Positions 1-63,101 of a DNA stretch of 63,101 nt are shown here, piece by piece; position 1 is the first letter of the stretch; the number at the start of each line of letters is the position of its first letter. Both the position numbers and the translations under genes were made by a program. The stretch comes from a virus. The notes below the pieces were generated by a model. The model worked only from the letters and a program-made list of their open reading frames with translations, did no database searches and was not told the DNA's origin. Where the stretch lies: IMG/VR virus record IMGVR_UViG_3300035667_000002; one strand, given 5' to 3'.

Positions 1-127
1 TGATCCAGATCAGCATCGGCGTGGTGACCGCGTTCGGTGTCTGGGCGGCGGCCAACCTCCCGGGCCAGACCTGGATCAAGACGGCGGTGGCCTCGACCCT
101 CGCCGCGCTCTCCATCCTGGTGACCGC
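1..127. repeat. terminal overlap copy 1 (identical to 62975..63101)
   Basis: Compared base by base. It is 127/127 identical. Confidence 0.95.
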
Positions 128-299
128 CATCCTGGGCGGGGTCAACACCGGCGAGGTCGTCAACATGGCCATCGCGGTGTTGATCGCGCTCGGCGTAGCC
201 GTCACCACGTCCCCGGTCACTACGGTGATCGCGGGCCAGGTCCGTACCTACCTCAAGTCGGACGGACCCCCGCGCGAGACCACTCGCGTAGCCTCCTAA
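1..299 (+). CDS. holin-like membrane protein, 3' part of wrap-around CDS that starts at 62860
   Basis: Frame is continuous across the 127-nt end overlap (pos 1 = 62975). The unrolled product is 137 aa with about 4 hydrophobic helices and lies directly after the putative lysin. Confidence 0.5.
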   Translation, partial: IQISIGVVTAFGVWAAANLPGQTWIKTAVASTLAALSILVTAILGGVNTGEVVNMAIAVLIALGVAVTTSPVTTVIAGQVRTYLKSDGPPRETTRVAS

Positions 300-313
300 C
301 CCTCCACACGCAA

Positions 314-346
314 AACGGCCCCGGGACTCAGGTCACCGGGGCCGTT
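314..346. terminator. bidirectional hairpin terminator
   Basis: AACGGCCCCGG / CCGGGGCCGTT 11-bp stem between convergent genes. Confidence 0.6.
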
Positions 347-365
347 CGCTATCTGGTCGTACCGA

Positions 366-560
366 CTAGCCTCCCTGGTTCTTGCGGGCCCGGTCATTCC
401 TGGCCTGGACCAGCTTGGCGATCCGCTGGACGAGGTTGACGGCCTTCTGCGCGTCACGGGAGTGCGCGGACTGCTGGACGTGCCGGTGGCTGGAGGTGGT
501 GCCGCGCTTGCCCTCCCCCTGGCTCTTGCTGCCCTCTCCCTTGCCCTGGTGCTTGGCCAT
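366..560 (-). CDS. small basic protein (64 aa), paralog of 40431..40613
   Basis: ATG at 560 is preceded by GAGAGGAG and by promoter 604..632. The protein is K/R/G-rich and shares the IAKL...VQARN motif with 40431..40613. Confidence 0.5.
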   Translation of the reverse strand: MAKHQGKGEGSKSQGEGKRGTTSSHRHVQQSAHSRDAQKAVNLVQRIAKLVQARNDRARKNQGG

Positions 561-603
561 CGGTGCTCCTCTCGTGTGGCCGGCGGTTCCGGCCTCAGGT
601 ACT

Positions 604-632
604 ACGTTACAGGCATGACAGCTAAGTGTCAA
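604..632 (-). promoter_or_regulatory. conserved promoter
   Basis: TTGACActtagctgtcatgcctgTAACGT, 17-nt spacer. Drives 366..560. Confidence 0.7.
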
Positions 633-638
633 GCTCTG

Positions 639-1016
639 TCAGGATTCGGTCAGGACGGTCCAGTCCGTCATGCCGGTGAGCGCGTTACGCACGATGCCCC
701 AGAGCCAGGACGGCATCGAGTCGATCTTGCGGTCCGTGAACCCCTCGTCCGTCCACTCCATCGAGCAGCGCAGCGAGTCCGACTCCGAGCCGTCCCCCTT
801 GAGCTGGGGGCCCATGATCTTGACGGTGTGGACCCGGATCGAGCCGGCCGCTCCATCGGTGGTCTCGATGATCGCGACGATCGAGAGGGTGTCAGGCCGG
901 AACGAGACGTGCCGGCGGCGGTATCGGTTCTGATCCGGGTCGTCCAGGACCGGGCCGTTCTTGAACTTGAGCACCATCGACCGGCGCGTCCGGTCATTCG
1001 TGACTGTGATCTCCAC
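639..1016 (-). CDS. hypothetical protein
   Basis: ORF 639..1055. The ATG at 1055 lies inside the -10 of promoter 1052..1080, so the GTG at 1016 (GAGGGGA RBS) or a leaderless GTG at 1046 is more likely. The start is uncertain. Confidence 0.5.
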   Translation of the reverse strand: MEITVTNDRTRRSMVLKFKNGPVLDDPDQNRYRRRHVSFRPDTLSIVAIIETTDGAAGSIRVHTVKIMGPQLKGDGSESDSLRCSMEWTDEGFTDRKIDSMPSWLWGIVRNALTGMTDWTVLTES

Positions 1017-1051
1017 GGGGTGTCCCCTCTGTCGTGTCTCTGTCACCTCTG

Positions 1052-1080
1052 ACATTACAGGCGTGGCGACAAGGTGTCAA
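1052..1080 (-). promoter_or_regulatory. conserved promoter
   Basis: TTGACAccttgtcgccacgcctgTAATGT. Drives 639..1016. Confidence 0.7.
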
Positions 1081-1094
1081 GAGGGGACGCGCCG

Positions 1095-1559
1095 TCACTC
1101 GAACTTGCTGGTCCAGGAGGTGTCCTTGTCCAGGCCAGCGCCGTTCGTCGTGGTCATCCACAGGGCGGGATCGCGAACCGCGCCGGTCGTCGGGTCGATG
1201 TTGCGGGACTCGCCCGAGGGCCCGTCCCAGGTCCGCGAGGGCTCGGGCACGATCGGGTGCTCCGCCGTGGCCGCGTTCGGGTCCACGAGGGTGAACCGGT
1301 AGCCGAGCCGGGAGAGGGAGTCCACCACGGCCTGGGCCTGGGAGATGTCCAGGGTCGCGCCGGCCGAGACCAGGATCTTGGCCGCCTCGGCGCGGCCCAC
1401 CATCTGAGCCTCGGCCAGGGCGGCCAACCGTCTGACCTCGGCCAGGACCGGGCGCACCGCCTCGGCGATGGCGTGGTTGGTCTGGGTCGCCACGGCCTCG
1501 GCAATGGCCCGTTCGAGTTTGCCACCCTCGATGGTGATCGAGCCGGAAAGCTGTGTCAT
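1095..1559 (-). CDS. hypothetical protein
   Basis: 154-aa ORF with a GGGGGAGAG RBS before the ATG at 1559 and high GC3. Confidence 0.6.
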   Translation of the reverse strand: MTQLSGSITIEGGKLERAIAEAVATQTNHAIAEAVRPVLAEVRRLAALAEAQMVGRAEAAKILVSAGATLDISQAQAVVDSLSRLGYRFTLVDPNAATAEHPIVPEPSRTWDGPSGESRNIDPTTGAVRDPALWMTTTNGAGLDKDTSWTSKFE

Positions 1560-1599
1560 CGTCTCTCCCCCTTACACGGCCGGCGGTCTGTCGGCCTGG

Positions 1600-1629
1600 T
1601 TGCAACGTAACAGGCGGTCATGCTACCTT
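1600..1629 (+). promoter_or_regulatory. promoter (variant), overlaps the reverse one
   Basis: TTGCAA-18 nt-TACCTT, then 6 nt to ATG 1636 (leaderless). Confidence 0.45.
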
Positions 1630-1633
1630 GCAA
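1605..1633 (-). promoter_or_regulatory. promoter (variant) inside 38-bp palindrome
   Basis: TTGCAAggtagcatgaccgcctgTTACGT. Drives 1095..1559. Confidence 0.5.
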
Positions 1634-1635
1634 CC

Positions 1636-1854
1636 ATGACGTTGAAGTTGGAGCTGAGCACCGCCGCCCGGACCGCACTGCTCTCCGCCGGCACATCACG
1701 GCAGGGAGCCAAGACCTACCCCCGTGAGAACCAGGCCGTACGGGCCGAGCTGCTGGCCGCCGGCCTGATCGGTGACAACGACGGTTTGACCATGCGGGGC
1801 ACCATCGCCCGGGAGAAGGCCGTGGACGCACTGCTGGACGAGTTCGACAACTGA
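1636..1854 (+). CDS. hypothetical protein (72 aa), candidate leaderless mRNA
   Basis: ATG lies 6 nt after the TACCTT -10 of promoter 1600..1629. No RBS is present. Confidence 0.5.
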   Translation: MTLKLELSTAARTALLSAGTSRQGAKTYPRENQAVRAELLAAGLIGDNDGLTMRGTIAREKAVDALLDEFDN

Positions 1855-1868
1855 CGAGAGGTAACCGA

Positions 1869-2414
1869 ATGACTGAGAGCAACCAGAGCACGCCCGAGGT
1901 GAAGAGGCCCCCGATGGGTCCTGCCATCGTGATGACCATCGTGGAGACCGCCTGGGTGGTCGCGATCGTGTCCCTGATCTGGGGCGGTGACTACTCGGAC
2001 GGCTGGACCGGCCATGACGCGGTGGTGGCCCTGGTCCTGCTGGTCCCGATCCTGCACGCGGTGGGCTCGGTGCGCACCGTCTGGAAGGCCCGGAGCGGCT
2101 ACTCCAGCTCGGTTCAGGCGTACGCGACGGCCCTTGCCGGTGACACCGGAGTGTGGCGCGATGAGCTGGACCGGGTGCGCCTGACCGTGCGCTGGGATGG
2201 CGAGGCCGGCCACTACTGGATCAAGGGCACGTTCGACCGCGAGGAACTGACCGAGGAAGAGCCGTGGGTCGACTCGCTCACCCTGGGGGAGATGGTCCAG
2301 CGCGAGGAGCGCACGAACACCTTGCGGCCCGAGGACACCGAGGCCACCCGCGCGATCCGTGGCCGCCTGATGATCCCGAGTTGGGACCGGTTCGAGAGCG
2401 AGGACAGCCTGTGA
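1869..2414 (+). CDS. membrane protein
   Basis: GAGAGG RBS. Two or three hydrophobic segments in the N-terminal half. Confidence 0.6.
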   Translation: MTESNQSTPEVKRPPMGPAIVMTIVETAWVVAIVSLIWGGDYSDGWTGHDAVVALVLLVPILHAVGSVRTVWKARSGYSSSVQAYATALAGDTGVWRDELDRVRLTVRWDGEAGHYWIKGTFDREELTEEEPWVDSLTLGEMVQREERTNTLRPEDTEATRAIRGRLMIPSWDRFESEDSL

Positions 2415-2866
2415 GCGAGGACTTGACCGGTCAGGCGTTCATCGTCAAGGCCGGAGATGACCGCGTGGGGGGTATGCCGGACGGCCTGTTCTTTCCTGGC
2501 CTCCAGAAGATCCACGACGTCTCTGACGGCCATCACACGTTCGGGGACCTGTATGACCACCGCCGCGCGCTCACGCGGGCTCTCGCGCTCGCGATCGTCA
2601 AGGGTGCGGACGGGGTTGGCTGGCGCTCCTGGCGCGAGATCAACGCGTGGCGGTCCAAGCGGCACCACCCGGAGAACGGCCCGATGTTCGAGGGCTATTT
2701 CGTGATCGGGTTCAACCTGGGTACCACCGGCCAGGTCTCGTATCACTACAAGCTGGAGCACTGGGACGAGTTCGAGGGTGTGCCGGCGCTGGAATACGCG
2801 CCGCGCTGGGACGGCCACACCCCCGAGGACACGGTGGCCCGGCTCCTGGCCTGGACCCCCGTCTGA
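2411..2866 (+). CDS. hypothetical protein
   Basis: GTGA start/stop overlap with the upstream gene and high GC3. C-terminal ...APRWDGHTPED motif. Confidence 0.6.
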   Translation: MSEDLTGQAFIVKAGDDRVGGMPDGLFFPGLQKIHDVSDGHHTFGDLYDHRRALTRALALAIVKGADGVGWRSWREINAWRSKRHHPENGPMFEGYFVIGFNLGTTGQVSYHYKLEHWDEFEGVPALEYAPRWDGHTPEDTVARLLAWTPV

Positions 2867-2880
2867 CAGGTAAGCGTCAA
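2863..2880. promoter_or_regulatory. operator-like palindrome (no -10)
   Basis: cTGACaggtaagcGTCAA. Overlaps the stop of 2411..2866 and lies 35 nt upstream of promoter 2915. Confidence 0.45.
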
Positions 2881-2910
2881 GAGCCCCGGATCGAAAGGTC
2901 CGGGGCTCTT
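2879..2910 (+). terminator. hairpin terminator
   Basis: AAGAGCCCCGGA-tcgaaagg-TCCGGGGCTCTT, 12-bp stem. Confidence 0.6.
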
Positions 2911-2914
2911 GTCG

Positions 2915-2943
2915 TTGACACCTCGTCGGTACGCCTGTAAGGT
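2915..2943 (+). promoter_or_regulatory. conserved promoter
   Basis: TTGACAcctcgtcggtacgcctgTAAGGT. Drives 2986..3198 and downstream genes. Confidence 0.65.
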
Positions 2944-2985
2944 CAGTGATGAAGCGTCACACCAGCTACCGGGAGGACAACGGAC

Positions 2986-3198
2986 ATGAGCGCCGGCTAC
3001 CTACGAAAGTGCGGAAGCAAGATCAAACACGAGACTCGCGCATCGGCAGAGGGGCAACGCACCTCGATGGTCAAGGCCGGCAAGTGGACCCGGTCCAGCT
3101 CGAACACCTACGGGTGCAACGTGTGCGGCAACTACCACGCGGGCTCGATCCGCAAGGGCCAGTTCCGGGGCACCCGAGGCCGGAAGGTCTCGCGATGA
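2986..3198 (+). CDS. small Cys-containing (zinc-ribbon-like) protein
   Basis: GGGAGGA RBS. GC3 clearly favours this frame over the overlapping 2946..3599 ORF. Contains YGCNVCGNYH, similar to 5915..6109. Confidence 0.55.
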   Translation: MSAGYLRKCGSKIKHETRASAEGQRTSMVKAGKWTRSSSNTYGCNVCGNYHAGSIRKGQFRGTRGRKVSR

Positions 3199-3599
3199 CC
3201 GTCGGGGCCAGGACCGTCAACGCGGACGGCAAGCGGGCCAGAGGTGGCAGCAACGGCAACGAACGCGGCAACACGGCCGAGCGGTTGCGGCGGCGGATCT
3301 GGCTGGTGACCACCTACCGGGCCGACGTTGACGTCTACCGGGCGGTCATCGACGTGGCCGACGACTTCCCCAACACGGTGGAGTACCTGATCCCGATCGA
3401 CCGGGGCCGCACTGATCTACCCACCGAGCCCGCGTGTCGGTGCTACCGGTGCGGGGAGCTGTTGACCGTGGACATGGTCTCGGCCGACCGGATCGTCCCG
3501 GGGTGCGACGGCGGGACCTATGCCCGGACCAACATCAGGCCCGCGTGCTGCCGGTGCAACTCGGTGACCGGCGCGACCACCAGGAGGAAGAAGCGATGA
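3195..3599 (+). CDS. HNH endonuclease
   Basis: ATGA overlap with the upstream gene. Contains CxxC...DRIVPG...N...CCxxCN, an HNH-type motif. Confidence 0.7.
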   Translation: MTVGARTVNADGKRARGGSNGNERGNTAERLRRRIWLVTTYRADVDVYRAVIDVADDFPNTVEYLIPIDRGRTDLPTEPACRCYRCGELLTVDMVSADRIVPGCDGGTYARTNIRPACCRCNSVTGATTRRKKR

Positions 3600-3883
3600 C
3601 GGGGTACAACGCGCCGCCCGAGGGCGACGGCAGGACACGAAAGGACCGCTCCCTCCCCCAGAGGTTGGGCGCGGCACGCGCGGCCTTGGCCGTCGAGCTG
3701 ACCGAGTTCAAGCGGCTCGGCCAGGCCATCGTGCGGGCCGACCGCAACGGCAACCGGACCAAGGTCGCGGTGCTCGCCGAGCTGATCAGGGAGGGTCGCA
3801 CGTCGATCGCGCTGCGCAAGGCGGCGGTGGCCGAGCTGGAGACCGAGGCCGAGGAGTTCGAGAACGGGGAGGGAGAGCGATGA
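3596..3883 (+). CDS. hypothetical protein (coiled-coil)
   Basis: ATGA overlap with the upstream gene. C-terminal half is Ala/Glu-rich and helical. Confidence 0.55.
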   Translation: MTGYNAPPEGDGRTRKDRSLPQRLGAARAALAVELTEFKRLGQAIVRADRNGNRTKVAVLAELIREGRTSIALRKAAVAELETEAEEFENGEGER

Positions 3884-4431
3884 CGAACGAGGGCATCCTG
3901 TATCAGGCCCAGAGCGACGTGGCGGCCGAGGCTTCACGGGACGCGGCGGCCGGGGTGCACGCGAGCCACTGTTGCTACCGGCACGGGTGTAAGTACGGCG
4001 GTGATGAGTGTCCGGTGGTGGCGGGGCTGGCTCAGCGCACGATGTGCGAGGTGTGCGACGACGAGATCCGCGAGTGGTGGCCGTTGATCAAGGCGGCCAA
4101 CGCGGCGTACGACGCGGGCCGGCGCGCTGGCCAGCGTGAGGGAGCGGACCACGGGTTCGCCGAGGGCTCCTACCGTGGGTTCCGCCAGGGTCGGGTCTAC
4201 GCCGAGACCGGCCGGCTGGAGCCGATCGGACCGTTGCCCGCGTTCCTGGCCGTCGAGGTGTCCCAGGAGATGGTGGACGCGTTCGGCGAGGGTTGGGAGC
4301 AGGCCGACGGATCGGCCCGCTACCTGGACCCGGACTCGGTGGTGCCCGGAACCCGGCGGCGCGCCGGCCTGAGCGCCGTTCTCGCGATCGTGCGGCGCGA
4401 CGTGGCCGCCAGCATGGGGGGCAGGGAATGA
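3880..4431 (+). CDS. hypothetical protein, Cys-rich N-terminus
   Basis: ATGA overlap. Contains a HCCYRHGCKYGGDECP...CEVCDDE cluster. Confidence 0.6.
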   Translation: MTNEGILYQAQSDVAAEASRDAAAGVHASHCCYRHGCKYGGDECPVVAGLAQRTMCEVCDDEIREWWPLIKAANAAYDAGRRAGQREGADHGFAEGSYRGFRQGRVYAETGRLEPIGPLPAFLAVEVSQEMVDAFGEGWEQADGSARYLDPDSVVPGTRRRAGLSAVLAIVRRDVAASMGGRE

Positions 4432-4538
4432 GCGTCTTAGCGGTCGACACAGGCACCAATGGCGGTGCTGGTCTGTTCTGCGCGTTCGTCGTGTTCCTGG
4501 GTGTGCTCGCGATCCTCCAGCACATGCGGACCAAGTGA
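4428..4538 (+). CDS. small membrane protein (36 aa)
   Basis: ATGA overlap. Single hydrophobic helix. Confidence 0.4.
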   Translation: MSVLAVDTGTNGGAGLFCAFVVFLGVLAILQHMRTK

Positions 4539-4699
4539 TGGGCGACGCGTTGATCGCGCTGGGCATGGTCCTGGCGGTGTTCGCTCTGCTCTACGGCGGG
4601 GCGCGGTTCATGGGCAACGGCCGGTGCTGGCGCTGCCGCAAGCTCTGCCCCCCGTGGTCGGTCTACTGCCGGAGGTGCCTCGATGGCCCAGAAGCCTAG
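4538..4699 (+). CDS. small membrane protein with Cys-rich tail (53 aa)
   Basis: TGATG overlap. N-terminal helix followed by CWRCRKLC...YCRRC. Not in the ORF track because it is under 60 aa. Confidence 0.4.
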   Translation: MGDALIALGMVLAVFALLYGGARFMGNGRCWRCRKLCPPWSVYCRRCLDGPEA

Positions 4700-4979
4700 G
4701 CCCGTCAAGCGCACGGCCCGCGAGATCGCGCGGCTGGTCTCGGTCACGATGCGCCTCGGGTCGTACCACATCGGGCCGGGTCACCGGGAGTTCGTGTGCC
4801 CGGTGGCGTACGAGGCCAAGAGCACCCAGGACGGCGTCTCGCACCGGTTCGCGGTGCGGGTGCAGGTCTGGGAGAAGCCTGACCGGGTGCCCCTGGTCAA
4901 GCTGGCCTTGGCCCAGCACCTGGCGGATGCCGACACCAACGGTGAGCCCTGTCAGGACGCGCACCGCCGGAAGGGTTGA
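4683..4979 (+). CDS. hypothetical protein
   Basis: 98-aa ORF with good GC3. Confidence 0.55.
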   Translation: MAQKPRPVKRTAREIARLVSVTMRLGSYHIGPGHREFVCPVAYEAKSTQDGVSHRFAVRVQVWEKPDRVPLVKLALAQHLADADTNGEPCQDAHRRKG

Positions 4980-5004
4980 CACTTAGACGTCATGCCTGTA
5001 ATGT
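4976..5004 (+). promoter_or_regulatory. conserved promoter
   Basis: TTGACActtagacgtcatgcctgTAATGT. Drives 5057..5542. Confidence 0.7.
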
Positions 5005-5038
5005 ATTGGGTGTTGGTCCACACGGGCCAGCACCCAAT
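5005..5038 (+). other. 5'UTR hairpin immediately after promoter
   Basis: ATTGGGTG...CACCCAAT. Confidence 0.45.
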
Positions 5039-5056
5039 ATCGGAAGGACACCAACC

Positions 5057-5542
5057 ATGAAGATCGTCGGAATCGCCGAGATCAGCGCCACCGCCGTCAA
5101 CGTCTCGGCCCGTGACTCTCAGACCTGGGACAACGTGCTGGCGTTCTCCGAGGCCCGGCCGGCCAGCCTGGCCGACGCCGACGAGGCCCTGTTCGCCCAC
5201 GGGTTCGGCCGGGTGCGTGCCTGGGACCTGGGGGAGAACGGGACCGTCACGGCGGCGGTGGCGACGGTGGACAACGAGTTCAACGGCGTACGGGCCGCGC
5301 GCCTGGACGTCATGGTCGGCGCCGAGAGCCACCACAACCTGGAGCTGTGCCTGGCCCGCGAGGTCCAGGACGGTGACCTGATCACCTCCGAGCCCGGTTG
5401 CCCGCTCGCGGTCGTGGCCGGCTCGCGCTACGAGTCCGGCACGATGCGCCTGCACATGGTGGGCGAGTGCAAGGTCTGGGATGAGCGCCACACCACCACG
5501 TTCCCGGCCGACCGGCCCCTCTGGGTCGCGCGCAAGCGCTGA
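5057..5542 (+). CDS. hypothetical protein
   Basis: ATG follows a GGAAGGACA RBS and lies downstream of promoter 4976..5004 and a 5'UTR hairpin. Confidence 0.65.
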   Translation: MKIVGIAEISATAVNVSARDSQTWDNVLAFSEARPASLADADEALFAHGFGRVRAWDLGENGTVTAAVATVDNEFNGVRAARLDVMVGAESHHNLELCLAREVQDGDLITSEPGCPLAVVAGSRYESGTMRLHMVGECKVWDERHTTTFPADRPLWVARKR

Positions 5543-5554
5543 GAGAAAGGCCAG

Positions 5555-5581
5555 GTGGGGGGACCTTCGCGGTCCCCCCAC
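5555..5581 (+). terminator. hairpin terminator
   Basis: GTGGGGGGACC-ttcgc-GGTCCCCCCAC. Confidence 0.6.
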
Positions 5582-5602
5582 GGTGTTATCTGAGAGGAGA
5601 AA

Positions 5603-5620
5603 TTGACATGTCAGAGTCAA
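5603..5620. promoter_or_regulatory. operator-like palindrome over a start codon
   Basis: TTGACatgtcagaGTCAA. Contains ATG 5608. Confidence 0.45.
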
Positions 5621-5928
5621 GCCAGCCGTTCGACCTTGTGAGTTACATCTGGGACCGAGCGGTGGCCGCCGGCCTGCCACGGGACAAGGTGGCGGCCGAG
5701 GTCAAGTGGGCTATGGAGTACGTGAACGAGGCCCCTGAGCAGGCGATAGAGCGGATCAAGCGGCAGGCCATGCGGCACCACCCGTTCGTTGGTCCGGGCC
5801 CGTACTGCATGGGTTGGGGCCCCGAGGTGGCGGTGGGCACGGTCGAGGTCGGGATGATCATCATGCGGACCCAGTGCGGGTACCCGGCCGATCTGCATCC
5901 GCTGGAGAGCGGCGATGGCACGGCCTAA
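5608..5928 (+). CDS. hypothetical protein
   Basis: GAGAGGAG RBS. The start codon sits inside palindrome 5603..5620. Confidence 0.6.
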   Translation: MSESSQPFDLVSYIWDRAVAAGLPRDKVAAEVKWAMEYVNEAPEQAIERIKRQAMRHHPFVGPGPYCMGWGPEVAVGTVEVGMIIMRTQCGYPADLHPLESGDGTA

Positions 5929-6109
5929 GCGGCGGTACCCACGCTGCGCGGTGTGCGGCAAGGTCACCTACCCGACCAACGGGCGGGCACTGAGCGCGTG
6001 CGCGACCCTGGCGAGATCGGGCAAGGTGTGGCGCGCCTACAAGGCCCCGGGGTGCACGGGATGGCACGTGACCAGCAGCGATACCCCGCCGTTGCTGCCT
6101 GGGAAGTGA
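5915..6109 (+). CDS. zinc-ribbon protein
   Basis: CAVCG...CTGWHVTS motif. 14-nt overlap with the upstream gene. Confidence 0.55.
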   Translation: MARPKRRYPRCAVCGKVTYPTNGRALSACATLARSGKVWRAYKAPGCTGWHVTSSDTPPLLPGK

Positions 6110-6290
6110 AGAGACAGAGCGCTTGTGGCGGGGTGTACCAACCTCTGTGCGGTGGGAAAAAGCCGACGGGCCGAGCGCTCGATCGGTTTCGCTGGAGTCG
6201 CGCACTAGTAGGTGAAGCAAAGTACCGGGGGTCATGGGGGCACTCGGGGGTGCACGTGTTCACCAAGATCCCACCGCTCGCTCTGCACCG

Positions 6291-6487
6291 GGGTACACCT
6301 GGGGGAGCTGGGGGAAGCTCCTACGCTATGGAGTCATGAAATAAAGGTGTGTCAACCGAGCGCGTGTGAGCGTGCGCGCACGGCGCGTACATGTGAGGCG
6401 CGCACGCGAGGGCCATGGGGCCGGCTACACACACGTATATCGCGGGAACAGGGTCCGGAGGCTGGCACCCGCTCCCCCCGGTTCACA
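6291..6487. repeat. non-coding inverted-repeat element, copy A (degenerate arms)
   Basis: Shares a 29-nt identical block (6301..6329 = 34071..34099) and several shorter blocks with copy B. AT-rich island at tcatgaaataaaggtgtgtc. Confidence 0.7.
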
Positions 6488-6534
6488 CCGACCCAGGCAC
6501 GGGGGACCTGTGGACCAGGGGGTATGGTGGACCA

Positions 6535-6825
6535 ATGGACCTACCCGAGGTGAAGTCGATCCGGCCACCATCGCCACCGCTTCATATGGACGACCTCTGG
6601 GCCACGCTCCAGGGCATGGCTCCTGGTCTGTACCTGACCGGAGACCTGCACGCGCGGTACGTCGAGGTGGCGCGCGCTGCTGGCCGTGAGCCCGCCAGTG
6701 TCCAGGTCCTCGGGCAGAGGATGCGTGAGACGGGCTCCGAGCGGCACACCCGAGGCGGGTACGGGGCCTGGACCGTTACCCCCGTCCAGAGCGACCCGTA
6801 TGCGTGGCACACAGGCCCGCGTTGA
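6535..6825 (+). CDS. hypothetical protein (possible DNA-binding)
   Basis: Internal ATG of ORF 6415..6825. The part upstream overlaps non-coding repeat element A. Confidence 0.45.
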   Translation: MDLPEVKSIRPPSPPLHMDDLWATLQGMAPGLYLTGDLHARYVEVARAAGREPASVQVLGQRMRETGSERHTRGGYGAWTVTPVQSDPYAWHTGPR

Positions 6826-6867
6826 CACCGTGGCCGGAATGCCCCCTCTGACAGGTAGGATGCGCCC

Positions 6868-7170
6868 GTGGACCCCTGGATCTGGATCGTGTACGCGCTG
6901 GCCGTGGCCAGGCTTACCGGCCTGGTCACTCTCGACACCATCACCGAGCCGATCCGGGACCGCATCATCGTCGCTCTCGATGACACCCCGGGCTCGGGCG
7001 GCGCGTGGCTCTCGTCCCTGATCACGTGCCCCTGGTGCGCCAGCGTGTGGATCTCCGCCGTGGCCGCGCCCGTAGTCTGGAACCTGGGTCACTCCCCCTG
7101 GCTTCTCGTGCCGGCCCTCGGGCTGGCCTTCTCGTTCGTCTCTGGCGCGACCTCGAACCTGGGTAGGTGA
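6868..7170 (+). CDS. membrane protein, DUF1360-like
   Basis: GTG start. Three hydrophobic helices and a CPWC motif, as I recall for DUF1360. Confidence 0.55.
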   Translation: MDPWIWIVYALAVARLTGLVTLDTITEPIRDRIIVALDDTPGSGGAWLSSLITCPWCASVWISAVAAPVVWNLGHSPWLLVPALGLAFSFVSGATSNLGR

Positions 7171-9092
7171 CCGTGGCAATCCTCAAGCGCCGAGCGGGCA
7201 AGGCGGCGCGCCGGAGCACGGTGACCGGCGCTACCGCCATGGTCACGATGGACGGCTCCTGGAAGACGTGGAAGTTCGGCAACCGGGACTGGCAGATCGA
7301 GGGCTGGCGGCTGTACGACATCGTCGGTGAGGAGCGCTTCCTGGCCAACTGGGTAGGCGACGCCGTGTCACAGGCCCGGCTGTACGTCACCGAGGTTGAC
7401 GAACGCGGCGAAGAGCAGGGCGAGGTTGCCGAGGAGCGGATCAGTCGTCTGGCTGCCGTACCGCTCGGCACCGGAGCCCAGCGCGATGACAACCTGCGCT
7501 TGGCCGGTGTGGACCTGGCCGTGGGCGGTGAGTGTTGGGTCGTGGGCGAGGGTGCCGCACTGAACCCCGAGGCATCCGAGGGTGCCTGGTTCGTCGTGAC
7601 CGGCGCGAGCCTCAAGTCCCAGGGCGGGATCGTCAAGGTCAAGCGTCCGCACACCCAAGGCGATGGTGGCTGGTTCGAGCTGACCGAGGGTGTCGACATC
7701 CTCGCCCGCTGCTGGCGCCCACACCCGAACGACACGGACCAGGCCGACTCGCCTACCCGCTCGGCCATTCCGCCGTTGCGTGAGATCGAGCTGTTGACCA
7801 AGCGCGAGTTCGCCGAGCTGGACTCGCGGCTGACCGGCGCTGGCGTCTGGTTCCTCCCCGAAGGGATCGACTTCCCGCGCGCGGCCGAGGACCCTCCCGG
7901 CATCGCGGGGTTCATGGCGTACACCCAGCGCGCTGCCGCCGCGTCGATCAAAGACCAGTCCAGCGCGTCCGCACTCGTGCCGATCATGGCCACCGTGCCG
8001 GACGGGACCGACCTCACCGCGCTCAAGGACGGCCTGATCAACTTCTGGTCCCCCCTGAGCGCCGAGATCGGCGACATGCGGGACAAGGCGATCGTGCGTC
8101 TGGCCTCCAGCTACGAGATCCCCAACGAGGTCCTGCTGGGCCTGAGCACGGCCAACCACTGGACCGCCTGGGCTATCAGCGAGGACGGGATCAAGCGGAT
8201 CAAGCCCTACTTGGCCACGATCGCGGACACGCTCACCCGGTGGTTCCTACGGCCGGCGCTGGCCAAGATGGGTGTCAAGAACCCCGAGCGCTATGCGTTC
8301 GCGTTCGATACCGCTCCCCTGGCCGTGCGGCCCAACCGCCTGGAGGACGCGACCACCCTGCACGATCGGATGCTGATCAAGGACGTGGAGATGGTCAAGG
8401 CCGCCGCGTTCAGCGAGGAGCAGATGCCGACGCCGGCCGAGCGCGCGATCATGATCCTTCTGCGGGCCATCGACAAGGACCCGCAGCTCTTGACCCAGAC
8501 CACGATCCAGCAGCTCCTCGGCCTGCCCGTCATCGAGGCACCCGAGCCCACGATCGTGCGCGTACCTGGCGAGGTGGGCGACCCCGAGGCCGACGACGAG
8601 GGCCAGGACGCACCCAACGGGGGAACCGCGCCCGAGGTCCCCTCCAGCAACCGCAAGGCCATCACGGCCAGCGCCGATGACGACCTGGCGGCGCGCCTCG
8701 ATGCCCGGATCTCCCTTGCGAGCCTTGCTCCCCCGAGCCCGGAGAAGGTGTTCAACGCCTCGGCCAAGCTGATGATCTACCGGGCTCTTGAGCTGGCCGG
8801 CGGCCGGCTGACCACGCCACAGGAGCGGCGCGGCCGGTGGGTCGAGGTGCCACGTCATGAGCTACACGCACGCGTGGGCCCGATCACGCCCGACAAGGCG
8901 GACAAGGTCACCGAGGGCGCGTGGAACCACGTCGGCGCGGCGGCGGCCGATCTGGGCGTTGACCCGGACCAGCTTCACCGCCTGCTGGCCGGCTACGTGC
9001 ACGAGTTGCTGACCCGGGGCATCCCGCACCACGATGACCTCCTGTACGCGGCTCTGACCGCCGCGCGCCGGCCTGTGGCGGTGGCAGCGTGA
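7167..9092 (+). CDS. portal protein
   Basis: 641 aa. The N-terminal WKFGNRDWQIEGWRLYD region, the size and the position upstream of MuF and the protease are typical of actinophage portals. Confidence 0.85.
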   Translation: MTVAILKRRAGKAARRSTVTGATAMVTMDGSWKTWKFGNRDWQIEGWRLYDIVGEERFLANWVGDAVSQARLYVTEVDERGEEQGEVAEERISRLAAVPLGTGAQRDDNLRLAGVDLAVGGECWVVGEGAALNPEASEGAWFVVTGASLKSQGGIVKVKRPHTQGDGGWFELTEGVDILARCWRPHPNDTDQADSPTRSAIPPLREIELLTKREFAELDSRLTGAGVWFLPEGIDFPRAAEDPPGIAGFMAYTQRAAAASIKDQSSASALVPIMATVPDGTDLTALKDGLINFWSPLSAEIGDMRDKAIVRLASSYEIPNEVLLGLSTANHWTAWAISEDGIKRIKPYLATIADTLTRWFLRPALAKMGVKNPERYAFAFDTAPLAVRPNRLEDATTLHDRMLIKDVEMVKAAAFSEEQMPTPAERAIMILLRAIDKDPQLLTQTTIQQLLGLPVIEAPEPTIVRVPGEVGDPEADDEGQDAPNGGTAPEVPSSNRKAITASADDDLAARLDARISLASLAPPSPEKVFNASAKLMIYRALELAGGRLTTPQERRGRWVEVPRHELHARVGPITPDKADKVTEGAWNHVGAAAADLGVDPDQLHRLLAGYVHELLTRGIPHHDDLLYAALTAARRPVAVAA

Positions 9093-9346
9093 GCGAGTTC
9101 GACACCGCGCCGCGCCGGCCAGCGTTCGAGCGCGAGCACAAGGTCTGGCACGCGTTCGAGCGGTACGGGTGGTGCGCGCCGGCCGAGGCCGAGGTGGCCG
9201 AGGCCCAGAGCCGCGTCTCGACCGTTCTCCAGGCCGAGGCCCTGCTCCCCCCGGGGTATCACGTCGTGTACGACACCACGCCCGTCCACCGGCCGCTCTC
9301 GGCCGACGTGGCCCGCGAGTGGCGAGCCAAGGGGCAGGACCGGTGA
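9089..9346 (+). CDS. hypothetical protein
   Basis: GTGA overlap with the portal gene. 85 aa. Confidence 0.5.
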   Translation: MSEFDTAPRRPAFEREHKVWHAFERYGWCAPAEAEVAEAQSRVSTVLQAEALLPPGYHVVYDTTPVHRPLSADVAREWRAKGQDR

Positions 9347-10170
9347 GCGCGCCGGTGTGGTCCGGCCGGGGCCGTGACCCGTGGATGCCCCAACGCCTGG
9401 ACTCGCGGATCGAGGCGGCCAGCGCCGAGGAGAAGATCCGCCGCGCGGTGTGGGCGGCGCTCTCGGACTGGCTCACCCAGACCAGCCGGCGCGTGGTCCG
9501 TGGCGACCGGCCACCGGACCTCGATGCCATCTGGGCGCGCGTTCCCGCGTGGCGCGATGCCGTGGAGGCGATCGTCTACCGGGGTGCGATCTACGAGGCT
9601 CTCCAGTCGGCGTACCGCGCGATCTTCGGTGCTGACTTCCCCTGGGACAAGCGGGTGTTCGTGACCCGCTACCTGACCGAGGTCACGAACCGCCTGGTCC
9701 GGGTGCCGGACGAGGTGTTCGACCTCGTAGCCGGCCAGATCGCGCAGGGTGCCGGCCTGGGCGAGACGCTCTCCAAGATCGTCAAGCGTGTTGACACTGT
9801 CCTGTCAACTACCGAGACACCGCGCTGGCAGAACCGGGCCGTGGTCATCGCCCGCACCGAGACGATCGGCGCGCTCAACGGCGGCCGGCTCGACGCGTTC
9901 CGCGCGTTCGCCGAGGACGAGGACGAGGAGCTGGAGAAGCTCTGGCTCAGCACCAGCGACAGCCGGACCAGGCCGACCCACCGGGCGGCCGACCAGCAGC
10001 GCACCCCGCTCGGGATGCCGTTCCTGGTGGGCGGGTTCTCGATCGAGTTCCCCGGTGACCCGATGGGCCCGGCCCAAGAGGTGATTCAGTGCCGTTGCAC
10101 CATGCTGTTGGTGGAGCCCGGTGAAGAGGTCAGCCTCACCAACCGACAGATGAAGCGTGCCGCCCGTTAA
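9343..10170 (+). CDS. MuF-like head morphogenesis (minor capsid) protein
   Basis: GTGA overlap. Contains ARTET...SRTRPTHRAADQQ...QCRCT, the SPP1 gp7/MuF C-terminal signature. Confidence 0.8.
   Translation: MSAPVWSGRGRDPWMPQRLDSRIEAASAEEKIRRAVWAALSDWLTQTSRRVVRGDRPPDLDAIWARVPAWRDAVEAIVYRGAIYEALQSAYRAIFGADFPWDKRVFVTRYLTEVTNRLVRVPDEVFDLVAGQIAQGAGLGETLSKIVKRVDTVLSTTETPRWQNRAVVIARTETIGALNGGRLDAFRAFAEDEDEELEKLWLSTSDSRTRPTHRAADQQRTPLGMPFLVGGFSIEFPGDPMGPAQEVIQCRCTMLLVEPGEEVSLTNRQMKRAAR
9791..9808. promoter_or_regulatory. intragenic operator-like palindrome
   Basis: TTGACActgtccTGTCAA, with perfect 6-bp arms, in the MuF gene. Codons are gtt gac act gtc ctg tca act. Confidence 0.45.
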
Positions 10171-10193
10171 CCTGGGCGCGAGGAGAGTGAGAC

Positions 10194-11645
10194 ATGGGCA
10201 CCAAGTTCCGCACGATGCTCGCGCCGATCAACCGGTCCACGGGTGACGGCCGACGGTTCGCCACCGACTCGATGAGCGTTGCGGACACGCCGTTCCCGTT
10301 CGAGTGGGTGCGCGAGCGCCAGGGCGGCCACGATGGCGCGGTGGCGGTGGGCGTGGTCCAGCAGGCGGCGGTTATGTCCGTCGGCAAGGCCATTGACCAG
10401 GGGTTCATCTCCCCCGAGGCGGCCAACCGGTTGGGCCTGGACCACTCCGCGATGGGCGTGTTCGGTCAGGGCGAACTGTTCGATGACGCGGACCGCGAGA
10501 CCATGCCCCAACTGGCCGAGGACGTGGCCACCGTGCTGCACCTCGCGGACCAGGGCATCCTCGGCCCGAGCGTCGACCTCGACTCGTTCGAGGCCGTACC
10601 GGTCGAGGTCGGCTCCGACGTCCCGGTGACCTGGGACCGGATGATGGAGGCCGAGGACAAGGGCGAGGAACTCAAGCTCGAACTTCTGATCACCGCCGGC
10701 CGTGTGCGCGCGGGCACCCTCGTGACCATTCCCGCGTTCGTGGAGACGTCGGCCCCACTGGAGCTGATCCAGCCGGAGGGAGCCGAGGCCACGGCCGAGG
10801 AGACCGCCGCGCTGGTGGCCAGCATCGCCACGGACACCTGGACGCCGGACGCGACGATGTTCGAGCCCGAGCCGCTCACCGGCCTGACCGAGGTCACCTA
10901 CGACTGGGAGCGTGGCAAGGTCTACGGCCACGTTGCCCCGCACGGAACCTGTCACGTCGGGTTCCGGGACACGTGCGTCACTCCCCCCGTGGACCCTACG
11001 GGCGCGTACGCGCGGATGCACCGGTACCCGGTCGAGACCGCCGATGGCGGGATCGTCTGGGCGGGCAGGCTCAGCGTGGGCGGCCGGCACCCCGAGTTGA
11101 ACCTCACCGCGTCCCAGGCGGTGGCCCAGTACGAGGGCAAGACCACGGCGGCGCACATCGTGGTGCGCGAGGACGCGTTCGGGTTCTCGATCAACGGCCC
11201 GATCAACCCCGCGTTGACCGAGGGCGAGCGTCTGGTCCTGGAGCGGCGCACCGCCACGGGCGAGCGTCCGGTCTCCGGCGACTGGCGGGAGTACCCCGAG
11301 GGTCTGAGCATGATCGACGTGCTGGCCTTGTCCCCCGGGCCGCGCCAGCACTCGGAGCCTGGCTTCCCGGTGACCACGTACGTGCGCAACGGTCGCCAGG
11401 TGGCGCTCACCGCGTCGTTCGGCCTGGGCGCGCTGGCCAGCAAGGCCACCAGCCCGGCCGAACTCCAGGCGGCCATCCGGGCCACCATGCGCGCCGAGAA
11501 CGAGCGCGAGCGGGCTCTGGCGGCGCTGCGCGAGGCCGTCACCGTGGATGAGGCCGCTCGCGCGGCCGAGGCTCGCGCCGCGCTCGCGGCCGAGATCGAG
11601 AGCGGCTCGGGCGCGGCGGCGCGCGAGTGCGAGAAAGAGGGGTAA
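10194..11645 (+). CDS. capsid maturation protease with C-terminal scaffold-like coil
   Basis: N-terminal LAPINRSTGDGRRF...GGHDGAVAVG resembles the HK97-type prohead protease. The C-terminus is an Ala/Glu/Arg-rich coil. Confidence 0.7.
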   Translation: MGTKFRTMLAPINRSTGDGRRFATDSMSVADTPFPFEWVRERQGGHDGAVAVGVVQQAAVMSVGKAIDQGFISPEAANRLGLDHSAMGVFGQGELFDDADRETMPQLAEDVATVLHLADQGILGPSVDLDSFEAVPVEVGSDVPVTWDRMMEAEDKGEELKLELLITAGRVRAGTLVTIPAFVETSAPLELIQPEGAEATAEETAALVASIATDTWTPDATMFEPEPLTGLTEVTYDWERGKVYGHVAPHGTCHVGFRDTCVTPPVDPTGAYARMHRYPVETADGGIVWAGRLSVGGRHPELNLTASQAVAQYEGKTTAAHIVVREDAFGFSINGPINPALTEGERLVLERRTATGERPVSGDWREYPEGLSMIDVLALSPGPRQHSEPGFPVTTYVRNGRQVALTASFGLGALASKATSPAELQAAIRATMRAENERERALAALREAVTVDEAARAAEARAALAAEIESGSGAAARECEKEG

Positions 11646-11649
11646 CACG

Positions 11650-11799
11650 ATGGCGTGTGCGTGTGGGGGGAAGAAGGCCAAGGCCAGGGAGGCCACCGTC
11701 TCGGTCAAACTCCCGGGCGGGACGCTGGTCAGCAAGAACACCCAGGCAGCGGCCGAGGCGTTCGTCCGGACCCATCCGGGTGCGAAGATCGTTCCGTGA
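11650..11799 (+). CDS. small protein (49 aa)
   Basis: ATG lies 5 nt after the protease stop. High GC3. Followed by hairpin 11852..11887. Confidence 0.45.
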   Translation: MACACGGKKAKAREATVSVKLPGGTLVSKNTQAAAEAFVRTHPGAKIVP

Positions 11800-11851
11800 G
11801 ACGGCGCAACCGGCCCGAGTGCCGGCGGTGCTCCAGCGGAGCCGATACGTA

Positions 11852-11887
11852 GAGAGGCCAGTCACCCGATCGGGTGGCTGGCCTCTC
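11852..11887. terminator. bidirectional hairpin
   Basis: GAGAGGCCAG...CTGGCCTCTC between convergent genes. Confidence 0.55.
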
Positions 11888-11895
11888 TCACGCGC

Positions 11896-12561
11896 TCACC
11901 ACTTGCTGGCGCACGTCTTGCCCATCATCCGCTCGATCGAGTCCTCGTCGGTCAGGACCCGGCCGCACCGCACGCACACCCCGTAGAGCGCACCGAACTC
12001 TTTGGCCTGCTCAATGGTCATCTTGTGGGCGGGAGTGAGCTTGGTGACCGCACCGGGGGTGTAGGCCCATCCGGCGGCCTGGCCCTTGATCTCCGGGACC
12101 ACCAGGAGCTTGGCGTACTGCTGGCTGGAGCCGTGGACCGCGTGCTGGACCTTGTAGATCGAGCCGTCCAGGAGGTAGATCCCGTCCTCCAGCTTGACCG
12201 GCGCGGCCGGCCCGGCCTTGGGGGCGCTCTTGAGCCGGGCCAGGGTGGCGTCCACATCGCGGAACAGGACCGTCCGGGCGTCCAGGTCGATCCCGCGCTC
12301 GGCGGCCAGGTTGCGCATGAACCGCTGCTGACCTTCGGTGGCCATCCGCTCGGCGGCCGGCGGGGCCTCCACGGGCACGAGGTCCAGGAGGTCGGCCTCG
12401 TAGCTCTCGCGCTCCCGGTCGGCCAGGTGCTGCTCCGCCGCATTGTCGTCGGCCTCGGGGGTCCAGGTGCCCCACACCGCGCGGCGGGTGGCGTCCGAGA
12501 CGTTCGAGCGGAGCGACGGGACCTGAATCCCCTTGTAGGCGGTGGTGATCATGCGAGTCAT
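11896..12561 (-). CDS. DUF6011-type protein
   Basis: GGAGGG RBS and promoter 12599..12627. C-terminal YGVCVRCGRVLTDEDSIERMMGKTCA matches my memory of DUF6011. Confidence 0.6.
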   Translation of the reverse strand: MTRMITTAYKGIQVPSLRSNVSDATRRAVWGTWTPEADDNAAEQHLADRERESYEADLLDLVPVEAPPAAERMATEGQQRFMRNLAAERGIDLDARTVLFRDVDATLARLKSAPKAGPAAPVKLEDGIYLLDGSIYKVQHAVHGSSQQYAKLLVVPEIKGQAAGWAYTPGAVTKLTPAHKMTIEQAKEFGALYGVCVRCGRVLTDEDSIERMMGKTCASKW

Positions 12562-12598
12562 TGTGTGTCCCTCCGGGTCGGTGTGCCTTACACCCAGA

Positions 12599-12627
12599 AC
12601 ATTACAGGCATGGCGGTTAAGTGTCAA
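12599..12627 (-). promoter_or_regulatory. conserved promoter
   Basis: TTGACActtaaccgccatgcctgTAATGT, an identical 29-mer to 12952..12980. Confidence 0.7.
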
Positions 12628-12640
12628 CCCCCAAAATGAA

Positions 12641-12666
12641 GCGGGCCCGAGTTGCCTCGGGCCCGC
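12641..12666 (-). terminator. hairpin terminator
   Basis: GCGGGCCCGAG-ttgc-CTCGGGCCCGC, after 12671..12895. Confidence 0.55.
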
Positions 12667-12670
12667 GTTC

Positions 12671-12895
12671 TCAGAGAACCTCTCGCGTGGTGTCGGTGAT
12701 CGTGACGTTGATCGAGTTGCCCCGGGCCGCGTCCTCGATGGCCGCCAGGAACTCGGTCACCTCGTCCTTGTCCCGGGTCCGGGTGGTCACCTGGCGGTTG
12801 CGGCCGGCGGTGGTGTCCCGCACGTCCACGAAGTACCGGCCGGCCACGCTCGGGTTGGTGCTCAGGGAGATCGTGACGCTCATGGTTCGGTTCAT
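12671..12895 (-). CDS. hypothetical protein (74 aa)
   Basis: GAGAGG RBS, promoter 12952..12980 and terminator 12641..12666. Confidence 0.5.
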   Translation of the reverse strand: MNRTMSVTISLSTNPSVAGRYFVDVRDTTAGRNRQVTTRTRDKDEVTEFLAAIEDAARGNSINVTITDTTREVL

Positions 12896-12951
12896 CGGTG
12901 TTCCTCTCGCTCTCGCTCTGGAGTTGTGTCCCGCTCGGCCTTGCACTGACT

Positions 12952-12980
12952 ACATTACAGGCATGGCGGTTAAGTGTCAA
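12952..12980 (-). promoter_or_regulatory. conserved promoter
   Basis: TTGACActtaaccgccatgcctgTAATGT. Confidence 0.7.
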
Positions 12981-12993
12981 GGCCCAGACGAAA

Positions 12994-13013
12994 GCGGCCC
13001 CCGGAGGGGCCGC
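12994..13013 (-). terminator. hairpin terminator
   Basis: GCGGCCCC-cgga-GGGGCCGC, after 13023..13286. Confidence 0.5.
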
Positions 13014-13022
13014 TCGCTTCGT

Positions 13023-13286
13023 TCACCAGATGCCGCGCTGCCCGGCCATCTGCTCCTCTAGCAGGGTGTCCTGCCAGCCCCGGTTCTCCAGGTGGCGGAC
13101 CAGCGCACCCTCGGCCCAAATCTCGGCCGCGTTGTCGAGTTCCATCTGGGCGGTGAGCTGGTAGCAGGTCCGGACGCTGGTGACGTTCGCGTGGTAGGTC
13201 CGGTCCTCGGGGTGGTGGTTCCCGCACTTCACTCCGCCGGCCGTGGCCTTGACCTCGTACGCGCCCACTAGCTCGATCTCGTTCAT
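13023..13286 (-). CDS. hypothetical protein (87 aa)
   Basis: GAGAGGAA RBS, promoter 13341..13369 and terminator 12994..13013. Confidence 0.55.
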   Translation of the reverse strand: MNEIELVGAYEVKATAGGVKCGNHHPEDRTYHANVTSVRTCYQLTAQMELDNAAEIWAEGALVRHLENRGWQDTLLEEQMAGQRGIW

Positions 13287-13340
13287 TGTTGGTGTTCCTC
13301 TCGCTCTGGAGTTTTTGTCCCGCTCTGCCTTACAAAGAGA

Positions 13341-13369
13341 ACATTACAGGTATGACGGTGAAGTGTCAA
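13341..13369 (-). promoter_or_regulatory. conserved promoter
   Basis: TTGACActtcaccgtcatacctgTAATGT. Confidence 0.7.
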
Positions 13370-13412
13370 GCCCTCCGACCAGCCCTTTTTCGGGGGCATC
13401 CTGGCCAGAGTG

Positions 13413-13420
13413 TCCTAGGA
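13413..13420. promoter_or_regulatory. isolated TCCTAGGA box upstream of the capsid gene
   Basis: gagtgTCCTAGGAcgctg lies within the small inverted repeat CCAGAGT...ACTCTGG, 100 nt before ATG 13520. Confidence 0.4.
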
Positions 13421-13519
13421 CGCTGCTACTCTGGCGCCCAGATACCTGGCGTCTGGTTTCGCTCCGGCTAGGGGTCACCGCAACTGTGATCGACTGATGA
13501 CTCCCCGAGGAGCCCAGCA

Positions 13520-15238
13520 ATGGAGTTCGAGTTCCCGTTCGAGGTCCCAGCGGACCTCAAGGCGTTGGACGCTGGCGCGTTCGCCGCATTCCAGACCCAG
13601 GTCCGGACCTTCGCCCAGAGCACCCTCGCGGACGAGGCCAGCACCCCCGAGGCACTCGTGGCCACGCGGGAGCTGTTCGCACTCGTCGCCACCGAGGACA
13701 CCCGCCGGACCACCCTGGCCACCGCCGCCGCCGCCGCTCGCACTGAGCTGGCCGCCGGCCTGGCGCCCGTCGAGGTCCCGGCCGTTGTCGAGCCCGTGGC
13801 CGTGGTGGTCCCGGCTGTCACCGAGCCCGTGGCCGTTGTCGAGCCCGTGGCCGTGGTCGCCAGCACCGGCACCGCTACCGCGACGCTGGACGTGGTCCCC
13901 GAGACCGTGGCTCCGGTCACCGCGCGCCTGATCGTCGGCAACGACTCGCCGAACGTCGGCGCGGAGATCGGTTCGTTCGGCGAGGTCGGCGAGATCATCA
14001 ACCGCCGCCTTGGCAACTACTCGTCCAGCTCGGGCAAGCGCAAGGGCGTCAAGACCCTGAACAAGGCCGGCACCAAGGTTGTGATCAACGGTCGCAACAT
14101 GGTCCGGCACAGCAACGTGTCCGTGGCCCGCGAGTTCCCGGCGGACCTTCGGATCACCGACGGTGGCGCTAAGCCCATGGCCGTGCTGGAGCACGCCATG
14201 GATGAGTACCGCCTCCCCGGTGGCAACCTGCGCAACTCGGCCGCCGCGCTGATCAAGAGCGGCAAGGCCCTGACCGCCGCCGTGGGCTGGTGTGCCCCGT
14301 CGGAGATCATCTACGACCTGTGCATGTTGGAGACCCGCGAGGGCATCCTGGACCTCCCCGAGATCCAGGCATCGCGCGGCGGCTTCCAGATCCCGATCGA
14401 GGGTGGCCCGGACTTCTCGGTCATCTGGGACAGCATCGGCGACGACGGAGACGTGATCCTCACGGAGTACGACGTCGAGCAGGGCACGGACAAGGTCTGC
14501 ACGATCATCCCTTGCCCCCCGTTCGAGGACGTGCGCCTGGACGTGGCGTACCTCTGCCTGACCGGCTCGCTGCTCCAGAGTCGTGGCTACCCCGAGGCGG
14601 TCACCCGCTTCACCCAGGGCGCGCTCATCGCGCTCGACCACAAGGTGAACCAGTCGGTCATCTCCCGGATCGCGGCGGCCAGCACCCAGGCCGGCACCAT
14701 CCCGACGATCTCCGGCTCGGACGACGCGGCTTCCCAGCTCCTCTCGGCTATCGAGGTCGCGATCGAGGACATCAAGTACCGCAACCGGATGGGCCGCGCG
14801 ACCACGATGGAGATCGTGCTCCCGGCCTGGGTCATCGCGCCGATCCGCGCGGCTCTCGCGCGTCGTCGGGGCACCGGCTCCTGGAACGTCTCGGACGCCG
14901 AGATCCTCGCCGCGTTCACCACCCGCAACGCGGTCCCGCGCTTCGTGTACGACTGGCAGGACGCGTACAGCGGCCTGTCCGGCGGCCCCGGCGCGGCAAC
15001 CCCGATCCTGGAGTTCCCCGACACGGTCTCGTTCCTGGCCTACCCGGCCGGGACCTGGGTCAAGGGCGTCCGTGACGTCATCAACCTGGACACCGTGTAC
15101 GACAACGCCATGCTGACGGAGAACCAGTACACCGCGCTGTTCACCGAGGACGGTTTCTCGGTCATGCAGATGTGCGTGGACTCGCGCCTCTACACGGTCG
15201 GCATCGACCCCGCCGGCATCGTCGGATGCTGCTCCTGA
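13520..15238 (+). CDS. major capsid protein with fused N-terminal scaffold/delta-like domain
   Basis: 572 aa. Helical N-terminus, a Pro/Val-rich linker, then an HK97-fold-like body with the GWCAPSE motif. Lies after the protease. Confidence 0.8.
   Translation: MEFEFPFEVPADLKALDAGAFAAFQTQVRTFAQSTLADEASTPEALVATRELFALVATEDTRRTTLATAAAAARTELAAGLAPVEVPAVVEPVAVVVPAVTEPVAVVEPVAVVASTGTATATLDVVPETVAPVTARLIVGNDSPNVGAEIGSFGEVGEIINRRLGNYSSSSGKRKGVKTLNKAGTKVVINGRNMVRHSNVSVAREFPADLRITDGGAKPMAVLEHAMDEYRLPGGNLRNSAAALIKSGKALTAAVGWCAPSEIIYDLCMLETREGILDLPEIQASRGGFQIPIEGGPDFSVIWDSIGDDGDVILTEYDVEQGTDKVCTIIPCPPFEDVRLDVAYLCLTGSLLQSRGYPEAVTRFTQGALIALDHKVNQSVISRIAAASTQAGTIPTISGSDDAASQLLSAIEVAIEDIKYRNRMGRATTMEIVLPAWVIAPIRAALARRRGTGSWNVSDAEILAAFTTRNAVPRFVYDWQDAYSGLSGGPGAATPILEFPDTVSFLAYPAGTWVKGVRDVINLDTVYDNAMLTENQYTALFTEDGFSVMQMCVDSRLYTVGIDPAGIVGCCS
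13790..13857 (+). repeat. three copies of GAGCCCGTGGCCGT(G/T)GT inside the capsid gene
   Basis: Copies at 13790, 13823 and 13841. They encode the EPVAVV linker repeats. Confidence 0.7.
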
Positions 15239-15296
15239 GCTTGCTCGGGCACGGCCAGACCGACACCCGCGAGACCACGGAAGGTGGTGAACAGAC

Positions 15297-16127
15297 ATGG
15301 CAGTGATCCTGCCCCCGATGCTGGTCGAAACCCCTCGCCCGCTCGGTCGTCGGCCAGGTCTGTTCACCGCCGCCGTGGGCCCGCTGGACTTCACCTCCCC
15401 GCACGGTCAGGGGGGTGGCGTCCAGTTCGAGGAGACCTCGTGCGGTACGGCCTACCCGTACCCGATCAACTGTGATGGTGACCGGCCGAGCAAGCCCTCC
15501 GATGGTGGCGACCCGACGAGCGAGTTCCCCTCGTTCGCGGTGGTGGCCGGCATGGTGTGCGGCGCGCTCGGCTACACCGAGGCCCAGTTCCGGGCCAAGA
15601 TCCTCCAGCGGCTGGAGAACGGTGAGCAGCACGCGGCCGAGGCCGCGCTCTGGACCGGCGAGGGCCTTGAGGGCTCCGCACTGGGCATCCCGAACCTGAC
15701 CGACGACGCTACCGACGTCGGGGCCCTGGTGGCCTACGACCCGGAGCACCTCGTCTCCGTCGTGTCCGCTCTCGAACAGTGGATGTACGGAGAGAACGGC
15801 TACAACTACAACGCGTTCATCCACGCACCGATCGGTGTGGCAGCGTGGGGGAACGCGTTCGGTGAGCTGGTCATCAGGGACGGCAACCTCCTGCGCACCC
15901 CGGCCGGCTCGGTCTGGGTGTTCGGCGGCGGCTACCCGGCCGGTGAAGGCCTGCGCATCACCGGCACCACGACCGTCTACCGGGCGGCCGAGCCGTTCGT
16001 CTACCCGCCGGACCAGACGATGGACCGGCTCAACAACCAGCGCCACCTCGTGGCCGAGCGTGAATACGCGGTGGCGTTCGAGTGCGCCGTGGGCTCGGCT
16101 GACTTCAACCCCCTGGGAGAGTCGTAA
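15297..16127 (+). CDS. virion structural protein (capsid-associated; function uncertain)
   Basis: 276 aa. The LENGEQHAAEAALWTGEG segment resembles capsid-family proteins. Lies next to the capsid gene. Confidence 0.5.
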   Translation: MAVILPPMLVETPRPLGRRPGLFTAAVGPLDFTSPHGQGGGVQFEETSCGTAYPYPINCDGDRPSKPSDGGDPTSEFPSFAVVAGMVCGALGYTEAQFRAKILQRLENGEQHAAEAALWTGEGLEGSALGIPNLTDDATDVGALVAYDPEHLVSVVSALEQWMYGENGYNYNAFIHAPIGVAAWGNAFGELVIRDGNLLRTPAGSVWVFGGGYPAGEGLRITGTTTVYRAAEPFVYPPDQTMDRLNNQRHLVAEREYAVAFECAVGSADFNPLGES

Positions 16128-16819
16128 TGACTAACCTGTTGTGCGCCACTCCGCTCCAGGGGTCCTCGCTCCGCGTGACCCGGCTGGACGAGTGTGGCAA
16201 CCCTGAGTTCGGAGAGTGCGCGTTCGCGGTCTCGGACGGTTTCGTCCAGGCCGTGCTTACCCCGAACACCGAAGAGGGCGAGCGCTTCCTCCAGCGCAAC
16301 GCCTCGGGCGCGGCGATGGTCAACCAGCGCGGCCGGCCCCTGCTCAACTGGTATGACGTCTCGATCCAGTTCCAGGAAGTCGACCCTGAGCTGTTCACGA
16401 TCATCACGGGCCTGGACCCGTACATGGATGACCAGGACAACGTGATCGGGTTCCCGGTGACGGAGACCAACTTCGCTACGGCCAACTTTGCCCTTGAGGC
16501 GTGGATGGGCAACGCGGAAGAGGAGTGCCTCCCGGGCGACGCGTTCCCGTTCTTCGGGTACAACCTGTTGCCGTGGGTGGTCGAGGGCGCGCTGGCCGAG
16601 AACATCACGATCGCCAACGCGCTGATCACCTTCACCGTGAACGGGCGCACCCGCAAGGGCACCCCGTGGGGCGTCGGTCCGTACGACGTCGTTCGCGACG
16701 CCAGCTCGAACCCGAGCCCGCTCTTCACGGCCATCCCGTCGGACACGCACCACCTCCCGATCTGGACCCAGTTGGCTCCGCCGGAGCCCTCGTGCGGTTG
16801 CCAGAGCCTGAGTTCCTGA
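16127..16819 (+). CDS. putative major tail protein
   Basis: 230 aa. ATGA-type overlap, and a very strong hairpin follows (16831..16875). No other tube candidate lies before the tape measure. Confidence 0.45.
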   Translation: MTNLLCATPLQGSSLRVTRLDECGNPEFGECAFAVSDGFVQAVLTPNTEEGERFLQRNASGAAMVNQRGRPLLNWYDVSIQFQEVDPELFTIITGLDPYMDDQDNVIGFPVTETNFATANFALEAWMGNAEEECLPGDAFPFFGYNLLPWVVEGALAENITIANALITFTVNGRTRKGTPWGVGPYDVVRDASSNPSPLFTAIPSDTHHLPIWTQLAPPEPSCGCQSLSS

Positions 16820-16830
16820 CCAATCGAGCA

Positions 16831-16875
16831 CAGGCCGGCCACCGAACGTCCCCCCAGACCCCGGTGGCCGGCCTG
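16831..16875 (+). terminator. strong hairpin (terminator/attenuator) after putative major tail gene
   Basis: CAGGCCGGCCACCG...CGGTGGCCGGCCTG, 14-bp stem. Confidence 0.55.
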
Positions 16876-16898
16876 CTCTACAACGGAGGGGAGCCCTC

Positions 16899-17237
16899 GT
16901 GGGCTTCAACAACGCGGGCCTGACCGCCATCCTCACGGCTGGTGAGAGCACCACGCTCTGGGTCGGCATCGGGTCCGCCGCCACCGACGGGAGCCAGACC
17001 TCGGGTCAGCGTCGCCAGGCCACGCTCGACGCGGTGACCGGCGTGCTGGAGGCGACCAACGAACCGTTCGACTACACCGGCTCGGCCGGCGCTGCCGCAA
17101 CGCACGCGCTGTTCTACTCCGCGAGCACCGGGGGCACGTTCTACGGGTCCAAGGCGATGACCGGGGACGCGACGTTCAACGCGGCCGGTACCTACTCGAT
17201 CACCTCGTTCGCCATCCCAGCTACCAGCCCGGCGTAA
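16899..17237 (+). CDS. virion-associated hypothetical protein
   Basis: GTG start after GGAGGGGAG. 112 aa, Ala/Gly/Thr-rich. Confidence 0.5.
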   Translation: MGFNNAGLTAILTAGESTTLWVGIGSAATDGSQTSGQRRQATLDAVTGVLEATNEPFDYTGSAGAAATHALFYSASTGGTFYGSKAMTGDATFNAAGTYSITSFAIPATSPA

Positions 17238-17240
17238 CCC

Positions 17241-18410
17241 GTGGCCGCGATCAAGGGCGTCTCTCCCTCGGTCACGGCCGGCGGTCAGGTCGGGTTTCTG
17301 GGCACGTGGCCGACGACCGGCACCATCACCCCGGTCATGCCCACGGGCGGCGGCGCGCCGGCCGCCGGGGACCTGATCGTCCTCCCGGTCTACAACCGAG
17401 TCACCACGGCCACGGTCAACGACGTGACCGGGTACACCCGGCTGACCACGAGCGATTTCACCTCGGGCGCGAACACGGCTGAACTCTGGGCCAAGATCGC
17501 CGCTGGAGGGGACGCGGCGCCGACGTGCACCTCCACTCCCACGGGCCAGCCGATGGCCGCGCTCCTGATCGTGGTCGAGGACTGGTCCGGTGACCTGGCG
17601 GACCTCGTGGCCGCCGTCGCCGGTTCGACCGGTGCGACCGTGACGTGTCCGGACGCCACCGCGACCGACGATGACTCGCTGGTCCTGCGGATCGGGTTCC
17701 AGCAGGACGACAACGGCGGACTTGGCGACCCGACGCCACCGCCGTACACGCCGTGGGTTCCGCCGGCCGGTCATACCTCGGTGTTCTACGAGGTGACCAT
17801 GGCCGGCTCGGACGCGGGTATGGCCGTGGCCACCGAGACGGCCGACACCGGGGCCGTCGGTGTGGGCGGGTTCGGCACCAACGGCGCGGACGCGGGTATC
17901 GGTTTCACGCTGATCATTCCGCCGAACGGTGATGTCCCCCCGAGCGTCGGCGCGGTCTCCGCACCGATCGCACTGGACGTAGCCGTGGCGGGCTCCAGGG
18001 CTTCCCAGGGGGCCGTGAGCACTGCCATGGTCCTGGACGCCACCATCGTCGGTTCAGCCCGGCACGCGGGCGCTGTGTCCGCTCCCGTGGTGCTCGACAT
18101 CGCGGTCTCGGGCGCGCGCGAGAGCGCGGGCGCGGTGAGCGCACCTCTCAGCCTTGACTGTGAAGTGTCAGGAGCGCGAGACTCGCTGGGCTCGGTCTCG
18201 GCCCCCCTGGTCCTTGACATTGAAGTGTCAGGGTCACGGCCGGCGGCCGGCGCGGTCTCGGTCGGGATCGAGCTGGATATCGAGGTGCACGGCTCGAACG
18301 GTCAGTCCGGCCGGCCCGTCAAGACCTGGCCCTACGGCACGGAGCCGATCTCCGGGTACCCGTGGGCCCCCCGGCCTGTAAAGTCGTTCCAGGAGGTCGA
18401 TCAGCCGTGA
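17241..18410 (+). CDS. structural protein with six 20-aa tandem repeats
   Basis: C-terminal third consists of GAVSAPxxLDxxVSGxRxxx repeated 6 times (nt 17949..18308). Confidence 0.6.
   Translation: MAAIKGVSPSVTAGGQVGFLGTWPTTGTITPVMPTGGGAPAAGDLIVLPVYNRVTTATVNDVTGYTRLTTSDFTSGANTAELWAKIAAGGDAAPTCTSTPTGQPMAALLIVVEDWSGDLADLVAAVAGSTGATVTCPDATATDDDSLVLRIGFQQDDNGGLGDPTPPPYTPWVPPAGHTSVFYEVTMAGSDAGMAVATETADTGAVGVGGFGTNGADAGIGFTLIIPPNGDVPPSVGAVSAPIALDVAVAGSRASQGAVSTAMVLDATIVGSARHAGAVSAPVVLDIAVSGARESAGAVSAPLSLDCEVSGARDSLGSVSAPLVLDIEVSGSRPAAGAVSVGIELDIEVHGSNGQSGRPVKTWPYGTEPISGYPWAPRPVKSFQEVDQP
18154..18171. promoter_or_regulatory. intragenic operator-like palindrome
   Basis: TTGACtgtgaagtGTCAg in repeat 4 of 17241..18410. 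Confidence 0.45.
18214..18231. promoter_or_regulatory. intragenic operator-like palindrome
   Basis: TTGACattgaagtGTCAg in repeat 5, exactly 60 nt from the previous site. Confidence 0.45.
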
Positions 18411-19219
18411 CAATGCCGTGCGCGTGGGACGTGGTGGTGCCGTCCGCGTTGTGTGCCGACTGGGACGCTCGGCCCCAGCAGATCAAGGACGCGGCCCTGT
18501 GGCTGGCGTCCGACTACCTGTGGGCGGGCACCGGCCGTCAGTACGGGCCTTGCCCGGTGACGGTCCGGCCGCTCCAGTCCAACTACCTGGACCCGGCCTA
18601 CCGGGCCTATCCGGTCTGGCCCGGCCACGATCCGGGCGTGGCCCCCTATCCCTACCTGTTCGCGGGGAATTGGTTCAACGCGGGATGCGGCTCGCGATGC
18701 TGCTCCTCGCGGTCGTGCGACGTCGTTCTCCGGGGCCCGCTCACGGAGATCGATGAGGTCCTGGTCAACGGGGAGGTTGTCCCGGCCAGCTCCTACCGCG
18801 TCGACTACGCCACGGGCGCGTACCGCCTGGTTCGCACCGATGGCCAGTGCTGGCCGACGTGCCAGACCATCGAGGCCGAGCACGACGAACCGGGCGCGTT
18901 CGCGGTCACCTACCTGTACGGGCGCGAGGTGCCCGAGGTCCTGGCCATCGCCACCGCCGCTCTCGCGTGCCAGTACGGCAAGCTCCTGGGCGGCGGCGCG
19001 TGCGCGCTACCCGCGCGCATGACCCGGCTCTCTCGCCAGGGTGTGGAGGTCGAGGTCGCACCGGCCGACCCGGCCGAGGGCCTGACCGGGATCAAACTGG
19101 TGGACGACGTGATCAGCCTGTTGAACCCGAGCAAGCGGCGCTCTCCCCCCGTGGTGCTGAGCCCGGATCTCCAGGAAGCGTGCGACCGCTGGACGATCAT
19201 CCCGGCCGGGGGTAGCTGA
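18407..19219 (+). CDS. head-to-tail adaptor/connector protein (putative)
   Basis: AGGAGG lies 11 nt upstream of the GTG. The N-terminal MPCAWDVVVPSALCADW... is like actinophage head-tail connectors. Confidence 0.5.
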   Translation: MTMPCAWDVVVPSALCADWDARPQQIKDAALWLASDYLWAGTGRQYGPCPVTVRPLQSNYLDPAYRAYPVWPGHDPGVAPYPYLFAGNWFNAGCGSRCCSSRSCDVVLRGPLTEIDEVLVNGEVVPASSYRVDYATGAYRLVRTDGQCWPTCQTIEAEHDEPGAFAVTYLYGREVPEVLAIATAALACQYGKLLGGGACALPARMTRLSRQGVEVEVAPADPAEGLTGIKLVDDVISLLNPSKRRSPPVVLSPDLQEACDRWTIIPAGGS

Positions 19220-19220
19220 G

Positions 19221-19790
19221 ATGGCCGTAGCCGACCCGGTAGTGATGCCCCTGGCTCGCCAGCTCCTGGCGTGCCTGGACGTCGAGATCCAGAAGGTCGC
19301 GAGCCCGCCGGCACACGTCCAGCTCCGCATCGGCACCGTGGTTGACCACCTCATCAGCTTGGCCGGTGACGAGTGCTGCGAGGGCCTCGCGTGGGTGCGC
19401 CCGGCCGGGTTCTACCCGATGGGCGCGGTGTTCCCGGACCAGCTCTCGGCGCCGATCAAGGGCAACAAGACCGGTGCCGTGGCCTGGGTGGTCCAGCTCG
19501 AAATGGGGGCCATCCGGTGTTTCCCGACGCCGGAGCCCGATGACCTGATCACCGGGACCCAGTGGGACACGGTCACCCAGGCGGTGATGGACGACGCGGC
19601 GGCCATGCGGCGCGCGCTGTGCTGCATGATCGCGGAGATCAACGAGGACCGGCCCGGCCTGGGCCCGCTGCGCGTGCTCGCGGGGATCTGGCAACCGATC
19701 TCGAACGAGGGCGGTTGCACCGGGGGCATCCTGCCGATCACAATCCAGGGCCCGGCCTGTGACTGCCAGGACGCCGGCCCCGTCAGTTAG
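19221..19790 (+). CDS. head-tail joining protein (putative)
   Basis: Called from its position in the neck module. 189 aa. Terminator 19803..19832 follows. Confidence 0.45.
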   Translation: MAVADPVVMPLARQLLACLDVEIQKVASPPAHVQLRIGTVVDHLISLAGDECCEGLAWVRPAGFYPMGAVFPDQLSAPIKGNKTGAVAWVVQLEMGAIRCFPTPEPDDLITGTQWDTVTQAVMDDAAAMRRALCCMIAEINEDRPGLGPLRVLAGIWQPISNEGGCTGGILPITIQGPACDCQDAGPVS

Positions 19791-19802
19791 CCGAAATGAT
19801 GA

Positions 19803-19832
19803 CCGCCTCCAGACCCGAAGGTCTGGAGGCGG
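19803..19832. terminator. hairpin terminator
   Basis: CCGCCTCCAGAC-ccgaag-GTCTGGAGGCGG between convergent genes. Confidence 0.6.
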
Positions 19833-19884
19833 GGTGCCCTTAGATTGAGGCCGTCCGGGCACCTACGGCCTTGGTACGTCGAGC

Positions 19885-20034
19885 CTAACGGACCGCCGTC
19901 TGGGTCACGGCCGGCGCACTCTTCCACTGGCCGGAGCCGTCATCGGGCTGGCACGCGAACAGTGTCCCGACGACCAGCGCGCCGATCATGCCCATGATCG
20001 CGGCCCGGCGGGTGATGGCGATAGCGACAGTCAT
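19885..20034 (-). CDS. small putative lipoprotein (49 aa)
   Basis: GAGGGGG RBS. Signal-like helix ending in LFAC (lipobox-like). Degenerate promoter 20072..20100. Not in the ORF track as a separate start. Confidence 0.4.
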   Translation of the reverse strand: MTVAIAITRRAAIMGMIGALVVGTLFACQPDDGSGQWKSAPAVTQTAVR

Positions 20035-20071
20035 TTGACCCCCTCGAATTGGCAGAACATCTGTCAATCTC

Positions 20072-20100
20072 ACTTTACAGGACTGACGTCGAGGTGTCCA
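20072..20100 (-). promoter_or_regulatory. degenerate copy of conserved promoter
   Basis: TGGACAcctcgacgtcagtcctgTAAAGT. It lies in the 3' end of the XRE gene, upstream of 19885..20034. Confidence 0.4.
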
Positions 20101-20287
20101 GCACGGCCTCCAGGCGGAGCCCGAGCGCGGCGGCCCACGCGTTGAGCGAGTGGAGCCGGGGGTCAACCTTGCCGGCCTCCCACTGCCAGATCGTATTCTG
20201 GCTCTTCTCCAACTTGTCCGCGAGCACCATCTGGGACCAGCCCAGCTCGATCCGCCGTGCCTTGAAAGTTGCGATGACACTGTTCAT
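20075..20287 (-). CDS. XRE/Cro-CI family HTH regulator (70 aa), leaderless
   Basis: LGWSQMVLADKLEKSQNTIWQWEAGK is a classic XRE HTH. The ATG lies 7 nt after the TAAGGT -10. Confidence 0.7.
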   Translation of the reverse strand: MNSVIATFKARRIELGWSQMVLADKLEKSQNTIWQWEAGKVDPRLHSLNAWAAALGLRLEAVLDTSTSVL

Positions 20288-20294
20288 GGTGTCG

Positions 20295-20323
20295 ACCTTA
20301 CAGCCATCACGGCGAGGTGACAA
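20295..20323 (-). promoter_or_regulatory. promoter of XRE gene (leaderless)
   Basis: TTGTCAcctcgccgtgatggctgTAAGGT, then 7 nt to the ATG. Confidence 0.55.
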
Positions 20324-20356
20324 GCGCGCTTCTGCTTAGACGGCTAGCCTGGTGGC

Positions 20357-20785
20357 ATGGTCGCCCACTCGCTCCGGATGGACCCGGGCAAGCTCACCGC
20401 CGTGGGCATCGCGGGCACCCGCAAAGAGGTGTCACGGTTCAACCGGCGCGTGTTCAACCGGTCCCAGATCCTGGTCCCGGTGGACAACGGGATCTTGCGG
20501 GCCTCGGGGAGGATGCTGCCCACCGTGGTTGTCGGGAGCCTCGTGCGCTCGGGCGTGAGCTATGACGCGGAGTACGCGGCGGCGGTGCACAACGGCCGGC
20601 GCGCTCTGACCATCCGGGCAGGGATCAGGGCCAACGGCAAGCGGGGCAAACTCCGGTTCATCGTCAACGGCCGGGTGGTCTACGCGACCCAGGTTCACCA
20701 GCCGGCGCGTGCCGGCCGGCCGTACCTGGCGGACGCGCTCCGCGAGGAAGCCGCTCGATCCGGATGGGCCGTTCGCATCGGCTGA
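20357..20785 (+). CDS. HK97 gp10-like neck/tail-completion protein
   Basis: The VPVDNGILRASG segment and the overall pattern resemble the HK97 gp10 family. Confidence 0.6.
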   Translation: MVAHSLRMDPGKLTAVGIAGTRKEVSRFNRRVFNRSQILVPVDNGILRASGRMLPTVVVGSLVRSGVSYDAEYAAAVHNGRRALTIRAGIRANGKRGKLRFIVNGRVVYATQVHQPARAGRPYLADALREEAARSGWAVRIG

Positions 20786-20809
20786 GATGTCCCCCCGGAC
20801 GGTGCTACT

Positions 20810-21277
20810 GTGACACCCATGACAGAGACCGAGGAGCCGGCGGCCGAAGCGATGACCGTCGAGGTGCCGTTCCAGGGCCGAACCCTGCACATGAACATGC
20901 CGACGCCGGAACAGATCCTCGTCTGGCGGCGCACGGTGAAGCGGTTCGAGGGCCTGGACGCTACCCAGATCAGCACGGCGGCCGAGGCGCTCGACGCGGT
21001 AGACCGGTGCGTCCGCATCGTCACCAGCCTGTTCGCGCTCCCCAAGGACGTGGATTGGCTTGACGATGAGATGTTGGAGAAGAACGTCACGTTCGGTCAC
21101 ATCATCGTTCTGTTCGGTGACACCGTGGAGTCGTTCGGCGCGATGGCCCGCGAGGCATCCGGCGCGGACGACAACCGCGAGAGCCGGCGCGCGGCGGCCA
21201 AGGCCCCGGCCAAGAAGGTCACCCGCAAGCGGGCGGCCAAGTCCGCTCCCCCCAAGGGTGGGAGGGTGTCCAGATGA
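20810..21277 (+). CDS. tail assembly chaperone (putative)
   Basis: Acidic N-terminus and basic C-tail. Lies upstream of the tape measure. A C6A run near its end is a possible -1 slip site. Confidence 0.5.
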   Translation: MTPMTETEEPAAEAMTVEVPFQGRTLHMNMPTPEQILVWRRTVKRFEGLDATQISTAAEALDAVDRCVRIVTSLFALPKDVDWLDDEMLEKNVTFGHIIVLFGDTVESFGAMAREASGADDNRESRRAAAKAPAKKVTRKRAAKSAPPKGGRVSR

Positions 21278-21549
21278 CTACCCAGACGCACAACCCAGAC
21301 GAGGGCTCGGTCTCGGGCCTGATCGAGCGTGCCGGCGCGCGGCACTACTCCACGACCCACATCGTCCAGTTCTTCGCGTACGAGCACCTCCGGCCGGACC
21401 TGGCCGAGGTCTCCAAGGGGTTCGCGGACCTCATGCTCGCGCTCCTGACCAAGCTCTCCGACGGGCCCGAGCTGACCGTGGCGCTGCGCAAGCTGTTGGA
21501 GGCCAAGGACGCGGCGGTCCGCCAGGCTCTGCTCGACGCGGGTCTGTGA
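21274..21549 (+). CDS. tail assembly chaperone partner or independent small protein
   Basis: ATGA overlap with a GGGAGGG RBS. It is in the -1 frame relative to 20810..21277. Confidence 0.45.
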   Translation: MTTQTHNPDEGSVSGLIERAGARHYSTTHIVQFFAYEHLRPDLAEVSKGFADLMLALLTKLSDGPELTVALRKLLEAKDAAVRQALLDAGL

Positions 21550-22262
21550 CCTACGAGGTAGATCCCGAGGCGTCGCTGGCGCTCTGGGATCTGGACCTGG
21601 AACTCGGGGGCCGGCACTTCATCGTGCCGGCCCTCCCCGCGTCGGACTGGTTCCCGATCCTTTTGTCCGGGGATGTCTCCCTGGTTCTTGACTCGATCGT
21701 GTCAACGCCAGGTTCGCAGGGTACCGACCCCCTGGAGCTTCTGCTGGAGGGCAAGCTCACCGCCGAGGAGCTGGGCGAACGGCTACTTGAGGCGGTCGAG
21801 TCCGCCGCCGGCCGGCCGTTCGGCGTGGCCGTGGTCCTGGCGTACGCGGCCACCCAACGCTGGCCTGCGGTCAATGGCCGCCTTGTGCTCGCGGGGTTCG
21901 ACTGGACCGAGCGGCCCCTGGGCGCGGCCCTCGATGCGATCTACGCGGTGTTCACCGAGAACCAGAACGAGGAAGGCCGGGCCAAGTTCGAGGCCCTGCT
22001 GGAGACGCCGATCAACACCGGCCCCAAGGGTACGATCCGCAAGGCCGATCAGGCCAGGGTGGAAGAGGGGTTCGCCGCGCTCGCGGGGCCCAAGCCCACT
22101 ACGGGCGCTGTGCGAGCCATCGGCGCGCCGTCCGACGGTGCACGTTCCAGAACTCGGACACCGCCGCGATCTCTCCCCCAGGGCGCAGCGTCCGGCGCGC
22201 CCACGAAGCGACCACGGCCACGCGCTGGAAGTGGTCCGGCGGCCAGCTCCGCAGGCCCGTAG
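21546..22262 (+). CDS. tail-associated protein (possible chaperone)
   Basis: GTGA overlap. GC3 is good up to about 22100. The last 160 nt have poor GC3 and overlap the reverse gene 22099..22545. Confidence 0.5.
   Translation: MTYEVDPEASLALWDLDLELGGRHFIVPALPASDWFPILLSGDVSLVLDSIVSTPGSQGTDPLELLLEGKLTAEELGERLLEAVESAAGRPFGVAVVLAYAATQRWPAVNGRLVLAGFDWTERPLGAALDAIYAVFTENQNEEGRAKFEALLETPINTGPKGTIRKADQARVEEGFAALAGPKPTTGAVRAIGAPSDGARSRTRTPPRSLPQGAASGAPTKRPRPRAGSGPAASSAGP
21688..21705. promoter_or_regulatory. intragenic operator-like palindrome
   Basis: TTGACtcgatcgtGTCAA in 21546..22262. Confidence 0.45.
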
Positions 22263-22545
22263 GGCGCGGCATGGCCAACATGCGGAGCTGAGCCTCGGCA
22301 TCACCCGCGAGAGCGGCTCCGGCCACCTGGCCGATCTGCCTCATCGGCAACTGGGAGAGCACGGTCGAGGTGATGGGCGGCCGGAGATCGTGTGGCTCCT
22401 CGCGGCGCGCGATCAGGCACAACTCCACCACACCGGGCAGCGATGGATCGTCGGACATACGCACCCGTACGGTCCACGGCCAGGCCGGATCTACCAGCTC
22501 GATCTCGTCTCCGAGGTTCGAGAGCTGGGTCCGTGAGACATCCAT
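22099..22545 (-). CDS. reverse-strand protein with C-terminal HTH-like segment
   Basis: GC3 is strongly in favour of this strand. C-terminal NVHRRTARRWLAQ. TAGGAT lies 6 nt upstream of the ATG, so it may be leaderless. Confidence 0.6.
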   Translation of the reverse strand: MDVSRTQLSNLGDEIELVDPAWPWTVRVRMSDDPSLPGVVELCLIARREEPHDLRPPITSTVLSQLPMRQIGQVAGAALAGDAEAQLRMLAMPRPTGLRSWPPDHFQRVAVVASWARRTLRPGGEIAAVSEFWNVHRRTARRWLAQRP

Positions 22546-22618
22546 CGGGCCATCCTAGCCCAAATGTCACCGTGTCTGGACTCGCTGTGACACCGTACGG
22601 CACCGTACGCTGGCGGCT

Positions 22619-25480
22619 ATGCAGGTGGGACGCGCGACGGTCGAGGTCGAGGGTGATGTTTCCGGCCTCGCACGCGACACCGAGCGCAAGATCGATGCCG
22701 CGCTCACCGCGATGCACATCGATCCGGTCGAGATCCCGGTCGACGTCGAGGGCGCGTTCGATGACGGAGTCCGGGCCGGCCGGGAAGCGGCCGACGGGTT
22801 CGTTGCCGGCGCGGACGGCAAACTCCGGGACTCCAAGGGCCGGTTCGCTGCCTCGGGCGCGGAGATCGGCAAGGACACGGGCGCGGCCATCGGCAGGGCC
22901 CTCGCGCCCGAGATCGAGAAGAACACCGACCATGACCGGATCGGTAAGTCGTTCGAGGCTTCGTTCTCGAACATCGGTCGCAACGTGGCCAAGGCGTTCG
23001 GTAAGTCGCTCAGCATCGGCATCCCGAACCTTCTCCCCCTGATCAAGCCCGCCCTGATCACGACCGGCCTGGGCATCGTGGCCGGCATTGCGGCGGTGGT
23101 GGGCCCGGTCCTCGGCTCCGCGATCGGCGCGGCGGTGCTCGCGGCCGGCGGCCTGGGCATCATCGGCCTGGGCGCGTTCCTGCTCAAAGAACAGCCGTCG
23201 CTGATCCGGGCGGCCAACCAGCTAGTTGACAGCCTCAAGTCAACGTTCGCCAAGGCGGCCAAGCCGCTCTTGGGTCCGTTGATCGACGCGCTCAACATCT
23301 TCCGGAACGCGCTCAAGGGCCTCGGTCCCGAGCTGAAAGAGGTGTTCGCGGGGCCGGCTGGCGCCGTGGACGACCTCGCGCGTGGGTTCCTCGGGTTCGT
23401 CAAAGAGGCGCTACCCGGACTCCAGTCGCTCTCCGCCGCGTCGGACGGGTTCCTCAAGGCGTTCGCGGCGGCGCTCCCCGGGCTCGGCGCCAGCTTCTCG
23501 CACCTGTTCGATCAGATTGCCAAGGCAAGCCCCGGCCTGACCGTGTTCTGGGTCGACTTCCTCAATGGTGTGGGTTGGGCAATCGAGAAGCTCGGGGACT
23601 TTATCCTCTGGTCCTCGCGCACGTACGTCGCGCTCAAGTCCGATTTCGGCAACATCGCGACCGTGATCCGTGGAGTCTGGGACGCGTTCCAGGACGGCAA
23701 GGGCATCGCGGGCGCGTTCAAGGTCATTCAGGATGCGCTACCGCCGGACTTCTTCGGGCGCGTGGTGAACGGTTTTGTTGACATCGTCAACAAGGGGTTC
23801 AACTACCTCGCGACCAACGCGCCGGCCGTCATCGACAAGATCCTTGATCTCAAAGAAGCCTTGATCAACTTGCTGATCAAGGGCCTGTTCGCGCTGGCCG
23901 AGAAGCTCCCGGACATCATCCCCGCGATCATCTCCGGGGCTCTTGATCTTGTGGACTCGCTGGTCGACAACCTCGTCAAGACCGCTCCCCGGCTGGTCGA
24001 GGCGGCCGGCGCGCTGATCAACGGCCTGGTGGACGGGATCGTCCAGTCGCTGCCCACGCTGATCCCTGGCGTGGTGCAGATCGTGACAACCCTGGTGATC
24101 GGGATCATCGGGCTCATCCCGACCATCATCCAGGCCGGCATCCGGCTGGTCCGTGGCCTCGTGCAGGGCCTGACCGAGGCCATCCCCGAGGTCGCGCGAG
24201 CGCTGATCACCGCGATCCCGGACATCATCGACGCGATCCTCACCGCGCTCCCGGCCGTGCTGCTGGCCGGCACCGACCTATTGCTTGCACTCGTGCAAGG
24301 GTTCTCGGACGCGCTCCCCCAGCTCATCACCGTGATCCAGTCGGACATTATCCCGCTGCTGGTCCAGACCCTCACGACCCAGGGGCCCCAGCTCATCGCG
24401 GCCGGCACGGCGGCGCTGGTCCAGTTCATCCAGGGGTGGACCGACAACATTTCGATGATCCTGGATCTGGTCACCAACACGATCATTCCCACGCTCACCG
24501 ACCTGTTCCAGGACAACCCCGAGGTCCAGCAGGCAGCGATTGACGTCCTGACCACGCTGCTTAACGCGTGGTCCCAGAACATCACGATATTGACCACGTT
24601 CTTTACGGACCAACTGTTCCCCCAGATCATCGAGGTGTTCCAGGAGAACCCGGACATCATCCAGGCGGCGGCCGACCTCCTGACTTTGATGGTCGACACA
24701 TTCACGGACAACATTGTCCTTATCACCGGGTGGATTACTGACGAGTTCATCCCCGCGTTCTCGGACGCGCTTGACGAGAACGGGCCGGCCATCGCGGAAG
24801 CCGCGAGCCAGCTCATGGTGGCGCTGCTCACCGCGCTGATCAAGGCGCTCCCGGACATCGTGCGCGCGGGGAACAAGCTCGGTGACGCGCTGGTCAAGGC
24901 CATCTTGGTCACGATCGGTGCGATGGCCGTTGCCGGCGCGCAACTAATCGGCTCGCTCCTCAAGGGGATCGCGCTCTCGTGGGCGGCCGGCGCGTCGAAC
25001 AGCCTGAACGCGATCAAGAACGGCATTGTCAAGTTCTTCGGTGCGGCCGGCGGCTGGCTCAAGGACGCGGGCCACCGCATCCTGGACGGCCTGCTCTCCG
25101 GCATCTCCGACCGGATCGGGGACCTCAAGAGCCTGTTGGGCTCGATCACCGGCCTAATCCCGGACTGGAAGGGCCCGGCCGACGTTGACGCCCGACTCCT
25201 GTACGACAACGGCGCGCTGATCATCGACGGTCTGGCCAAGGGCATGATGAGCCGGACCGGCCAGGTGGAGGATCTGCTCCGGAGCCTGACCAGCGACATC
25301 GGGGGCATCAACCTCGGGGGGAACATCCGAGGCGGTGACGGTGCTTCCTCGGGAGGGGCGCCGATCAACGTGTCGTTCGGCCCTGGGTCGATCATCGTGA
25401 ACGCGAGTTCCGCACAGGGCGGGACCGACGCGGCCGAGGCCATCCTGGAGCGCTTGGCCGGCGCGGTGCTGGTCCGGTAG
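22619..25480 (+). CDS. tape measure protein
   Basis: 953 aa with long hydrophobic/helical repeats, after the chaperones and before the minor tail proteins. Confidence 0.85.
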   Translation: MQVGRATVEVEGDVSGLARDTERKIDAALTAMHIDPVEIPVDVEGAFDDGVRAGREAADGFVAGADGKLRDSKGRFAASGAEIGKDTGAAIGRALAPEIEKNTDHDRIGKSFEASFSNIGRNVAKAFGKSLSIGIPNLLPLIKPALITTGLGIVAGIAAVVGPVLGSAIGAAVLAAGGLGIIGLGAFLLKEQPSLIRAANQLVDSLKSTFAKAAKPLLGPLIDALNIFRNALKGLGPELKEVFAGPAGAVDDLARGFLGFVKEALPGLQSLSAASDGFLKAFAAALPGLGASFSHLFDQIAKASPGLTVFWVDFLNGVGWAIEKLGDFILWSSRTYVALKSDFGNIATVIRGVWDAFQDGKGIAGAFKVIQDALPPDFFGRVVNGFVDIVNKGFNYLATNAPAVIDKILDLKEALINLLIKGLFALAEKLPDIIPAIISGALDLVDSLVDNLVKTAPRLVEAAGALINGLVDGIVQSLPTLIPGVVQIVTTLVIGIIGLIPTIIQAGIRLVRGLVQGLTEAIPEVARALITAIPDIIDAILTALPAVLLAGTDLLLALVQGFSDALPQLITVIQSDIIPLLVQTLTTQGPQLIAAGTAALVQFIQGWTDNISMILDLVTNTIIPTLTDLFQDNPEVQQAAIDVLTTLLNAWSQNITILTTFFTDQLFPQIIEVFQENPDIIQAAADLLTLMVDTFTDNIVLITGWITDEFIPAFSDALDENGPAIAEAASQLMVALLTALIKALPDIVRAGNKLGDALVKAILVTIGAMAVAGAQLIGSLLKGIALSWAAGASNSLNAIKNGIVKFFGAAGGWLKDAGHRILDGLLSGISDRIGDLKSLLGSITGLIPDWKGPADVDARLLYDNGALIIDGLAKGMMSRTGQVEDLLRSLTSDIGGINLGGNIRGGDGASSGGAPINVSFGPGSIIVNASSAQGGTDAAEAILERLAGAVLVR
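23226..23243. promoter_or_regulatory. intragenic operator-like palindrome
   Basis: TTGACagcctcaaGTCAA in the tape measure gene. Codons are cta gtt gac agc ctc aag tca. Confidence 0.45.
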
Positions 25481-25489
25481 GGGGAACCG

Positions 25490-28400
25490 ATGGCCTCGAT
25501 CACGACGCTCCGACCGAGCGCGGTCAGCTCGGGCGTGGGCTGGAGCGCGGTCCCGAGCGGTGACCTCGCGGATGTCACTAGCGACAACAACGACGCGACG
25601 TATGCACTCTGGTCCGGCTCCGGCTCGGCCATGATCCTGCCGACGCCGGTTGACGCACCGCCGGCCGGTGAGCGCCGGCACCTCGTGCGCCTCATCGCCC
25701 GTGGCGAGGACGGGGACGCGTGGTGGGCGGTGCGTACCCCGCTCGGCGCACTCGTGGCCGGCGCGGCCGGTTCGTTCACCGCGAGCCCGACCACGATCTC
25801 CGGCTCCTGGCAGGCCGGCGCGCCCACGGACGGCTCGATCGTGCTGAGCTGTTACGTCACCGGGCAGTCCACCGCCGTGAAGATCAACGAGCTGTTCCTA
25901 GAGGTCGACTCCAGGGAAGCGCCGACCTTTACCCCCCAGATCCTGGACGGGAGCGGCTCCAGCACCGTCACCGTGTCGGACACGGTCACACCTACCGTGC
26001 GCGCGTCCGCGCTCGACACGGACGGTCTGACGGCGCGGCTGTACCGGTTCTGGGTCACCCTCGCGGGCGCGATCGTCTGGGACACCGGGATCGTCTCGGG
26101 CACACCCGTCAACCGGCAGACCTCCCCCCTGGACAACGGCGCGTACGTGGCCAACCTCCAGGTCTGGAGCACCCTCGGGGCGAACACGCCGTACCCGAGT
26201 GAGGTCGAGACCCTGGCGTTCACCGTGGCCGTGGGCGAGGTGCCGATCCCGAGCGCGCCGACCGTGGCCGACGTGCCGGACACACCGTTCTTCTCGATCG
26301 AGGTATGCGCACCCGACATGTCGGGGTTCGATGACTACGCCGGGTATATCGAGGTCCAGCGGGTGGACTGCCCCCTGGGCGGATACCTGGCACTCCCGGG
26401 CTCCACGGGCGCGTACGCGAGCGCGCCTGACCTGGTGGACACCCTGCTCTACTCGTTCGACTCCACCGCCTCCCCGTGGGCCGGTGAGGGCGCTACCAGC
26501 GTGGCCCGCGTGACCACGCCCGTGCACGATGGTTCGGGCTCGCTGCGAGCCACCAAGGCGTTCGCGGGCACCGGGTTTGACGAGGCCCGGTTCAACGACG
26601 CGCAAGGGCTGCGCGACCTCACGCCCAACGGGCCGACGCTCAGCGCGTGGGTCTACGTGCCGGCGGCCGGCGGCGGGCTCGGGTGGCAGGCCCGGATGGA
26701 ACTCCAGGACCCTTCGTTCGCCTGGATTCCGGGGCCCAACTTCGTGGTGCCGTTCGACACCTGGACCCGGGTGGAGTACACCCCGGACCCGGCGCTCATG
26801 GTCTCGTGCCGCGCGATGGGGTTCGCCATCGGCGCGAACGACGTGGGCGGCAACCCGAACGTCTACGTGGACACGGTGGTGCAGGGGACCCCGCCGTTCC
26901 TGGACCCACCGACCGATCTTCGCATCACGGCCACCGCCGGCCGGGACGACGGCTGGCGACCGGCGGCCGACGAGGCTCTCGTCGGCAAGTGGGAGTTGGA
27001 CGACGATCAGCGCTCCTGGTTCCTGTTCCTGGACGCCGACGGGGAAGGGGACCCTAACCTCGCGGGCCGGCCGGCGCTCGCCTGGAGCGATGACGGGATC
27101 TCCGCCGCCGTGGCGTTCGCCACCGAGCGGATGCCGATCGACCCGTTCGGCAACATCACCATGCGCGCGACCCTGGACGTGGACAACGGGGCCGGCGGCT
27201 GGACCGTCACGTTCGAGACCCTCGATGAGGACGCGGCCTGGGTCCAGCTCGGCGCGCCCGTCACCCTGGCCGGCACCACCTCGATTTTCCCGGGCTCGGC
27301 TCCGCTCACTGTGGGCGCGACGCTGGACACCGGGGTACCGGTGAACCTGTTCACTGGGCGGATCTACTCGGTCCAGGTGACCGACCCGAGCACCGGCAAC
27401 TTGTACGCCGACCCGGATTTCACCGGGCGGGTACCGGGCACCGACACGATCACCGACTCGACCGGCAACGTCTGGGTTATCCACTCTCCGGCGGCGCTCG
27501 CGAGCACCACGGCGGTCACGACCCTGGCCATGCTCGGCCCGCTCGCGACCGACGAGTGTGGCGACTGGACCGACTTCACCCTCCCCCGGGCGCGCGTAGG
27601 GCGCGCGTGCGACCACCCAGGGGAGCCGTGCTGCTCGTACTACCGGGCGCGCACCGTGGGCCGCGTGGATGGCTCTCTGTTGGTCTCGGACTGGTCTGAC
27701 GCGTGGAGCCCTGGCATCCCGGCCGGCCTGATCTTTGCGTGGCCTGACAGTGAAGTGTCAATTCCCACCGGCTGGCGGCGCGTTGCCGCGCTGGACGCCA
27801 GGCACCCGAAGGGCGTGGCCAACGTCGTGACACAGCCCGGTGTCACGGGCGGCGCGGCCAGCCACGCGCACACGACCGACAACCACGCCCACGACCTCGC
27901 GCACACCCACACAATGACCGGCAACACCGGCACGGCAAGCAACGCGTTCAACTCGAACGATGGTGTGGCCGGAACGCTGGGCTACCTGGCCAGCCACGTG
28001 CACGCGCGGCCGGCGGTCACCAGTTCCAGCGTGGCGGTCTCGCCGGACGCTTCCCCAGGCTCGGACGCGGTGGGCAACGATCCCGCGCTCCTGGACGTGG
28101 TCTGGATCGAGAGCAACGGCCAGCCTCTCGGGGTGCCACCGCACGCGCTCAGCATCATGGGCGACATCGCGCCGGCCGGCTGGACCACGTACGCGAACGC
28201 CACCGACCGGTTCCCCAAGGGCGCGGCGGCCGGCGGAGCCGGCGGCGGCACCCACGCGTCCGCCGTGGCCAGCCACACCCACACCATCGACGCGCACACC
28301 CACGCGGCCATCACCCACGGCCACACCGCCGCGAACACCGGCAACGCCACCGGCAACAAGTCGTTCTTCGCCGGCCCGTCGGCAACGACGTGGGCGGCCA

Positions 28401-29389
28401 CGCACAACCACCCGGTGGCGATCACCCAGAACACCACCGCCGCGCTGGCCTCAACCAGCGGCGGCACCACGGGCGCGGCCAGCGCCAGCCCGGAACCGCC
28501 GTGGCGCAAGCTCCGGGTGCGCGAGAACACCTCGGGCTCTCCGGATCTGCCGGTGGGTGTCATCGGGCTCTGGCGCGGTGCGCTCGGCACCATCCCCGAG
28601 CCGTGGCAACTGTGCGACGGCTCGAACGGCACCCCGGACATGCTCGGCCGGTACGTCAAGGGCGCGACCACGGGTGTCGGTGACACCGGGGGGAGCCTGG
28701 CCGATCACGACCACACGACCCCGAACCACACCCACGCGACGACCGGGCACAGTCACGTCACGACGGTCCACCAGAGCGCGGCGACCACGGCCAACATCCC
28801 GGCCACGGGCGCGGTTCAGACCATGAACGCGGTTCACGTTCACAGCAACCCGGACACCGACTCGACCACGCCGACACCGGGCAACGCGGGCAACGTGGGC
28901 ACCAACACGACCGACACCGAGCCCCCGTTCGAGGAAGTGGCGTTCGTCCAGCTCATGGACGAACCGGTGCCACCGCCGGCCCCGCCTACCTTCTGCCTGG
29001 ACTGGAACCCGGACGAGGCCCTGATCCGGACCAACTCCCCGAGCGGCCCGCTCTGGGCTCCGGTGTGGGGCCGGTTCGAGTGGGCCAAAGAGCGGCCGTT
29101 CACGGCAGAGGTGGGGGTCATGGGCTCGCGGTTCGTGACCACCGCACCGCCAGGGGGCCGGAACATGATCATGACCGCCGCCGTGGAGTCCGAGGCTGAG
29201 CTGGCCCAGCTCCGCGCGGTGCTCGCGCGGCCCCTGGTTCTCATCTCCCCGATCGACACCGCCGAGGTTTGGGCCTCGCCCGTGGCCGAGACCGTCAAGA
29301 TCGTCAAGGTGGGCCGCATCCGCCAGGTCACCGCCTCGTTCATCGGCACCGGCCCGGAGCCACCGCCGCAACTGGCCGACGTCGCGTGA
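25490..29389 (+). CDS. minor tail/fibre protein with three tail-collar-like HxH repeat modules
   Basis: 1299 aa. IPxGW...PDMLGRY... followed by HxHxH tracts (SHAHTTDNHAHDLAHTH and similar). Paralog of 29420..32218. Confidence 0.8.
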   Translation: MASITTLRPSAVSSGVGWSAVPSGDLADVTSDNNDATYALWSGSGSAMILPTPVDAPPAGERRHLVRLIARGEDGDAWWAVRTPLGALVAGAAGSFTASPTTISGSWQAGAPTDGSIVLSCYVTGQSTAVKINELFLEVDSREAPTFTPQILDGSGSSTVTVSDTVTPTVRASALDTDGLTARLYRFWVTLAGAIVWDTGIVSGTPVNRQTSPLDNGAYVANLQVWSTLGANTPYPSEVETLAFTVAVGEVPIPSAPTVADVPDTPFFSIEVCAPDMSGFDDYAGYIEVQRVDCPLGGYLALPGSTGAYASAPDLVDTLLYSFDSTASPWAGEGATSVARVTTPVHDGSGSLRATKAFAGTGFDEARFNDAQGLRDLTPNGPTLSAWVYVPAAGGGLGWQARMELQDPSFAWIPGPNFVVPFDTWTRVEYTPDPALMVSCRAMGFAIGANDVGGNPNVYVDTVVQGTPPFLDPPTDLRITATAGRDDGWRPAADEALVGKWELDDDQRSWFLFLDADGEGDPNLAGRPALAWSDDGISAAVAFATERMPIDPFGNITMRATLDVDNGAGGWTVTFETLDEDAAWVQLGAPVTLAGTTSIFPGSAPLTVGATLDTGVPVNLFTGRIYSVQVTDPSTGNLYADPDFTGRVPGTDTITDSTGNVWVIHSPAALASTTAVTTLAMLGPLATDECGDWTDFTLPRARVGRACDHPGEPCCSYYRARTVGRVDGSLLVSDWSDAWSPGIPAGLIFAWPDSEVSIPTGWRRVAALDARHPKGVANVVTQPGVTGGAASHAHTTDNHAHDLAHTHTMTGNTGTASNAFNSNDGVAGTLGYLASHVHARPAVTSSSVAVSPDASPGSDAVGNDPALLDVVWIESNGQPLGVPPHALSIMGDIAPAGWTTYANATDRFPKGAAAGGAGGGTHASAVASHTHTIDAHTHAAITHGHTAANTGNATGNKSFFAGPSATTWAATHNHPVAITQNTTAALASTSGGTTGAASASPEPPWRKLRVRENTSGSPDLPVGVIGLWRGALGTIPEPWQLCDGSNGTPDMLGRYVKGATTGVGDTGGSLADHDHTTPNHTHATTGHSHVTTVHQSAATTANIPATGAVQTMNAVHVHSNPDTDSTTPTPGNAGNVGTNTTDTEPPFEEVAFVQLMDEPVPPPAPPTFCLDWNPDEALIRTNSPSGPLWAPVWGRFEWAKERPFTAEVGVMGSRFVTTAPPGGRNMIMTAAVESEAELAQLRAVLARPLVLISPIDTAEVWASPVAETVKIVKVGRIRQVTASFIGTGPEPPPQLADVA
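27744..27761. promoter_or_regulatory. intragenic operator-like palindrome
   Basis: cTGACagtgaagtGTCAA in 25490..29389. Codons are cct gac agt gaa gtg tca att. Confidence 0.45.
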
Positions 29390-29419
29390 TGTCACAACCG
29401 GATTGGGTAGGGTGACACC

Positions 29420-32218
29420 GTGGCAACCACCGACACCGTTCGACCGGTCAGCATCGAAAAGACCGGTGGTGGGACCACCGTGCCCTCCGGCACCAAAAAC
29501 GCGGTCACCAGCGACAACTCGGACCTGACCTATATCAACTTCCCCTCGGCCAGCACGTCGAACAACTGGTCCCTACGCCTCGGGCCGCACACCCCGGCCG
29601 CGAACCACCAGCGCCACCGCGTCCGGGGCCGGATCAAGATCCGCACCGACGTGGGCGGAGCGACCGAGGACATCGACCTCGGGCGGGGTACCGCCGCGTT
29701 CATCGAGTTCGATCACGTGGCGGTCACCGCGACGTTCACCGACACCCCCGGCTCCTGGTATCAGAACTCGGAGTACGGCCTGGCGACAGCCGGCGCGCTC
29801 TCGGACCTCAACATCGGCGGCGGCTGGATCAACTCCCAGACCGGCGGCGCGGCGGCGCTGCGCACGTCGGAGTGCTACGTCGATATTGACTGCCGCGCCC
29901 GGCCTGACTACTCCCCCGAGGTGCGCGACGCGGCCGGCGCGGACCAGAGCGGCGGCACGGTCACCGACACCAGTCAGCCGGTTCTGTTCTTCGGTAGCCC
30001 GTCATACGACGGACTTCCGCCGCTCTCCTGGGCGGTCGAGGTCGGCCCGTTCAGTGCCTCGGGATCGGGCACTCCGCCTACCCAGGTCCAGGTGACCGAC
30101 AACCTGGCCAACGCGTCGTACACCGCCGTGTTCACCGTGCGCAGCACGATCCGGGGCGCGGACCCGTTCGAGCACGTCGAGGAGATCGACTTCACGCTCG
30201 ACAACGAGGTCCCGGCACCGAGCCCGCCCATCATGAGCGTGACCGAGGAGTTCGGCGGCTACCGCGTCGACTGGAACGACCCGGGCGGCCAGCCGTGGGA
30301 CAACGGGTACGTGGTGGCCGAGGTGTTCCGCGACGACTGCAACGGCTCCCAGCGCATTGCCACCGTGCCCGACGGGATCAACGGCACGTACCTGGACCTG
30401 GCTATCCCCCAGCTCGACCCGATCACCGGCCTGTCCGGCGGGGTGTGCACCACGCACACCGAGCCGTGCGACATCACCTATCGGGTTCGTTACTGGGGGT
30501 TCGTCTCGACGTTCGTCACGCTGCCGGACACCATCCCTGCGGACATGATCCTGGGCTGGCCATCCACCGCCGGCTCGATCCCGAGCGGCTGGTCCCGGAT
30601 CACCGCGCTGGACGGGTTCTACCCGCGCGGCTCGAACGGCACCGCCGCACCGACCGCAACCGGTGGTGCTGCCACGCACCAGCACACCACGCCCGGACAC
30701 ACGCACTCGATCGCGGCCCACGGCCACACCCTCGGGGGCAGCGTCTCCAGCTCGGGCGCCAGCACGACCTCGGCCCGGTTCAACGGCGCGAGCAAGGACC
30801 AGGCCAACCAGCCCCACACGCACGCGCGCCCGAACTCGGTGGGATCGTTCGGCGCGGTCACCTCGGGCAACACCGCGCCGGCCACCGACGCGGCCAACAA
30901 CGTGCCTCCGTCGCGCGAGGTGATCTGGATTCGCTCCGACGGTGCACAGGCTCAGTACCCGGCCGGCATCCTCGGATGGGCCACCGAGGCGGTCTCGGGT
31001 TGGGACACGGACGCGCTCAGCTCGGGCCGGTTCCTGCGCGGTGCGGCGGCGGCCGGCAACGGCGGAGCCCAGACCGGCGCGAGCACCCACCAGCACACCG
31101 TGGCGGCGCACACCCACACCGGCCCGACACACGGCCACTCGATCGGGGGGACCGGTCTCAGCTCCCCCGTGGGTACCGACGCCGGCACCGGATCGAGCAC
31201 GCCACGCTGGCTCCCGAGGCACACGCACCCGATGTCCGTGGACTCGGTGGGCATGGGCGGACCGCAGAGTTCGAGCGGTCTCGCAACCAGCGCGGCCACC
31301 CTGGAGCCGTTGAACCGCCGGCTCCGCGTGCTGCGCAACGTGGGCGGCGGCACCCAGACCCGGATCATCGGGCTCTACAACGGCGCGGTGGCCGACCTGG
31401 ACCCGCTCCTGACCTTGTGCAACGGCGCGAGCGGCACACCCGACATGCGCACGTGGTTCGCTCGGGACGCGGGCTCGGACTCGATCAACTCGACCGGCGG
31501 CGCGAACGCGCACACCCACACGACGGTGACCCACGACCACTCGATGCCGTCCCACCAGCACGACACGGACACCGGAGTCTCGGCCACCAGCTCGTTCGAG
31601 GCACCGTCGTTCGGTGACCTGGGCGACTCTCCGACGGCTAACCACACGCACACCTCCGGGGCCACCGCGTTGACGGCTCCGGGCGTGAGCGTGGCCGCCT
31701 CGGGCGTCACGAACTCGGTCTCGAACGTGCCCGTCTACAAAGAGGCTCACTTTGTGCGCCTGGACGGCACGATCTCGGGGGGACCTATCCCGGTGCCCGA
31801 GCTGAAGACGTCGGAGTACGCCTCGATCACCGTTCCCGCGTTCACCTACGGAGACGGCCTGGACCGGCTGGCCACCCGCACCGACAAGATCGCGGTGGGC
31901 CCGGACCGGTCGCACGCGTTCCCGCGCTCGGTGACCGACGATATCCCGCTGGAGGGCGGGCTTCCGTCGGTCTCGGTCACCGCTGCTGGCGAGGACATGA
32001 CCCTCGTGCTGGCGGTCGAGGGGAACGAGGCGATCGACAAGTTGGAGGCCATGCTCGGCGAGGATGAGGTCTACTTCTCCCCCCTGGGCGGCACGGCCGG
32101 CTGGTACGCGCCGGCCGGTTGGGCGGTCCGCTCGCCTACCCCGAACGTCTGGGTTCTGTCCGTGACCATGGTGTTGATCCCGTGGCCGCCGGTAGACGGG
32201 CCCGAGGCGTTCCTGTGA
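29420..32218 (+). CDS. minor tail/fibre protein with three tail-collar-like HxH repeat modules
   Basis: 932 aa, with the same N-terminal pattern and HxH modules as 25490..29389. Confidence 0.8.
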   Translation: MATTDTVRPVSIEKTGGGTTVPSGTKNAVTSDNSDLTYINFPSASTSNNWSLRLGPHTPAANHQRHRVRGRIKIRTDVGGATEDIDLGRGTAAFIEFDHVAVTATFTDTPGSWYQNSEYGLATAGALSDLNIGGGWINSQTGGAAALRTSECYVDIDCRARPDYSPEVRDAAGADQSGGTVTDTSQPVLFFGSPSYDGLPPLSWAVEVGPFSASGSGTPPTQVQVTDNLANASYTAVFTVRSTIRGADPFEHVEEIDFTLDNEVPAPSPPIMSVTEEFGGYRVDWNDPGGQPWDNGYVVAEVFRDDCNGSQRIATVPDGINGTYLDLAIPQLDPITGLSGGVCTTHTEPCDITYRVRYWGFVSTFVTLPDTIPADMILGWPSTAGSIPSGWSRITALDGFYPRGSNGTAAPTATGGAATHQHTTPGHTHSIAAHGHTLGGSVSSSGASTTSARFNGASKDQANQPHTHARPNSVGSFGAVTSGNTAPATDAANNVPPSREVIWIRSDGAQAQYPAGILGWATEAVSGWDTDALSSGRFLRGAAAAGNGGAQTGASTHQHTVAAHTHTGPTHGHSIGGTGLSSPVGTDAGTGSSTPRWLPRHTHPMSVDSVGMGGPQSSSGLATSAATLEPLNRRLRVLRNVGGGTQTRIIGLYNGAVADLDPLLTLCNGASGTPDMRTWFARDAGSDSINSTGGANAHTHTTVTHDHSMPSHQHDTDTGVSATSSFEAPSFGDLGDSPTANHTHTSGATALTAPGVSVAASGVTNSVSNVPVYKEAHFVRLDGTISGGPIPVPELKTSEYASITVPAFTYGDGLDRLATRTDKIAVGPDRSHAFPRSVTDDIPLEGGLPSVSVTAAGEDMTLVLAVEGNEAIDKLEAMLGEDEVYFSPLGGTAGWYAPAGWAVRSPTPNVWVLSVTMVLIPWPPVDGPEAFL

Positions 32219-32281
32219 CCCTGACCTGGGGAAACGTAGGGCCCGGGCGTCTCATGATCAACGTCCACAAGGGAGGGTGAA

Positions 32282-33355
32282 GTGGCTACCAGGCTACCCA
32301 GCGCGCGGCACCAGGCGGCGCTCAACCAGCCCACCGGCTACAAGCGGTTCACCCGCATCACGGCCCAGCGCGGCGGTATGTCGCTGGACCTGGAGCCGAC
32401 CTCCGGGAGCTTCACCCAGGACGCGCGCCGCGCCGGCCGGTGGGACGGCCGGCTCTCGTTCGCGGGCTCGCAGTATCTGCCGACGCGGCCCGGTGATCTG
32501 CTCACGCCGTTCGGGACCATCATCGACGTGGAGATGGGCCTGGAGCTTCTTGACGGTTCAGTGTCAACGGTGCCGTGTGGGACCTACGAGATTTCGACCT
32601 CGCGGACCCGGACCTCGGCCGATGCCCAGATCACCGACGTGGCCCTCTCCGACGTCTCGGGACGCGTCGAGCGCTACCGGTTCGAGGACGCGTTCACCGT
32701 GCCCACCACGACCGACCTCGCCGCGATGATCAACGCGGTGGTCACCTCGCGCACCGGTATCAACCCGAACGTGACGCCCACCGGCCGGTTCCTCGGGGCC
32801 AACCGGGTGTTCGGCCTGGACCCAGGTACCGCGCCGTGGAGCGAGCTTCTCGACGTGCTCCAGGGGTTCAGCCTGACCGCCTGGTATGACCGCGTGGGGC
32901 ACATCGTGGTTGGTGTCCAGAACCCCGACCCGGCCGGCGCGTACCCCCTCGATCAGCTCACGTCGCTGAGCGCCGACTTTGACACCCGGCCACCGAACGT
33001 CGTGGTGGTCAGGGGTGAGCCCCAGGACGGCACCACGCCCGTCCAGGCGGTCGCTATGGACGACGACCCCGGGAGCCCTACCTACGCGGGCAGTGCGCCA
33101 GGGTCGAGCCCGTACGGGCGCGTGACGTACTTTTTCAGCTCCCCCCTGCTGGAGACCCAGGCGGCGGCCGACGCGGCGGCGGCTACCGTGCTGGCCAACA
33201 ACGTCGGGGCCGGCGCGACGTACAGCCTGATCCGGCCGTACGACCCGACGGTCGATGCCGGGGACGTGATCGCGGTCCAGGGCAAGAACATCGCGGTCGA
33301 CGCGGTGACCGTCGACATCACCGGTCTCACGACCATGGCCGTCCGGGAGTTGTGA
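32282..33355 (+). CDS. minor tail protein
   Basis: 357 aa. Called from its position in the tail-tip module. Confidence 0.55.
   Translation: MATRLPSARHQAALNQPTGYKRFTRITAQRGGMSLDLEPTSGSFTQDARRAGRWDGRLSFAGSQYLPTRPGDLLTPFGTIIDVEMGLELLDGSVSTVPCGTYEISTSRTRTSADAQITDVALSDVSGRVERYRFEDAFTVPTTTDLAAMINAVVTSRTGINPNVTPTGRFLGANRVFGLDPGTAPWSELLDVLQGFSLTAWYDRVGHIVVGVQNPDPAGAYPLDQLTSLSADFDTRPPNVVVVRGEPQDGTTPVQAVAMDDDPGSPTYAGSAPGSSPYGRVTYFFSSPLLETQAAADAAAATVLANNVGAGATYSLIRPYDPTVDAGDVIAVQGKNIAVDAVTVDITGLTTMAVREL
32550..32567. promoter_or_regulatory. intragenic operator-like palindrome
   Basis: TTGACggttcagtGTCAA in 32282..33355. Confidence 0.45.
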
Positions 33356-34059
33356 TGTCGATCGACTACCAGAAGTTGCTCGCCAAGCTCATGCCCGAGC
33401 CCGGCGGGGAGGACGTTGCCCGGATGCGCGTGGGCATCGTGGACGCCGTCAACGCGGACGGCACGGTCAACCTGGGCATCGCGGGGATCATCGTCCCGAG
33501 CATCCCGGTTCTGTCCTCGGCCGGGGTGTCCGACAACGCGGTGGTCAACGTCATCAGCTACCGGGGCTCGCTGCTGGTGATCGGCTCGACGGCCACGGCT
33601 GGCGGCCAGGGTGGCTCGCTGGGTCGGAAGGTCAGTTCCGCCGCGAACACGACCTCTACCGCGAACAACACCTTGATCAAGGACTCCGGGTGCGGGGACC
33701 TCGCGTTCACGGCGGTGGCCGGCCGGCGCTACCGGCTCAGCTACCGGGCGCGGTTCGCCTCCAGCGTGGCGGCCGATGCGGCCGATGTGCGCATCCTCGA
33801 TAACGGCGCGTCGTCCCCGGTGGCCGGCTCCACCGCTCGGGCCGGCTCCTCGTACTACATGCCGAGCGGCACCAGCAACGGAAGCGTCAACATCGTGGTG
33901 GACGCGTGGGTGGACTGTACGGCCGACATCGCGGCCGGGGTGCACACCGTGGCCGCGTTCTTCACCCGGACTGTGGGCACGGGGACGGTGACCCTGTCTC
34001 AGGCGACCGGTCAGGTTCGAACCTTGACGGTGAAGGACGAGGGGCCGATCTACCCGTGA
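33352..34059 (+). CDS. minor tail protein
   Basis: Overlapping start (GTG 33352 or ATG 33355). 235 aa, Ser/Gly/Ala-rich. Confidence 0.5.
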   Translation: MMSIDYQKLLAKLMPEPGGEDVARMRVGIVDAVNADGTVNLGIAGIIVPSIPVLSSAGVSDNAVVNVISYRGSLLVIGSTATAGGQGGSLGRKVSSAANTTSTANNTLIKDSGCGDLAFTAVAGRRYRLSYRARFASSVAADAADVRILDNGASSPVAGSTARAGSSYYMPSGTSNGSVNIVVDAWVDCTADIAAGVHTVAAFFTRTVGTGTVTLSQATGQVRTLTVKDEGPIYP

Positions 34060-34061
34060 TG

Positions 34062-34217
34062 GGTGAACCCGGGGGAGCTGGGGGAAGCTCCTACGCTATT
34101 GGTTGTTCAAAAAAAGGTATGTCTCTACCGCGTGCACCCGCACACACGCGAGCACGCGAGGCACATATATACGGGGCACACCTTCCGGGCGCTTCCCCCA
34201 GCTCCCCCGGGTTCACA
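34062..34217. repeat. non-coding inverted-repeat element, copy B (26-bp perfect arms)
   Basis: GGTGAACCCGGGGGAGCTGGGGGAAGC (34062..34088) pairs with GCTTCCCCCAGCTCCCCCGGGTTCAC (34191..34216). AT-rich island at gttgttcaaaaaaaggtatgtc. Confidence 0.8.
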
Positions 34218-34240
34218 CCGCTAGCCAACCAACCACCCAT

Positions 34241-34251
34241 GCCTGTAAGGT
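34241..34251 (+). promoter_or_regulatory. -10 half of the conserved promoter without good -35
   Basis: GCCTGTAAGGT lies 7 nt before GTG 34259. The -35 position reads TAGCCA. Confidence 0.4.
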
Positions 34252-34258
34252 GTCAGCC

Positions 34259-34948
34259 GTGACCGAGATCCCGAGCCCGAGCTGGACCATCCTGGTTCCG
34301 ACCATTGGTGAGCGCCGGCTCTCGTTCGAGCGGCTCATGGGCGCGCTGCTCCCCCAGACCGAGCCGTTCGGCGGCGCGGTCAAGGTGATGGCCTGGTACA
34401 ACAACGGGGACCCGCACCTCACCGAGATCCGCCAGCGCATGAACCAGGACGCCACGACCGACTACGTCTCGTGCATCGATGACGACGATCTGGTCCCGGA
34501 CTACTTCGTGGCCGAGGCCATGGCCGCGCTGGCCGACCGGCCGGACTACGTGGGTTGGCTGGTCCAGTGCTACTCGGACGGGGTGCCCACCGCGATCTCG
34601 GAGCACAGTCTCAAGCACACGCGCTGGTGGAACGAAGAGGTCCGGTACTTCCGGGACATCTCCCACATCAACCCGATCCGCCGTGACATCGCGCTGCTGG
34701 CCGACTTCCGCAAGACCAAGCACGGCCAGCCCGAGGACCGGTCCTGGGTCCAGCAGCTCCGCCGCACGCGCCGGCTCCAGCGCCAGGTGATGATCAACCG
34801 GATCATGTACCACTACCTGTTCAGCACGGCCAAGACCGCCGGCATCGGTTCGCGGTGGTCGGCGCCCAAGTCGATCCACCCGGGCCTGGACCGGCTGGAG
34901 ATCGAGCACCCGCATTTCGCCTACCACCCGGAGAGCTTCAATGGCTGA
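34259..34948 (+). CDS. glycosyltransferase (GT-A/GT2-like), leaderless candidate
   Basis: ILVPTIGER... and the CIDDDD (DxD) motif. The GTG lies 7 nt after GCCTGTAAGGT. Confidence 0.7.
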   Translation: MTEIPSPSWTILVPTIGERRLSFERLMGALLPQTEPFGGAVKVMAWYNNGDPHLTEIRQRMNQDATTDYVSCIDDDDLVPDYFVAEAMAALADRPDYVGWLVQCYSDGVPTAISEHSLKHTRWWNEEVRYFRDISHINPIRRDIALLADFRKTKHGQPEDRSWVQQLRRTRRLQRQVMINRIMYHYLFSTAKTAGIGSRWSAPKSIHPGLDRLEIEHPHFAYHPESFNG

Positions 34949-36839
34949 CCTCGCGATCATCGTCCCGACCAAGGGCCGGCCGGAGAACATCCTCAAGGTG
35001 ATCTCTGCCTGGGACTTCACCAACGCGTGGGACGTGGCGGACCTCGTGCTCGCCATCGATGGCGACGACCCGAGCTATGCCGCGTACGTCGAGATCCTGG
35101 ACCACTTCAACATCGGTGTGACCGAGGGCGAGCCATGCCCGCTCCGGATCATCACCCATGACGAGTGGCACCCGATGGTGCACAAGCTGGACGAGACCGC
35201 ACGCGCGCTCTCCGGCCAGTATTGGGCCCTCGGGTTCGCGGGCGACGATCACCTCCCCCGAACCATCGGCTGGACCCAGACCTACCTCGATGCGCTGCGC
35301 GAGCTACGAACCGGCCTGGTCTACGGGGACGACGGGTTCCAGCACGAGAACCTGTGTACGGAATGGGCGATGACCTCTGACGTGGTCCGTGCGCTCGGCC
35401 GGATGGTGCCGGCTCCCGTGGATCACATGTACTCCGATGTGTCGGTCCTGGAGACGTTCAGGGCGGCCGGCGCGGTGCGCTACCTCCCCCAGGTCGTGAT
35501 CGAGCACATGCACCCGATCGTCGGCAAGGCCGAGAACGATGCCCAGTATCGGCGCGTCAACCACCGGGACCAGTTCCGCAAGGACCTCGCGACCTACGAG
35601 GCGTGGCAACGCGCCGACCGGGCGGCCGACGTGGCCGCCGTGGTGGCGCTCCAGCCGGACCGCCCGATGCCCGTCGCGCCCGTGGCGCGCAAGCCGCGCC
35701 GCGCCGTGGCGGCGGTCACCGAGCGCGCCGCGTGGGGAACCGGCCGCGTGTCACGATCAAACAACCCGGCACGCTCCGGGCCCACCGCCGCGAGAGGACC
35801 AGCCGTGAACCAGACCCGATCTGCCAACCGCATCACCCCGCGATACCTCCGGGACGTCAAGGCGCTCACTCCCCCCGAGGTCGGTATCACCCTGGCCGAC
35901 CTGGCCCGCTCAGTGCCGCAATGGCAGGCCATCGTGGAGTTGGGTGTCCACCAGGGGTACACCGCGCTGATGTTGAGCTACGGAGCCCGCCAGGGCAACG
36001 GCGCGCACGTCTGGGGGTTCGACCCCTGGGACACCGACGGCAACGTTTACGGCCCCGAGTTCGACAACGAGGGTGCCCGCAAGTGGGCCCAGTACAACGT
36101 GCGGGCCAAGGGCCACACCAAGGACGTGCACCTCACCCAGGCGTTCAGCACCGACGCGGCCGACTCCTGGGACGGCCGGCCGGTGGGCCTGCTCTACGTC
36201 GATGGCGATCACACCTACCTGGGGTGTCGCTCGGACATCCTGGCTTGGGCGCGCCACCTCGCGCCCGGTGCGGTCATCGCCATTGACGACTACGTGATCG
36301 GTGACCCGGACTACGACGGTCTACGCCGCGCCGTGGATGAGCTGGTGGAGTCCGGCTACCTAGAGCCCTTCCAGCTCTTCCACGGCCGGCTGGCGGTCAC
36401 CAAACTGGCCGCGTCACCGGCCGAGCTAGGGGTCCCCCTGGTGGCGGTGCACGAGTCCGACATGGCCGGCGGCCAGCCCATCGAGACCGTGAACCTCCTG
36501 GGTGCACAGGTCACTGTCCAGGGCAACGACACGGTGATGGTCGAGAACGAGGGCGACGGCTCCGAGTTCGAGCGCGACGCCGATGACCACGCACGCGGTG
36601 AGGACGACCTGATCGAGACCCACCTGATCGAGACCGACCCGGCCGACCGGTTCGGTACGCCGGAGTGGCGGCTCCTCGTGCACGAGGGAGAGCTGAACCC
36701 GAACGACACCGGTAAGGGCATCGAGGCCCTGACCATGGCCCAGCTCAAGACGCTCGCGCGGGCGCGCGGGATCGTGCTCGGGCGGGTGCGCAAGGACAAG
36801 CGGGACCTGACCTTGGGCGCGATCCGGGACGGCGCGTGA
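34941..36839 (+). CDS. bifunctional glycosyltransferase / class I SAM-methyltransferase with C-terminal HeH/SAP-like motif
   Basis: The N-terminus (IIVPTKGRP...GDD) is GT-like. The middle (VELGVHQGYTAL...LLYVDGDHTY...IAIDDY) is methyltransferase-like. The C-terminus has LTMAQLKTLARARGI. Confidence 0.7.
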   Translation: MADLAIIVPTKGRPENILKVISAWDFTNAWDVADLVLAIDGDDPSYAAYVEILDHFNIGVTEGEPCPLRIITHDEWHPMVHKLDETARALSGQYWALGFAGDDHLPRTIGWTQTYLDALRELRTGLVYGDDGFQHENLCTEWAMTSDVVRALGRMVPAPVDHMYSDVSVLETFRAAGAVRYLPQVVIEHMHPIVGKAENDAQYRRVNHRDQFRKDLATYEAWQRADRAADVAAVVALQPDRPMPVAPVARKPRRAVAAVTERAAWGTGRVSRSNNPARSGPTAARGPAVNQTRSANRITPRYLRDVKALTPPEVGITLADLARSVPQWQAIVELGVHQGYTALMLSYGARQGNGAHVWGFDPWDTDGNVYGPEFDNEGARKWAQYNVRAKGHTKDVHLTQAFSTDAADSWDGRPVGLLYVDGDHTYLGCRSDILAWARHLAPGAVIAIDDYVIGDPDYDGLRRAVDELVESGYLEPFQLFHGRLAVTKLAASPAELGVPLVAVHESDMAGGQPIETVNLLGAQVTVQGNDTVMVENEGDGSEFERDADDHARGEDDLIETHLIETDPADRFGTPEWRLLVHEGELNPNDTGKGIEALTMAQLKTLARARGIVLGRVRKDKRDLTLGAIRDGA

Positions 36840-37597
36840 CCGTCAAGTTGTCGGCCTCGATCATGGCCCACGTGGATCGGAGCCGCGAGGCCACCGAGCT
36901 ATGGGCCGATCTGGTCTACGGAGTTGACCGTAACGTGTCAATCTCCTGGGACATGATCCAGCCGGCCTCGGGCGACGCGGACCGGGTATGGGGGACCGCG
37001 CGGGTCGGCTGGTCCCTCGGGCTGGCCACCGAGGGCGGTACCCACCACGTGCTGATCCAGGACGACGCGCTGGTGTGCGCCGACTTCCTGGCCGGCCTGG
37101 AGCAGGCCCTGGCGTTCGTACCTGAGAACGCGATCGTCTCCCCCTACCTCGGGAAGGCAATCAACGTCCCGACGCGCTGGGAGACCGTGGCGAACCGCGC
37201 CACGGCGGCCGGCGCTCGCTGGATCAGGTCTGACACGGTGATGTGGGGGGTCTGCCTGGTGATGCCCACCGCGTTGATCCCGGAGATGGTGGCCTGGGCT
37301 GACAAGCGCTCCGGCCGGCCTGATGACATGCGGGTAGGCGGGTTCGCCAAGGCCAACGGCCTGGAGGTCTGGTACCCGTGGCCGTCGCTGGTGGACCACC
37401 GCGCCGACATGGCCAGCCTGACCAAGCACCGGGCGCGAGACCGGGTGGCGCGCCGGTTCCACACCGGCTCGGCCCTGGAGCTGGACTGGTCCGGGCCGGT
37501 GGTCACGGACCCGGTGCTGGCGCGGCGTACCGCCGGCCGCTCCGGACCGTCACAACGTGTGGAAGACTCGCGGTTGTCGCGTCACGGCACCCAATGA
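36836..37597 (+). CDS. glycosyltransferase-like protein
   Basis: GTGA overlap. HVLIQDDAL is DxD-like. GT-A-like size. Confidence 0.5.
   Translation: MTVKLSASIMAHVDRSREATELWADLVYGVDRNVSISWDMIQPASGDADRVWGTARVGWSLGLATEGGTHHVLIQDDALVCADFLAGLEQALAFVPENAIVSPYLGKAINVPTRWETVANRATAAGARWIRSDTVMWGVCLVMPTALIPEMVAWADKRSGRPDDMRVGGFAKANGLEVWYPWPSLVDHRADMASLTKHRARDRVARRFHTGSALELDWSGPVVTDPVLARRTAGRSGPSQRVEDSRLSRHGTQ
36924..36941. promoter_or_regulatory. intragenic operator-like palindrome
   Basis: TTGACcgtaacgtGTCAA in 36836..37597. Confidence 0.45.
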
Positions 37598-37670
37598 GAC
37601 TCTGAGCGGATAGAACCGCCGAGACGTTCGGCTCTCTCCCCCAGGGCCAGCGAGAAGGTAGGACCGGTGC

Positions 37671-37940
37671 GTGACGCAAAGGCAGCTTCCACCGCTACGG
37701 CGGGACCTGTTTTTCCTGCTCCTCGGCGGAGCGTGGGGAACGTGGATCGTGTTCACCGCCGGCCCGTGGCCGCTCATGGCCGTGAGCGCGGCGACGATGC
37801 TCGGGCCGGGGTTCTTGCGGCTCTGGCTCTCCGGGCCCGCTATCGGGGCCAGTCCGCCCTCGCAGCCACTGGAGCCGGCGGGGCCCTCGTCCTCGTCCTC
37901 GCCTATGCCCTTGCCGGCGGGCCCGGGGGGCACTGAGTAA
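37671..37940 (+). CDS. membrane protein
   Basis: GTG start. Two hydrophobic helices and a Pro/Ser-rich tail. Confidence 0.45.
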   Translation: MTQRQLPPLRRDLFFLLLGGAWGTWIVFTAGPWPLMAVSAATMLGPGFLRLWLSGPAIGASPPSQPLEPAGPSSSSSPMPLPAGPGGTE

Positions 37941-38263
37941 TGGAAGCCCGGGAGACCACCGCGCCGGCCGTCACCTGGCAGATCCCGAGGAACGTCTGGG
38001 TCATCCTGGTGACCTGGGCGCTGGCTGTGGTCCTGCTCTCGGGGCTGTTCGCGTTCTGGCAGTATCGGGACCAGCAGGCGGCCAAGGCCGCTCAGCGTGA
38101 GCAGGACCGCCAGATGTGCCTCACCCTGGACCTGTTCCGGGGAGGCCCGGAGCCGGTACCTGGCCCGGCTGGTGACCGCTCGCGCGTGGTGATCGCGCGC
38201 ATCCACGACCAGCAAACCGCGCTCGGGTGCGATCAGCTCCGGCCGAAACCCGAAGCATCCTAG
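37940..38263 (+). CDS. membrane-anchored protein
   Basis: TAATG overlap. One TM helix. Its stop codon TAG lies inside the first TCCTAGGA box. Confidence 0.5.
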   Translation: MEARETTAPAVTWQIPRNVWVILVTWALAVVLLSGLFAFWQYRDQQAAKAAQREQDRQMCLTLDLFRGGPEPVPGPAGDRSRVVIARIHDQQTALGCDQLRPKPEAS

Positions 38264-38360
38264 GAAGGTTCGAGCCGGCGGCTGAAGAAGCATCCTAGGA
38301 TGATCTTGGTAGCGGGCGCGAGAAGCATCCTAGGACGATCACCAAGATCCACACATGCGG

Positions 38361-38388
38361 GAGCCCCCGGCCTTTCGGCCCGGGGCTC
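38361..38388 (-). terminator. hairpin terminator
   Basis: GAGCCCC(c)GGCC-tttc-GGCC(c)GGGGCTC, after 38404..38580. Confidence 0.5.
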
Positions 38389-38403
38389 TTTCGCGTGGGT
38401 GGC

Positions 38404-38580
38404 TCAGGCGTTGTTGTTCATCAGCCAGCAGGCGAGCCAGGAGGCGCTCAGGTTGCCACCGAGGACGGAGACCGGCTCGCCGGTCTTGGCCTCGAACCGG
38501 GCGGCCAGTTCGGCCTTACCCAGTGCAATGAGGGCCTTCTTCTCGGCTGCGAACTGGGCCTTGATCTGGGTCTTGGTCAT
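38404..38580 (-). CDS. small protein (58 aa)
   Basis: Translated by hand: MTKTQIKAQFAAEKKAL.... GAGGAG RBS, promoter 38623..38651, terminator 38361..38388. Below the ORF-track length cut-off. Confidence 0.45.
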   Translation of the reverse strand: MTKTQIKAQFAAEKKALIALGKAELAARFEAKTGEPVSVLGGNLSASWLACWLMNNNA

Positions 38581-38603
38581 TTCGATCTCCTCTGTGTTGT
38601 CTT

Positions 38604-38685
38604 GCTCTCCCTTACAAGATGAACATTACAGGCTTGACTGTTAAGCGTCAACCTTACAGGCGAGGTCTGACCGAAAGTATGAGTT
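38604..38685. repeat. 82-nt duplicated promoter/leader block, copy 1
   Basis: 81/82 identical to 39220..39301. Confidence 0.85.
38623..38651 (-). promoter_or_regulatory. conserved promoter
   Basis: TTGACGcttaacagtcaagcctgTAATGT. Confidence 0.7.
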
Positions 38686-38767
38686 GCCATGGTTACCGCA
38701 CCATCCTAGGACGGTTCGAGCAGCAGGGGGAGAAGCATCCTAGGACGGTTAAAAGATCCACGAAAAA

Positions 38768-38789
38768 GCCCCGACCTCTCGGCCGGGGC
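38768..38789 (-). terminator. intrinsic terminator
   Basis: GC-rich stem followed on the minus strand by TTTTT (rc of aaaaa at 38763..38767). Confidence 0.6.
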
Positions 38790-38801
38790 CTCGCGGGTGG
38801 C

Positions 38802-39197
38802 TCAGAGCGCGGCCTCGAACTCCTCGCGGCTGGTGTAGCCACCGACGATCTTGGAGCCGCGAGTCGCGAAATCGAGCGTGTAGCCCAGCTTGTCCGCCGC
38901 CTTGGCCAGCGACCGGTACCGCTTGATCCCGGTCTCGTTCTTGCCGCCGTTGACACCGTCCTTGGCCAGCGCCGCGCGGCCCATGATGTAGCCCCAGGTC
39001 TTGGTCCCGGCCGGGAGGTATTCGCGGCACGTGCTGGCCACCAGGCCGGCGGACTTGGGGAACAGGGCCACGATCGCCTCGGCGGCGGCGCGGTCCTCGG
39101 TCAGTGTCTGGATCTCGTAGGCGCTGACCTGGCCGTTGTCGGGCGAGTAGAACGCCATGATGGTCAGGGTCTGGGCGGCGGCTGCGGTGTTCGTCAT
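38802..39197 (-). CDS. hypothetical protein, paralog of 39418..39735
   Basis: 131 aa. Shares LFPKS...GGKNET...RSLxKxAxKxG with its neighbour. Has its own promoter and terminator. Confidence 0.6.
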   Translation of the reverse strand: MTNTAAAAQTLTIMAFYSPDNGQVSAYEIQTLTEDRAAAEAIVALFPKSAGLVASTCREYLPAGTKTWGYIMGRAALAKDGVNGGKNETGIKRYRSLAKAADKLGYTLDFATRGSKIVGGYTSREEFEAAL

Positions 39198-39219
39198 TTT
39201 CGATCTCCCTCTGTGTGTC

Positions 39220-39301
39220 GCTCTCCCTTACAAGATGAACATTACAGGCTTGACTGTTAAGCGTCAACCTCACAGGCGAGGTCTGACCGAAAGTATGAGT
39301 T
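39220..39301. repeat. 82-nt duplicated promoter/leader block, copy 2
   Basis: 81/82 identical to 38604..38685. Confidence 0.85.
39239..39267 (-). promoter_or_regulatory. conserved promoter
   Basis: TTGACGcttaacagtcaagcctgTAATGT, identical to 38623..38651. Confidence 0.7.
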
Positions 39302-39381
39302 ACCAGGGTAAACCCTGCTTCCTAGGATGCTTCTCGGCCGCCGGCTCGAACCGTCCTAGGACGCTGATCAAGATCATTAAA

Positions 39382-39408
39382 GAGCCCCGACCGGGAGGGC
39401 CGGGGCTC
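39382..39408 (-). terminator. hairpin terminator
   Basis: GAGCCCCGaCC-gggag-GGcCGGGGCTC, after 39418..39735. Confidence 0.55.
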
Positions 39409-39417
39409 GCGGGGGGA

Positions 39418-39735
39418 TCAGGCGGCCATGTACGCGGCCAGCGCGGCCTCCAGCTCGGCCAGGGTCTTGTACGAGTTGGTGATCATGCTGGCCGTGTCGA
39501 TCTCCACACCGTGCTTGGCAGCGTTCTTGATCAGCGAGCGGAGCTGGCGGACGGCGGTCTCGTTCTTGCCCCCGGTGCGAGCGTCAGCCGCGAACCGGAC
39601 GCCGGTCCACCAGCCACCCGCGCGGAGCTTGGTCGACTTGGGGAAGAGAGAAGCGGTCTCGTGGTCGGTGGCGGTGTAGTTCGCCAGCATGATCTCGCCG
39701 GTCCGGGTGTCGTAGCTGGCGTGGATCTTGATCAT
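39418..39735 (-). CDS. hypothetical protein, paralog of 38802..39197
   Basis: Start at an internal ATG with a GAGGGAG RBS. The upstream part of the ORF is the promoter motif read as protein. Confidence 0.6.
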   Translation of the reverse strand: MIKIHASYDTRTGEIMLANYTATDHETASLFPKSTKLRAGGWWTGVRFAADARTGGKNETAVRQLRSLIKNAAKHGVEIDTASMITNSYKTLAELEAALAAYMAA

Positions 39736-39778
39736 TGTCTGTCTCCCTCGGTGTGTTCCGCTCTCCCTTACATCCATA

Positions 39779-39807
39779 ACTTTACAGGCGTGACGGTTAA
39801 GTGTCAA
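39779..39807 (-). promoter_or_regulatory. conserved promoter
   Basis: TTGACActtaaccgtcacgcctgTAAAGT. Confidence 0.7.
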
Positions 39808-39920
39808 CTCCCTGGTCAAGATTCTTTCAGATGATCTTGAGGACCTTCCTAGGATGCTTCTCGGCCGCCGGCTCGATGCGTCCTAGGATGCTTCCCACCG
39901 AGCGTCCTAGGATGCCGGTA

Positions 39921-39950
39921 TTGCGCTCCTGGACGGCGTGCCTGTAGAGT
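39921..39950 (+). promoter_or_regulatory. promoter (variant)
   Basis: TTGCGC-18 nt-(gcctg)TAGAGT. Drives 39990..40265. Confidence 0.45.
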
Positions 39951-39989
39951 GCCAGGTAGCTAATCAACCTACTGACCAGGAGAGAGACC

Positions 39990-40265
39990 ATGACGGACCA
40001 GACCACGGAGGTCCCGGAGGACCGCGAGTTCGTGGGCTACGGACCGGCGGCCGAACACCTGGGGCTCCAGCGAAACACGCTCTCCAGCTACGTGGCCCGA
40101 GGCATCGGCCCGGCCGTGGCCAAGAACCCGGACGGCTCGGACCGGCGCGAGATCGTCGGCCAGTACGTGCTCCCGGTGTTCCTCCAGAGCGAGCTAGACC
40201 GGTGGCGCGATGAGCGGCCAGGCCAGGGTGCCCGTACGGACCTCGCGCCGGCCGCCGCCGCGTAA
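39990..40265 (+). CDS. HTH DNA-binding protein (excisionase/MerR-like fold)
   Basis: GYGPAAEHLGLQRNTLSSYVARG...LDRW. AGGAGAGAG RBS. Confidence 0.65.
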   Translation: MTDQTTEVPEDREFVGYGPAAEHLGLQRNTLSSYVARGIGPAVAKNPDGSDRREIVGQYVLPVFLQSELDRWRDERPGQGARTDLAPAAAA

Positions 40266-40392
40266 CCCCATAAGAGGGGGTCCGACGGGCGTCCACGACC
40301 AACTAAAAACCGTCCTAGGAAGGCTCGGCAGAACCATCCTAGGAAGGGACAACTCAAGACGCGTCCGCCCACCGCTTGGCTGATGAGCGGTC

Positions 40393-40424
40393 AGAAGGCC
40401 CTCCCCCTAGGGGGAGGGCCTTCT
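40393..40424 (-). terminator. perfect 32-nt palindrome terminator
   Basis: AGAAGGCCCTCCCCCTAGGGGGAGGGCCTTCT, after 40431..40613. Confidence 0.6.
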
Positions 40425-40430
40425 GGTGTC

Positions 40431-40613
40431 TCAGGCGTTCCGGGCCTGGACCTTGCGGGCCTTGGTGCCGAGGCCGGCCCGGTGGGCCCGACCCAGGTTC
40501 ATGGCCAGCGCGTTCTCGGTCCGGCCCTCGGCCTTGCCGGCGGCGCGCCACGCCTTGTCGAGCTTGGCGATCTTGCGGATCAGCTTGCCGTTGGCCCGCT
40601 TGGTGTTCGTCAT
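40431..40613 (-). CDS. small basic protein (60 aa), paralog of 366..560
   Basis: Promoter 40663..40691 and perfect palindromic terminator 40393..40424. Confidence 0.5.
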   Translation of the reverse strand: MTNTKRANGKLIRKIAKLDKAWRAAGKAEGRTENALAMNLGRAHRAGLGTKARKVQARNA

Positions 40614-40662
40614 CTCTGATGTCCTTCCGATCTCCCGGGGGCCGCTCCCCCTTGCACCTCAA

Positions 40663-40691
40663 ACATTACAGGCTTGACGGGTAAGTGTCAA
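40663..40691 (-). promoter_or_regulatory. conserved promoter
   Basis: TTGACActtacccgtcaagcctgTAATGT. Back-to-back with 40738..40766. Confidence 0.7.
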
Positions 40692-40737
40692 CAGGCACGC
40701 CTGTGACGTATGCCACATCGCAGGATGCCCTGTGAGG

Positions 40738-40766
40738 TTGACACGTAAGAGTCACGCCTGTAATGT
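40738..40766 (+). promoter_or_regulatory. conserved promoter
   Basis: TTGACAcgtaagagtcacgcctgTAATGT. Drives 40813..41991. Confidence 0.7.
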
Positions 40767-40812
40767 AGTGGATGTGAGGGGGACAAGCCCCCGGACCTGG
40801 AAGGACAAGACA

Positions 40813-41991
40813 ATGGCCGAATACCTGGACGGGCTCCAGATCACCGGATACGAACTGACCAACGGCGCGAACGTCGACTTGATCAAGCTGATCCAGGCCG
40901 GCCGGCCCACCGAGGGCTACACCAAGGCCCAGAGCGTGGACGAGTTGCAGGTCGGACAGATCGTGTTCGTGGACGCGCTGGGCGACTGGCGGCGCGGCGT
41001 AGTGACCAAGGTGGGCAAGACCCGCGTCAACGTGGCCCTGACCACCACGGCAGCGTTCGAGGACTTCCAGGCCGGACGCACCGCTGGTGCCCGGGTGCAG
41101 AACAGTCCGTACACCGCTACCGATGTCCTGGTGGAGACCGGCGCGGACGCGGCCGAGGTGGCCGAGGAGATCGCGGCCGAGGTCGAGATCGCGGAGCCGG
41201 CCGAGGACGAGGCCAAGGCCGAGGAGATCGCGGTGGCTGAGTTGGGCCAGGTCGAGGCGCGTCAGACCGCCGCACTGTCCACCGGCTCGACGGTGGTCCA
41301 GGCGCTGGAGGCGGTCTGGGCCCGTATCCAGAAGGACGTGCCGGAACTCCCGGCCGTTGTCATGGTAACTGGCACCGGGACCAAGGGCATCGGGCCGTCG
41401 CGCTGGGGCCACTTCCTCCCCCAGGGTTGGGAAGAGCGCTCCCAGGAAGGCACCACCTACACGCACGAAATGTTCATCGCCGGTGAGTGCCTGGCCAAGG
41501 GCGCGCGCCAGGTGGTCCAGACCATGCTCCACGAGGCGGCGCACGTGCTGGCCGCCGTCCGCAAGGTCCAGGACACCTCGCGCCAGGGTCGCTGGCACAA
41601 CGCGGAGTTCCGCCGGCTGGCCGAGGAGATGGGCCTGGAACACAAGGCCGAGAAGGCGGACAAGGCGTTCGGGTTCTCGTTCGTGACCTTGACCCCCGGC
41701 ACCACCGAGGACTACCGCGAGGTCATCGAGGACCTGGACGCGGCCATCCGGATCACGGTCGGCCTGCCGGTGTGGCTCGGCGGCGCCAAGGATGGCGAGG
41801 AAGACACCGACGGCCAGAACGTCCACGGGATCAAGCCCCCCAAGGCCGAGGGCAAGGGCTCCAGCTCCAACAACGTCAAGGCGACATGCGCGTGCGAGGA
41901 GCCCCGGATCATCCGGGTGTCCCGTACGGTGCTGGGCGGCGCGGCGATCGTGTGCTCTGACTGTGACTCGGAGTTCATGGATCGCGGCTGA
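40813..41991 (+). CDS. SprT-like zinc-metalloprotease-domain protein
   Basis: HEAAH (HExxH) motif in a SprT-like context, with a C-terminal CxC...CxxC ribbon. Confidence 0.6.
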   Translation: MAEYLDGLQITGYELTNGANVDLIKLIQAGRPTEGYTKAQSVDELQVGQIVFVDALGDWRRGVVTKVGKTRVNVALTTTAAFEDFQAGRTAGARVQNSPYTATDVLVETGADAAEVAEEIAAEVEIAEPAEDEAKAEEIAVAELGQVEARQTAALSTGSTVVQALEAVWARIQKDVPELPAVVMVTGTGTKGIGPSRWGHFLPQGWEERSQEGTTYTHEMFIAGECLAKGARQVVQTMLHEAAHVLAAVRKVQDTSRQGRWHNAEFRRLAEEMGLEHKAEKADKAFGFSFVTLTPGTTEDYREVIEDLDAAIRITVGLPVWLGGAKDGEEDTDGQNVHGIKPPKAEGKGSSSNNVKATCACEEPRIIRVSRTVLGGAAIVCSDCDSEFMDRG

Positions 41992-42002
41992 TCTCCCCCC
42001 TG

Positions 42003-42030
42003 AGTCCCGGGCCCGCGAGGGTCCGGGACT
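42003..42030 (+). terminator. hairpin terminator
   Basis: AGTCCCGG...CCGGGACT, after 40813..41991. Confidence 0.45.
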
Positions 42031-42047
42031 TCAGTGCGTTCGGGGTA

Positions 42048-42077
42048 TTGACACTTAAGCGCCACGCCTGCTAAGTT
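42048..42077 (+). promoter_or_regulatory. conserved promoter
   Basis: TTGACActtaagcgccacgcctgcTAAGTT. Drives 42142..42870. Confidence 0.6.
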
Positions 42078-42141
42078 AGTTACGGTGGAGAAGGCTCTCC
42101 GCTGGTCGGCTACACTCGGTTTCAGACGAGAGGGGAAGATC

Positions 42142-42870
42142 ATGCAGCCAGCGCACGTCCCGATCCACCTACGCACCGACGGGGGCAAACTGCTCCGGCT
42201 CCCGGAGATCATGGCCAAGACCGGGTTCGCGGACGGCACCGTCCGCAGCAAATACCACGCGGGCACCCTGGAGCCGGTGTGGAAGCTCGGCCGCCGCCTT
42301 GTCGCCTGGGAGGCCGACCTGGACGCGTGGCTGGCCGCCGCCCAGCAGAGGACCACCAAGCGGCCCCAGCTCCGCACAGACGAACTGAGCGGGCTAGCCG
42401 ACATGCTGACCGAACTTCCCGATCTGGAGCCGCTCAAGCGGTTGATCCTGCGGGAGATGACCATCCGGGCGGTCATGGTCGAGACCGGGGAGTCGCGAGA
42501 CATCGTGACCGACCTGGCGGACGCTAGCGACAGCATGGGCCAGGAGGCCGTGCTGGGCCTGACCGACGGCGCGCCGACGACACTGCGGGACGCGGTGGTC
42601 CGGTACGTCGACATGCTGGGCGACGATGGGGAGGGCACCGAGACGCCCAAGGTCGTGGTGATCGATGAGCTGACCTCGATCCTGAACTACCCGTACCCCG
42701 GTGTGGCCGGCTCCGAGCTGGAGGCCGACGAGGACTCCGAGGACGAGACCATGATCTTGAGGGTCAACGGTCGCGAGGTCTACCGAGCCAACCACGACGT
42801 CCACGGGTACGCGGGCATGTCCGCCGCCCGTGAGGCGGCCGAGGCGGTGCTCCGGGCGCTCGCGGAGTAG
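42142..42870 (+). CDS. HTH DNA-binding protein with acidic C-terminal domain
   Basis: GAGAGGGGAAG RBS. N-terminal LLRLPEIMAKTGFADGTVRSKY...LVAWEADLDAWL is AlpA/Xis-like. Confidence 0.6.
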   Translation: MQPAHVPIHLRTDGGKLLRLPEIMAKTGFADGTVRSKYHAGTLEPVWKLGRRLVAWEADLDAWLAAAQQRTTKRPQLRTDELSGLADMLTELPDLEPLKRLILREMTIRAVMVETGESRDIVTDLADASDSMGQEAVLGLTDGAPTTLRDAVVRYVDMLGDDGEGTETPKVVVIDELTSILNYPYPGVAGSELEADEDSEDETMILRVNGREVYRANHDVHGYAGMSAAREAAEAVLRALAE

Positions 42871-42975
42871 ACACGCGTCGGGTCGAGGTGGGGAAGCCTC
42901 GCAGGAAGACTGACGCGGTAGGGGAGCCCGGACCGGGCAATTGGTTGGCTGGTCCGGGCTCTCGCCTGTTCCGGG

Positions 42976-43004
42976 TTGACACCTAGCTGTCCTGACTGTA
43001 AGGT
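42976..43004 (+). promoter_or_regulatory. conserved promoter
   Basis: TTGACAcctagctgtcctgactgTAAGGT. Drives 43124 onward. Confidence 0.65.
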
Positions 43005-43009
43005 TCTGG

Positions 43010-43098
43010 GTGTGCAGGTGGCCGGCGGGTTCGCCAGGCGAAAGTGAGTCCCGAGTGGCGGCCGTAAGTCCCGGGAACTTTGCGGGCCACCTGCACAC
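43010..43098 (+). other. long-range 14-bp stem in the 5' leader of 43124..43462
   Basis: GTGTGCAGGTGGCC (43010..43023) pairs with GGCCACCTGCACAC (43085..43098) and encloses 61 nt. Confidence 0.4.
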
Positions 43099-43123
43099 AG
43101 AGACGCCGACGGAAGGGCAACAG

Positions 43124-43462
43124 ATGCGGATCAGAGTCAAGATAACGGACCTGGACGAGGTCCAGTGGGGGGAACTCCACCGGATGGTCCCGGCCGGCGG
43201 GTACGACTTCATCGAGGGCATGACGCGCGTATGCGCGGTGTTCGAGTTGGCGACCCAGACCGAGCGTCACGTGGAGATGCCGCTCATGGTGTTCTCCAAG
43301 GTGGTCGCGCGGCTGGCCCACGTTGGGCACGCTCCCACGGTGGAGGAATACCTGGACAACGTGACCCAGCTCCACCCCGGGCGCACCGCGCGCCAGCAAC
43401 TCCGGGACAAGCTCCTGGAGCGCGGCCTGATCGGCCCCTCGCACATCGTGGACCACCTGTGA
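43124..43462 (+). CDS. hypothetical protein
   Basis: GGAAGGG RBS. Preceded by a roughly 110-nt structured leader. Confidence 0.55.
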   Translation: MRIRVKITDLDEVQWGELHRMVPAGGYDFIEGMTRVCAVFELATQTERHVEMPLMVFSKVVARLAHVGHAPTVEEYLDNVTQLHPGRTARQQLRDKLLERGLIGPSHIVDHL

Positions 43463-44028
43463 GCGACAGTCGAGCCCGGCGCGTGCTGGGCCTGGACCTC
43501 TCGATCACCGGGACCGGCGCGGTGCACTCAAGCGCCGCGCTGGGCCTGGGGCTCGGTGCCGCGTGCGTGCACACGTTCTCCCCCTCGGACAAGCTCAAGG
43601 ACCGCCGGCTCGGTGTGATCAAGGCCGGGGTTCTCAAGCTGATCCGGGGAGGCGCGCCCGGTGACACGGACTCGCTCCCGGAGTTCGCGCTGATCGAGGA
43701 TCTCCCGTTCAACGCCAAGGCGGCCGGTGTGACCGGCATGGTGCACGGCATCGTGCGGGACATGCTCCACGAACGCGAGGTCCCTTACGGCCTCGTACCG
43801 GCCAGCACCCTCAAGAAGTACGCGACCGGCAAGGGCGCACACCCTGGCCTCGGCAAGACACCGATGGCCATCGCGGCTCTCAAGCGGGCCGGCGCGGAGT
43901 TCGCGGACGACAACCAGTGTGATGCGTGGTGGCTCTGGGTCATGGCCCACGACCACCTCGGCTCCCCCCTGTTCGACCTCCCGGCGCTGCACCGGGAGTC
44001 CCTGTCAAAGATCAAGCTGGAGGTTTGA
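43459..44028 (+). CDS. RuvC-like Holliday junction resolvase
   Basis: GLDLSITGTG near the N-terminus, IEDLPF, and C-terminal DNQCDAWWL acidic residues. Confidence 0.75.
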   Translation: MSDSRARRVLGLDLSITGTGAVHSSAALGLGLGAACVHTFSPSDKLKDRRLGVIKAGVLKLIRGGAPGDTDSLPEFALIEDLPFNAKAAGVTGMVHGIVRDMLHEREVPYGLVPASTLKKYATGKGAHPGLGKTPMAIAALKRAGAEFADDNQCDAWWLWVMAHDHLGSPLFDLPALHRESLSKIKLEV

Positions 44029-44402
44029 TGACCACCCGTAGGAACCAGCTCAAGGCCCGGATCGAGGGCCACCAGGCTGAGATCGAGCGGCTCTCGGCCG
44101 AGGCCGAGAAGATCGACGCGATGCCCGATTTCAGCACCGCGCCGACCGGCACCGTGCTGGCCATCGCGACCACGTTCCGGGGAGGCCCCAAGCCCTTCGT
44201 CTACATGGCGTTCAAGCCCTCGCGGAACCGGTGGTACGTGACCGGCGAGGCCGGCTACAAGTCGGACGAGGAGCTGGAAGAGTTCCTCACCTCGCGGACT
44301 CGCCAGGTGGTGGCCGTCGAGCCGCTCGCCCAGATCGTCACCGGTCTGGACTCGATCGACCTCGGTGGCCTGCTGGGCGCGTTCGTGGCCGGCCGTGACT
44401 GA
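44028..44402 (+). CDS. hypothetical protein
   Basis: TGATG overlap. N-terminal coil. Confidence 0.55.
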   Translation: MTTRRNQLKARIEGHQAEIERLSAEAEKIDAMPDFSTAPTGTVLAIATTFRGGPKPFVYMAFKPSRNRWYVTGEAGYKSDEELEEFLTSRTRQVVAVEPLAQIVTGLDSIDLGGLLGAFVAGRD

Positions 44403-45585
44403 CCAGCCCATCCCAGGCACGGAGAGCCTGGCCCCCTCGCGGGGCCAGGCTCTGGCCACACGAGACCGGGAGCTGTTGGCCAAGTACCCCGTGGAGCGCT
44501 ACCTCGCGCGCTCGGGCGGCCGGCTCGCGTGTCCGCACCCGGCGCACCGGTTCGCCCAGGTCCCGAACTCGCCAGCCCGGATCATCCTCCCCGAGTGCGG
44601 CGGTCAGGACGCTTGGCTGGCCGCTCGCGGCGGCGGTATCGGTGGCTCCGAGGTCGGCGCGCTGGTGATCAAGGATCACCCCTACGAGACGCCGTTCTCG
44701 GTGTTCAACACCAAGATGAACGGCGGCAAGGATCTGTCCGGGGAGGCGGCGGTCGAATGGGGCCACCGGCTGGAGGACGTGGTGGCCGAGAAGTGCGCCG
44801 AGGAGATAGGACTGGCGTCCAGGTTCGCTGGCGGCCTGTGGGCCAACATGGCCGATCCCATCCTCCGGGTCACCCCGGACCGGTTCGCCTGTAAGGCGCG
44901 CTCCTGGCGGGCTATCGGGGTCATCGAGTGCAAGACCGCCGGGGACGATGATGACTGGACCTCGGGCTCGATCACCGCGACCGGTCAGGGCACCGGGCTG
45001 GCGCCCCTGCACTACCAGGCTCAAATCCAGTGGCAGATGGGCATCCTCGGCCTGACCAAGGGCTGGCTTGGTTGCTTCGTGCTGGGCCGCGAGCGGGACT
45101 ACTACGTGGTAGAGGTCGACTTCAACCGGCCGTGGTTCGAGGAGCTGGCGGCCGAGGCGCGCCGGTTCTGGGCGGAGAGCATCCTCCCCGACGAACCGCC
45201 GATGGTGAACCTACGGCACCCGAAAACCGAGGCCCTGCTCAAAGAGATCCACCCGAACGTTGTCCGGCCGTCGGTGGATCTCGACGTTGACGAGGCGGAG
45301 TTCTGGCTCAAGGACTACGTGGACGCCAAGGCCAAGTTGGACGCGGCCGAGGCCGACGTGGCCTCGATCAAGAATTACTTCCGGATGATGGTCTCCGACG
45401 CCGGAGCCGGCTACGTCGGAGACCGCAAGATCGTGAGCAACCCCGAGGTCGGCTCGACGCGGATCGACGTCGGCGCGCTCAAAGAGAAGTACCCCGAGAT
45501 CGCGGCGGAGTTGACAGTTAAGGGTCATCACCGCCGGCTCACGATCAACCCGAAGGCCAAGGCCGACCCTAAGCGGTTGCGATAG
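44395..45585 (+). CDS. YqaJ/lambda-Exo-like recombination exonuclease
   Basis: GGIGGSEVGAL...VTPDRF...IECKT, a PD-(D/E)xK YqaJ-type pattern. The start is either GTG 44395 or ATG 44365. Confidence 0.75.
   Translation: MTDQPIPGTESLAPSRGQALATRDRELLAKYPVERYLARSGGRLACPHPAHRFAQVPNSPARIILPECGGQDAWLAARGGGIGGSEVGALVIKDHPYETPFSVFNTKMNGGKDLSGEAAVEWGHRLEDVVAEKCAEEIGLASRFAGGLWANMADPILRVTPDRFACKARSWRAIGVIECKTAGDDDDWTSGSITATGQGTGLAPLHYQAQIQWQMGILGLTKGWLGCFVLGRERDYYVVEVDFNRPWFEELAAEARRFWAESILPDEPPMVNLRHPKTEALLKEIHPNVVRPSVDLDVDEAEFWLKDYVDAKAKLDAAEADVASIKNYFRMMVSDAGAGYVGDRKIVSNPEVGSTRIDVGALKEKYPEIAAELTVKGHHRRLTINPKAKADPKRLR
45511..45528. promoter_or_regulatory. intragenic operator-like palindrome
   Basis: TTGACagttaaggGTCAt near the 3' end of the exonuclease gene. 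Confidence 0.4.
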
Positions 45586-45726
45586 CGGCCGGTTGTGATC
45601 GGGTGTAGTCTGTTACACGGCGCTTCCGAAAGGTCCGGACGACGGACTTGTTCCCCTCGGGGACTTGTCACGCGAGGAGCCGACTAGGGAGGTTAGCCCC
45701 GAAACCCAGGGGCTCGATCATGGGTA

Positions 45727-45765
45727 GGGAGCCGGCGGTGGTTGCGCGCCAATCCGCCGGCTCCC
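45727..45765 (+). terminator. strong hairpin
   Basis: GGGAGCCGGCGG-15 nt-CCGCCGGCTCCC, 12-bp perfect stem after the exonuclease gene. Confidence 0.5.
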
Positions 45766-45773
45766 GGTACTAA

Positions 45774-45833
45774 GGGGGAGTGATCCCAATGGCAAGGGAA
45801 AACCGGTCCCGGGTTCGAAACCTGGCTCCCTCA
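45774..45833 (+). ncRNA. tRNA-like element lacking an anticodon arm (not a canonical tRNA)
   Basis: 7-bp acceptor stem GGGGGAG/CTCCCTC (one G-U). D-arm-like stem TCCC-AATGGCAA-GGGA. T-arm CCGGG-TTCGAAA-CCTGG. Discriminator A. Only a 9-nt linker sits where the anticodon arm should be. Confidence 0.25.
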
Positions 45834-45897
45834 CGACAAGGCGTAGTAATTGCCGCGTCAACAAACAAGCTCAGCTCACTCAACAAGGGAGGCCCTC

Positions 45898-46329
45898 GTG
45901 GCCGCAGGCAAGGCAGACAAGAGCACCGTGCAGGACGAGGCGGACGCCATGTTCGGGGACGTCGGCGCGAACGTCGATGACCTCCTGGACGAGGTCATCG
46001 AGGACGACTCCGAGGGTTGGGTCCCGACCGAAAAGGGCGAGGGCATCGCCGGAGTGATCGTCAAGGTCGGCGAGACCAAAAGCGATTTCGCGGACGACGG
46101 TGACCCGATGTGTCCGACCTGGACGATCAAGACCAGCGACGGCACCAAGTGGCGCGTGATCGGTTACGGCGCGGTGCTGAAGCGGGAGATGACCGACGCG
46201 AACGCGGCCACGGGCGACCGCGCGGCGGTCAAGTATTTCGGGGAGAAGCCCATCCGCAAGGGCAAGTTCGCGGGCAAGATGTACAAGCATTTCGGGGTTG
46301 TCGTGCGCAAGGCTGGCGCCTCGGCCTGA
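45898..46329 (+). CDS. hypothetical protein, possible OB-fold ssDNA-binding; paralog of 47268..47651
   Basis: AAGGGAGG RBS with a GTG start. Shared C-terminal ...GD...F.GK.PI..G.FAGK... Confidence 0.5.
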   Translation: MAAGKADKSTVQDEADAMFGDVGANVDDLLDEVIEDDSEGWVPTEKGEGIAGVIVKVGETKSDFADDGDPMCPTWTIKTSDGTKWRVIGYGAVLKREMTDANAATGDRAAVKYFGEKPIRKGKFAGKMYKHFGVVVRKAGASA

Positions 46330-46396
46330 TCGTCGCATCGGGGGGTTGGGGCCGGCGCTCGCGTGTCGGCCCCTCTTCCGGACTGACTTTGGAGGT

Positions 46397-46885
46397 ATGA
46401 CTGTGGAGTTCAACCTGGACGACACCCAGGTACCCGACGGGACCGTGTTGCTGGCGGGGATCGCGTTCGACTCGATCCCGCACAAGACCTGGACGTATTC
46501 GCTGATCAAGGCCGGCGGCCGGTGGTACACCTCGGGCACCGGCAAGGCCCCGCAGGATGCCGGTTGGGGTGCGATCCGGCGGTGGCTGGCCCGCGAGGGC
46601 ACCCGCGTGGTCTACATCGACGCGGTGACCGCCCGGGACCGGCTCTGGGAAGAGGACGCGGTCACCCCCAAGGGCGAGCGCGCACACCTCACGATCGTGC
46701 GTCCTGGTGAGGCTGAGCGGCCGGACCGGCCCAGCGTGCCGTGGACCAGCACCATCGACGTTGACGTCCCGCTCCACGACGGACCGGACACCCACGGGAT
46801 CGACCCCCAGGACCGCCGGCTCCTGGACGAGGTGGACGACCGCGAGAGCGAGCGCCGGATGCGCTCGACGGAAGGCTACGAGTGA
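46397..46885 (+). CDS. hypothetical protein
   Basis: GGAGG RBS. 162 aa. Confidence 0.55.
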   Translation: MTVEFNLDDTQVPDGTVLLAGIAFDSIPHKTWTYSLIKAGGRWYTSGTGKAPQDAGWGAIRRWLAREGTRVVYIDAVTARDRLWEEDAVTPKGERAHLTIVRPGEAERPDRPSVPWTSTIDVDVPLHDGPDTHGIDPQDRRLLDEVDDRESERRMRSTEGYE

Positions 46886-47103
46886 CCTACGGAGCCGGCC
46901 GGCACCCGAACCGGTTCTTGGTCGAGTGCCCCGCGTGCCAGTTTCGCCGGGTGATCCTCCCCGGTGGCGTGCTGGTCTGCCTGCTCTGTGACCGGAGCTA
47001 TTCCAAGGACAACACCCTGGCCGGACCCGGGAACGCTCCCACGGCAGAGGAGCCACCGATCACCAACGGCCCGTTCTGGGACCCTCCCAAACTCAAGGGT
47101 TGA
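46882..47103 (+). CDS. zinc-ribbon protein
   Basis: GTGA overlap. CPACQ...CLLC motif. Confidence 0.5.
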   Translation: MTYGAGRHPNRFLVECPACQFRRVILPGGVLVCLLCDRSYSKDNTLAGPGNAPTAEEPPITNGPFWDPPKLKG

Positions 47104-47128
47104 CACCTACCCGGCATGACTGTAAGGT
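47100..47128 (+). promoter_or_regulatory. conserved promoter
   Basis: TTGACAcctacccggcatgactgTAAGGT. Drives 47268 onward. Confidence 0.65.
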
Positions 47129-47267
47129 CTACCTCAACAACTACATAGCGGGGGTTCGGAGGTAGCGAACCCGGGAGAGATCCCGGGGAGGTGCGAGGCC
47201 GAGGCCAGGGACCGGACCACCGGTTGCCTGATCTCCGAACCCCCGCTAACCAGGAAGGACATTGATC

Positions 47268-47651
47268 ATGAGCACCACACCGCCGAGCCACCAGGACTCG
47301 TGCCTGATGTGCGCGGTCCGCGCGCTCACCGAGGGCGACGCACCGGCCGTGGAGCTGGACCAGCCCGGAGACGAGGTCTCCGGCGTGCTGCTCCGCAAGG
47401 GCCGGCGTGCTTCCGCGTTCATGACCGACCCGGGGGACCTGATCCCGTGGGTGGAACTGTGGCTCGGCGGAACCAGCCGCGTCCGGTTCACCGCCTGGGG
47501 CAACACCGCACGCGCCGCGCTGGAGGCGGCCGACGCCAAGATGGGCGACACCCTGACCATCCGGTTCGAGGGCAAATCCCCGATCAGGTCGGGCCGGTTC
47601 GCCGGCAAAGAGATCCGCAACTACACCGCGACCGTGATCCGGGGGCACTGA
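47268..47651 (+). CDS. hypothetical protein, paralog of 45898..46329
   Basis: AGGAAGGA RBS. Shares a C-terminal motif with 45898..46329. Confidence 0.55.
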   Translation: MSTTPPSHQDSCLMCAVRALTEGDAPAVELDQPGDEVSGVLLRKGRRASAFMTDPGDLIPWVELWLGGTSRVRFTAWGNTARAALEAADAKMGDTLTIRFEGKSPIRSGRFAGKEIRNYTATVIRGH

Positions 47652-49354
47652 TGTTGGACCTACGGCCCTACCAGAGCCACGCGATCCAGGCCCTGGAGAC
47701 CGCGTACCGCGAGGGTGTCGTCCGTCCCCTGGTGGTCCACCCGACGGGCACCGGCAAGACGGTGACGTTCGCGCACCTGGCCAAGCAGCGCGCCGACCTC
47801 GGCCGCTCGCTGGTCCTCGTGCACCGCGAGGAGCTGGCCGGCCAGACCGCCGAGAAACTCGCGATGGTCGCGCCCGAGCTGGGCACCGGAGTGGTCCAGG
47901 CGACCCGCAATGAGATGACCGCCCAGGTGGTCATCGCGTCGGTGTGGACCCTGGTCAACCGGCTGGCCGAACTCAAGGCGAGCGAGACCCTGTTCGGCGA
48001 GTTCGCGACAGTGATCGTTGACGAGGCGCACCACGCGCCGGCTCCGACCTGGCAGAAGATCCTCACCGCCATGGGTTCGTTCTCCCCCGTGGGCCCGCTC
48101 ACCGCCGGGTTCACCGCGACGCCCCAGCGCGACGGCAAGGCGCTGGGCACGTGGGAGCGCGTTGTCGCTTACATGTCAATCCGCGAGGCCATTTACGGAG
48201 CCGGCAAGCGCAAGGGCCAGCAGGCCCACGAGGGCGGCTATCTGGTCCCGATCGAGGGCCAGACCGTGCGCACCTCGATGGAGCTGGGCAACGTGCGTCG
48301 CAACGGTGGCGACTACGCGGACGGCTCCCTCGGGGGAGAGATGGAGTCCAGCGGCGCGATCGAGGAGATCGCGGCGGCCATCGTGGAGCACGCCACCGGC
48401 CGCAAGGGCATCGCGTTCACGCCGACGGTGGCCACCGCGCACCGGCTGGCGGCGGCTCTGCGGGCTCTGGGTGTGCCGGCCGAGGCCCTGGACGGCGGCA
48501 CCGAGAAGACAGAGCGCGCGGCCATCCTGGCCCGGCTCAAGACCGGTGAGACCCAATGGGTCTGTAACTGTTCGGTGCTGACCGAGGGGTTCGATGAGTC
48601 CTCGATCTCGTGCGTGTGCGTGGCCCGGCCGACCAAGTTCCAGGGCCTGTACACCCAGATGATCGGGCGCGGCACGCGGCTTCACCCTGGCAAGAAGAAC
48701 CTTCTGATCCTGGACGTGACCGGGGCCAGCGAGCGCCACGAGTTGACCACCTACGTCGATCTCGGGCTGGCCGACGAGGGCGGCAAGCGCAAGAAGGACA
48801 AGGGCGAGGAGAGCACCCCCCAGGTCTGCCCGGTGTGCGGCACCGCGTGCGAGGCCCCGGAGCACCGTTGCGCGCTCTGCCAGCGACGGCTCACCGAACT
48901 GTTGATCCGGGAGGGCTCGCGCCGGCACGACACGTGTGCGGCGATCGAGACCCGCAAGGTGGACGTGTTCGCGGGCTCGCGTCTGCGCTGGTTGCCGATC
49001 GGTGACGGGTGGTGCCTGGGTGCCGGCAAAGAGGTCGTGATCATGGCCCCCCTGGGTGACGACACGTGGAAGCTCGCGACCTACGAGAACGGCAAGGTCA
49101 ACGTGCTCCACGAGGCGCTCCCGGCCGACTGGGCCATGGGCATCGGTGAGGACCGCGCCAAGGCGTTCCAGAAGCTGGTGGAGCGGGACGCGCGCTGGCT
49201 CAAGGGCAGCGTGTCCGACCCGCAGAAAGGCCGGCTGGTCCGCGAGGGGTTCCCCGAGGACAAACTCCACCTTGTCAAGACCCGGGGTGAGGCGGCCGAC
49301 CTGATCACGCGGATCGGGGCACGCCACGGGATGCGCCGGCTCCAGTCCGCTTGA
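47651..49354 (+). CDS. superfamily-2 DEAD/DEAH-type helicase
   Basis: PYQ..., HPTGTGKT (Walker A), VDEAHH (motif II), and a C-terminal CPVCG...CALC ribbon. Confidence 0.8.
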   Translation: MLDLRPYQSHAIQALETAYREGVVRPLVVHPTGTGKTVTFAHLAKQRADLGRSLVLVHREELAGQTAEKLAMVAPELGTGVVQATRNEMTAQVVIASVWTLVNRLAELKASETLFGEFATVIVDEAHHAPAPTWQKILTAMGSFSPVGPLTAGFTATPQRDGKALGTWERVVAYMSIREAIYGAGKRKGQQAHEGGYLVPIEGQTVRTSMELGNVRRNGGDYADGSLGGEMESSGAIEEIAAAIVEHATGRKGIAFTPTVATAHRLAAALRALGVPAEALDGGTEKTERAAILARLKTGETQWVCNCSVLTEGFDESSISCVCVARPTKFQGLYTQMIGRGTRLHPGKKNLLILDVTGASERHELTTYVDLGLADEGGKRKKDKGEESTPQVCPVCGTACEAPEHRCALCQRRLTELLIREGSRRHDTCAAIETRKVDVFAGSRLRWLPIGDGWCLGAGKEVVIMAPLGDDTWKLATYENGKVNVLHEALPADWAMGIGEDRAKAFQKLVERDARWLKGSVSDPQKGRLVREGFPEDKLHLVKTRGEAADLITRIGARHGMRRLQSA

Positions 49355-49380
49355 CGACCTGTACGGCAAGCCTGTAAGGT
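49351..49380 (+). promoter_or_regulatory. conserved promoter
   Basis: TTGACGacctgtacggcaagcctgTAAGGT, 18-nt spacer. Confidence 0.6.
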
Positions 49381-49386
49381 TCAGCT

Positions 49387-49417
49387 CCCGGCCGGCGGTG
49401 ACCCACCGCCGGCCGGG
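49387..49417 (+). other. 5'UTR hairpin immediately after promoter
   Basis: CCCGGCCGGCGG-7 nt-CCGCCGGCCGGG. Confidence 0.45.
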
Positions 49418-49450
49418 CAGATCAGAGAGACAGAGGGGAAATTGAGATCC

Positions 49451-50395
49451 ATGGATGAAGTCAGGAACGAGCGCCGACCGCTCGACTTGAGCGACGCGAT
49501 CCGGGCCAACATGGCCGCCGGACTGCCTGCCGCTGGACCGGTGGCCATGGTCAGTCACACCGACCCGGCACCGCTGGACGCGGTGGCCAGCCGGTTCGTG
49601 GAGACCCTCGGTCGGGAGTACCGGCTCCACGTGGAGCGGGTGGCCGAGCTGGACTCGCGTCTGGTGGTGGCGACTCAGGACCGAGACGCCACGCGGGCCG
49701 AGCGTGACGCGGCCAGGGCCGAGGTCAAGCGGATCCAGGACGACCGTAGCCACGTGTGCACCGAGGGATGCTCGCTCGGCCGGCACGTGGCGTTCCAGGG
49801 CCGCAAGCTGGTGGACCAGCTCACCGAGGAGCGCAACAACGCGCGCAAGATGCGCGACGAGACCCTCAACCGGATTGAGATCGTGGCTCGGGAGCGGGAC
49901 GTGGCGGTGGCCACGATCGAGGAGAAGGACGCCCAGATCGACTTCCTGATCGAGGAGCGCGACCGGTACCGCGAGGAGATGCTCCGGCGCTACACGACCG
50001 CCCAGGTGGGCGACGCTCAGGCCAGCGAGGCCGAGCTGGTGGCCAAGCCGCTCCGCGCGACGATCGCGCGGCTCCGGGACCGGGTGGCCAACCTGGAGCA
50101 CTCGAACGCGCTCACCCTGGACCGGAACACCGAACTCCAGGGCTACCTCGATTGCCGCGAGCGCCGGCAGAACGCGGCCGAGGCCGAGGTGGCCTCGCTC
50201 GCGCTCACCGTGGACACGCTGCGCGAGTGCTTCCGCAAGGTCGAGGACTCGGTAACGAGCGAGAAGGTAGGCAGGGCCCTGGACACCCCGCCGGCTGTTC
50301 GGCGGGCCGACCACCTGGCGGACGCGGTGCGCCAGGTCCGTCACGAGATCCGCCGCATCACCGCGCGCCCGATCGTCTCCCCCAACCAGCACTAG
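49451..50395 (+). CDS. coiled-coil protein
   Basis: Long heptad-like Arg/Glu-rich helices. The start is ATG 49451 or TTG 49442. Confidence 0.55.
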   Translation: MDEVRNERRPLDLSDAIRANMAAGLPAAGPVAMVSHTDPAPLDAVASRFVETLGREYRLHVERVAELDSRLVVATQDRDATRAERDAARAEVKRIQDDRSHVCTEGCSLGRHVAFQGRKLVDQLTEERNNARKMRDETLNRIEIVARERDVAVATIEEKDAQIDFLIEERDRYREEMLRRYTTAQVGDAQASEAELVAKPLRATIARLRDRVANLEHSNALTLDRNTELQGYLDCRERRQNAAEAEVASLALTVDTLRECFRKVEDSVTSEKVGRALDTPPAVRRADHLADAVRQVRHEIRRITARPIVSPNQH

Positions 50396-50406
50396 GGTTC
50401 AAACCC

Positions 50407-50435
50407 GGGGCCGGCCGCCGCACGTGGCCGGCCCC
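50407..50435 (+). terminator. hairpin
   Basis: GGGGCCGGCC-9 nt-GGCCGGCCCC, after 49451..50395. Confidence 0.5.
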
Positions 50436-50462
50436 GAGCCGATCAGAGAGGCAAGATCAGAG

Positions 50463-53400
50463 ATGACGGACGGGATTCGCGAGGATGAGCGCCGGCTGGT
50501 TGAGGGTGTCGAACTTCTCAAGGTGACCGAGGGCAAGATCGAGCCCGACCCGATCAAGGGGGAGCTGACCGCCGCTCACGAGGACTACCTCCGGGCGCAC
50601 GCGATCGAGCTGGACGTGGCGGTGGCCCTCGGGGTTCGGTCGATCACCGGCAAGCACGACATGGCCGAGCTGGACGACCCGTGGCCCAGCTACTCGAACT
50701 TTCCGGCGGTGCTGTTCCCGTGGACCAGCCCTGGCGGCCGGGTCGAGATCCAGGTCCGCCCGGATGAGCCGACCATCGACCAGAACGGCCGGCCCAAAAA
50801 GTACATGTTCCGGATCGGGATGAACCCGGTCCTCTGGGCCGTCCGCGTGGTGCCCACCGCTGAGCGCATCCTGATCGTGGAAGGCACCAAGCAGTGCTTG
50901 GCCGCCGCCAGTTACGCGCCGGCCGGTGTGTCGGTCTACGGCATGGCCGGTTGCCGGATGTGGGCCAAGGACGGCGTGCCGCTCCCGGACCTCGCGGTGG
51001 CCGATGGCAAGGACGTGGTGGTCCTGCTCGACGCGGACGCGGCCAGCAACCTGGACGTGTTCCGGGCCGGCACCGGGCTGGCCGAGGCCCTCATGGCCGA
51101 GGGCGCCAGCAAGGTCTCGTTCGGCCGTCTCCCCGGTGGCGGTGGCAAGGCCGGACTTGACGACTTGCTGTCAACCAAAGAGCCCGAGCGCCGCGCCGGC
51201 TACCTGGAGCGGATCATCGAGACCGCCAAGGCCAAGCCCGCCGACGCGCGGCCGACCGGCAAGAGCAAAGACCAGGACCGGCCGGGGGCCGAGGACCGGG
51301 TAACCCTGGTGGTCAACAAAGACCGGTTCACCGTGATCAACGATCTGGCCGGCGCGCTGATCGGCCGGTGGGACGGACAGCGGCTGTTCAACCACGGGGG
51401 AGTGATCTCCCAGCTCGACGGCACCCGCATGGTCCCGGTGGACCGGGGCACGGCGCGCGACGTGATCCAGGAAACGTGCGTGACCGTCAAAGAGAACAAC
51501 GGCGCCCAGGGGACCACCTACTCGTTCGAGTGGCCCGACGGCAACGCCATCGCGGCGGTCATGAGCAAGGCCAGCAAGTTCTCCCCCCTGGACCGGATCG
51601 CACACGCGCCGTTCGTGCGCCCGGACGGCTCCGTCGTCCTGGAACCCGGCTACGACCCGGAGACCCGGACCATGCTCATGAAGGACCCGGAGCTGGCCGG
51701 CCTGGTGGTGCCCGAGAACCCGACACCGGCCGAGATCCAGGCCGCGCGCGTGCTGTTGATGGACGAGTGGCTCGGGGACTTCCCGTTCGCCACCGACACC
51801 GACAAGGCCAACTGTCTGGCCCTACTGGTCACTCCCGCGATCCGTGGTCTGGTCCCGCACGCGCCCCTGGCGGTCATCGATGGCCTCCAGATGGGTGTGG
51901 GCAAGAACCTGTTGGTGGACTCGCTGCTCACGGTCTACACCGGGGAGCCGGCGCGGCCGATGAACTGGGTCGATGACACCGAGGAGCTGCGCAAGCAGAT
52001 CACGAGTGCGTTCCGCACCGGTCAAGAGTTCTTCGTGTTCGATGAGGCCCACACGCTCCAGGGGGCACCGCTCGCGCAGGCCCTGACCGCCGCCACCTGG
52101 CAGGACCGCATCCTCGGTGTCTCGACCATGGCGGAGTTCCCGAACCGCGTCACGTGGGTGAGCCTCGGGAATCAGGTCCAGGTCAAAGGCGACATCACCC
52201 GGCGTGTCTACCGGATCGCGCTCCGGCCGAACTACGACAACCCCCAGGATCGGCCCTCATCAATGTTCCGGCACCCTGGCCAGTCGGGGCTCGACCTCGG
52301 GGCCTGGACCCGCAAGCACCGCCGGGATCTCCTGGTGGCCATCCTGACCTTGGTCCGGGCCTGGTTCGCGGCCGGCCAGCCGTACACCCGGCGCGGCTCC
52401 TCGTTCGGTTCGTTCGAGACCTGGGAGAAGTTCGCGGGTGGCGTGGTCCAGACCGCCGGCCTCCCGGGGTTCCTGGAGAACATCTCCGCGTGGCGCTCGG
52501 AGTCGGACTTTGACTCGCAGTATTGGATCGGACACATGACGTGGCTGACCGAGGTGTTCGGGACCACGCCGTTCCGGACCTCCGAGGTGCGTAACAAGGC
52601 CCTCGCGGATACGGCCAACTACCTGGCCCCGCCGAACCTGGACGACCTGGCGGACAAGAAGTACGGCAAGCAACTGGGGGAGGCGTACTCCCGGCTCAAG
52701 GGCCGGCGCTACGAGGGCCACCGCATCGAGCGCGTGGGCTACGCGCACGGCCACGTGACGCTCTGGCGGGTTCACGCTCCTGGTGACACGGCAGAGGTCG
52801 TGACGGTGCCCCCGGTCCCACCGGCTCCCGAGCCCGAGCCGGCTCCGCCGGCCGATCCGGTAGCCGAGAGCCTGGACGTGTTGGAGGGTTCATTCCAGCG
52901 CGCGGCCGAGCGGTTCGTGGACACCATGACCGACGGCCGGCCGTTCTCCGACGTGCTCGCGCTCGACCTGGAGGCCGGTGACGCGGACGACCTTCACCGC
53001 CACGGCCCTGGGTACGTGACCCTGGCGGGCATCGCCTCGGACGAGAACGAGATCGAGATCGACGGCTCCAGTCCGGCCACGTTCGCGGTGAGCGCCATCG
53101 CGGGCGCCACGATCACCACCGGGCACAACATCATGGCGTTCGACCTCCCCGCACTCGTGCACGAGGGCGTGCTGGACATGCCGACCATCCACGAGTTCGC
53201 GGCCGGCGGCCGGTTCGTTGACACGCTCCTGTTGGCCCGCTACCTGGACCCCCCGATGGCCCGGGAGAAAGGTGTCGACCACACCCGCCGGTACGACCTG
53301 GATTCGCTGGCCGAGCGGCTCGGGCTCGGCCGTAAGGACGACGCGGGCAAGGCCCTGGCCAAGAAGTACGGCGGTTGGGGGAGCATTCCCACCGACCCGG

Positions 53401-54701
53401 ACACCGAGGACGGGGCCGCGTTCCGGAGCTACCTGCACCAGGACGTGAACCTCTCTCGCCAGGTCTACGCGACCTTGCTGGAGCAGTCCGGCGGCACCGT
53501 GCCGGAGTACGTGGCCCGGGAACACCGGGTGGCGGCCATCGCGGCTCAGATCAGCTACAACGGGTTCCGCGTGGACCGTGAGGTCCTGGCCGAGCGGATC
53601 GCGGCGATCAACGCCCAGAAGGCCGTGGCCATGAACTGGCTCGCCAGCAACATCGGGCTACCGCTGGAGGACGGGCGCGGCAAGGTCTACGCCTCCCCCG
53701 TGGGCACGAAGGTGGGCAAAGAGCGGTTGGAGCAGGCGCTCCGGGCGGCCGGGGCCACCTCGATCTGGCGGACCGAGAAGTCCGGCCAGCTCGACATCAG
53801 CTCAGACCACATGCGCCACCTGGCCAGCGAGTATGGGCACCTCCCGATGGTCAAGGCCATCGCGGAGAACGTGTACCGGATCGTGTCGGCGCGCTCGGTG
53901 TTCGAGACCGTCAACAACCACCTGATCGGGGACCGCGTCCACCCGAAGATCGGATTCGATCAGGCCACCGGTCGCTGGTCCGTGACCTCGCCAGGGCTCA
54001 CCGTGCTGGGCAAGCGCAACGGCCGGCACACCGAGCGCGCGGTGTTCCTCCCCGAGCCCGGCCACGTCGTGATGACGGCCGACCTCTCCCAGGTCGACAT
54101 GCGGGCCATCGCCGGTCTGAGCCAGGACCCGGCCTATATCCAGATGCTCAAGACCGACGACCCGCACTCAGAGATCGCACTGGCCCTGTTCGGGGACGTC
54201 AAGCGGCGCGACGAGGCCAAGGCCATCGGGCACGGCTGGAACTACGGTCGCTCGATCAGGGCCATCTCCGAGGGGAACGAGATCGATCCCGCGCTGGTGG
54301 TGCAATTCGACCGCTCGATGCGCGACCGGTTCGGCCGGCTGGTCGAGTGGCGCGAGGAGATCCGGACCCTTGCGGGTTCGGGGGCACTGCTGGACAACGG
54401 GTTCGGCCGGCTCATGCGGGCAGACCCCCAGCGCGCACACACCCAGGGGCCGGCGCTCATGGGCCAGGGAGCGGCGCGAGACATCATGATGACCGGCCTG
54501 TTGGCGTTGCCGGCGGAGATCCTCCCCATGCTCCGGGCCCAGATCCATGACGAGATCGTGTTGAGCGTGCCGGCGGCTGACGCGCCCGAGGTGGCTCGCG
54601 CCGTGGTCGAGGCGCTCTCGTTCGAGTGGCGCGGCGTGCCGATCACGGCTGACACCGGGCCGTTCGGGTCCGACTGGTCCAAGTGCTACGAGAAGGGATA
54701 G
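50463..54701 (+). CDS. fusion protein: Toprim-like primase domain + P-loop-like NTPase + 3'-5' exonuclease + family A DNA polymerase
   Basis: Toprim: ILIVEGTKQ and VVLLDADAASN. NTPase: GVGKN and FVFDEAH. Exonuclease: LDLE, GHNIMAFDLPAL, YLHQDVNLS. Pol I motifs A, B and C: DLSQVDMRAIA, RDEAKAIGHGWNYG, IHDEIV. Confidence 0.85.
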   Translation: MTDGIREDERRLVEGVELLKVTEGKIEPDPIKGELTAAHEDYLRAHAIELDVAVALGVRSITGKHDMAELDDPWPSYSNFPAVLFPWTSPGGRVEIQVRPDEPTIDQNGRPKKYMFRIGMNPVLWAVRVVPTAERILIVEGTKQCLAAASYAPAGVSVYGMAGCRMWAKDGVPLPDLAVADGKDVVVLLDADAASNLDVFRAGTGLAEALMAEGASKVSFGRLPGGGGKAGLDDLLSTKEPERRAGYLERIIETAKAKPADARPTGKSKDQDRPGAEDRVTLVVNKDRFTVINDLAGALIGRWDGQRLFNHGGVISQLDGTRMVPVDRGTARDVIQETCVTVKENNGAQGTTYSFEWPDGNAIAAVMSKASKFSPLDRIAHAPFVRPDGSVVLEPGYDPETRTMLMKDPELAGLVVPENPTPAEIQAARVLLMDEWLGDFPFATDTDKANCLALLVTPAIRGLVPHAPLAVIDGLQMGVGKNLLVDSLLTVYTGEPARPMNWVDDTEELRKQITSAFRTGQEFFVFDEAHTLQGAPLAQALTAATWQDRILGVSTMAEFPNRVTWVSLGNQVQVKGDITRRVYRIALRPNYDNPQDRPSSMFRHPGQSGLDLGAWTRKHRRDLLVAILTLVRAWFAAGQPYTRRGSSFGSFETWEKFAGGVVQTAGLPGFLENISAWRSESDFDSQYWIGHMTWLTEVFGTTPFRTSEVRNKALADTANYLAPPNLDDLADKKYGKQLGEAYSRLKGRRYEGHRIERVGYAHGHVTLWRVHAPGDTAEVVTVPPVPPAPEPEPAPPADPVAESLDVLEGSFQRAAERFVDTMTDGRPFSDVLALDLEAGDADDLHRHGPGYVTLAGIASDENEIEIDGSSPATFAVSAIAGATITTGHNIMAFDLPALVHEGVLDMPTIHEFAAGGRFVDTLLLARYLDPPMAREKGVDHTRRYDLDSLAERLGLGRKDDAGKALAKKYGGWGSIPTDPDTEDGAAFRSYLHQDVNLSRQVYATLLEQSGGTVPEYVAREHRVAAIAAQISYNGFRVDREVLAERIAAINAQKAVAMNWLASNIGLPLEDGRGKVYASPVGTKVGKERLEQALRAAGATSIWRTEKSGQLDISSDHMRHLASEYGHLPMVKAIAENVYRIVSARSVFETVNNHLIGDRVHPKIGFDQATGRWSVTSPGLTVLGKRNGRHTERAVFLPEPGHVVMTADLSQVDMRAIAGLSQDPAYIQMLKTDDPHSEIALALFGDVKRRDEAKAIGHGWNYGRSIRAISEGNEIDPALVVQFDRSMRDRFGRLVEWREEIRTLAGSGALLDNGFGRLMRADPQRAHTQGPALMGQGAARDIMMTGLLALPAEILPMLRAQIHDEIVLSVPAADAPEVARAVVEALSFEWRGVPITADTGPFGSDWSKCYEKG
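51157..51174. promoter_or_regulatory. intragenic operator-like palindrome
   Basis: TTGACgacttgctGTCAA in the polymerase fusion gene. Confidence 0.45.
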
Positions 54702-54704
54702 ACC

Positions 54705-54854
54705 GTGTTCGATCAGATCAAGTGCTGGTTCGGCCGGCACCTCCGCCGGTATTACACCGATGGCCCGTGGCGGGTGCGCGAGTGCACCCGGTGCGGCCGG
54801 CGGTGGCGGCGCGAGCGGTACGACATGACGTTGGTCTGGGTGCGTATCCGATGA
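54705..54854 (+). CDS. small Arg/Trp-rich protein with CxxC (49 aa)
   Basis: Translated by hand. High GC3. GTG lies 4 nt after the pol stop. Below the ORF-track cut-off. Confidence 0.4.
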   Translation: MFDQIKCWFGRHLRRYYTDGPWRVRECTRCGRRWRRERYDMTLVWVRIR

Positions 54855-55045
54855 CCGAGGACCACGAACACCGGTCCGTGCGGGTGCCGGTGAGCCAGCT
54901 CCCGGAGACCGTCCAGGCTCAGATCGCGGTGGCCACGCGCCATCCGCAATGCCTGATCACAGGCAAGCACGCCGAACACCAGATGTACCGAGCCACCCGA
55001 GCCGGTTTCCGGTGTGGTGGGACCCCCAAGCCCCCACGGGCCTGA
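54851..55045 (+). CDS. hypothetical protein (64 aa)
   Basis: ATGA overlap with the upstream gene. Confidence 0.45.
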   Translation: MTEDHEHRSVRVPVSQLPETVQAQIAVATRHPQCLITGKHAEHQMYRATRAGFRCGGTPKPPRA

Positions 55046-55059
55046 CACTTAAACGTCAC
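55042..55059. promoter_or_regulatory. operator-like palindrome (no -10)
   Basis: cTGACacttaaacGTCAc. The promoter-type centre is followed directly by the RBS of 55079..56032. Confidence 0.45.
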
Positions 55060-55078
55060 GATCAGAGGAGCGAGAATC

Positions 55079-56032
55079 ATGACAGAGCAGGACAATCACC
55101 CAGACCCGTACGCGCCCGTCTGGGGGGAGCAGAACCCGGGAGATGACACGCGGGTGATCCGGCCGATCGCGGCCCAGAACGTGGTCCAGCCCGGCCAGGA
55201 GATCAGGTACCGCGACGGCAAGGCCGAGGTGGTCTGGTCCGACCCGCAGGCCCCGCCGCTCTGGCACACCGCCGCCGCCTACGGCGCACCCCGCCAGCCG
55301 ATGCCGGCGCGCCGGCCCCCGGAGGGCTACGGGCCGCCGCCGGAACTGCGCGACCTCCAGGCCCAGAACCCCGAGATCGACCTGAGCGCGGTCAGCAAGC
55401 CCAAGCGGCGGCGCTGGGTCCCGTGGCTGATCGGTGCGCTGGTGGTCATGGTGGCCGGATGCGTCCTCGGGATCGCGGGGCTCGGGCTCCTGGCGGGCTC
55501 GGAGCCGGACGGCGCGGCGCCGATCGGCGAGTCCAGCGCCGCGCCGGTTGCCGGCAAGGTCGCGCCGACCAAGGCGGCCGAGCGCGGTACGCGTGCCAAC
55601 CCCTACCGGGCCGGCCAGCGCTTCACCCTCCCCGAGTGGGAGGCCAGCCTCGGTAAGACCACCTCGGGCGCGGCGGCGGTCAGGGCCGTGACCAAGGCGA
55701 ACACGTTCAACGAGAAGCCCAAGGCCGGCAACACGTTCGTGATGGTCAAGGCCACGGTCAAGCACACCGAGGGCGACCCGATGATGCCGTGGTTGGGGAT
55801 CTCGATGGGCTTCCTCGGCAAGAACGGCGTGGTCTACGGCAAGGGCTCGGCCGACTCGTATTGCGGTGTGGAGCCAGCGCCGGCCCTGGACGACGCGGGG
55901 GAGCTTTACCCTGGCGCGTCGGCCTCGGGCAACGTGTGCGTCCAGGTCCCGACCTCCCAGGTGGCCGGCGGTGTGTGGACCGTGGAGTCCCTGTTCCGCG
56001 CGGATGAGCGTCGATTCGTCGCCCAGAAGTAG
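55079..56032 (+). CDS. membrane-anchored protein with DUF4352-like ectodomain
   Basis: Pro-rich N-terminus, one TM helix, then an ...NTFVMVKATVKHTEG...GNVCVQVP beta-rich domain. Confidence 0.55.
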   Translation: MTEQDNHPDPYAPVWGEQNPGDDTRVIRPIAAQNVVQPGQEIRYRDGKAEVVWSDPQAPPLWHTAAAYGAPRQPMPARRPPEGYGPPPELRDLQAQNPEIDLSAVSKPKRRRWVPWLIGALVVMVAGCVLGIAGLGLLAGSEPDGAAPIGESSAAPVAGKVAPTKAAERGTRANPYRAGQRFTLPEWEASLGKTTSGAAAVRAVTKANTFNEKPKAGNTFVMVKATVKHTEGDPMMPWLGISMGFLGKNGVVYGKGSADSYCGVEPAPALDDAGELYPGASASGNVCVQVPTSQVAGGVWTVESLFRADERRFVAQK

Positions 56033-56083
56033 GAACCTGTGGTACCGTTCGCTACCGATCACAACCACTACGGAAGGATCAAC

Positions 56084-56914
56084 ATGCTCCGCAAGCTCAA
56101 GGCCCTGGTGGCGCTGGCCGCCGGAACCGGCCTGGTGGTCGGCCTCGCGCTGGTCGGCCTGGCCGGCCCGGCACTCGCGACCGACGGCAACGGCACCGTG
56201 AAGCCCGTCTACTCGACGTGCACCGCCGCGCCGGAGATCAAGAAGTGGTACGGCCACGATGACGAGTCGGCGCTGTTCGCGAACGTGTCGAGCATCGAGA
56301 AAGGTCTCCGGTTCAACGGCGCGAGCCTGGCGCACCACGCGCTTCCGGCTACCAAGCTGGCCGACCTCCCCAAGCACGCCGAGGTGACCACGGTCAACGT
56401 GACCGGGGCAAAGCCGCTGTTCAAGATCCGCACGGACGCGCCGTTCTCGACCCTGAACGAGGGGGAGCTGGGCTGGTGGTCCTCCAAGATCGCACCCGGT
56501 GACTCGGGCGGCCAGGACCACCCGCTCGCGGGTCCGGCGAACTTCGTGGACCTGCCGCTCACCAACACGGCGGCGCTGGACGACGTCTACACGGCGGACA
56601 CCGTGGGTGTCGATATCCAGCTCGGGTACGCCACCGACACCGGCAACGCGGCCACGGTGACCAAGTTGGTCTACGCGGGCGACACGCACACGTTCGCGTG
56701 CCCAAAGCCGATCCCGCACCCGGCCGGTTCGGCCACCGGCAAGCCCAAGCCCAAGCCTGCGGTCAAGGTGACCAAGAGCCCGTTGCCGGAGCTGGCCCTG
56801 ACCGGTGAAGAGGGCGGCACCAACTGGCCGGCCCGCATCGGCGCGGTTGGCTTCCTGGTCCTGGTGGTCGGTTCGTTCGCGGTCTACGCGACGCGGCCCC
56901 GCGCTCGGGGTTAG
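56084..56914 (+). CDS. secreted cell-wall-anchored protein with LAxTG sortase signal
   Basis: N-terminal signal peptide (…GPALA), then C-terminal LALTG (nt 56792..56806), a hydrophobic helix and RPRARG. Confidence 0.65.
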   Translation: MLRKLKALVALAAGTGLVVGLALVGLAGPALATDGNGTVKPVYSTCTAAPEIKKWYGHDDESALFANVSSIEKGLRFNGASLAHHALPATKLADLPKHAEVTTVNVTGAKPLFKIRTDAPFSTLNEGELGWWSSKIAPGDSGGQDHPLAGPANFVDLPLTNTAALDDVYTADTVGVDIQLGYATDTGNAATVTKLVYAGDTHTFACPKPIPHPAGSATGKPKPKPAVKVTKSPLPELALTGEEGGTNWPARIGAVGFLVLVVGSFAVYATRPRARG

Positions 56915-56984
56915 GATCGGTCAGCTCTCCATAGCGCTCTACCCGCGCGGCCCCTCGTCTCTGATCCGAGGACGGCGCGCACGG

Positions 56985-57023
56985 CCGAGGCCCGGACCCT
57001 ATTCGCGGGGGTCCGGGCCTCGG
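56985..57023 (+). terminator. strong hairpin
   Basis: CCGAGGCCCGGACCC-9 nt-GGGTCCGGGCCTCGG, 15-bp stem after 56084..56914. Confidence 0.55.
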
Positions 57024-57039
57024 TGTATCCAGGCCACGA

Positions 57040-57077
57040 GAAAGGCCCAACCCCGGAAGCACGGTGCTGGGCCTTTC
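57040..57077 (+). terminator. second hairpin
   Basis: GAAAGGCCCA-18 nt-TGGGCCTTTC. Confidence 0.45.
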
Positions 57078-57214
57078 ACGGTGGCCGCCGGACGGTCCCC
57101 CGATCCTTCTGATCGGGTGGTGTCGCGCCAGGACTTGCTCCGGCGGCCGACCCGAACCATACGGCATGGCTGTCAGGTTGTGCCACCTGAGATGTCCCCC
57201 GGTACTGTGAAGGT

Positions 57215-57985
57215 GTGCCAGTACCCCGGAAGTACCCCGTCCTTGCGCGCAACGACGCGCCGGTCCCGAACCCCGGCAACGCCCGGTGGTGCGAGACCCA
57301 CGGCCGGCTGGAGTGCACCAAGAACAAGCACGGCCGGGTGCCCTGTCACGCCATCGCGATCAAGGGCACCGACGCGTGCACCACCCATGCGGGCAAGGTC
57401 AAAGAGCTGGCCATCGAGCTGGGCCAGGCCACGATCACCGCGTGGACCGCGACCGGCACCCCGACGATCGACCACCGCCTCACCGTGCTGCGCGTGCTGG
57501 AGATGTCGTGGTTACGGCTCCAGGCGTACGCGCGCATCCTGCAAACCCAGGTGGTCAAGGATGGCGAGAGCACCGAGGGCGACGACAACACCCACGCCAC
57601 CGAAGAGGTCCAGGGCTCCGGCCTGATCGGCTACCGGTACGGCATGGGCGGCAAGGATGGGATCGTCTACCGGCAGACCGAAGAGGTCCGCGCGCTGGTG
57701 ATCCTGGAGGCGGCCGAGCGGGACCGCGTGGTCCGGTACGCCAAGACGGCCCACGACATGGGGATCTCGGACCGGATGCTCGACATCGCGGCCACCTGGA
57801 CCCAGACCACCACCGGCAAGGTGATGAGCCTGCTGGACGCGCTCCAGCTCACGCCCGAGCAGTGGGACCGGGTGCCGGCCCTGATCGACATCCATTTCAG
57901 TGCCATCGAGAACGACCCGGGGAACCCGATCAAGGCCATCGCGGCGGTAGGCGCGGCGGTAGGCGGCGCGGTGTTCGATGAGTGA
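57215..57985 (+). CDS. terminase small subunit (putative)
   Basis: Lies directly upstream of the large terminase and overlaps it. N-terminal Cys/His cluster (CETHGRLEC...CH...CTTH). Confidence 0.4.
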   Translation: MPVPRKYPVLARNDAPVPNPGNARWCETHGRLECTKNKHGRVPCHAIAIKGTDACTTHAGKVKELAIELGQATITAWTATGTPTIDHRLTVLRVLEMSWLRLQAYARILQTQVVKDGESTEGDDNTHATEEVQGSGLIGYRYGMGGKDGIVYRQTEEVRALVILEAAERDRVVRYAKTAHDMGISDRMLDIAATWTQTTTGKVMSLLDALQLTPEQWDRVPALIDIHFSAIENDPGNPIKAIAAVGAAVGGAVFDE

Positions 57986-59492
57986 CCGGAACCCGTTCTC
58001 GATGACCCTCCCGGCTCCCGACGATGATCTCCGCGCTCAGATCCAGAAGGCCGTGGCCGCGCGGCGCTGGTACAACTCCCCCGTGGCCTGGGCGCGTGAC
58101 TGCCTGAGCGTCGACCTGGCGGGCTACCAGGGGGAGGTCCTGGACGCACTGCCTATCCGCAAGCGGGTCGCTGTGCGTGGCCCTCACGGCCTGGGCAAGA
58201 GTTTCATGGGCGCGGTGCTGGTCTGCTGGTTCGCGACGACCCGGGACCTGGCCGGCCAGGACTGGAAGATCATCACCACCGCGTCCGCGTGGCGACACCT
58301 TGAGGTCTACCTCTGGCCCGAGATCCACAAGTGGGCCGGCAAGATCGATTTCGATACCCTCGGCCGGAGCCCGTTCGTCAAGAACAAGGATCTATTGGAT
58401 CTCCGGCTCAAGCTCAACTACGGCGCGGCCACCGCCGTAGCCAGCAACCAGCCCGAGCGGATCGAGGGCGCGCACGCGCGTCAGCTCCTGTACCTACTTG
58501 ACGAGGCGAAGATCATCCCGCCCGAGACCTGGGACTCGATCGAGGGCGCGTTCTCGAACGCGGGCCCCGACACCGGGGACGACGCGTACGCGTTCGCCAT
58601 GAGCACCCCGGGCCCCCCTGGCGGCCGGTTCTACGACATCCACCGCCGCGCCCCTGGGTACGAGGACTGGTGGACACGCCATGTGAAGCTGGACGAGGCG
58701 GTGACCGCCGGCCGGATCTCCCGGCACTGGGCCGATCAGCGTCTGCTCCAGTGGGGCCAGGACTCCGCGATCTACCACAACCGCGTCCTTGGCGAGTTCC
58801 ACGCGAGCGACGAGGACGCGACGATCCCCCTGGCCTGGATCGAGCAGGCGATCGAGCGCTGGCACGAGTGGGACCGCGCCGGCCGGCCCGACGGCGGTGG
58901 CCCGCTCTGGACCGGTGTCGACGTGGGCCGAGGCGGTGACGAGTCGGTGATGGCCATCCGGGACGGCGCGTTCGTACGGTTGGAGGCCAACCGGCGGCGC
59001 GACACCATGAGCCAGGTTGCCGACCTCCAGGGTCGGCTCGGCCGGGCCATCATCGACACGATCGGCCTGGGCGCTGGCGTGTACGACCGGATGCGCGAGC
59101 TTCACCTCCGGGCGCTGCCCTACGTCGGTTCGGCCCGCACGGCGGCGCGCGACCGGACGGGTAAGTACGGGTTCACGAACACCCGGTCCGCCGCGTACTG
59201 GAACCTTCGGGAGTTGCTGGACCCGGCCTATGAGCCCACGCTCGCTCTCCCCCCGGACGACATGATGATCTCGGACCTGACCATGCCGACCTGGCAGGTC
59301 ACCACCGGCCTACCGCCCAAGATCCAGGTGGAGCCCAAGGACAAGGTGGTGGAGCGGCTCGGCCGCTCGCCGGACCGTGGAGACGCGGTGGCCATGGCCA
59401 TGTGGGCCGACCGGCACAAGGTGGGCGACACGTTCGCGGTTCCGACCAACGTGCGGATGGGCACCGGAGTTTCTCCCCTCGCAGGCCGTTGA
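57978..59492 (+). CDS. terminase large subunit
   Basis: VRGPHGLGKS Walker A, LLDEAK Walker B-like, and a C-terminal nuclease-like region with acidic residues. Confidence 0.8.
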   Translation: MSDRNPFSMTLPAPDDDLRAQIQKAVAARRWYNSPVAWARDCLSVDLAGYQGEVLDALPIRKRVAVRGPHGLGKSFMGAVLVCWFATTRDLAGQDWKIITTASAWRHLEVYLWPEIHKWAGKIDFDTLGRSPFVKNKDLLDLRLKLNYGAATAVASNQPERIEGAHARQLLYLLDEAKIIPPETWDSIEGAFSNAGPDTGDDAYAFAMSTPGPPGGRFYDIHRRAPGYEDWWTRHVKLDEAVTAGRISRHWADQRLLQWGQDSAIYHNRVLGEFHASDEDATIPLAWIEQAIERWHEWDRAGRPDGGGPLWTGVDVGRGGDESVMAIRDGAFVRLEANRRRDTMSQVADLQGRLGRAIIDTIGLGAGVYDRMRELHLRALPYVGSARTAARDRTGKYGFTNTRSAAYWNLRELLDPAYEPTLALPPDDMMISDLTMPTWQVTTGLPPKIQVEPKDKVVERLGRSPDRGDAVAMAMWADRHKVGDTFAVPTNVRMGTGVSPLAGR

Positions 59493-59517
59493 CACCTTGT
59501 CACCACGCCTGTAATGT
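59489..59517 (+). promoter_or_regulatory. conserved promoter
   Basis: TTGACAccttgtcaccacgcctgTAATGT. Overlaps the terminase stop codon. Confidence 0.7.
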
Positions 59518-59592
59518 AGTGAGTGCGAGGCCGGTTACCGGGGACCAAGAGGGCAACCTGGCCGGCCTCGCCTCACCCGAGGGGGATTGGCA

Positions 59593-59775
59593 ATGGACGA
59601 GATCGTGGAGTTCAAGGGCCAGGAGCTGACCGAGCTTCTGGACCGGCTCCGCTCGCTGGTCGAGGACGACGGCCACGGTTCGGTCCACTCGATCAGGTTC
59701 GCGGTGGACGGCGGGCTCAAGCTCAAGGTCAATAACAGCACGTGGACTCCGCCGCTCGGCCAGGTCCAGCGGTGA
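59593..59775 (+). CDS. hypothetical protein (60 aa)
   Basis: GAGGGGG RBS. Downstream of promoter 59489..59517. Confidence 0.5.
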   Translation: MDEIVEFKGQELTELLDRLRSLVEDDGHGSVHSIRFAVDGGLKLKVNNSTWTPPLGQVQR

Positions 59776-59888
59776 ACCCGCACATCGAGCCCCAGGGCGA
59801 CGGCTCCAAGGACCCGTTCAAGGGTGTGGCCGCGTTCGCGTTCTTCCTGGTGGTCATCGTCATCCTCGCTCTCGCGGCGGTGAAGTGA
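59772..59888 (+). CDS. small membrane protein (38 aa)
   Basis: GTGA overlap. One hydrophobic helix. Translated by hand. Confidence 0.35.
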   Translation: MNPHIEPQGDGSKDPFKGVAAFAFFLVVIVILALAAVK

Positions 59889-60055
59889 TGGGCCGCAACG
59901 ATCCCACGGGGGACAAGGACCAGTGGTGGCTCAAGTGGCACCCGAACAAGGCACCGGGCAAGGGCCGCGCCAAGTCCAAGGGCGGGACGGCCGGGATCAG
60001 CAAGGGCGAAATCATCTCCCCCAAGAACAACAAGAAGAGGAAGGGTGGCAAGTGA
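59888..60055 (+). CDS. small Lys/Gly-rich protein (55 aa)
   Basis: TGATG overlap. Translated by hand. Confidence 0.4.
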   Translation: MGRNDPTGDKDQWWLKWHPNKAPGKGRAKSKGGTAGISKGEIISPKNNKKRKGGK

Positions 60056-60441
60056 TGGCGCGAGGTGAGCTGGTAAACCGGACCTGGACTGTGGGTGAGT
60101 ACACGTTCCAGGAGGTCGAGACCGACTGGGCCGGTGAGCGTCGCACGTTCTACCGGTTCGGCGTGGACGGCCTGCCCCGCTCGAACGAGCTGTTCGACTC
60201 GGTAGAGCACGCGATCGTGTCCGCCATCGCGGAGAAGTACACCGGCCGGCGCGGTGCCGGCGGCACGGCGGTGGGCACGGCGGCCGACTGGTTCATGCGG
60301 ATGGTCGGCGCGGACGCGTACGACGGCATGACGGCGGCCGGGATTCAGGACCGCCAGGAGGCCGAGGCCCGCAAGGCCGAGGGTGACCGGATCTCGGGCC
60401 GCGCGGCGAACGAGGCTCTACGCAAGGCCGGCAAGCTGTGA
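60055..60441 (+). CDS. hypothetical protein
   Basis: TGATG overlap. 128 aa. Confidence 0.55.
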   Translation: MARGELVNRTWTVGEYTFQEVETDWAGERRTFYRFGVDGLPRSNELFDSVEHAIVSAIAEKYTGRRGAGGTAVGTAADWFMRMVGADAYDGMTAAGIQDRQEAEARKAEGDRISGRAANEALRKAGKL

Positions 60442-60755
60442 CCGACGAGACCACGGCCAGGGACGCTCTCGTGGCCTCCCTGGCCTGTTCGGACGGGTTC
60501 CCGGTCCCGAGTGCCGAGCGGTTCGCCGAGCGCGTCCTGGAGCAACTCCAGGCGCGCGGTTGGGACGTGCGGCCGAGTAACGCGGTCTCGTTCCAGCCGG
60601 CGACGGCTGAGTACCACCCTGGGGAGATGTGGGTCCCGTGGCTCTGGCGTCCGTCCGGTCACGTGCACTGGCACACCTCGGCCAACGAACCGCCGGTTCC
60701 CGGCGGCCAATGGAGCCTGCTCTACGTGCGGACGAGGGACGGAGAGGTCCAGTGA
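60438..60755 (+). CDS. hypothetical protein
   Basis: GTGA overlap. 105 aa. Confidence 0.5.
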   Translation: MTDETTARDALVASLACSDGFPVPSAERFAERVLEQLQARGWDVRPSNAVSFQPATAEYHPGEMWVPWLWRPSGHVHWHTSANEPPVPGGQWSLLYVRTRDGEVQ

Positions 60756-61027
60756 CCAACGACGCTCGGTTGATCATGGCGCAAGAGTTGTCGGCCCAGC
60801 TCCGGCGGATGCCGGTCCCCCTGGCCGAGATCGTGGCGAACCTGGAGGTGGCGCTCACCGCCGCCGGCTACCGGATCGCGCCGATCGCGGAACAGGTCAC
60901 GGACGCGGTGGTCCGGCACGTGACGCGGTACCCCTGCACGTGCGCCGGTCGGCGCGGATGCATGGAGCACCCGTTCGGTAACCCCCTCCCCGATTGGCGT
61001 GGCGTAGACACCCGCGCGACAGGTTGA
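60752..61027 (+). CDS. hypothetical protein
   Basis: GTGA overlap. 91 aa. Confidence 0.5.
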   Translation: MTNDARLIMAQELSAQLRRMPVPLAEIVANLEVALTAAGYRIAPIAEQVTDAVVRHVTRYPCTCAGRRGCMEHPFGNPLPDWRGVDTRATG

Positions 61028-61052
61028 CACTTCACAGTCATGCATGTAACGT
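61024..61052 (+). promoter_or_regulatory. conserved promoter
   Basis: TTGACActtcacagtcatgcatgTAACGT. Drives 61108..61533. Confidence 0.7.
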
Positions 61053-61055
61053 AGT

Positions 61056-61084
61056 GGGTGCTGGTCCGGTCAGGGCCGGCACCC
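61056..61084 (+). other. 5'UTR hairpin immediately after promoter
   Basis: GGGTGCTGG...CCGGCACCC, the same GGGTG/CACCC theme as 5005..5038. Confidence 0.45.
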
Positions 61085-61107
61085 ATTGACATTGAAGGGA
61101 CAAGACC

Positions 61108-61533
61108 ATGGGCGTTCACCGCCGCAACTCCGAGGGCACCCGAGGCGACATCTCCGTACACCTCGGGTTCCCGATCTCGAACGCTGAGCCCGAGCGCGGC
61201 GCGCGGCTGGAGGTCATCGATGAGATGTCCGGGCTGATGATGATCTCCGTTACCCTGACCGCGACCCAGCTCCTGGAGATGATGGCCGGCCAGCACACGC
61301 GGGCACATGCCGAGGTGTTCGTCCCGCACCCCGAGCGGCTCGGCAAGCAGATGGAGAACACCAACACGTTGATCACCGGTGGCGGGATCAGCAGCGACGA
61401 GGCGGACGCGGCGGCCGAGGCCACCGCCGCCGGCTACCGGGACCAGGGTTGGGAGTTCGTCAGCATCTCCCGGACCAACACGGGCGGCCGGAACGTCATC
61501 GCCCGGCGCTGGGTAACGCCCGAGCCGGAGTAG
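61108..61533 (+). CDS. hypothetical protein
   Basis: Promoter 61024..61052, a 5'UTR hairpin and a GAAGGGACA RBS. Terminator 61567..61599. Confidence 0.6.
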   Translation: MGVHRRNSEGTRGDISVHLGFPISNAEPERGARLEVIDEMSGLMMISVTLTATQLLEMMAGQHTRAHAEVFVPHPERLGKQMENTNTLITGGGISSDEADAAAEATAAGYRDQGWEFVSISRTNTGGRNVIARRWVTPEPE

Positions 61534-61566
61534 TATCGGCCCTGCCTTCCATGGTGCGTCGGTTCA

Positions 61567-61599
61567 CAAAGCCCCCTGAGCGATCCTTGGGGGGCTTTG
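61567..61599 (+). terminator. hairpin terminator
   Basis: CAAAGCCCCC-13 nt-GGGGGCTTTG, after 61108..61533. Confidence 0.55.
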
Positions 61600-61645
61600 C
61601 CGTGTCCGGGCTCCTGGGGGACCATGTCACCAGGAGGTGGTCTGA

Positions 61646-61834
61646 GTGGTCAGCTCAGCCGGCGGACGCAAGGGTTACGTGGCACCGGGACGGCACCGGG
61701 CGTACAAGGCGCTCCGGCGCAAGGGCAAGTCCAAGAGCGTTGCGGCCCGGATCGCGAACGCGGGTCGCACGAAGGTCGGGCGAAAGAAGATGGCCCGCAA
61801 GGCGGCGCGCACCCGCAAGCGGCACGGCCGGTAG
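61646..61834 (+). CDS. small highly basic protein (62 aa)
   Basis: AGGAGG upstream of the GTG. Very rich in Lys and Arg. Confidence 0.45.
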   Translation: MVSSAGGRKGYVAPGRHRAYKALRRKGKSKSVAARIANAGRTKVGRKKMARKAARTRKRHGR

Positions 61835-61836
61835 CG

Positions 61837-61935
61837 GTGTGGCGAGCCTGGGTGGTGGTCGGCCTGGTCCTCGCGGTGATCGTGTTCGCGATGCTCTGGT
61901 TCGGCTGGCTCTCCCCCTGGGTCCCACGTCGTTGA
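61837..61935 (+). CDS. possible small membrane protein (32 aa)
   Basis: GTG lies 3 nt after the previous stop. Single hydrophobic helix. Lies next to the lysis genes. Confidence 0.3.
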   Translation: MWRAWVVVGLVLAVIVFAMLWFGWLSPWVPRR

Positions 61936-61949
61936 CACTTCACCGTCAA
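61932..61949. promoter_or_regulatory. operator-like palindrome (no convincing -10)
   Basis: TTGACacttcaccGTCAA followed by gcctgCCGATC. Lies upstream of the lysin gene. Confidence 0.45.
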
Positions 61950-61992
61950 GCCTGCCGATCGGTTACCCTGGCGGTTGACAGAGGGGAGGGGC

Positions 61993-62850
61993 ATGACCAA
62001 CTCGCGCAGTATCCAGCGGCTTGAGGACGACGGCCACAAGCGGTACCCCGGGATCACGATCTACGACGTGGGGGACGAGGCGCACGCGGTAGAGGTGTCC
62101 GGACACAACCACGATGACAAACCGGGGGTCAAGGCCGAGGACCAGGACTCGGACAACAAACCCGAGGTGCGGGCCCTCGACTTCATGATCGGGAAAGCCT
62201 TCACCAAGGCGGACGCGGCGGCTCTGTTCGAGGCACTCACCCGGCGGCCGGCCAACCAGGACCGGCTCCTGTATGCGATCTACAACCGGCGGATTCGCTC
62301 GCGGACCGACGGCTGGAAGGACCGGGCGTACACCGGCTCCAACCCACACACGGACCACGTGCACGGCTCCGGCCGGGCCGAGGACGACGAGAACACCGAC
62401 CCGTGGGACATCGCGGCAGTATCAGGAGGCACCACCTTGTCACAGGAGATCGACGGCCTACGCGCGATCCTCTCGGGCTCCGGCTCGGGCACGCTCAACG
62501 CGGCCAATCAGCTCCACGTGAAGTTGAACAAGATCCAGACCACGCTCGATGAGATCCTCAAGAACACCGAGGCGGCGGCGCTGCGCGCGGACGGCCTGCT
62601 CAACATGGCCGACGTCACCACCTCGTGGAGCGACAAGACGCCGGCCGGCAAGCAGATCAACAAGCTGGCCGCCAAGCTCAACGGCCTGACCAACCCGGAC
62701 GTGGACGAGGACGCCCTGGCTACCGCGCTGGCGGCCAAGCTCCAGGACATGCTCCCCGAGGGTGTGGGCCTGACCAAGGACGACGTTCGCGACGCCCTCG
62801 CGGACGTGTTCAACCGGGGCGCCGACGCGGTGACCTCGACCGATCAGTAA
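61993..62850 (+). CDS. putative endolysin (zinc DD-/LD-peptidase-like N-terminus) with helical C-terminus
   Basis: GAGGGGAGGGG RBS. SGHNHDD...RALDFM...HTDHVHGS resembles the H..D...H.H ligands of the M15/VanY fold. Followed by a holin-like gene. Confidence 0.45.
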   Translation: MTNSRSIQRLEDDGHKRYPGITIYDVGDEAHAVEVSGHNHDDKPGVKAEDQDSDNKPEVRALDFMIGKAFTKADAAALFEALTRRPANQDRLLYAIYNRRIRSRTDGWKDRAYTGSNPHTDHVHGSGRAEDDENTDPWDIAAVSGGTTLSQEIDGLRAILSGSGSGTLNAANQLHVKLNKIQTTLDEILKNTEAAALRADGLLNMADVTTSWSDKTPAGKQINKLAAKLNGLTNPDVDEDALATALAAKLQDMLPEGVGLTKDDVRDALADVFNRGADAVTSTDQ

Positions 62851-62859
62851 GGGGACCCT

Positions 62860-63101
62860 ATGTTCGGTATCCGTACCCCGATGTGGCTCGCGCTCGGCGG
62901 GACCGTGCTCATGACGATCCTGCTGGGTGTCCAGAGCGCCACCTCGGACGGCTCCGTCACCGACGGCCAGGAGCTGATCCAGATCAGCATCGGCGTGGTG
63001 ACCGCGTTCGGTGTCTGGGCGGCGGCCAACCTCCCGGGCCAGACCTGGATCAAGACGGCGGTGGCCTCGACCCTCGCCGCGCTCTCCATCCTGGTGACCG
63101 C
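62860..63101 (+). CDS. holin-like membrane protein, 5' part (continues at 128..299 after removing the overlap)
   Basis: ATG lies 10 nt after the lysin stop. Hydrophobic helices. Runs off the window end in frame with 3..299. Confidence 0.5.
   Translation, partial: MFGIRTPMWLALGGTVLMTILLGVQSATSDGSVTDGQELIQISIGVVTAFGVWAAANLPGQTWIKTAVASTLAALSILVT
62975..63101. repeat. terminal overlap copy 2 (identical to 1..127)
   Basis: Compared base by base. It is 127/127 identical. Confidence 0.95.

Follow-up and report, generated by a model that had tools for sequence, protein, structure and literature searches.

The 63,101-nt actinophage genome analysed here (in full, the window) carries a short, partly palindromic DNA word both at its promoters and inside its genes, which raises the questions of whether the word is maintained as DNA and what it could be for.

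Occurrence and sequence of the word

A recount of TGAC-N8-GTCA gave the 23 exact matches in the window that the first-pass annotation had counted by eye. The coordinates reported there are correct, except that the numbers for the six minus-strand promoters refer to the leftmost base of the 29-bp promoter, with TGAC beginning 12 nt further right (Table 1). Dinucleotide shuffles of the window yielded a mean of 1.05 matches (sd 0.95, maximum 3) and a second-order Markov model predicted 1.07; the earlier estimate of well under one chance match was therefore too low, but the excess over chance, approximately 20-fold, is real and non-random. The consensus, (g)TTGAC-ACTTmACn-GTCAA(g), is roughly 20 bp long and partly palindromic, dyad symmetry being limited to the outer 5 bp (TTGAC/GTCAA) and a central TT/AA, with an asymmetric interior (ACTTmACn). 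The perfect 18-bp palindrome TTGACA-N6-TGTCAA, originally proposed as the word, occurs only once in the window, at 9791. A weight matrix built from relatives identified 30 window sites scoring at least 12 bits (0.2 expected), showing the set to be larger than first listed; a near miss at 48163 fell short of this score and is unlikely to be a site.

Of the 23 copies, nine belong to promoters, ten are intragenic and four are located outside gene bodies and lack a -10 element, so that 14 in all are orphans without a -10. This confirmed the initial description of a word that occurs at promoters and is also scattered through transcription units. The promoter copies supply the -35 and the spacer of sigma-A-type promoters that are nearly identical to one another, TTGACACTTnACnGTCAnGCCTG-TAAnGT, in which the -35 (TTGACA) and the -10 (TAAnGT) are separated by 17 nt and the site extends from about -36 to -19. 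Between 16 and 20 promoters in the window belong to this family. Every occurrence of TGACACT in the window belongs to a promoter or to a full two-half site, indicating that orphans require both halves. The orphan at 61933..61948 retains GCCTG after the site, but has CCGATC at the -10 position.

Table 1. Copies of the word, related promoters and the candidate binder gene in the window.
Feature	Position	Strand	Remarks
Promoter, full motif (TGAC 616-631)	604..632	-	reads TTGACACTTAGCTGTCATGCCTG-TAACGT; drives 366..560(-)
Promoter, full motif (4977-4992)	4976..5004	+	drives 5057..5542 and portal/MuF block; motif TGA doubles as stop codon of 4683..4979
Promoter, full motif (13353-13368)	13341..13369	-	drives 13023..13286(-)
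Promoter, full motif (38635-38650)	38623..38651	-	drives 38404..38580(-)
Promoter, full motif (39251-39266)	39239..39267	-	drives 38802..39197(-); recent duplicate of 38.6-kb cassette
Promoter, full motif (39791-39806)	39779..39807	-	drives 39418..39735(-); back-to-back with promoter of candidate binder gene
Promoter, full motif (40675-40690)	40663..40691	-	drives 60-aa basic protein 40431..40613(-); left member of divergent early promoter pair
Promoter, full motif (40739-40754)	40738..40766	+	drives 40774..41991 and rightward replication/recombination genes
Promoter, full motif (61025-61040)	61024..61052	+	drives 61108..61533; motif TGA doubles as stop codon of 60752..61027
Promoter-family member, second half GCCA	1052..1080	-	
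Promoter-family member, second half GGTA	2915..2943	+	directly past orphan 2864 and terminator hairpin
Promoter-family member, second half GCCA	12598..12627	-	one-mismatch site at 12611; 22.5 bits
Promoter-family member, second half GCCA	12951..12980	-	one-mismatch site at 12964; 21.7 bits
Promoter-like site TTGACACTTAAGCGCCACGCCTGC-TAAGTT	42048..42077	+	upstream of 42142..42870; one-mismatch; 14.8 bits
Promoter-family member, second half GTCC	42976..43004	+	
Promoter-family member, second half GGCA	47100..47128	+	TGA is stop codon of 46882..47103
Promoter-family member, second half ACCA	59489..59517	+	
Orphan without -10	2864..2879		TGA is stop codon of 2411..2866; terminator-like hairpin next
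Orphan	5604..5619		covers start codon ATG at 5608 of 5608..5928
Orphan, intergenic, without -10	55043..55058		20 nt upstream of ATG of 55079..56032
Orphan	61933..61948		TGA is stop codon of 61837..61935
Orphan in MuF/SPP1-gp7-like head gene 9343..10170	9792..9807		sole perfect TTGACA-N6-TGTCAA
Orphan in 20-aa repeat of protein 17241..18410	18155..18170		specific to window
Orphan in next 20-aa repeat of protein 17241..18410	18215..18230		
Orphan in 21546..22262	21689..21704		16.5 bits; specific to window
Weak orphan in tape-measure gene	23227..23242		13.6 bits; absent from all homologues
Strong orphan in tail protein 25490..29389	27745..27760		31 bits; absent from homologues
Orphan in tail protein 32282..33355	32551..32566		
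Orphan in 36836..37597	36925..36940		
Orphan near 3' end of YqaJ/RecE-like exonuclease gene 44365..45585	45512..45527		
Orphan in large polymerase-like gene 50523..54701	51158..51173		conserved in relative L084
Candidate binder, 91-aa MerR-like/excisionase-like winged-helix protein	39990..40265	+	homologous to phiAsp2 Pas39; inferred
Distinct promoter of candidate binder gene, TTGCGC-N18-TAGAGT	39921..39950	+	

Selection on the word inside genes and across relatives

The ten intragenic copies compare with 0.30 expected from synonymous-codon shuffles, which preserve every protein and the codon usage (maximum 3 in 1000 shuffles). As noted earlier, nine of the ten share one frame (nnT GAC nnn nnn nnG TCA, frame 2), the exception being the copy at 45512 in frame 1, which permits a TTAA centre. 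Chance favours the other frame (0.23 copies expected vs 0.08), and the nine frame-2 copies exceed the shuffle expectation more than 100-fold. The codons used were also rightly described as uncommon, at 3-6% of their families (for Ser, TCA at 3.5%; for Leu, CTT at 3.8%; for Val, GTT at 5.5%; for Ile, ATT at 4.2%), and 9 of the 36 TCA codons of the genome are found inside these sites. The contrast reported between sibling repeats of protein 17241..18410 holds as well: at the position where the two repeats with the motif read CTTGACTGTGAAGTGTCAGGA and CTTGACATTGAAGTGTCAGGG, the neighbouring 20-aa repeat reads CTCGACATCGCGGTCTCGGGC. We conclude that the shared frame reflects the least cost to the protein and not a common peptide function. 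The tape-measure copy may be a chance match, and the strong copy at 27745..27760 is a recent gain, as it is absent from homologues.

A search of related phages, suggested by the first-pass annotation, found 36 copies of the word in Actinoplanes phage phiAsp2, for which about 0.9 would be expected; its promoter and its classes of orphan are those of the window. Some 100 uncultured relatives together carry 445 copies in 941 kb. In Rosebush, which is structurally a distant relative, a single copy compares with an expectation of 1.03. In the MuF-like gene, TTGAC/CTGTCAA is retained in 28 of 28 homologues with 50-67% amino-acid identity, all keeping GTT/ATT-GAC-nnn-nnn-CTG-TCA-A with its rare codons TCA and GTT/ATT, while nearby Ser (AGC/TCG/TCC) and Val (GTC/GTG) codons vary freely and the two interior motif codons are variable as well. 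An identical 22-nt word is present at the same codon position of tail gene 32282..33355 in 8 of 14 homologues (phiAsp2 and seven other relatives), and the remaining homologues carry GC-rich synonymous codons there. Of the 136 intragenic orphans across the family, 120 occupy the frame disfavoured by chance, and the motif TGA is a stop codon in 56 copies. The codon-preserving shuffles, the rare codons and, above all, the conserved homologous coding positions in diverged relatives bear out the earlier proposal of selection on the DNA word and not on the protein. Selection maintains the word at the ends of genes as well as within them throughout a large family of phiAsp2-like phages.

A putative operator and its candidate binder

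From these sequence patterns, the word is almost certainly the binding site of a regulator. We lean, with appreciable doubt, towards an operator of a family-conserved phage DNA-binding protein that would occlude early promoters and have accessory orphan sites. The overlap of the site with a consensus -35 and with a spacer of optimal length (17 nt) is the arrangement expected of a repressor and not of an activator, and at about -36 to -19 a bound protein would block RNA polymerase. Two subunits would most likely read the invariant outer halves TTGAC and GTCAA; the dimeric binder proposed earlier fits the outer dyad symmetry, which would suit a dimeric or DNA-dimerised protein. Bound at 9 to 16 promoters, the protein could exclude RNA polymerase and silence them together, providing a temporal switch in an apparently virulent phage. 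In about half of the window promoters, however, the second half of the site is degenerate (for example GCCA, ACCA, GTCC or GGCA), which would make such group repression uneven. Conservation extends beyond the dyad to the whole promoter (G13 163/164, C20 163/164), so part of the conservation at promoter sites may have another cause. The about 14 orphans are maintained by selection where they coincide with stop codons or a start codon or lie inside genes in the cheapest frame. The same protein may use them as accessory sites: they could block read-through or antisense transcription, anchor loops or cooperative binding, or buffer the pool of free regulator. Strong roadblocks inside late structural genes would, however, impede late transcription, which argues against the operator reading.

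Of the five helix-turn-helix proteins that had been proposed as binders, only three, 39990..40265, 22099..22545 and 42142..42870, show conservation everywhere the motif occurs. Its absence from phiAsp2 rules out the XRE protein 20075..20287 as a family-wide binder. The prime, though unproven, candidate is the protein encoded by 39990..40265, which shows 66% identity with its phiAsp2 homologue and has 338 metagenomic homologues with an invariant helix-turn-helix (NTLSSY), wing (QYxPVF) and RPGQGARTDL tail. Its core is predicted with pLDDT above 90, and its top fold matches, all weak (Foldseek E 0.02-0.5, none <=0.001), are MerR-family DNA-binding domains, BldC, RdfS and Pukovnik Xis, GlnR and RacA. 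Two relatives of this fold bind dyads comparable to the phage word, namely RacA (TGACGCCGGCGTCA; PMC4914108) and HspR (CTTGAGT-N7-ACTCAAG; PMC6102357). On the other hand, several proteins of this fold, BldC and Xis among them, form head-to-tail multimers on direct repeats instead of binding dyads, and the candidate lacks the dimer-forming coiled coil of MerR. In almost every relative examined, the candidate gene adjoins a motif-bearing promoter, and its own promoter in relatives (TTGTCA/TTGCCA-N18-TATAGT) always lies beside a motif-bearing leftward promoter, but this adjacency is weak evidence as the region is dense with such promoters. A few actinobacterial chromosomal loci (L146, L135 and L139) carry clustered copies of the word, so that the binder could also be a host protein.

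Comparison with known systems

The window genome, a 63-kb unit, is complete and bears a terminal repeat of 127 bp. Neither integrase nor partition genes were found, and no prophage copy turned up among 185,579 species genomes; there is no indication of a temperate lifestyle and the phage appears virulent. Copies in the family are mixed in orientation relative to transcription (53 sense/52 antisense for all copies, 17/32 after de-duplication). The first-pass annotation had compared the layout to the Cluster A stoperators, asymmetric 13-mers that are oriented with transcription and recognised by a monomeric immunity repressor (PMC9283540). The likeness is one of layout and mode of working only, and does not extend to asymmetry, fixed orientation or temperate lifestyle. 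With a symmetric site, no fixed orientation, no integrase and no prophage copies, membership of the word among the stoperators was rejected. Its closest formal analogue is the 17-bp dyad repeats of Cluster O.

Abundance, shape and placement of the TTGAC-N8-GTCAA word

The pattern TGAC-N8-GTCA was found 23 times in the window, where about one copy is expected. This is the number counted by eye in the first-pass annotation, whose classes of sites, coordinates, reading frames, rare codons and comparison of sibling repeats were also all correct. The 18-bp palindrome TTGACA-N6-TGTCAA by which it described the word did not stand, as this perfect form is found only once in the window. The oriented consensus is (g)TTGAC-A-C-T-T-m-A-C-n-GTCAA(g), in which symmetry is confined to the outer five bases, an exact inverted repeat, and to the central TT/AA. 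The dyad is broken at positions 5 and 10, which read C/C in one orientation and G/G in the opposite one. Taken together, one-mismatch variants showed no enrichment (22 vs. 25.5 expected), only those with a consensus interior being real, and a weight matrix was therefore used. Trained on relatives only, with the window left out, this matrix identified 30 sites of at least 12 bits in the window compared to 0.2 expected.

Nine exact copies form the -35 hexamer and the first 12 nt of the 17-nt spacer of an almost invariant promoter, TTGACACTTnACnGTCAnGCCTG-TAAnGT, and all nine of these predicted promoters precede a ribosome-binding site and a gene in matching orientation by a fixed distance. The predicted promoter family has 16 to 20 members in the window, more than the first-pass annotation had recognized, and in about half of them the second half of the word is degenerate (GCCA, ACCA, GTCC or GGCA). 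The features of a sigma-A (HrdB)-type promoter (-35 TTGACA, a 16-18-nt spacer, -10 TAnnnT and a downstream gene with ribosome-binding site) are present in 16 predicted promoters of the window and in 164 distinct ones of the family, all upstream of a correctly oriented gene, and the 164 family promoters are nearly invariant from -35 to -10. An E. coli-style promoter scan was uninformative: with a -10 of TAATGT (TAnnnT type), all but one of the promoters escaped it. The other 14 exact copies, referred to as orphans, have no TAnnnT at the right distance. Every TGACACT in the window lies within a promoter or a full two-half site, so that orphans, unlike promoters, always keep both halves. The site spans about -36 to -19 of predicted promoters that have a consensus -35 and an optimal spacer. 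MerR-type activators need a 19-20-nt spacer. Judged from the predicted promoters, the geometry is the position of a repressor and neither that of an activator at -41.5 nor that of a MerR-type activator.

Ten copies lie inside genes. In 1000 synonymous-codon shuffles in which every protein was kept, the expected number was 0.30 (maximum 3), so the excess suspected earlier survives a codon-preserving control. No copy can lie in frame 0, where TGA would be a stop codon. The shuffles favored frame 1 (0.23) over frame 2 (0.08), whereas frame 2 holds nine of the ten copies in the window. The consensus TTAA center is barred in frame 2 because TAA is a stop codon, and frame-2 copies therefore carry GAA, CAG or AAC at the center; the sole frame-1 copy (45512) has the full GTTAAG. 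Six tandem 20-aa repeats (GAVSAPxxLDxxVSGxRxSx) form the end of the protein encoded by 17241..18410. Two of them have been rewritten to carry the motif, the copies at 18155 and 18215 having arisen by synonymous and non-synonymous changes relative to their siblings. The positions of the main features are listed in the table below.

Features of the window discussed in the text
Feature	Position	Strand or direction	Description
Terminal direct repeat	1-127 = 62975-63101		127 bp, exact
Small genes	0.4-1.5, 11.9-13.3, 38.4-40.6 kb	leftward	
Head genes	5-11.6 kb		
Long capsid/tail block	13.5-38.3 kb		
Replication/recombination/terminase block	40.8-62.9 kb	rightward	
MuF site	9792		orphan in MuF/SPP1-gp7-like head gene
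Tandem repeats	17970-18330		six repeats of 20 aa
Lineage-specific insert	19885-20345	-	in tail-gene block
XRE/Cro-type HTH gene	20075..20287	-	70 aa, within the insert
Convergent gene	21546..22262	+	
DNA-binding candidate	22099..22545	-	148 aa, weak HTH_23
Tail-gene site	32551		orphan in tail gene
Gene trio closing the tail block	34259-37597		glycosyltransferase, methyltransferase-like, glycosyltransferase
Second palindromic word	38259-40343 and 13414-13419		13 copies
Promoter of the 39990..40265 gene	39921-39989		distinct from the main promoter family
DNA-binding candidate	39990..40265	+	91 aa, MerR-like winged helix
DNA-binding candidate	42142..42870		AlpA-like N-terminus
Non-coding gap	45586-45897		about 310 bp
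Non-coding gap	54702-55078		about 375 bp

Occurrence in relatives and selection on coding-region copies

The sole cultured relative of the window is the Actinoplanes phage phiAsp2. Its DNA is 75% identical over 16% of an 8-kb probe, and the two genomes are syntenic with protein identities of 40-80%. phiAsp2 contains 32 + 4 exact copies of the word (0.75 + 0.17 expected) and shares with the window both the promoter (TTGACACTTCACAGTCAAGCCTGTAATGT) and the classes of orphans. A search of related phage genomes, as proposed in the first-pass annotation, thus recovered the motif, in phiAsp2 and in about 100 relatives with the same classes of sites. The exact-word scan of IMG/VR returned 118 loci, of which nearly all with a high G+C content carry 0.3-1.2 copies per kb. 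In 941 kb of relatives there are 445 exact copies, including about 190 with a -10, about 136 orphans inside genes (120 in frame 2) and 56 that lend their own TGA as stop codon to the upstream gene. Some 40% of copies coincide in register with a promoter -35 and spacer. Mycobacteriophage Rosebush, which has structural genes in common with phiAsp2, showed no excess (1 copy vs. 1.03 expected). The feature is real, strongly non-random and evolutionarily conserved.

The MuF site is present in all 28 distinct homologues of the head gene, which are 50-67% identical at the amino acid level. Its codons are GTT or ATT (T-ending in 28/28), GAC (28/28), two variable codons, CTG (28/28), TCA (28/28) and a codon starting with A (28/28), while elsewhere in the same alignment valine is encoded by GTC/GTG and serine by AGC/TCG/TCC. 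Only the two halves of the site are frozen and the interior drifts. The tail-gene site is matched at its codon position by the identical 22-nt word in phiAsp2 and seven further relatives, and in six homologues this peptide is specified by ordinary, GC-rich codons. The copies at 27745, 18155 and 18215 are specific to the window genome, so sites have been both retained and newly gained. These alignments show the DNA word to be under selection.

The word could in principle be a promoter element only, consisting of the -35 and spacer of a duplicated cassette recognized by the host sigma-A polymerase. In that case the orphans would be chance matches, or promoters in decay or in the making, and a dedicated binder would not exist. 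The near-invariance between -35 and -10 in the family promoters does exceed the dyad, a recent duplication gave rise to the cassettes at 38.6 and 39.2 kb, and the orphan at 61933 resembles a promoter that lost its -10 (GCCTG is kept and CCGATC follows). Against this, orphans lack any TAnnnT at the right distance and always keep GTCA, which a -35 does not need and which many true promoters have lost, and intragenic copies greatly exceed the number in the shuffles. In addition, the MuF orphan keeps its halves, with rare codons, and not its promoter-like interior across 28 diverged homologues, and a decaying promoter would not be held in this way. We consider a promoter-only origin improbable.

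The intragenic copies of the window share one orientation, a rule that fails across the family, where 53 intragenic orphans are in sense and 52 in antisense orientation (17 sense vs. 32 antisense after de-duplication and when clear asymmetry was required). This mixed orientation indicates that there is no stoperator-like rule, and it also argues against an RNA element with an asymmetric loop. Such an element, a hairpin of UUGAC-N8-GUCAA in transcripts that affects processing, stability or translation, would be in line with the location of several copies at stop or start codons and with the folding of isolated 22-24-mers, which was as predicted and weak to moderate (-4.5 to -7.9 kcal/mol; z -1.3 to -2.7). 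However, copies in promoters precede their own transcription start, the conserved asymmetric loop is found in both orientations relative to transcription, and the stems are invariant and do not covary. Five A/U-rich pairs also make a weak element in 68% G+C RNA, and an Rfam search of the whole window gave no match. With no covarying stem, fixed strand or known family among its features, a role as structured RNA is extremely improbable. The word is very probably a protein-binding DNA site.

Phage lifestyle and candidate binding proteins

The window has a G+C content of 68% and its genes were called on third-position G+C. The terminal repeat is as expected of a circular assembly and shows the window to be a complete phage genome of about 62,974 bp. 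The gene trio that closes the tail block has homologues in phiAsp2 (pas33-35) and is similar to genes for virion modification that were noted in Cluster O phages. ARAGORN detected no tRNA in the window. Two non-coding gaps are unusually long, and the first of them holds the tRNA T-arm-like sequence GGTTCGAAACC. A gap of comparable length occupies the corresponding position in phiAsp2, without clear sequence conservation between the two phages, and ARAGORN and Rfam found no tRNA and no match, respectively, in the gap of the window.

Integrase, partition (ParAB) or telomere functions were not found with Pfam and PHROGs among about 40 window proteins scanned. In 185,579 species genomes (one genome per species) the promoter pattern has no match, no prophage copies of the motif were found, and the exact 18-mer gave 54 single, taxonomically scattered matches, six of them actinobacterial. 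Homologues of the 91-aa MerR-like winged-helix protein are located on contigs of about 63 kb or less. The absence of the promoter pattern from species genomes, the scatter of the 18-mer and these contig sizes together point to a phage family that is virulent or at least non-integrating. They also weigh against a true stoperator system of a temperate phage, as in Cluster A and R4-like phages, in which an immunity repressor bound to promoter operators and dispersed sites silences the prophage. That explanation shares the layout of a TTGACA-containing word (cf. L5 GGTGGCTGTCAAG) at early promoters, near stop codons and inside transcription units (PMC9283540; PMC10276819 supplement), and an XRE-type, repressor-like gene is present in the window. 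Further arguments against it are that the genome is complete with a terminal repeat, that the site is dyad-symmetric and oriented independently of transcription, and that the XRE protein is missing from the motif-bearing phiAsp2. We regard it as very improbable.

As the word is family-wide, its binder must be family-wide itself. Three recognizable DNA-binding proteins, all among the HTH proteins put forward in the first-pass annotation, are conserved in phiAsp2 and the metagenomic loci: the MerR-like, the HTH_23 and the AlpA-like protein. The XRE protein, also put forward there, is conserved neither in phiAsp2 nor in these loci, and it was rejected as family-wide binder because phiAsp2 has the motif and lacks the protein. 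For the three conserved candidates, PDB sequence searches yielded nothing meaningful and NCBIfam searches yielded nothing. The gene for the HTH_23 protein and its convergent neighbor overlap by about 160 bp, both with coding-type G+C3, and this overlap is kept in phiAsp2 as pas25/pas26.

Among the 338 homologues of the MerR-like protein (Pas39 in phiAsp2), the helix-turn-helix (RNTLSSY), the wing (GQYxLPVF) and the C-terminal RPGQGARTDL do not vary. The protein matches PHROG 597 "DNA binding protein" (E 2.9e-14) and Pfam HTH_17 below the curated cut-off (E 0.0055), and PF12728 is precomputed for many homologues. The core of its AlphaFold model has a pLDDT above 90, and the predicted structure is a minimal MerR-like fold without coiled coil. 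The top Foldseek matches, all weak (E ≥ 0.02), were MerR-family DNA-binding domains, BldC, RdfS, Pukovnik Xis, GlnR and RacA. Dyads similar to the word are bound by other proteins of this minimal fold, by RacA at dispersed sites (PMC4914108) and by HspR at promoters (PMC6102357). Homologues of about 37% identity in Gordonia phages belong to unrelated temperate phages. The gene has its own conserved promoter, which is TTGCGC-N18-TAGAGT in the window and TTGTCA or TTGCCA, 18 nt and TATAGT in relatives (33090-33130 in the related locus L001 and about 15 other loci), the 18 nt ending in GGCGTGCCTG. In nearly all relatives it lies 22-30 bp from the motif of a leftward promoter. In phiAsp2 an 18-bp palindrome, ACCTGGGGATCTCCAGGT, abuts the -35 of this promoter, where the window has TCCTAGGA sites. 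Support for the MerR-like protein as the binder of the word is circumstantial, and we propose this assignment tentatively, at somewhat less than even confidence.

A second over-represented word, the approximately 20-bp palindrome GAAGCATCCTAGGATGCTTC with core TCCTAGGA, was observed in the window. The core has the highest z-score of all 8-mers in the window, a stronger enrichment than that of the TTGAC word. Upstream of the leftward promoters and of the 39990 gene its copies occur as pairs with a distance of 34-35 or 24 bp, and a further copy precedes the 13353 promoter. No copy of the palindrome exists in phiAsp2, which lacks CCTAGG altogether, and the other relatives show no clustering of it. 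Probably it serves as operator for a regulator specific to this lineage, possibly the XRE protein. The insert that encodes this protein together with a 49-aa hydrophobic ORF is likewise absent from phiAsp2, and has its own predicted promoter, TTGTCA-17-TAAGGT, which ends about 7 nt before the ATG, so that the mRNA would be nearly leaderless.

Whether the binder could be a host protein was considered from the chromosomal matches. In this scenario the phage would time its promoters with an operator borrowed from a regulator or nucleoid protein of actinobacteria, such as a MerR/HspR-like factor. Three of the six actinobacterial matches have extra consensus-like copies within 8 kb. L146, a 395-kb contig of an uncultured Actinomycetes MAG that looks like a bacterial chromosome, has three near-consensus copies (2445-2590 and 6488-6505), which together with a reversed GTCAA...TTGAC palindrome flank a gene for a GNAT acetyltransferase and an NB-ARC/TPR (STAND-type) gene; no homologues of window proteins were found near these copies. 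L135, another such locus, has two consensus-like copies within 8 kb. In L139 (1-4000, chromosomal, Micromonospora halophytica DSM 43171) two copies are accompanied by a tape-measure-like gene and a 357-aa ORF with 45% identity between its N-terminus and the phage winged-helix protein, and this locus may be a phage remnant or related mobile element. The three loci leave room for a connection of the word to a host or mobile element. The operator of HspR, CTTGAGT-N7-ACTCAAG (PMC6102357), is similar to the word, but differs by one half-site base and by 1 bp in spacing. Exact matches to the 18-mer in actinobacteria number only six among all species genomes, with none for the promoter pattern; the homologue in L139 points back to a mobile-element protein; and the motif is common to phages of presumably various hosts, together with a phage HTH protein with an invariant recognition helix. 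A host binder is, on this evidence, distinctly unlikely.

Alternatively, the binding protein might organize, segregate, replicate, package or protect phage DNA, the overlap with promoters being secondary. Copies occur genome-wide, and one coding-region site is universally conserved with its half-sites alone fixed. RacA, which belongs to the fold class of the candidate, organizes the chromosome via dispersed TGAC...GTCA dyads (PMC4914108), and the Cluster O 17-bp dyad repeats were also judged to act outside transcription initiation (PMC4351075). The largest gap between sites, 6.0 kb compared to a random mean of 8.4 kb, hints at even spacing, but this trend is not significant (P about 0.09). If transcription played no part, there would be no easy explanation for the exact, in-register placement of so many copies on promoter -35 and spacer elements, and a purely non-transcriptional role is unlikely. 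We favor the reading that the word would be the operator of a phage-family regulator, with copies embedded in promoters and selected orphans. Going by site positions, binding would on balance repress the early promoters, with orphans as accessory sites.

A more specific and rather doubtful extension is that this apparently virulent actinophage family runs a "symmetric stoperator". A minimal MerR-like winged-helix protein would dimerize on about 30 dyads per genome, the word being placed in the -35 and spacer of every immediate-early promoter and, at a cost in rare codons, in essential coding sequence. Since the word occurs both in promoters and in coding sequence, one protein might then stop early transcription and also act genome-wide, as an elongation roadblock or a chromosome-organizing scaffold, in lytic instead of lysogenic growth.

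Comparison with known dispersed-site systems

In the literature searched there is no account of the motif or of phiAsp2 regulation; the 2004 phiAsp2 genome paper (Virus Genes) may mention conserved promoters. The phiAsp2 GenBank record annotates ribosome-binding sites and translational coupling only, and not the motif. As phiAsp2 is in culture, and with hundreds of natural variants and a single strong candidate protein, the family offers a tractable system for the role of orphan sites in lytic growth, and the promoter consensus is directly useful for annotating and engineering phages of Actinoplanes/Micromonosporaceae-type hosts.

The Streptomyces phage phiC31 has conserved inverted repeats (CIRs) of 17 bp that are bound by the c repressor at many loci, mostly beside early promoters. 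In this temperate phage the CIRs are confined to intergenic regions, and the early promoters belong to a type other than TTGACA/sigma-A. Both CIRs and the word described here are dispersed inverted repeats near early promoters of an actinophage. Minimal MerR-superfamily proteins (RacA, TnrA/GlnR and the HspR HAIR regulator) resemble the candidate in predicted fold, which in the candidate lacks the coiled coil, and have no detectable sequence homology to it. RacA binds dispersed TGACGCCGGCGTCA (PMC4914108), and the RacA ram, TnrA/GlnR and HspR HAIR sites differ from the word in spacing and half-site details.

Stoperators are known from Cluster A phages (L5 gp71, TipsytheTRex repressor) and R4-like Streptomyces phages (PMC9283540; PMC10276819 supplement), with GGTGGCTGTCAAG as the L5 site. 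These sites are asymmetric, 13-16 bp long and recognized by a two-domain immunity repressor that binds as a monomer; they belong to temperate phages and function in only one orientation with respect to transcription (PMC9283540). The resemblance to stoperators noted in the first-pass annotation holds for the layout. One word lies at early promoters over the TTGACA -35 and at more than 20 dispersed sites, many of them at stop codons or in short gaps and some in genes, and the right half TGTCAAG is common to the word and the L5 site. The resemblance fails for asymmetry, orientation, lifestyle and consensus: the word is about 20 bp long with dyad-symmetric ends and mixed orientation, no lysogeny genes or prophages were found for the window family, and none of the listed stoperator consensus sequences matches the word.

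The Cluster O mycobacteriophages carry 17-bp dyad repeats, TGTTCGGNNNCCGAACA, in more than 30 dispersed copies of which about a third are intragenic, with no orientation rule and in apparently non-temperate phages; a dimeric binder was predicted and no promoter association was found (PMC4351075). The present family likewise has dispersed dyads in similar number, partly intragenic, in phages that are not obviously temperate: the weight matrix gave 30 sites for the window, and phiAsp2 has 36 exact copies. It differs from Cluster O in consensus and in the promoter-embedded fraction of its copies, as the word doubles as promoter core. It also goes beyond Cluster O in providing direct evidence of purifying selection on coding-region copies, and this comparative evidence is unusually clean, with a coding-region site frozen in 28 diverged genomes down to rare codons. 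By analogy, the formally closest system is that of the Cluster O dyad repeats, while functionally the layout is like that of repressor-stoperators. Next to the dispersed sites of Cluster A and R4-like phages, which serve prophage silencing, and those of Cluster O, the window represents a third version, with a symmetric word that is also the core of a promoter family, in a lineage without sign of lysogeny.

What the first reader, a model, noticed from the sequence alone, without database searches (positions are those of the whole stretch)
38258..40344. Array of 12 TCCTAGGA palindromes at or near the boundaries of five monocistronic cassettes
The 8-bp palindrome TCCTAGGA contains CTAG and CCTAGG, which are scarce in the rest of the window. 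It occurs 12 times in 2.1 kb, in five clusters: 38258/38293/38328, 38704/38738, 39320/39354, 39847/39881/39905 and 40313/40337. Paired boxes are 34-35 bp apart (24 bp in two cases).
The boxes are embedded in a roughly 50-bp unit, TCCTAGGA-cGGTTCGAGCCGGCGGCCGAGAAGCA-TCCTAGGA. Two units are in one orientation and two are inverted. Each cluster sits between one cassette's promoter and the neighbouring cassette's 3' end or terminator.
Elsewhere I saw one full box (13413, upstream of the capsid gene), a half box at 22552 (upstream of reverse gene 22099..22545), and bare CCTAGG at 4695 and inside hairpin 40393..40424.
Candidate roles are operator sites for the adjacent HTH protein (39990..40265), replication-origin iterons next to the replication module, a centromere-like site, or recombination sites that shuffle cassettes. 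I cannot distinguish these from sequence alone.
Basis: partly seen in the sequence, partly recalled or inferred. Interest (0 to 1): 0.75.

Follow-up and report, generated by a model that had tools for sequence, protein, structure and literature searches.

The report
Palindromic boxes flanking phage gene cassettes

Summary
TCCTAGGA occurs 13 times in the window (0.21 expected), 12 of them in 38258-40344, in five clusters at the stated coordinates.

The site is longer and asymmetric: GAAGCA-TCCTAGGA-CGGTTCG, often with a nearby CAAGATC motif. Every cluster lies between two transcription units. Four sit next to a terminator hairpin. Three lie about 80-135 bp upstream of a conserved sigma-70-like early promoter. 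One abuts the promoter of the HTH gene.

Close relatives (L033, 92-97% identical) and an intermediate relative (L080) keep boxes at homologous places. 40 of 40 alignable box bases are identical, against 66% for the other aligned columns. The number of boxes per cluster changes by whole 24- or 34-bp units.

Actinoplanes phage phiAsp2 and 28 of 29 further relatives keep the cassette layout and an HTH protein with the same recognition helix, but have no boxes. The adjacent HTH is therefore unlikely to be the binder.

The composite motif recurs in unrelated actinophage contigs (L014, L041, L066).

Best reading, at moderate confidence: lineage-specific protein-binding boundary or operator sites inserted into terminator-promoter junction modules of the PeSL type. 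The binder was not identified. Origin, centromere and dedicated recombination-site readings are poorly supported.

The parts
38258..38335 (.). Cluster 1: three boxes (38258, 38293, 38328), 35 bp apart. The TAG of box 1 is the stop codon of the last late gene, 37940..38263.
   Evidence: conserved in L030, L033 and L036; two boxes in L080
38704..38745 (.). Cluster 2: two boxes 34 bp apart. It lies between the promoter of the 58-aa cassette and the terminator of the 131-aa cassette. Box centres are at about -92 and -126 relative to the estimated transcription start.
39320..39361 (.). Cluster 3: two boxes 34 bp apart, with the spacer inverted relative to cluster 2. It lies between the promoter of the 131-aa cassette and the terminator of the 105-aa cassette.
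39847..39912 (.). Cluster 4: three boxes (spacings 34 and 24 bp) between the divergent promoters of the 105-aa cassette and the HTH gene. The last box ends 8 bp before the -35 element of the HTH promoter.
   Evidence: two of the three boxes are conserved in L080
40313..40344 (.). Cluster 5: two boxes 24 bp apart, between the stop codon of the HTH gene and the palindromic terminator 40392-40425.
   Evidence: one box in L080; one box plus a degenerate copy in L070
13413..13420 (.). Lone thirteenth box. It lies 44 bp upstream of the -35 element of minus-strand promoter 13341-13369 and 100 bp before the capsid gene.
   Evidence: conservation in relatives not established
39816..39840 (.). Companion inverted repeat TCAAGAT-N11-ATCTTGA beside cluster 4. 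The 13-mer TCAAGATTCTTTC is identical in the unrelated contig L066.
38302..38349 (.). Companion inverted repeat GATCTTGGT / ACCAAGATC bracketing box 3. The same arrangement brackets a box in L014.
   Evidence: I23
38753..38758 (+). AAGATC between box 5 and the terminator. A matching CAAGATC at 39369-39375 lies between box 7 and its terminator.
38623..38651 (-). Conserved early promoter TTGACGCTTAACAGTCAAGCCTGTAATGT of the 58-aa cassette. Further copies lie at 39239-39267(-), 39779-39807(-), 40663-40691(-) and 40738-40766(+).
   Evidence: 12 copies in the window, 0 expected
39921..39950 (+). Putative promoter of the HTH gene: TTGCGC, 18 nt, TAGAGT.
   Evidence: read from the sequence; conserved in L033 and L080 and recognisable in phiAsp2
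38361..38388 (.). Terminator hairpin. The other terminator hairpins are at 38766-38796, 39382-39408 and 40392-40425.
   Evidence: I14, I9, I18, I2. The strict T-tract scan found none, so these are hairpins with a weak U-tract or none.
38404..38580 (-). 58-aa cassette gene, function unknown. It is absent from phiAsp2.
38802..39197 (-). 131-aa cassette gene (phrog_7216 family). It is a paralogue of 39418..39735 and is absent from L033.
39418..39735 (-). 105-aa cassette gene, paralogue of the 131-aa protein.
39990..40265 (+). 91-aa HTH_17-like (MerR/Xis-type) DNA-binding protein, conserved throughout the phiAsp2-like family.
40431..40613 (-). 60-aa cassette gene, 75% identical to phiAsp2 Pas40.
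38581..38711 (.). Junction module (5' UTR, promoter, upstream segment and first box), repeated directly at 39198-39327. It is the likely substrate for cassette gain and loss.
   Evidence: 119 of 133 aligned columns identical

Best explanation
The boxes are binding sites for a sequence-specific DNA-binding protein, probably a dimer, that has not been identified. The core is a palindrome with asymmetric flanks: GAAGCA-TCCTAGGA-CGGTTCG. The adjacent HTH protein is unlikely to be the binder.

In this phage lineage the sites were inserted, in arrays of 1-3, into the terminator-promoter junction modules that separate small early accessory cassettes at the boundary between late and early genes. Bound protein would act in cis on transcription at these boundaries in two ways. 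It would co-regulate the promoters of the three box-flanked cassettes and the HTH gene, by repression or activation. It would also insulate neighbouring or convergent transcription units whose terminators have weak U-tracts.

The arrays grow and shrink by duplication or loss of whole 24- or 34-bp units.

Shown: the sites exist, they are enriched, they are conserved under selection, they lie at transcription-unit boundaries, the number of units varies, they are uncoupled from the HTH gene, and they recur in unrelated phages. Inferred: that a protein binds them, and what that binding does.
For: Enrichment is extreme: 13 copies against 0.21 expected. All copies are intergenic, apart from box 1, whose TAG is the stop codon of 37940..38263.

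Selection acts on the sequence itself. Between the window and L080, 40 of 40 alignable box bases are identical, while the other aligned columns are 66% identical. Between the window and L033 the spacers carry substitutions and indels, changing the spacing from 35/35 to 34/36, but no box is altered. This favours recognition of a sequence over a requirement for structure or spacing.

The positions suit regulatory sites. Box centres lie at about -79 to -137 from three copies of the early promoter, and at about -48, -72 and -106 from the HTH promoter. Four of the five clusters lie 20-50 bp from a terminator hairpin.

Only a subset of the 12 conserved promoters has boxes, which fits a sub-regulon.

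The asymmetric 11-mer GCATCCTAGGA, together with CAAGATC and/or GGTTCG, recurs in intergenic early regions of unrelated actinophage contigs. These are L014 (a 19-nt exact match plus a 103-bp stretch at 76% identity), L041 (two boxes 35 bp apart), L066 (three boxes) and L001/L002. It also occurs in the distant relative L070.
Against: No binder was found. The HTH protein is invariant in phages that lack boxes. The AlpA-like N-terminal domain of gp42085 is fused only in the box-rich clade. However, standalone homologues at 50-65% identity occur in the box-less loci L100 and L118-L121. L070 has a box but not the domain.

No protein family is shared among the box-bearing unrelated loci, apart from a DUF6011-containing C-terminal region shared with L001.

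Two clusters lie between convergent 3' ends, far from any promoter, which is unusual for operators. Site orientation and spacing (19-45 bp across phages) show no helical phasing.

No paired boxes were found in actinobacterial genomes among the 185,579 species scanned. A host regulon with the same paired arrangement is therefore not evident.
Confidence: 0.45

Rival explanations
1. The boxes are a selfish or mobile palindromic repeat, or simply part of repeated junction DNA that spreads by recombination and duplication (REP/MITE-like, or a passenger in PeSL-type modules). They have no regulatory role of their own. Their main effect is to supply homology for cassette shuffling.
For: The distribution is patchy. 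The boxes occur only in the window's clade and as one site in L070, out of more than 30 relatives. Near-identical composites occur in unrelated phages. The number of units per cluster varies. Spacers are inverted or chimeric between the palindromic boxes. The cassette indel between the window and L033 has its breakpoint at a box unit. The phage encodes a YqaJ-type recombination exonuclease. The 131-aa cassette is flanked by inverted 42-bp units.
Against: The 8-mer is conserved exactly while the spacers drift. Neutral junk DNA would not show this. No transposase or integrase was found. There are no target-site duplications. Paired boxes are absent from 185,579 bacterial and archaeal species genomes, unlike REP elements. 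The cassette indel is explained by the 130-bp direct repeats alone.
Confidence: 0.2
2. The boxes are replication-origin iterons bound by a phage initiator.
For: They are repeated sites near the start of the early and replication region. The cumulative GC skew reaches its minimum at about 36-37 kb, just upstream of the array. Local GC drops to 0.63 from a window average of 0.68.
Against: Site orientations are mixed and spacing is irregular. The clusters are interleaved with five genes over 2.1 kb. Relatives share the helicase, the family A DNA polymerase and the recombination module but have no boxes. There is no AT-rich unwinding element and no good DnaA box. The turn in GC skew also coincides with the boundary between structural and early genes.
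Confidence: 0.08
3. The boxes act at the RNA level. Pairs of palindromes fold into hairpins in 3' UTRs or read-through transcripts. They would serve as auxiliary terminators, 3' stabilisers or RNase III processing sites.
For: Each cluster folds better than its shuffles, with z-scores from -2.1 to -4.5, and boxes 9 and 10 form a 15-bp stem. Clusters 1 and 5 lie in the 3' UTRs of plus-strand genes. Clusters 2 and 3 lie just downstream of minus-strand terminators.
Against: Any pair of palindromes will fold, so the z-scores follow trivially. Conservation is of the exact sequence, with no compensatory changes. The spacers do not keep their complementarity (cluster 2). Single boxes exist: cluster 5 of L080, box 13, and L014 position 1353. 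Cluster 4 lies upstream of both flanking promoters. Rfam gives no match.
Confidence: 0.07
4. The boxes are operators of the adjacent 91-aa HTH protein, which would regulate itself and control the cassettes.
For: Boxes flank the HTH gene on both sides in the window, L033 and L080, and the only box in L070 lies just downstream of this gene. A box abuts the -35 element of the HTH promoter. The protein is a winged HTH of the Xis/MerR type.
Against: The HTH and recognition helix is the same in phiAsp2 and in the other relatives compared that lack boxes, and 28 of 29 further loci carrying the gene have no box. Only the loop or wing varies, and that variation does not track the presence of boxes. A conserved target fits better: the inverted repeat TTGAC-N8-GTCAA inside the family-wide promoter.
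Confidence: 0.07
5. The boxes are centromere-like partition sites, or a cluster of sites related to restriction or modification (CCTAGG is the AvrII site).
For: They are dispersed palindromes. Outside the array CCTAGG is scarce, at 3 copies against 7.35 expected.
Against: No ParA, ParB or integrase was found, so there is no sign of a plasmid-prophage lifestyle. The conserved unit is 11-19 bp and asymmetric, longer than a 6-bp restriction site.
Confidence: 0.04

Closest known systems
PeSL (promoter-early stem-loop) cassettes of T4-type phages (Arbiol et al. 2010, PMC2839356; Comeau et al. 2014, PMC4122927)
   Same: Both are repeated composite modules of a stem-loop terminator plus a strong sigma-70-like early promoter. 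Both flank small non-essential ORFs in hypervariable regions. In both, close relatives differ by whole cassettes with breakpoints in the modules.
   Different: A PeSL consists only of a promoter and a stem-loop. Here an extra array of exact palindromic boxes, with companion motifs, sits between the terminator and the promoter. It is present only in one clade of the family. Minicircle formation has not been tested.
Dispersed repressor operators of actinophages: the phiC31 conserved inverted repeats (CIRs) and the L5/cluster A stoperators
   Same: Both involve many highly conserved copies of one short site in the intergenic DNA of a phage, near early promoters and terminators.
   Different: No cognate repressor gene was found, and no integrase or other lysogeny genes. 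Stoperators are asymmetric, tied in orientation to transcription, and spread across the genome. These boxes have a palindromic core and mixed orientation, and are confined to 2.1 kb plus one outlier.
Global operator regulons of IncP plasmids: KorA and KorB sites (from memory)
   Same: A single palindrome is reused at several transcription units at varying distances from the promoters, including sites far from any promoter.
   Different: That is a plasmid system with known binders. KorB also serves as a ParB. Nothing equivalent was identified here.
Tandem short-box operators with a CTAG core or an 8-bp unit: the TrpR operator and MetJ met boxes (from memory)
   Same: An 8-bp palindromic unit with a CTAG core, reiterated 2-3 times. 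In L001 and L066 adjacent CTAG cores lie 8 bp apart.
   Different: In the window the boxes are 24-35 bp apart, not contiguous. No TrpR-like or ribbon-helix-helix protein was identified.

Membership tests
PeSL-type terminator/early-promoter junction modules | A composite of a stem-loop terminator and a sigma-70-like early promoter, repeated many times | tested here: met
   There are 12 copies of the promoter motif and hairpins next to the cassettes. In phiAsp2 and at the 78-aa cassette of L033 the promoter directly abuts the hairpin.
PeSL-type terminator/early-promoter junction modules | Flank small accessory ORFs in hypervariable regions, with indels between close relatives whose breakpoints fall in the modules | tested here: met
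   The window and L033 differ by the 131-aa and 78-aa cassettes. Cassette content differs in every relative examined.
PeSL-type terminator/early-promoter junction modules | Recombination between modules yields encapsidated minicircles | not testable with these tools
   This needs PCR or sequencing of virion DNA.
Phage repressor operator regulon (phiC31 CIR or L5 stoperator type) | A cognate phage-encoded repressor, with a site at its own promoter | tested here: inconclusive
   The only DNA-binding gene flanked by boxes is the HTH at 39990, which is invariant in box-less phages. The AlpA-like domain of gp42085 has box-less homologues. The XRE protein at 20075..20287 has no box at its promoter.
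Phage repressor operator regulon (phiC31 CIR or L5 stoperator type) | Stoperators: an asymmetric site in one orientation relative to transcription, spread through transcription units | tested here: not met
   Orientation is mixed: clusters 1, 2 and 5 face one way and clusters 3 and 4 the other. The sites lie between transcription units and are confined to 2.1 kb.
Replication-origin iterons | Direct repeats in one orientation with regular spacing, next to an AT-rich unwinding element and the initiator gene | tested here: not met
   Orientation is mixed. Spacings are 24, 34 and 35 bp within clusters and 376-582 bp between clusters. No AT-rich block is present.
Replication-origin iterons | Co-conserved with the replication module across relatives | tested here: not met
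   phiAsp2, L004 and L008 share the helicase, polymerase or recombinase genes but have no boxes.
Centromere (parS/parC) sites | ParA and ParB, or equivalent partition genes, in the same genome | tested here: not met
   No such Pfam hit was found among about 40 proteins scanned. Not every ORF was scanned.
REP / MITE-like repeats | Many copies dispersed through cellular genomes, with a trans-acting transposase (RAYT or IS) | tested here: not met
   The paired-box pattern was found in only 2 unrelated MAG contigs among 185,579 species genomes. No transposase is present in the window. Single boxes in host genomes were not surveyed.
Integron attC-type cassette sites | Promoterless cassettes plus an adjacent tyrosine-recombinase integrase | tested here: not met
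   Each cassette has its own promoter. No integrase was found.

The most novel reading that the evidence does not exclude
GCATCCTAGGA, with its CAAGATC and CGGTTCG companions, is a portable cis-element family specific to actinophages. It moves horizontally between unrelated phages, colonises terminator-promoter junctions, and multiplies there by unit duplication. It could be a phage-borne selfish palindromic repeat. Alternatively it could be a transferable insulator or operator that recruits a conserved host DNA-binding protein, so that otherwise unrelated phages tie a set of accessory early genes to the same host signal.
Probability: 0.25. Interest if true: 0.7.

Novelty: new variant of a known kind. 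Interest (0 to 1): 0.5.

Why it matters
If a protein does bind these boxes, they mark a small regulon or insulator system that controls fast-evolving accessory cassettes, which may be host-takeover or anti-defence genes. These sit at the boundary between late and early genes in a very large, almost unstudied family of soil actinophages: more than 1,000 capsid homologues were found.

The same composite motif in unrelated phages would then point to a shared trans-acting factor, possibly from the host, that could be found experimentally.

The locus also shows that the terminator-promoter module mechanism of cassette shuffling, described for T4-like phages, has a counterpart in high-GC actinophages. 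It gives a dated example of a new cis-element being added to such modules.

Tried and rejected
The adjacent HTH protein as the binder. Rejected because its recognition helix is invariant in box-less relatives.

The AlpA-like N-terminal domain of gp42085..42870 as the binder. The domain is fused only in the window, L033 and L080. Standalone homologues occur in the box-less loci L100 and L118-L121, and L070 has a box without the domain. This leaves only one independent co-occurrence.

The cassette proteins as binders. No cassette is common to all box-bearing phages. The model of the 131-aa family (pLDDT 86) has no significant PDB match and no obvious DNA-binding fold. Homologues of that family elsewhere have no boxes.

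A shared protein among the unrelated box-bearing loci. None was found, apart from a DUF6011-containing C-terminal region shared with L001.

A cultured phage carrying the motif. BLAST of cluster 4, L014 and L066 against 50,697 phage records found nothing relevant. Arthrobacter phage DrSierra, whose SprT-like gene resembles that of L066, has no boxes.

Literature. Full-text searches for TCCTAGGA, for CCTAGG with phage terms, and for phiAsp2 gave nothing on such a motif.

Known RNA families: none.

Independent seed CCTAGGACGGTTCG in IMG/VR. The 27 hits look like chance matches, so the composite is rare.

Conservation of box 13. L117 has no box upstream of its capsid gene, but it probably belongs to a different lineage from L080, so this is uninformative.


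Full report
**Observation.** TCCTAGGA occurs 13 times in the 63,101-bp window. Dinucleotide-preserving shuffles give a mean of 0.21 and never more than 2. The thirteenth is at 13413. CCTAGG occurs 15 times (7.35 expected). Outside the boxes it is found only at 4695 and in the palindromic hairpin at 40406. CTAG occurs only 34 times in the window, 13 of them in boxes, and none of the nine one-mismatch variants of the box lies in the array. Spacings within clusters are 35, 35, 34, 34, 34, 24 and 24 bp.

**What the window is.** It is a 68% GC actinophage genome. Its only match among 50,697 cultured phage records is Actinoplanes phage phiAsp2, with which it is syntenic along its whole length. A 29-bp sigma-70-like motif, TTGACryTTAAnnGTCAnGCCTGTAATGT, occurs 12 times (0 expected) upstream of small genes.

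The array lies at the junction between the long plus-strand late operon, which ends at 37940..38263, and the plus-strand early operon, which starts at 40732. That operon encodes a SprT-like protein, then a YqaJ-type recombinase, a helicase and a family A DNA polymerase. Five monocistronic units lie between the two operons:
- a 58-aa gene (-)
- a 131-aa gene (-)
- a 105-aa gene (-)
- a 91-aa HTH_17-like gene (+)
- a 60-aa gene (-)

Each minus-strand unit has a copy of the promoter and a hairpin terminator. The strict T-tract scan finds no canonical terminator, so these are hairpins with weak U-tracts.

**Anatomy of the sites.** The palindromic 8-mer is the core of a longer, asymmetric site. Ten of the 12 boxes have (G/C)CA on one side, and most have CG(G/C) or AGG on the other. 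The consensus is GAGAAGCA-TCCTAGGA-CGGTTCGAGC. Where boxes are 34-35 bp apart, the two flanks of neighbouring boxes fill the spacer. The asymmetric sites face one way in clusters 1, 2 and 5 and the other way in clusters 3 and 4.

A second motif accompanies the boxes, (C)AAGATC or its complement:
- GATCTTGGT / ACCAAGATC brackets box 3.
- AAGATC lies between the last box and the terminator in clusters 2 and 3.
- TCAAGAT-N11-ATCTTGA lies beside cluster 4.

**Positions.** Every cluster lies between two transcription units.
- Clusters 2 and 3 lie between a terminator and the next promoter. Their box centres are at about -92 and -126 from the estimated start.
- Cluster 4 lies between divergent promoters. 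Its boxes are at about -79, -113 and -137 from the cassette promoter, and at about -48, -72 and -106 from the HTH promoter (TTGCGC-18-TAGAGT at 39921-39950).
- Clusters 1 and 5 lie between convergent 3' ends. The TAG of box 1 is the stop codon of the last late gene.

The start sites are estimates from the sequence and have not been mapped. Only 3 of the 12 conserved promoters have a box cluster upstream (a fourth, 13341-13369, has the lone box 13), as does the HTH promoter.

**Comparison within the family.** Several assemblies from other samples reproduce the boxes: L034 (identical), L030 and L036 (92-94%), and L033/L035 (92-97%). In L033 the spacers of cluster 1 carry substitutions and two indels, so the spacing is 34/36 instead of 35/35. 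One flank has changed from GCA to GTA. No box has changed.

L080/L081 is an intermediate relative; its cassette protein is 76% identical. It has five boxes at homologous places:
- two at the end of the late operon, again supplying the stop codon
- two between the cassette promoter and the HTH promoter
- one after the HTH gene

All 40 alignable box bases are identical between the window and L080, against 66% for the other aligned columns. The chance of that at the background rate is below 1e-6. The number of boxes per cluster differs by whole units. The window has an extra 34-bp unit in cluster 4, an extra 24-bp unit in cluster 5 and a third box in cluster 1. The 8-mer is therefore under purifying selection, while spacing and copy number are not tightly constrained.

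**Most relatives lack the boxes.** phiAsp2 has no TCCTAGGA and no CCTAGG in 58,638 bp. Its cassettes are joined by a promoter that directly abuts the upstream hairpin. Seven IMG/VR relatives found through the SprT-like gene have no box. So do 28 of 29 found through the HTH gene. No other repeated palindrome replaces the boxes.

The exception is L070/L113. It has one box followed by a degenerate copy, GAAGCA-TCCTAGGA-AACCAGGA-CGGTTCG. This lies between the terminators of the HTH gene and a convergent cassette, at the position of cluster 5. Within L033, the 78-aa cassette has a box-less junction of the phiAsp2 type. The boxes are therefore an addition to a pre-existing architecture and are not needed for cassette promoters to work.

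**Who binds them?**

Its HTH and recognition helix are the same in phages with and without boxes. Only a loop varies, and that variation does not track the boxes. A conserved protein is more likely to recognise something that is also conserved. One candidate is the inverted repeat TTGAC-N8-GTCAA inside the family-wide promoter.

*The N-terminal domain of gp42085..42870.* This AlpA-like HTH domain (Pfam PF05930, just below threshold) is fused to a conserved C-terminal domain only in the window, L033 and L080. However, standalone homologues at 50-65% identity occur in L100, L118-L120 and L121, and their switch regions have no boxes. L070 has a box without the domain. Because the window, L033 and L080 form one clade, this amounts to a single co-occurrence. 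It remains a weak candidate.

*The cassette proteins.* No cassette protein is common to all box-bearing phages. The 131/105-aa family gives a confident model (pLDDT 86) with no significant PDB match and no obvious DNA-binding fold.

*Lysogeny or partition proteins.* No integrase, ParA/ParB or large repressor was found among about 40 proteins scanned.

**Outside the family.** A scan for two GCATCCTAGGA sites 12-26 bp apart found nothing relevant in 185,579 species genomes. It found two IMG/VR contigs (L001, L002) and 20 metagenome contigs, most of them unrelated tandem repeats.

Several high-GC phage contigs that share no genes with the window carry the same composite in early intergenic DNA:
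- L014 comes from the same soil metagenome as L030 and has a different promoter family. It has GAAGCATCCTAGGAAGATCTTG after terminators and before a promoter. One box is bracketed by AGATCTTGGT/ACCAAGATCT, as box 3 is in the window. It shares a 19-nt exact match and a 103-bp stretch at 76% identity that includes the terminator.
- L041 (54% GC) has GAAGCA-box, 27 nt, GAACCA-box-CGCTCAAGATGATCA in a divergent promoter region. The boxes are 35 bp apart.
- L066 (64% GC) has three boxes upstream of consecutive minus-strand cassettes. It has GAAGCA-TCCTAGGA-AGCTAGGA-CGGTTCG, AAGATCTT, and the 13-mer TCAAGATTCTTTC that is identical to window 39816-39828.

In these loci, boxes other than those used as the search seed also carry GCA on one side. 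The 11-mer is therefore the real unit.

The motif is rare. Scans of IMG/VR with GAAGCATCCTAGGA or CCTAGGACGGTTCG otherwise return matches at about the level expected by chance. No cultured phage shows it by BLAST. Full-text literature searches found no description of it.

**Cassette turnover.** The window and L033 differ by the presence of the 131-aa cassette in the window and a 78-aa cassette in L033. In L033 a single hybrid cluster joins the left flank of the window's cluster 2 to the right part of cluster 3. The 131-aa cassette is flanked on its left by direct repeats of about 130 bp, comprising 5' UTR, promoter, upstream segment and first box (119 of 133 identical). Homologous recombination between them, with the crossover at the box end, explains the difference. 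The phage encodes a YqaJ-type exonuclease.

This matches the PeSL mechanism described for T4-type phages. There, repeated early-promoter/stem-loop modules mediate the shuffling of small ORFs (PMC2839356, PMC4122927). The boxes lie inside such modules, but nothing shows that they are themselves recombination sites.

**Weighing the explanations.** Four features point to recognition of double-stranded DNA by a protein:
- exact sequence conservation amid drifting spacers
- reiteration in arrays of 1-3
- location at transcription-unit boundaries
- recurrence of a 14-29-nt composite in unrelated phages

I favour boundary or operator sites for an unidentified factor (0.45). The factor may be a host protein or a small phage protein that I could not detect. 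Such sites would co-regulate the box-flanked cassettes and the HTH gene, and would insulate closely packed or convergent units that have weak terminators.

A selfish or merely recombinogenic repeat is the main rival (0.2). The patchy distribution, variable unit number and inverted or chimeric spacers support it. The strict conservation of the 8-mer argues against it.

The other readings score lower:
- RNA hairpins (0.07). The fold z-scores of -2.1 to -4.5 follow trivially from paired palindromes. Single boxes exist, and one cluster lies upstream of both flanking promoters.
- Iterons (0.08). The GC-skew minimum near 36-37 kb is suggestive. It also coincides with a module boundary, and relatives with the same replication genes lack the boxes.
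- Operators of the adjacent HTH (0.07).
- Partition or restriction-related sites (0.04).

**Verdict.** The array is real and statistically extreme, and its sequence is under selection. It is best filed as a new variant of known kinds: operator-like reiterated palindromes embedded in PeSL-like junction modules. The binder and the effect are unknown. Interest is moderate, at 0.5. It would rise if the shared factor or the mobility of the element were demonstrated.

Noticed in passing
window 604-632, 1052-1080, 4976-5004, 12599-12627, 12952-12980, 13341-13369, 38623-38651, 39239-39267, 39779-39807, 40663-40691, 40738-40766, 61024-61052: There are twelve copies of a 29-bp sigma-70-like promoter with an embedded inverted repeat, TTGAC-N8-GTCAA. 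The motif is shared with phiAsp2 and every relative examined. In phiAsp2 it directly abuts the upstream terminator hairpin, as in a PeSL. The embedded repeat is a plausible operator for the family-wide 91-aa HTH protein.
   Followed up: partly
window 38802-39197 and 39418-39735 (minus strand): These two cassette proteins are paralogues (phrog_7216) with invariant FPKS and GVNGGKNETGIKRYR motifs. The AlphaFold model has pLDDT 86 and an alpha/beta fold with no significant PDB match. Function is unknown. Homologues occur in other actinophage contigs (L084-L087).
   Followed up: partly
window 42085-42870: This early protein has an AlpA-like HTH domain of about 95 aa at its N-terminus, fused to a C-terminal domain that is conserved across the family. 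The fusion is seen only in the window, L033 and L080. Elsewhere the HTH domain is a separate small gene (L100, L118-L121) or is absent (phiAsp2 Pas44).
   Followed up: yes
window 19850-20340 (minus strand): A leaderless XRE-family HTH gene of about 70 aa (Pfam HTH_3, E = 9e-10), followed by a small probable membrane protein, is inserted on the opposite strand inside the structural module. It is absent from phiAsp2. The 8-bp palindrome GGCTAGCC lies just upstream of its promoter. It looks like a moron, possibly an immunity or exclusion cassette.
   Followed up: partly
window 11896-13420: This is a second island of three minus-strand cassettes, between the portal and capsid genes, with the lone thirteenth box at its upstream edge. 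The 243-aa protein (11896..12627) ends in a DUF6011 zinc ribbon. Its C-terminal 90 aa are 55% identical to an ORF in L001, an unrelated contig that also carries GCATCCTAGGA boxes.
   Followed up: partly
whole window (composition): Cumulative GC skew peaks at about 12-13 kb and reaches its minimum at about 36-37 kb. These are the two islands of minus-strand cassettes that bracket the structural operon. This may reflect replication or simply module composition.
   Followed up: no
L001 1-700: This is the end of a 79-kb IMG/VR contig at 61% GC. The stretch is very rich in CTAG (75 in 8.2 kb) and has many related motifs: TCCTAGC, TTCTAGCG, CACTAGGA and GCGCTAGCTAGCGC. It may be a larger family of CTAG-core sites.
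   Followed up: no
L033 8915-8945 (5' UTR of the HTH gene): In L033 the HTH leader contains a split box, GTCCTAG-N7-CTTAGGAC. In the window the leader sequence at this point is unrelated. L080 has a much longer leader with a GC-rich hairpin. The leader evolves rapidly even though the promoter is conserved.
   Followed up: no
window 38258-38263; L010 4544-4549: The stop codon of the last late gene is the TAG inside box 1, in the window, L033 and L080 alike. phiAsp2 has CTAGG at the homologous stop codon, so box 1 may have grown out of a pre-existing stop-codon context.
   Followed up: partly
window 46882-47103: A 73-aa CxxC...CxxC zinc-ribbon protein is present in the window, and genes of the same length sit at the matching position in L033 and L080. 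It has no hit in phiAsp2 or the other relatives that cover this region. Its presence therefore tracks the box-bearing clade, but this is again a single lineage.
   Followed up: no
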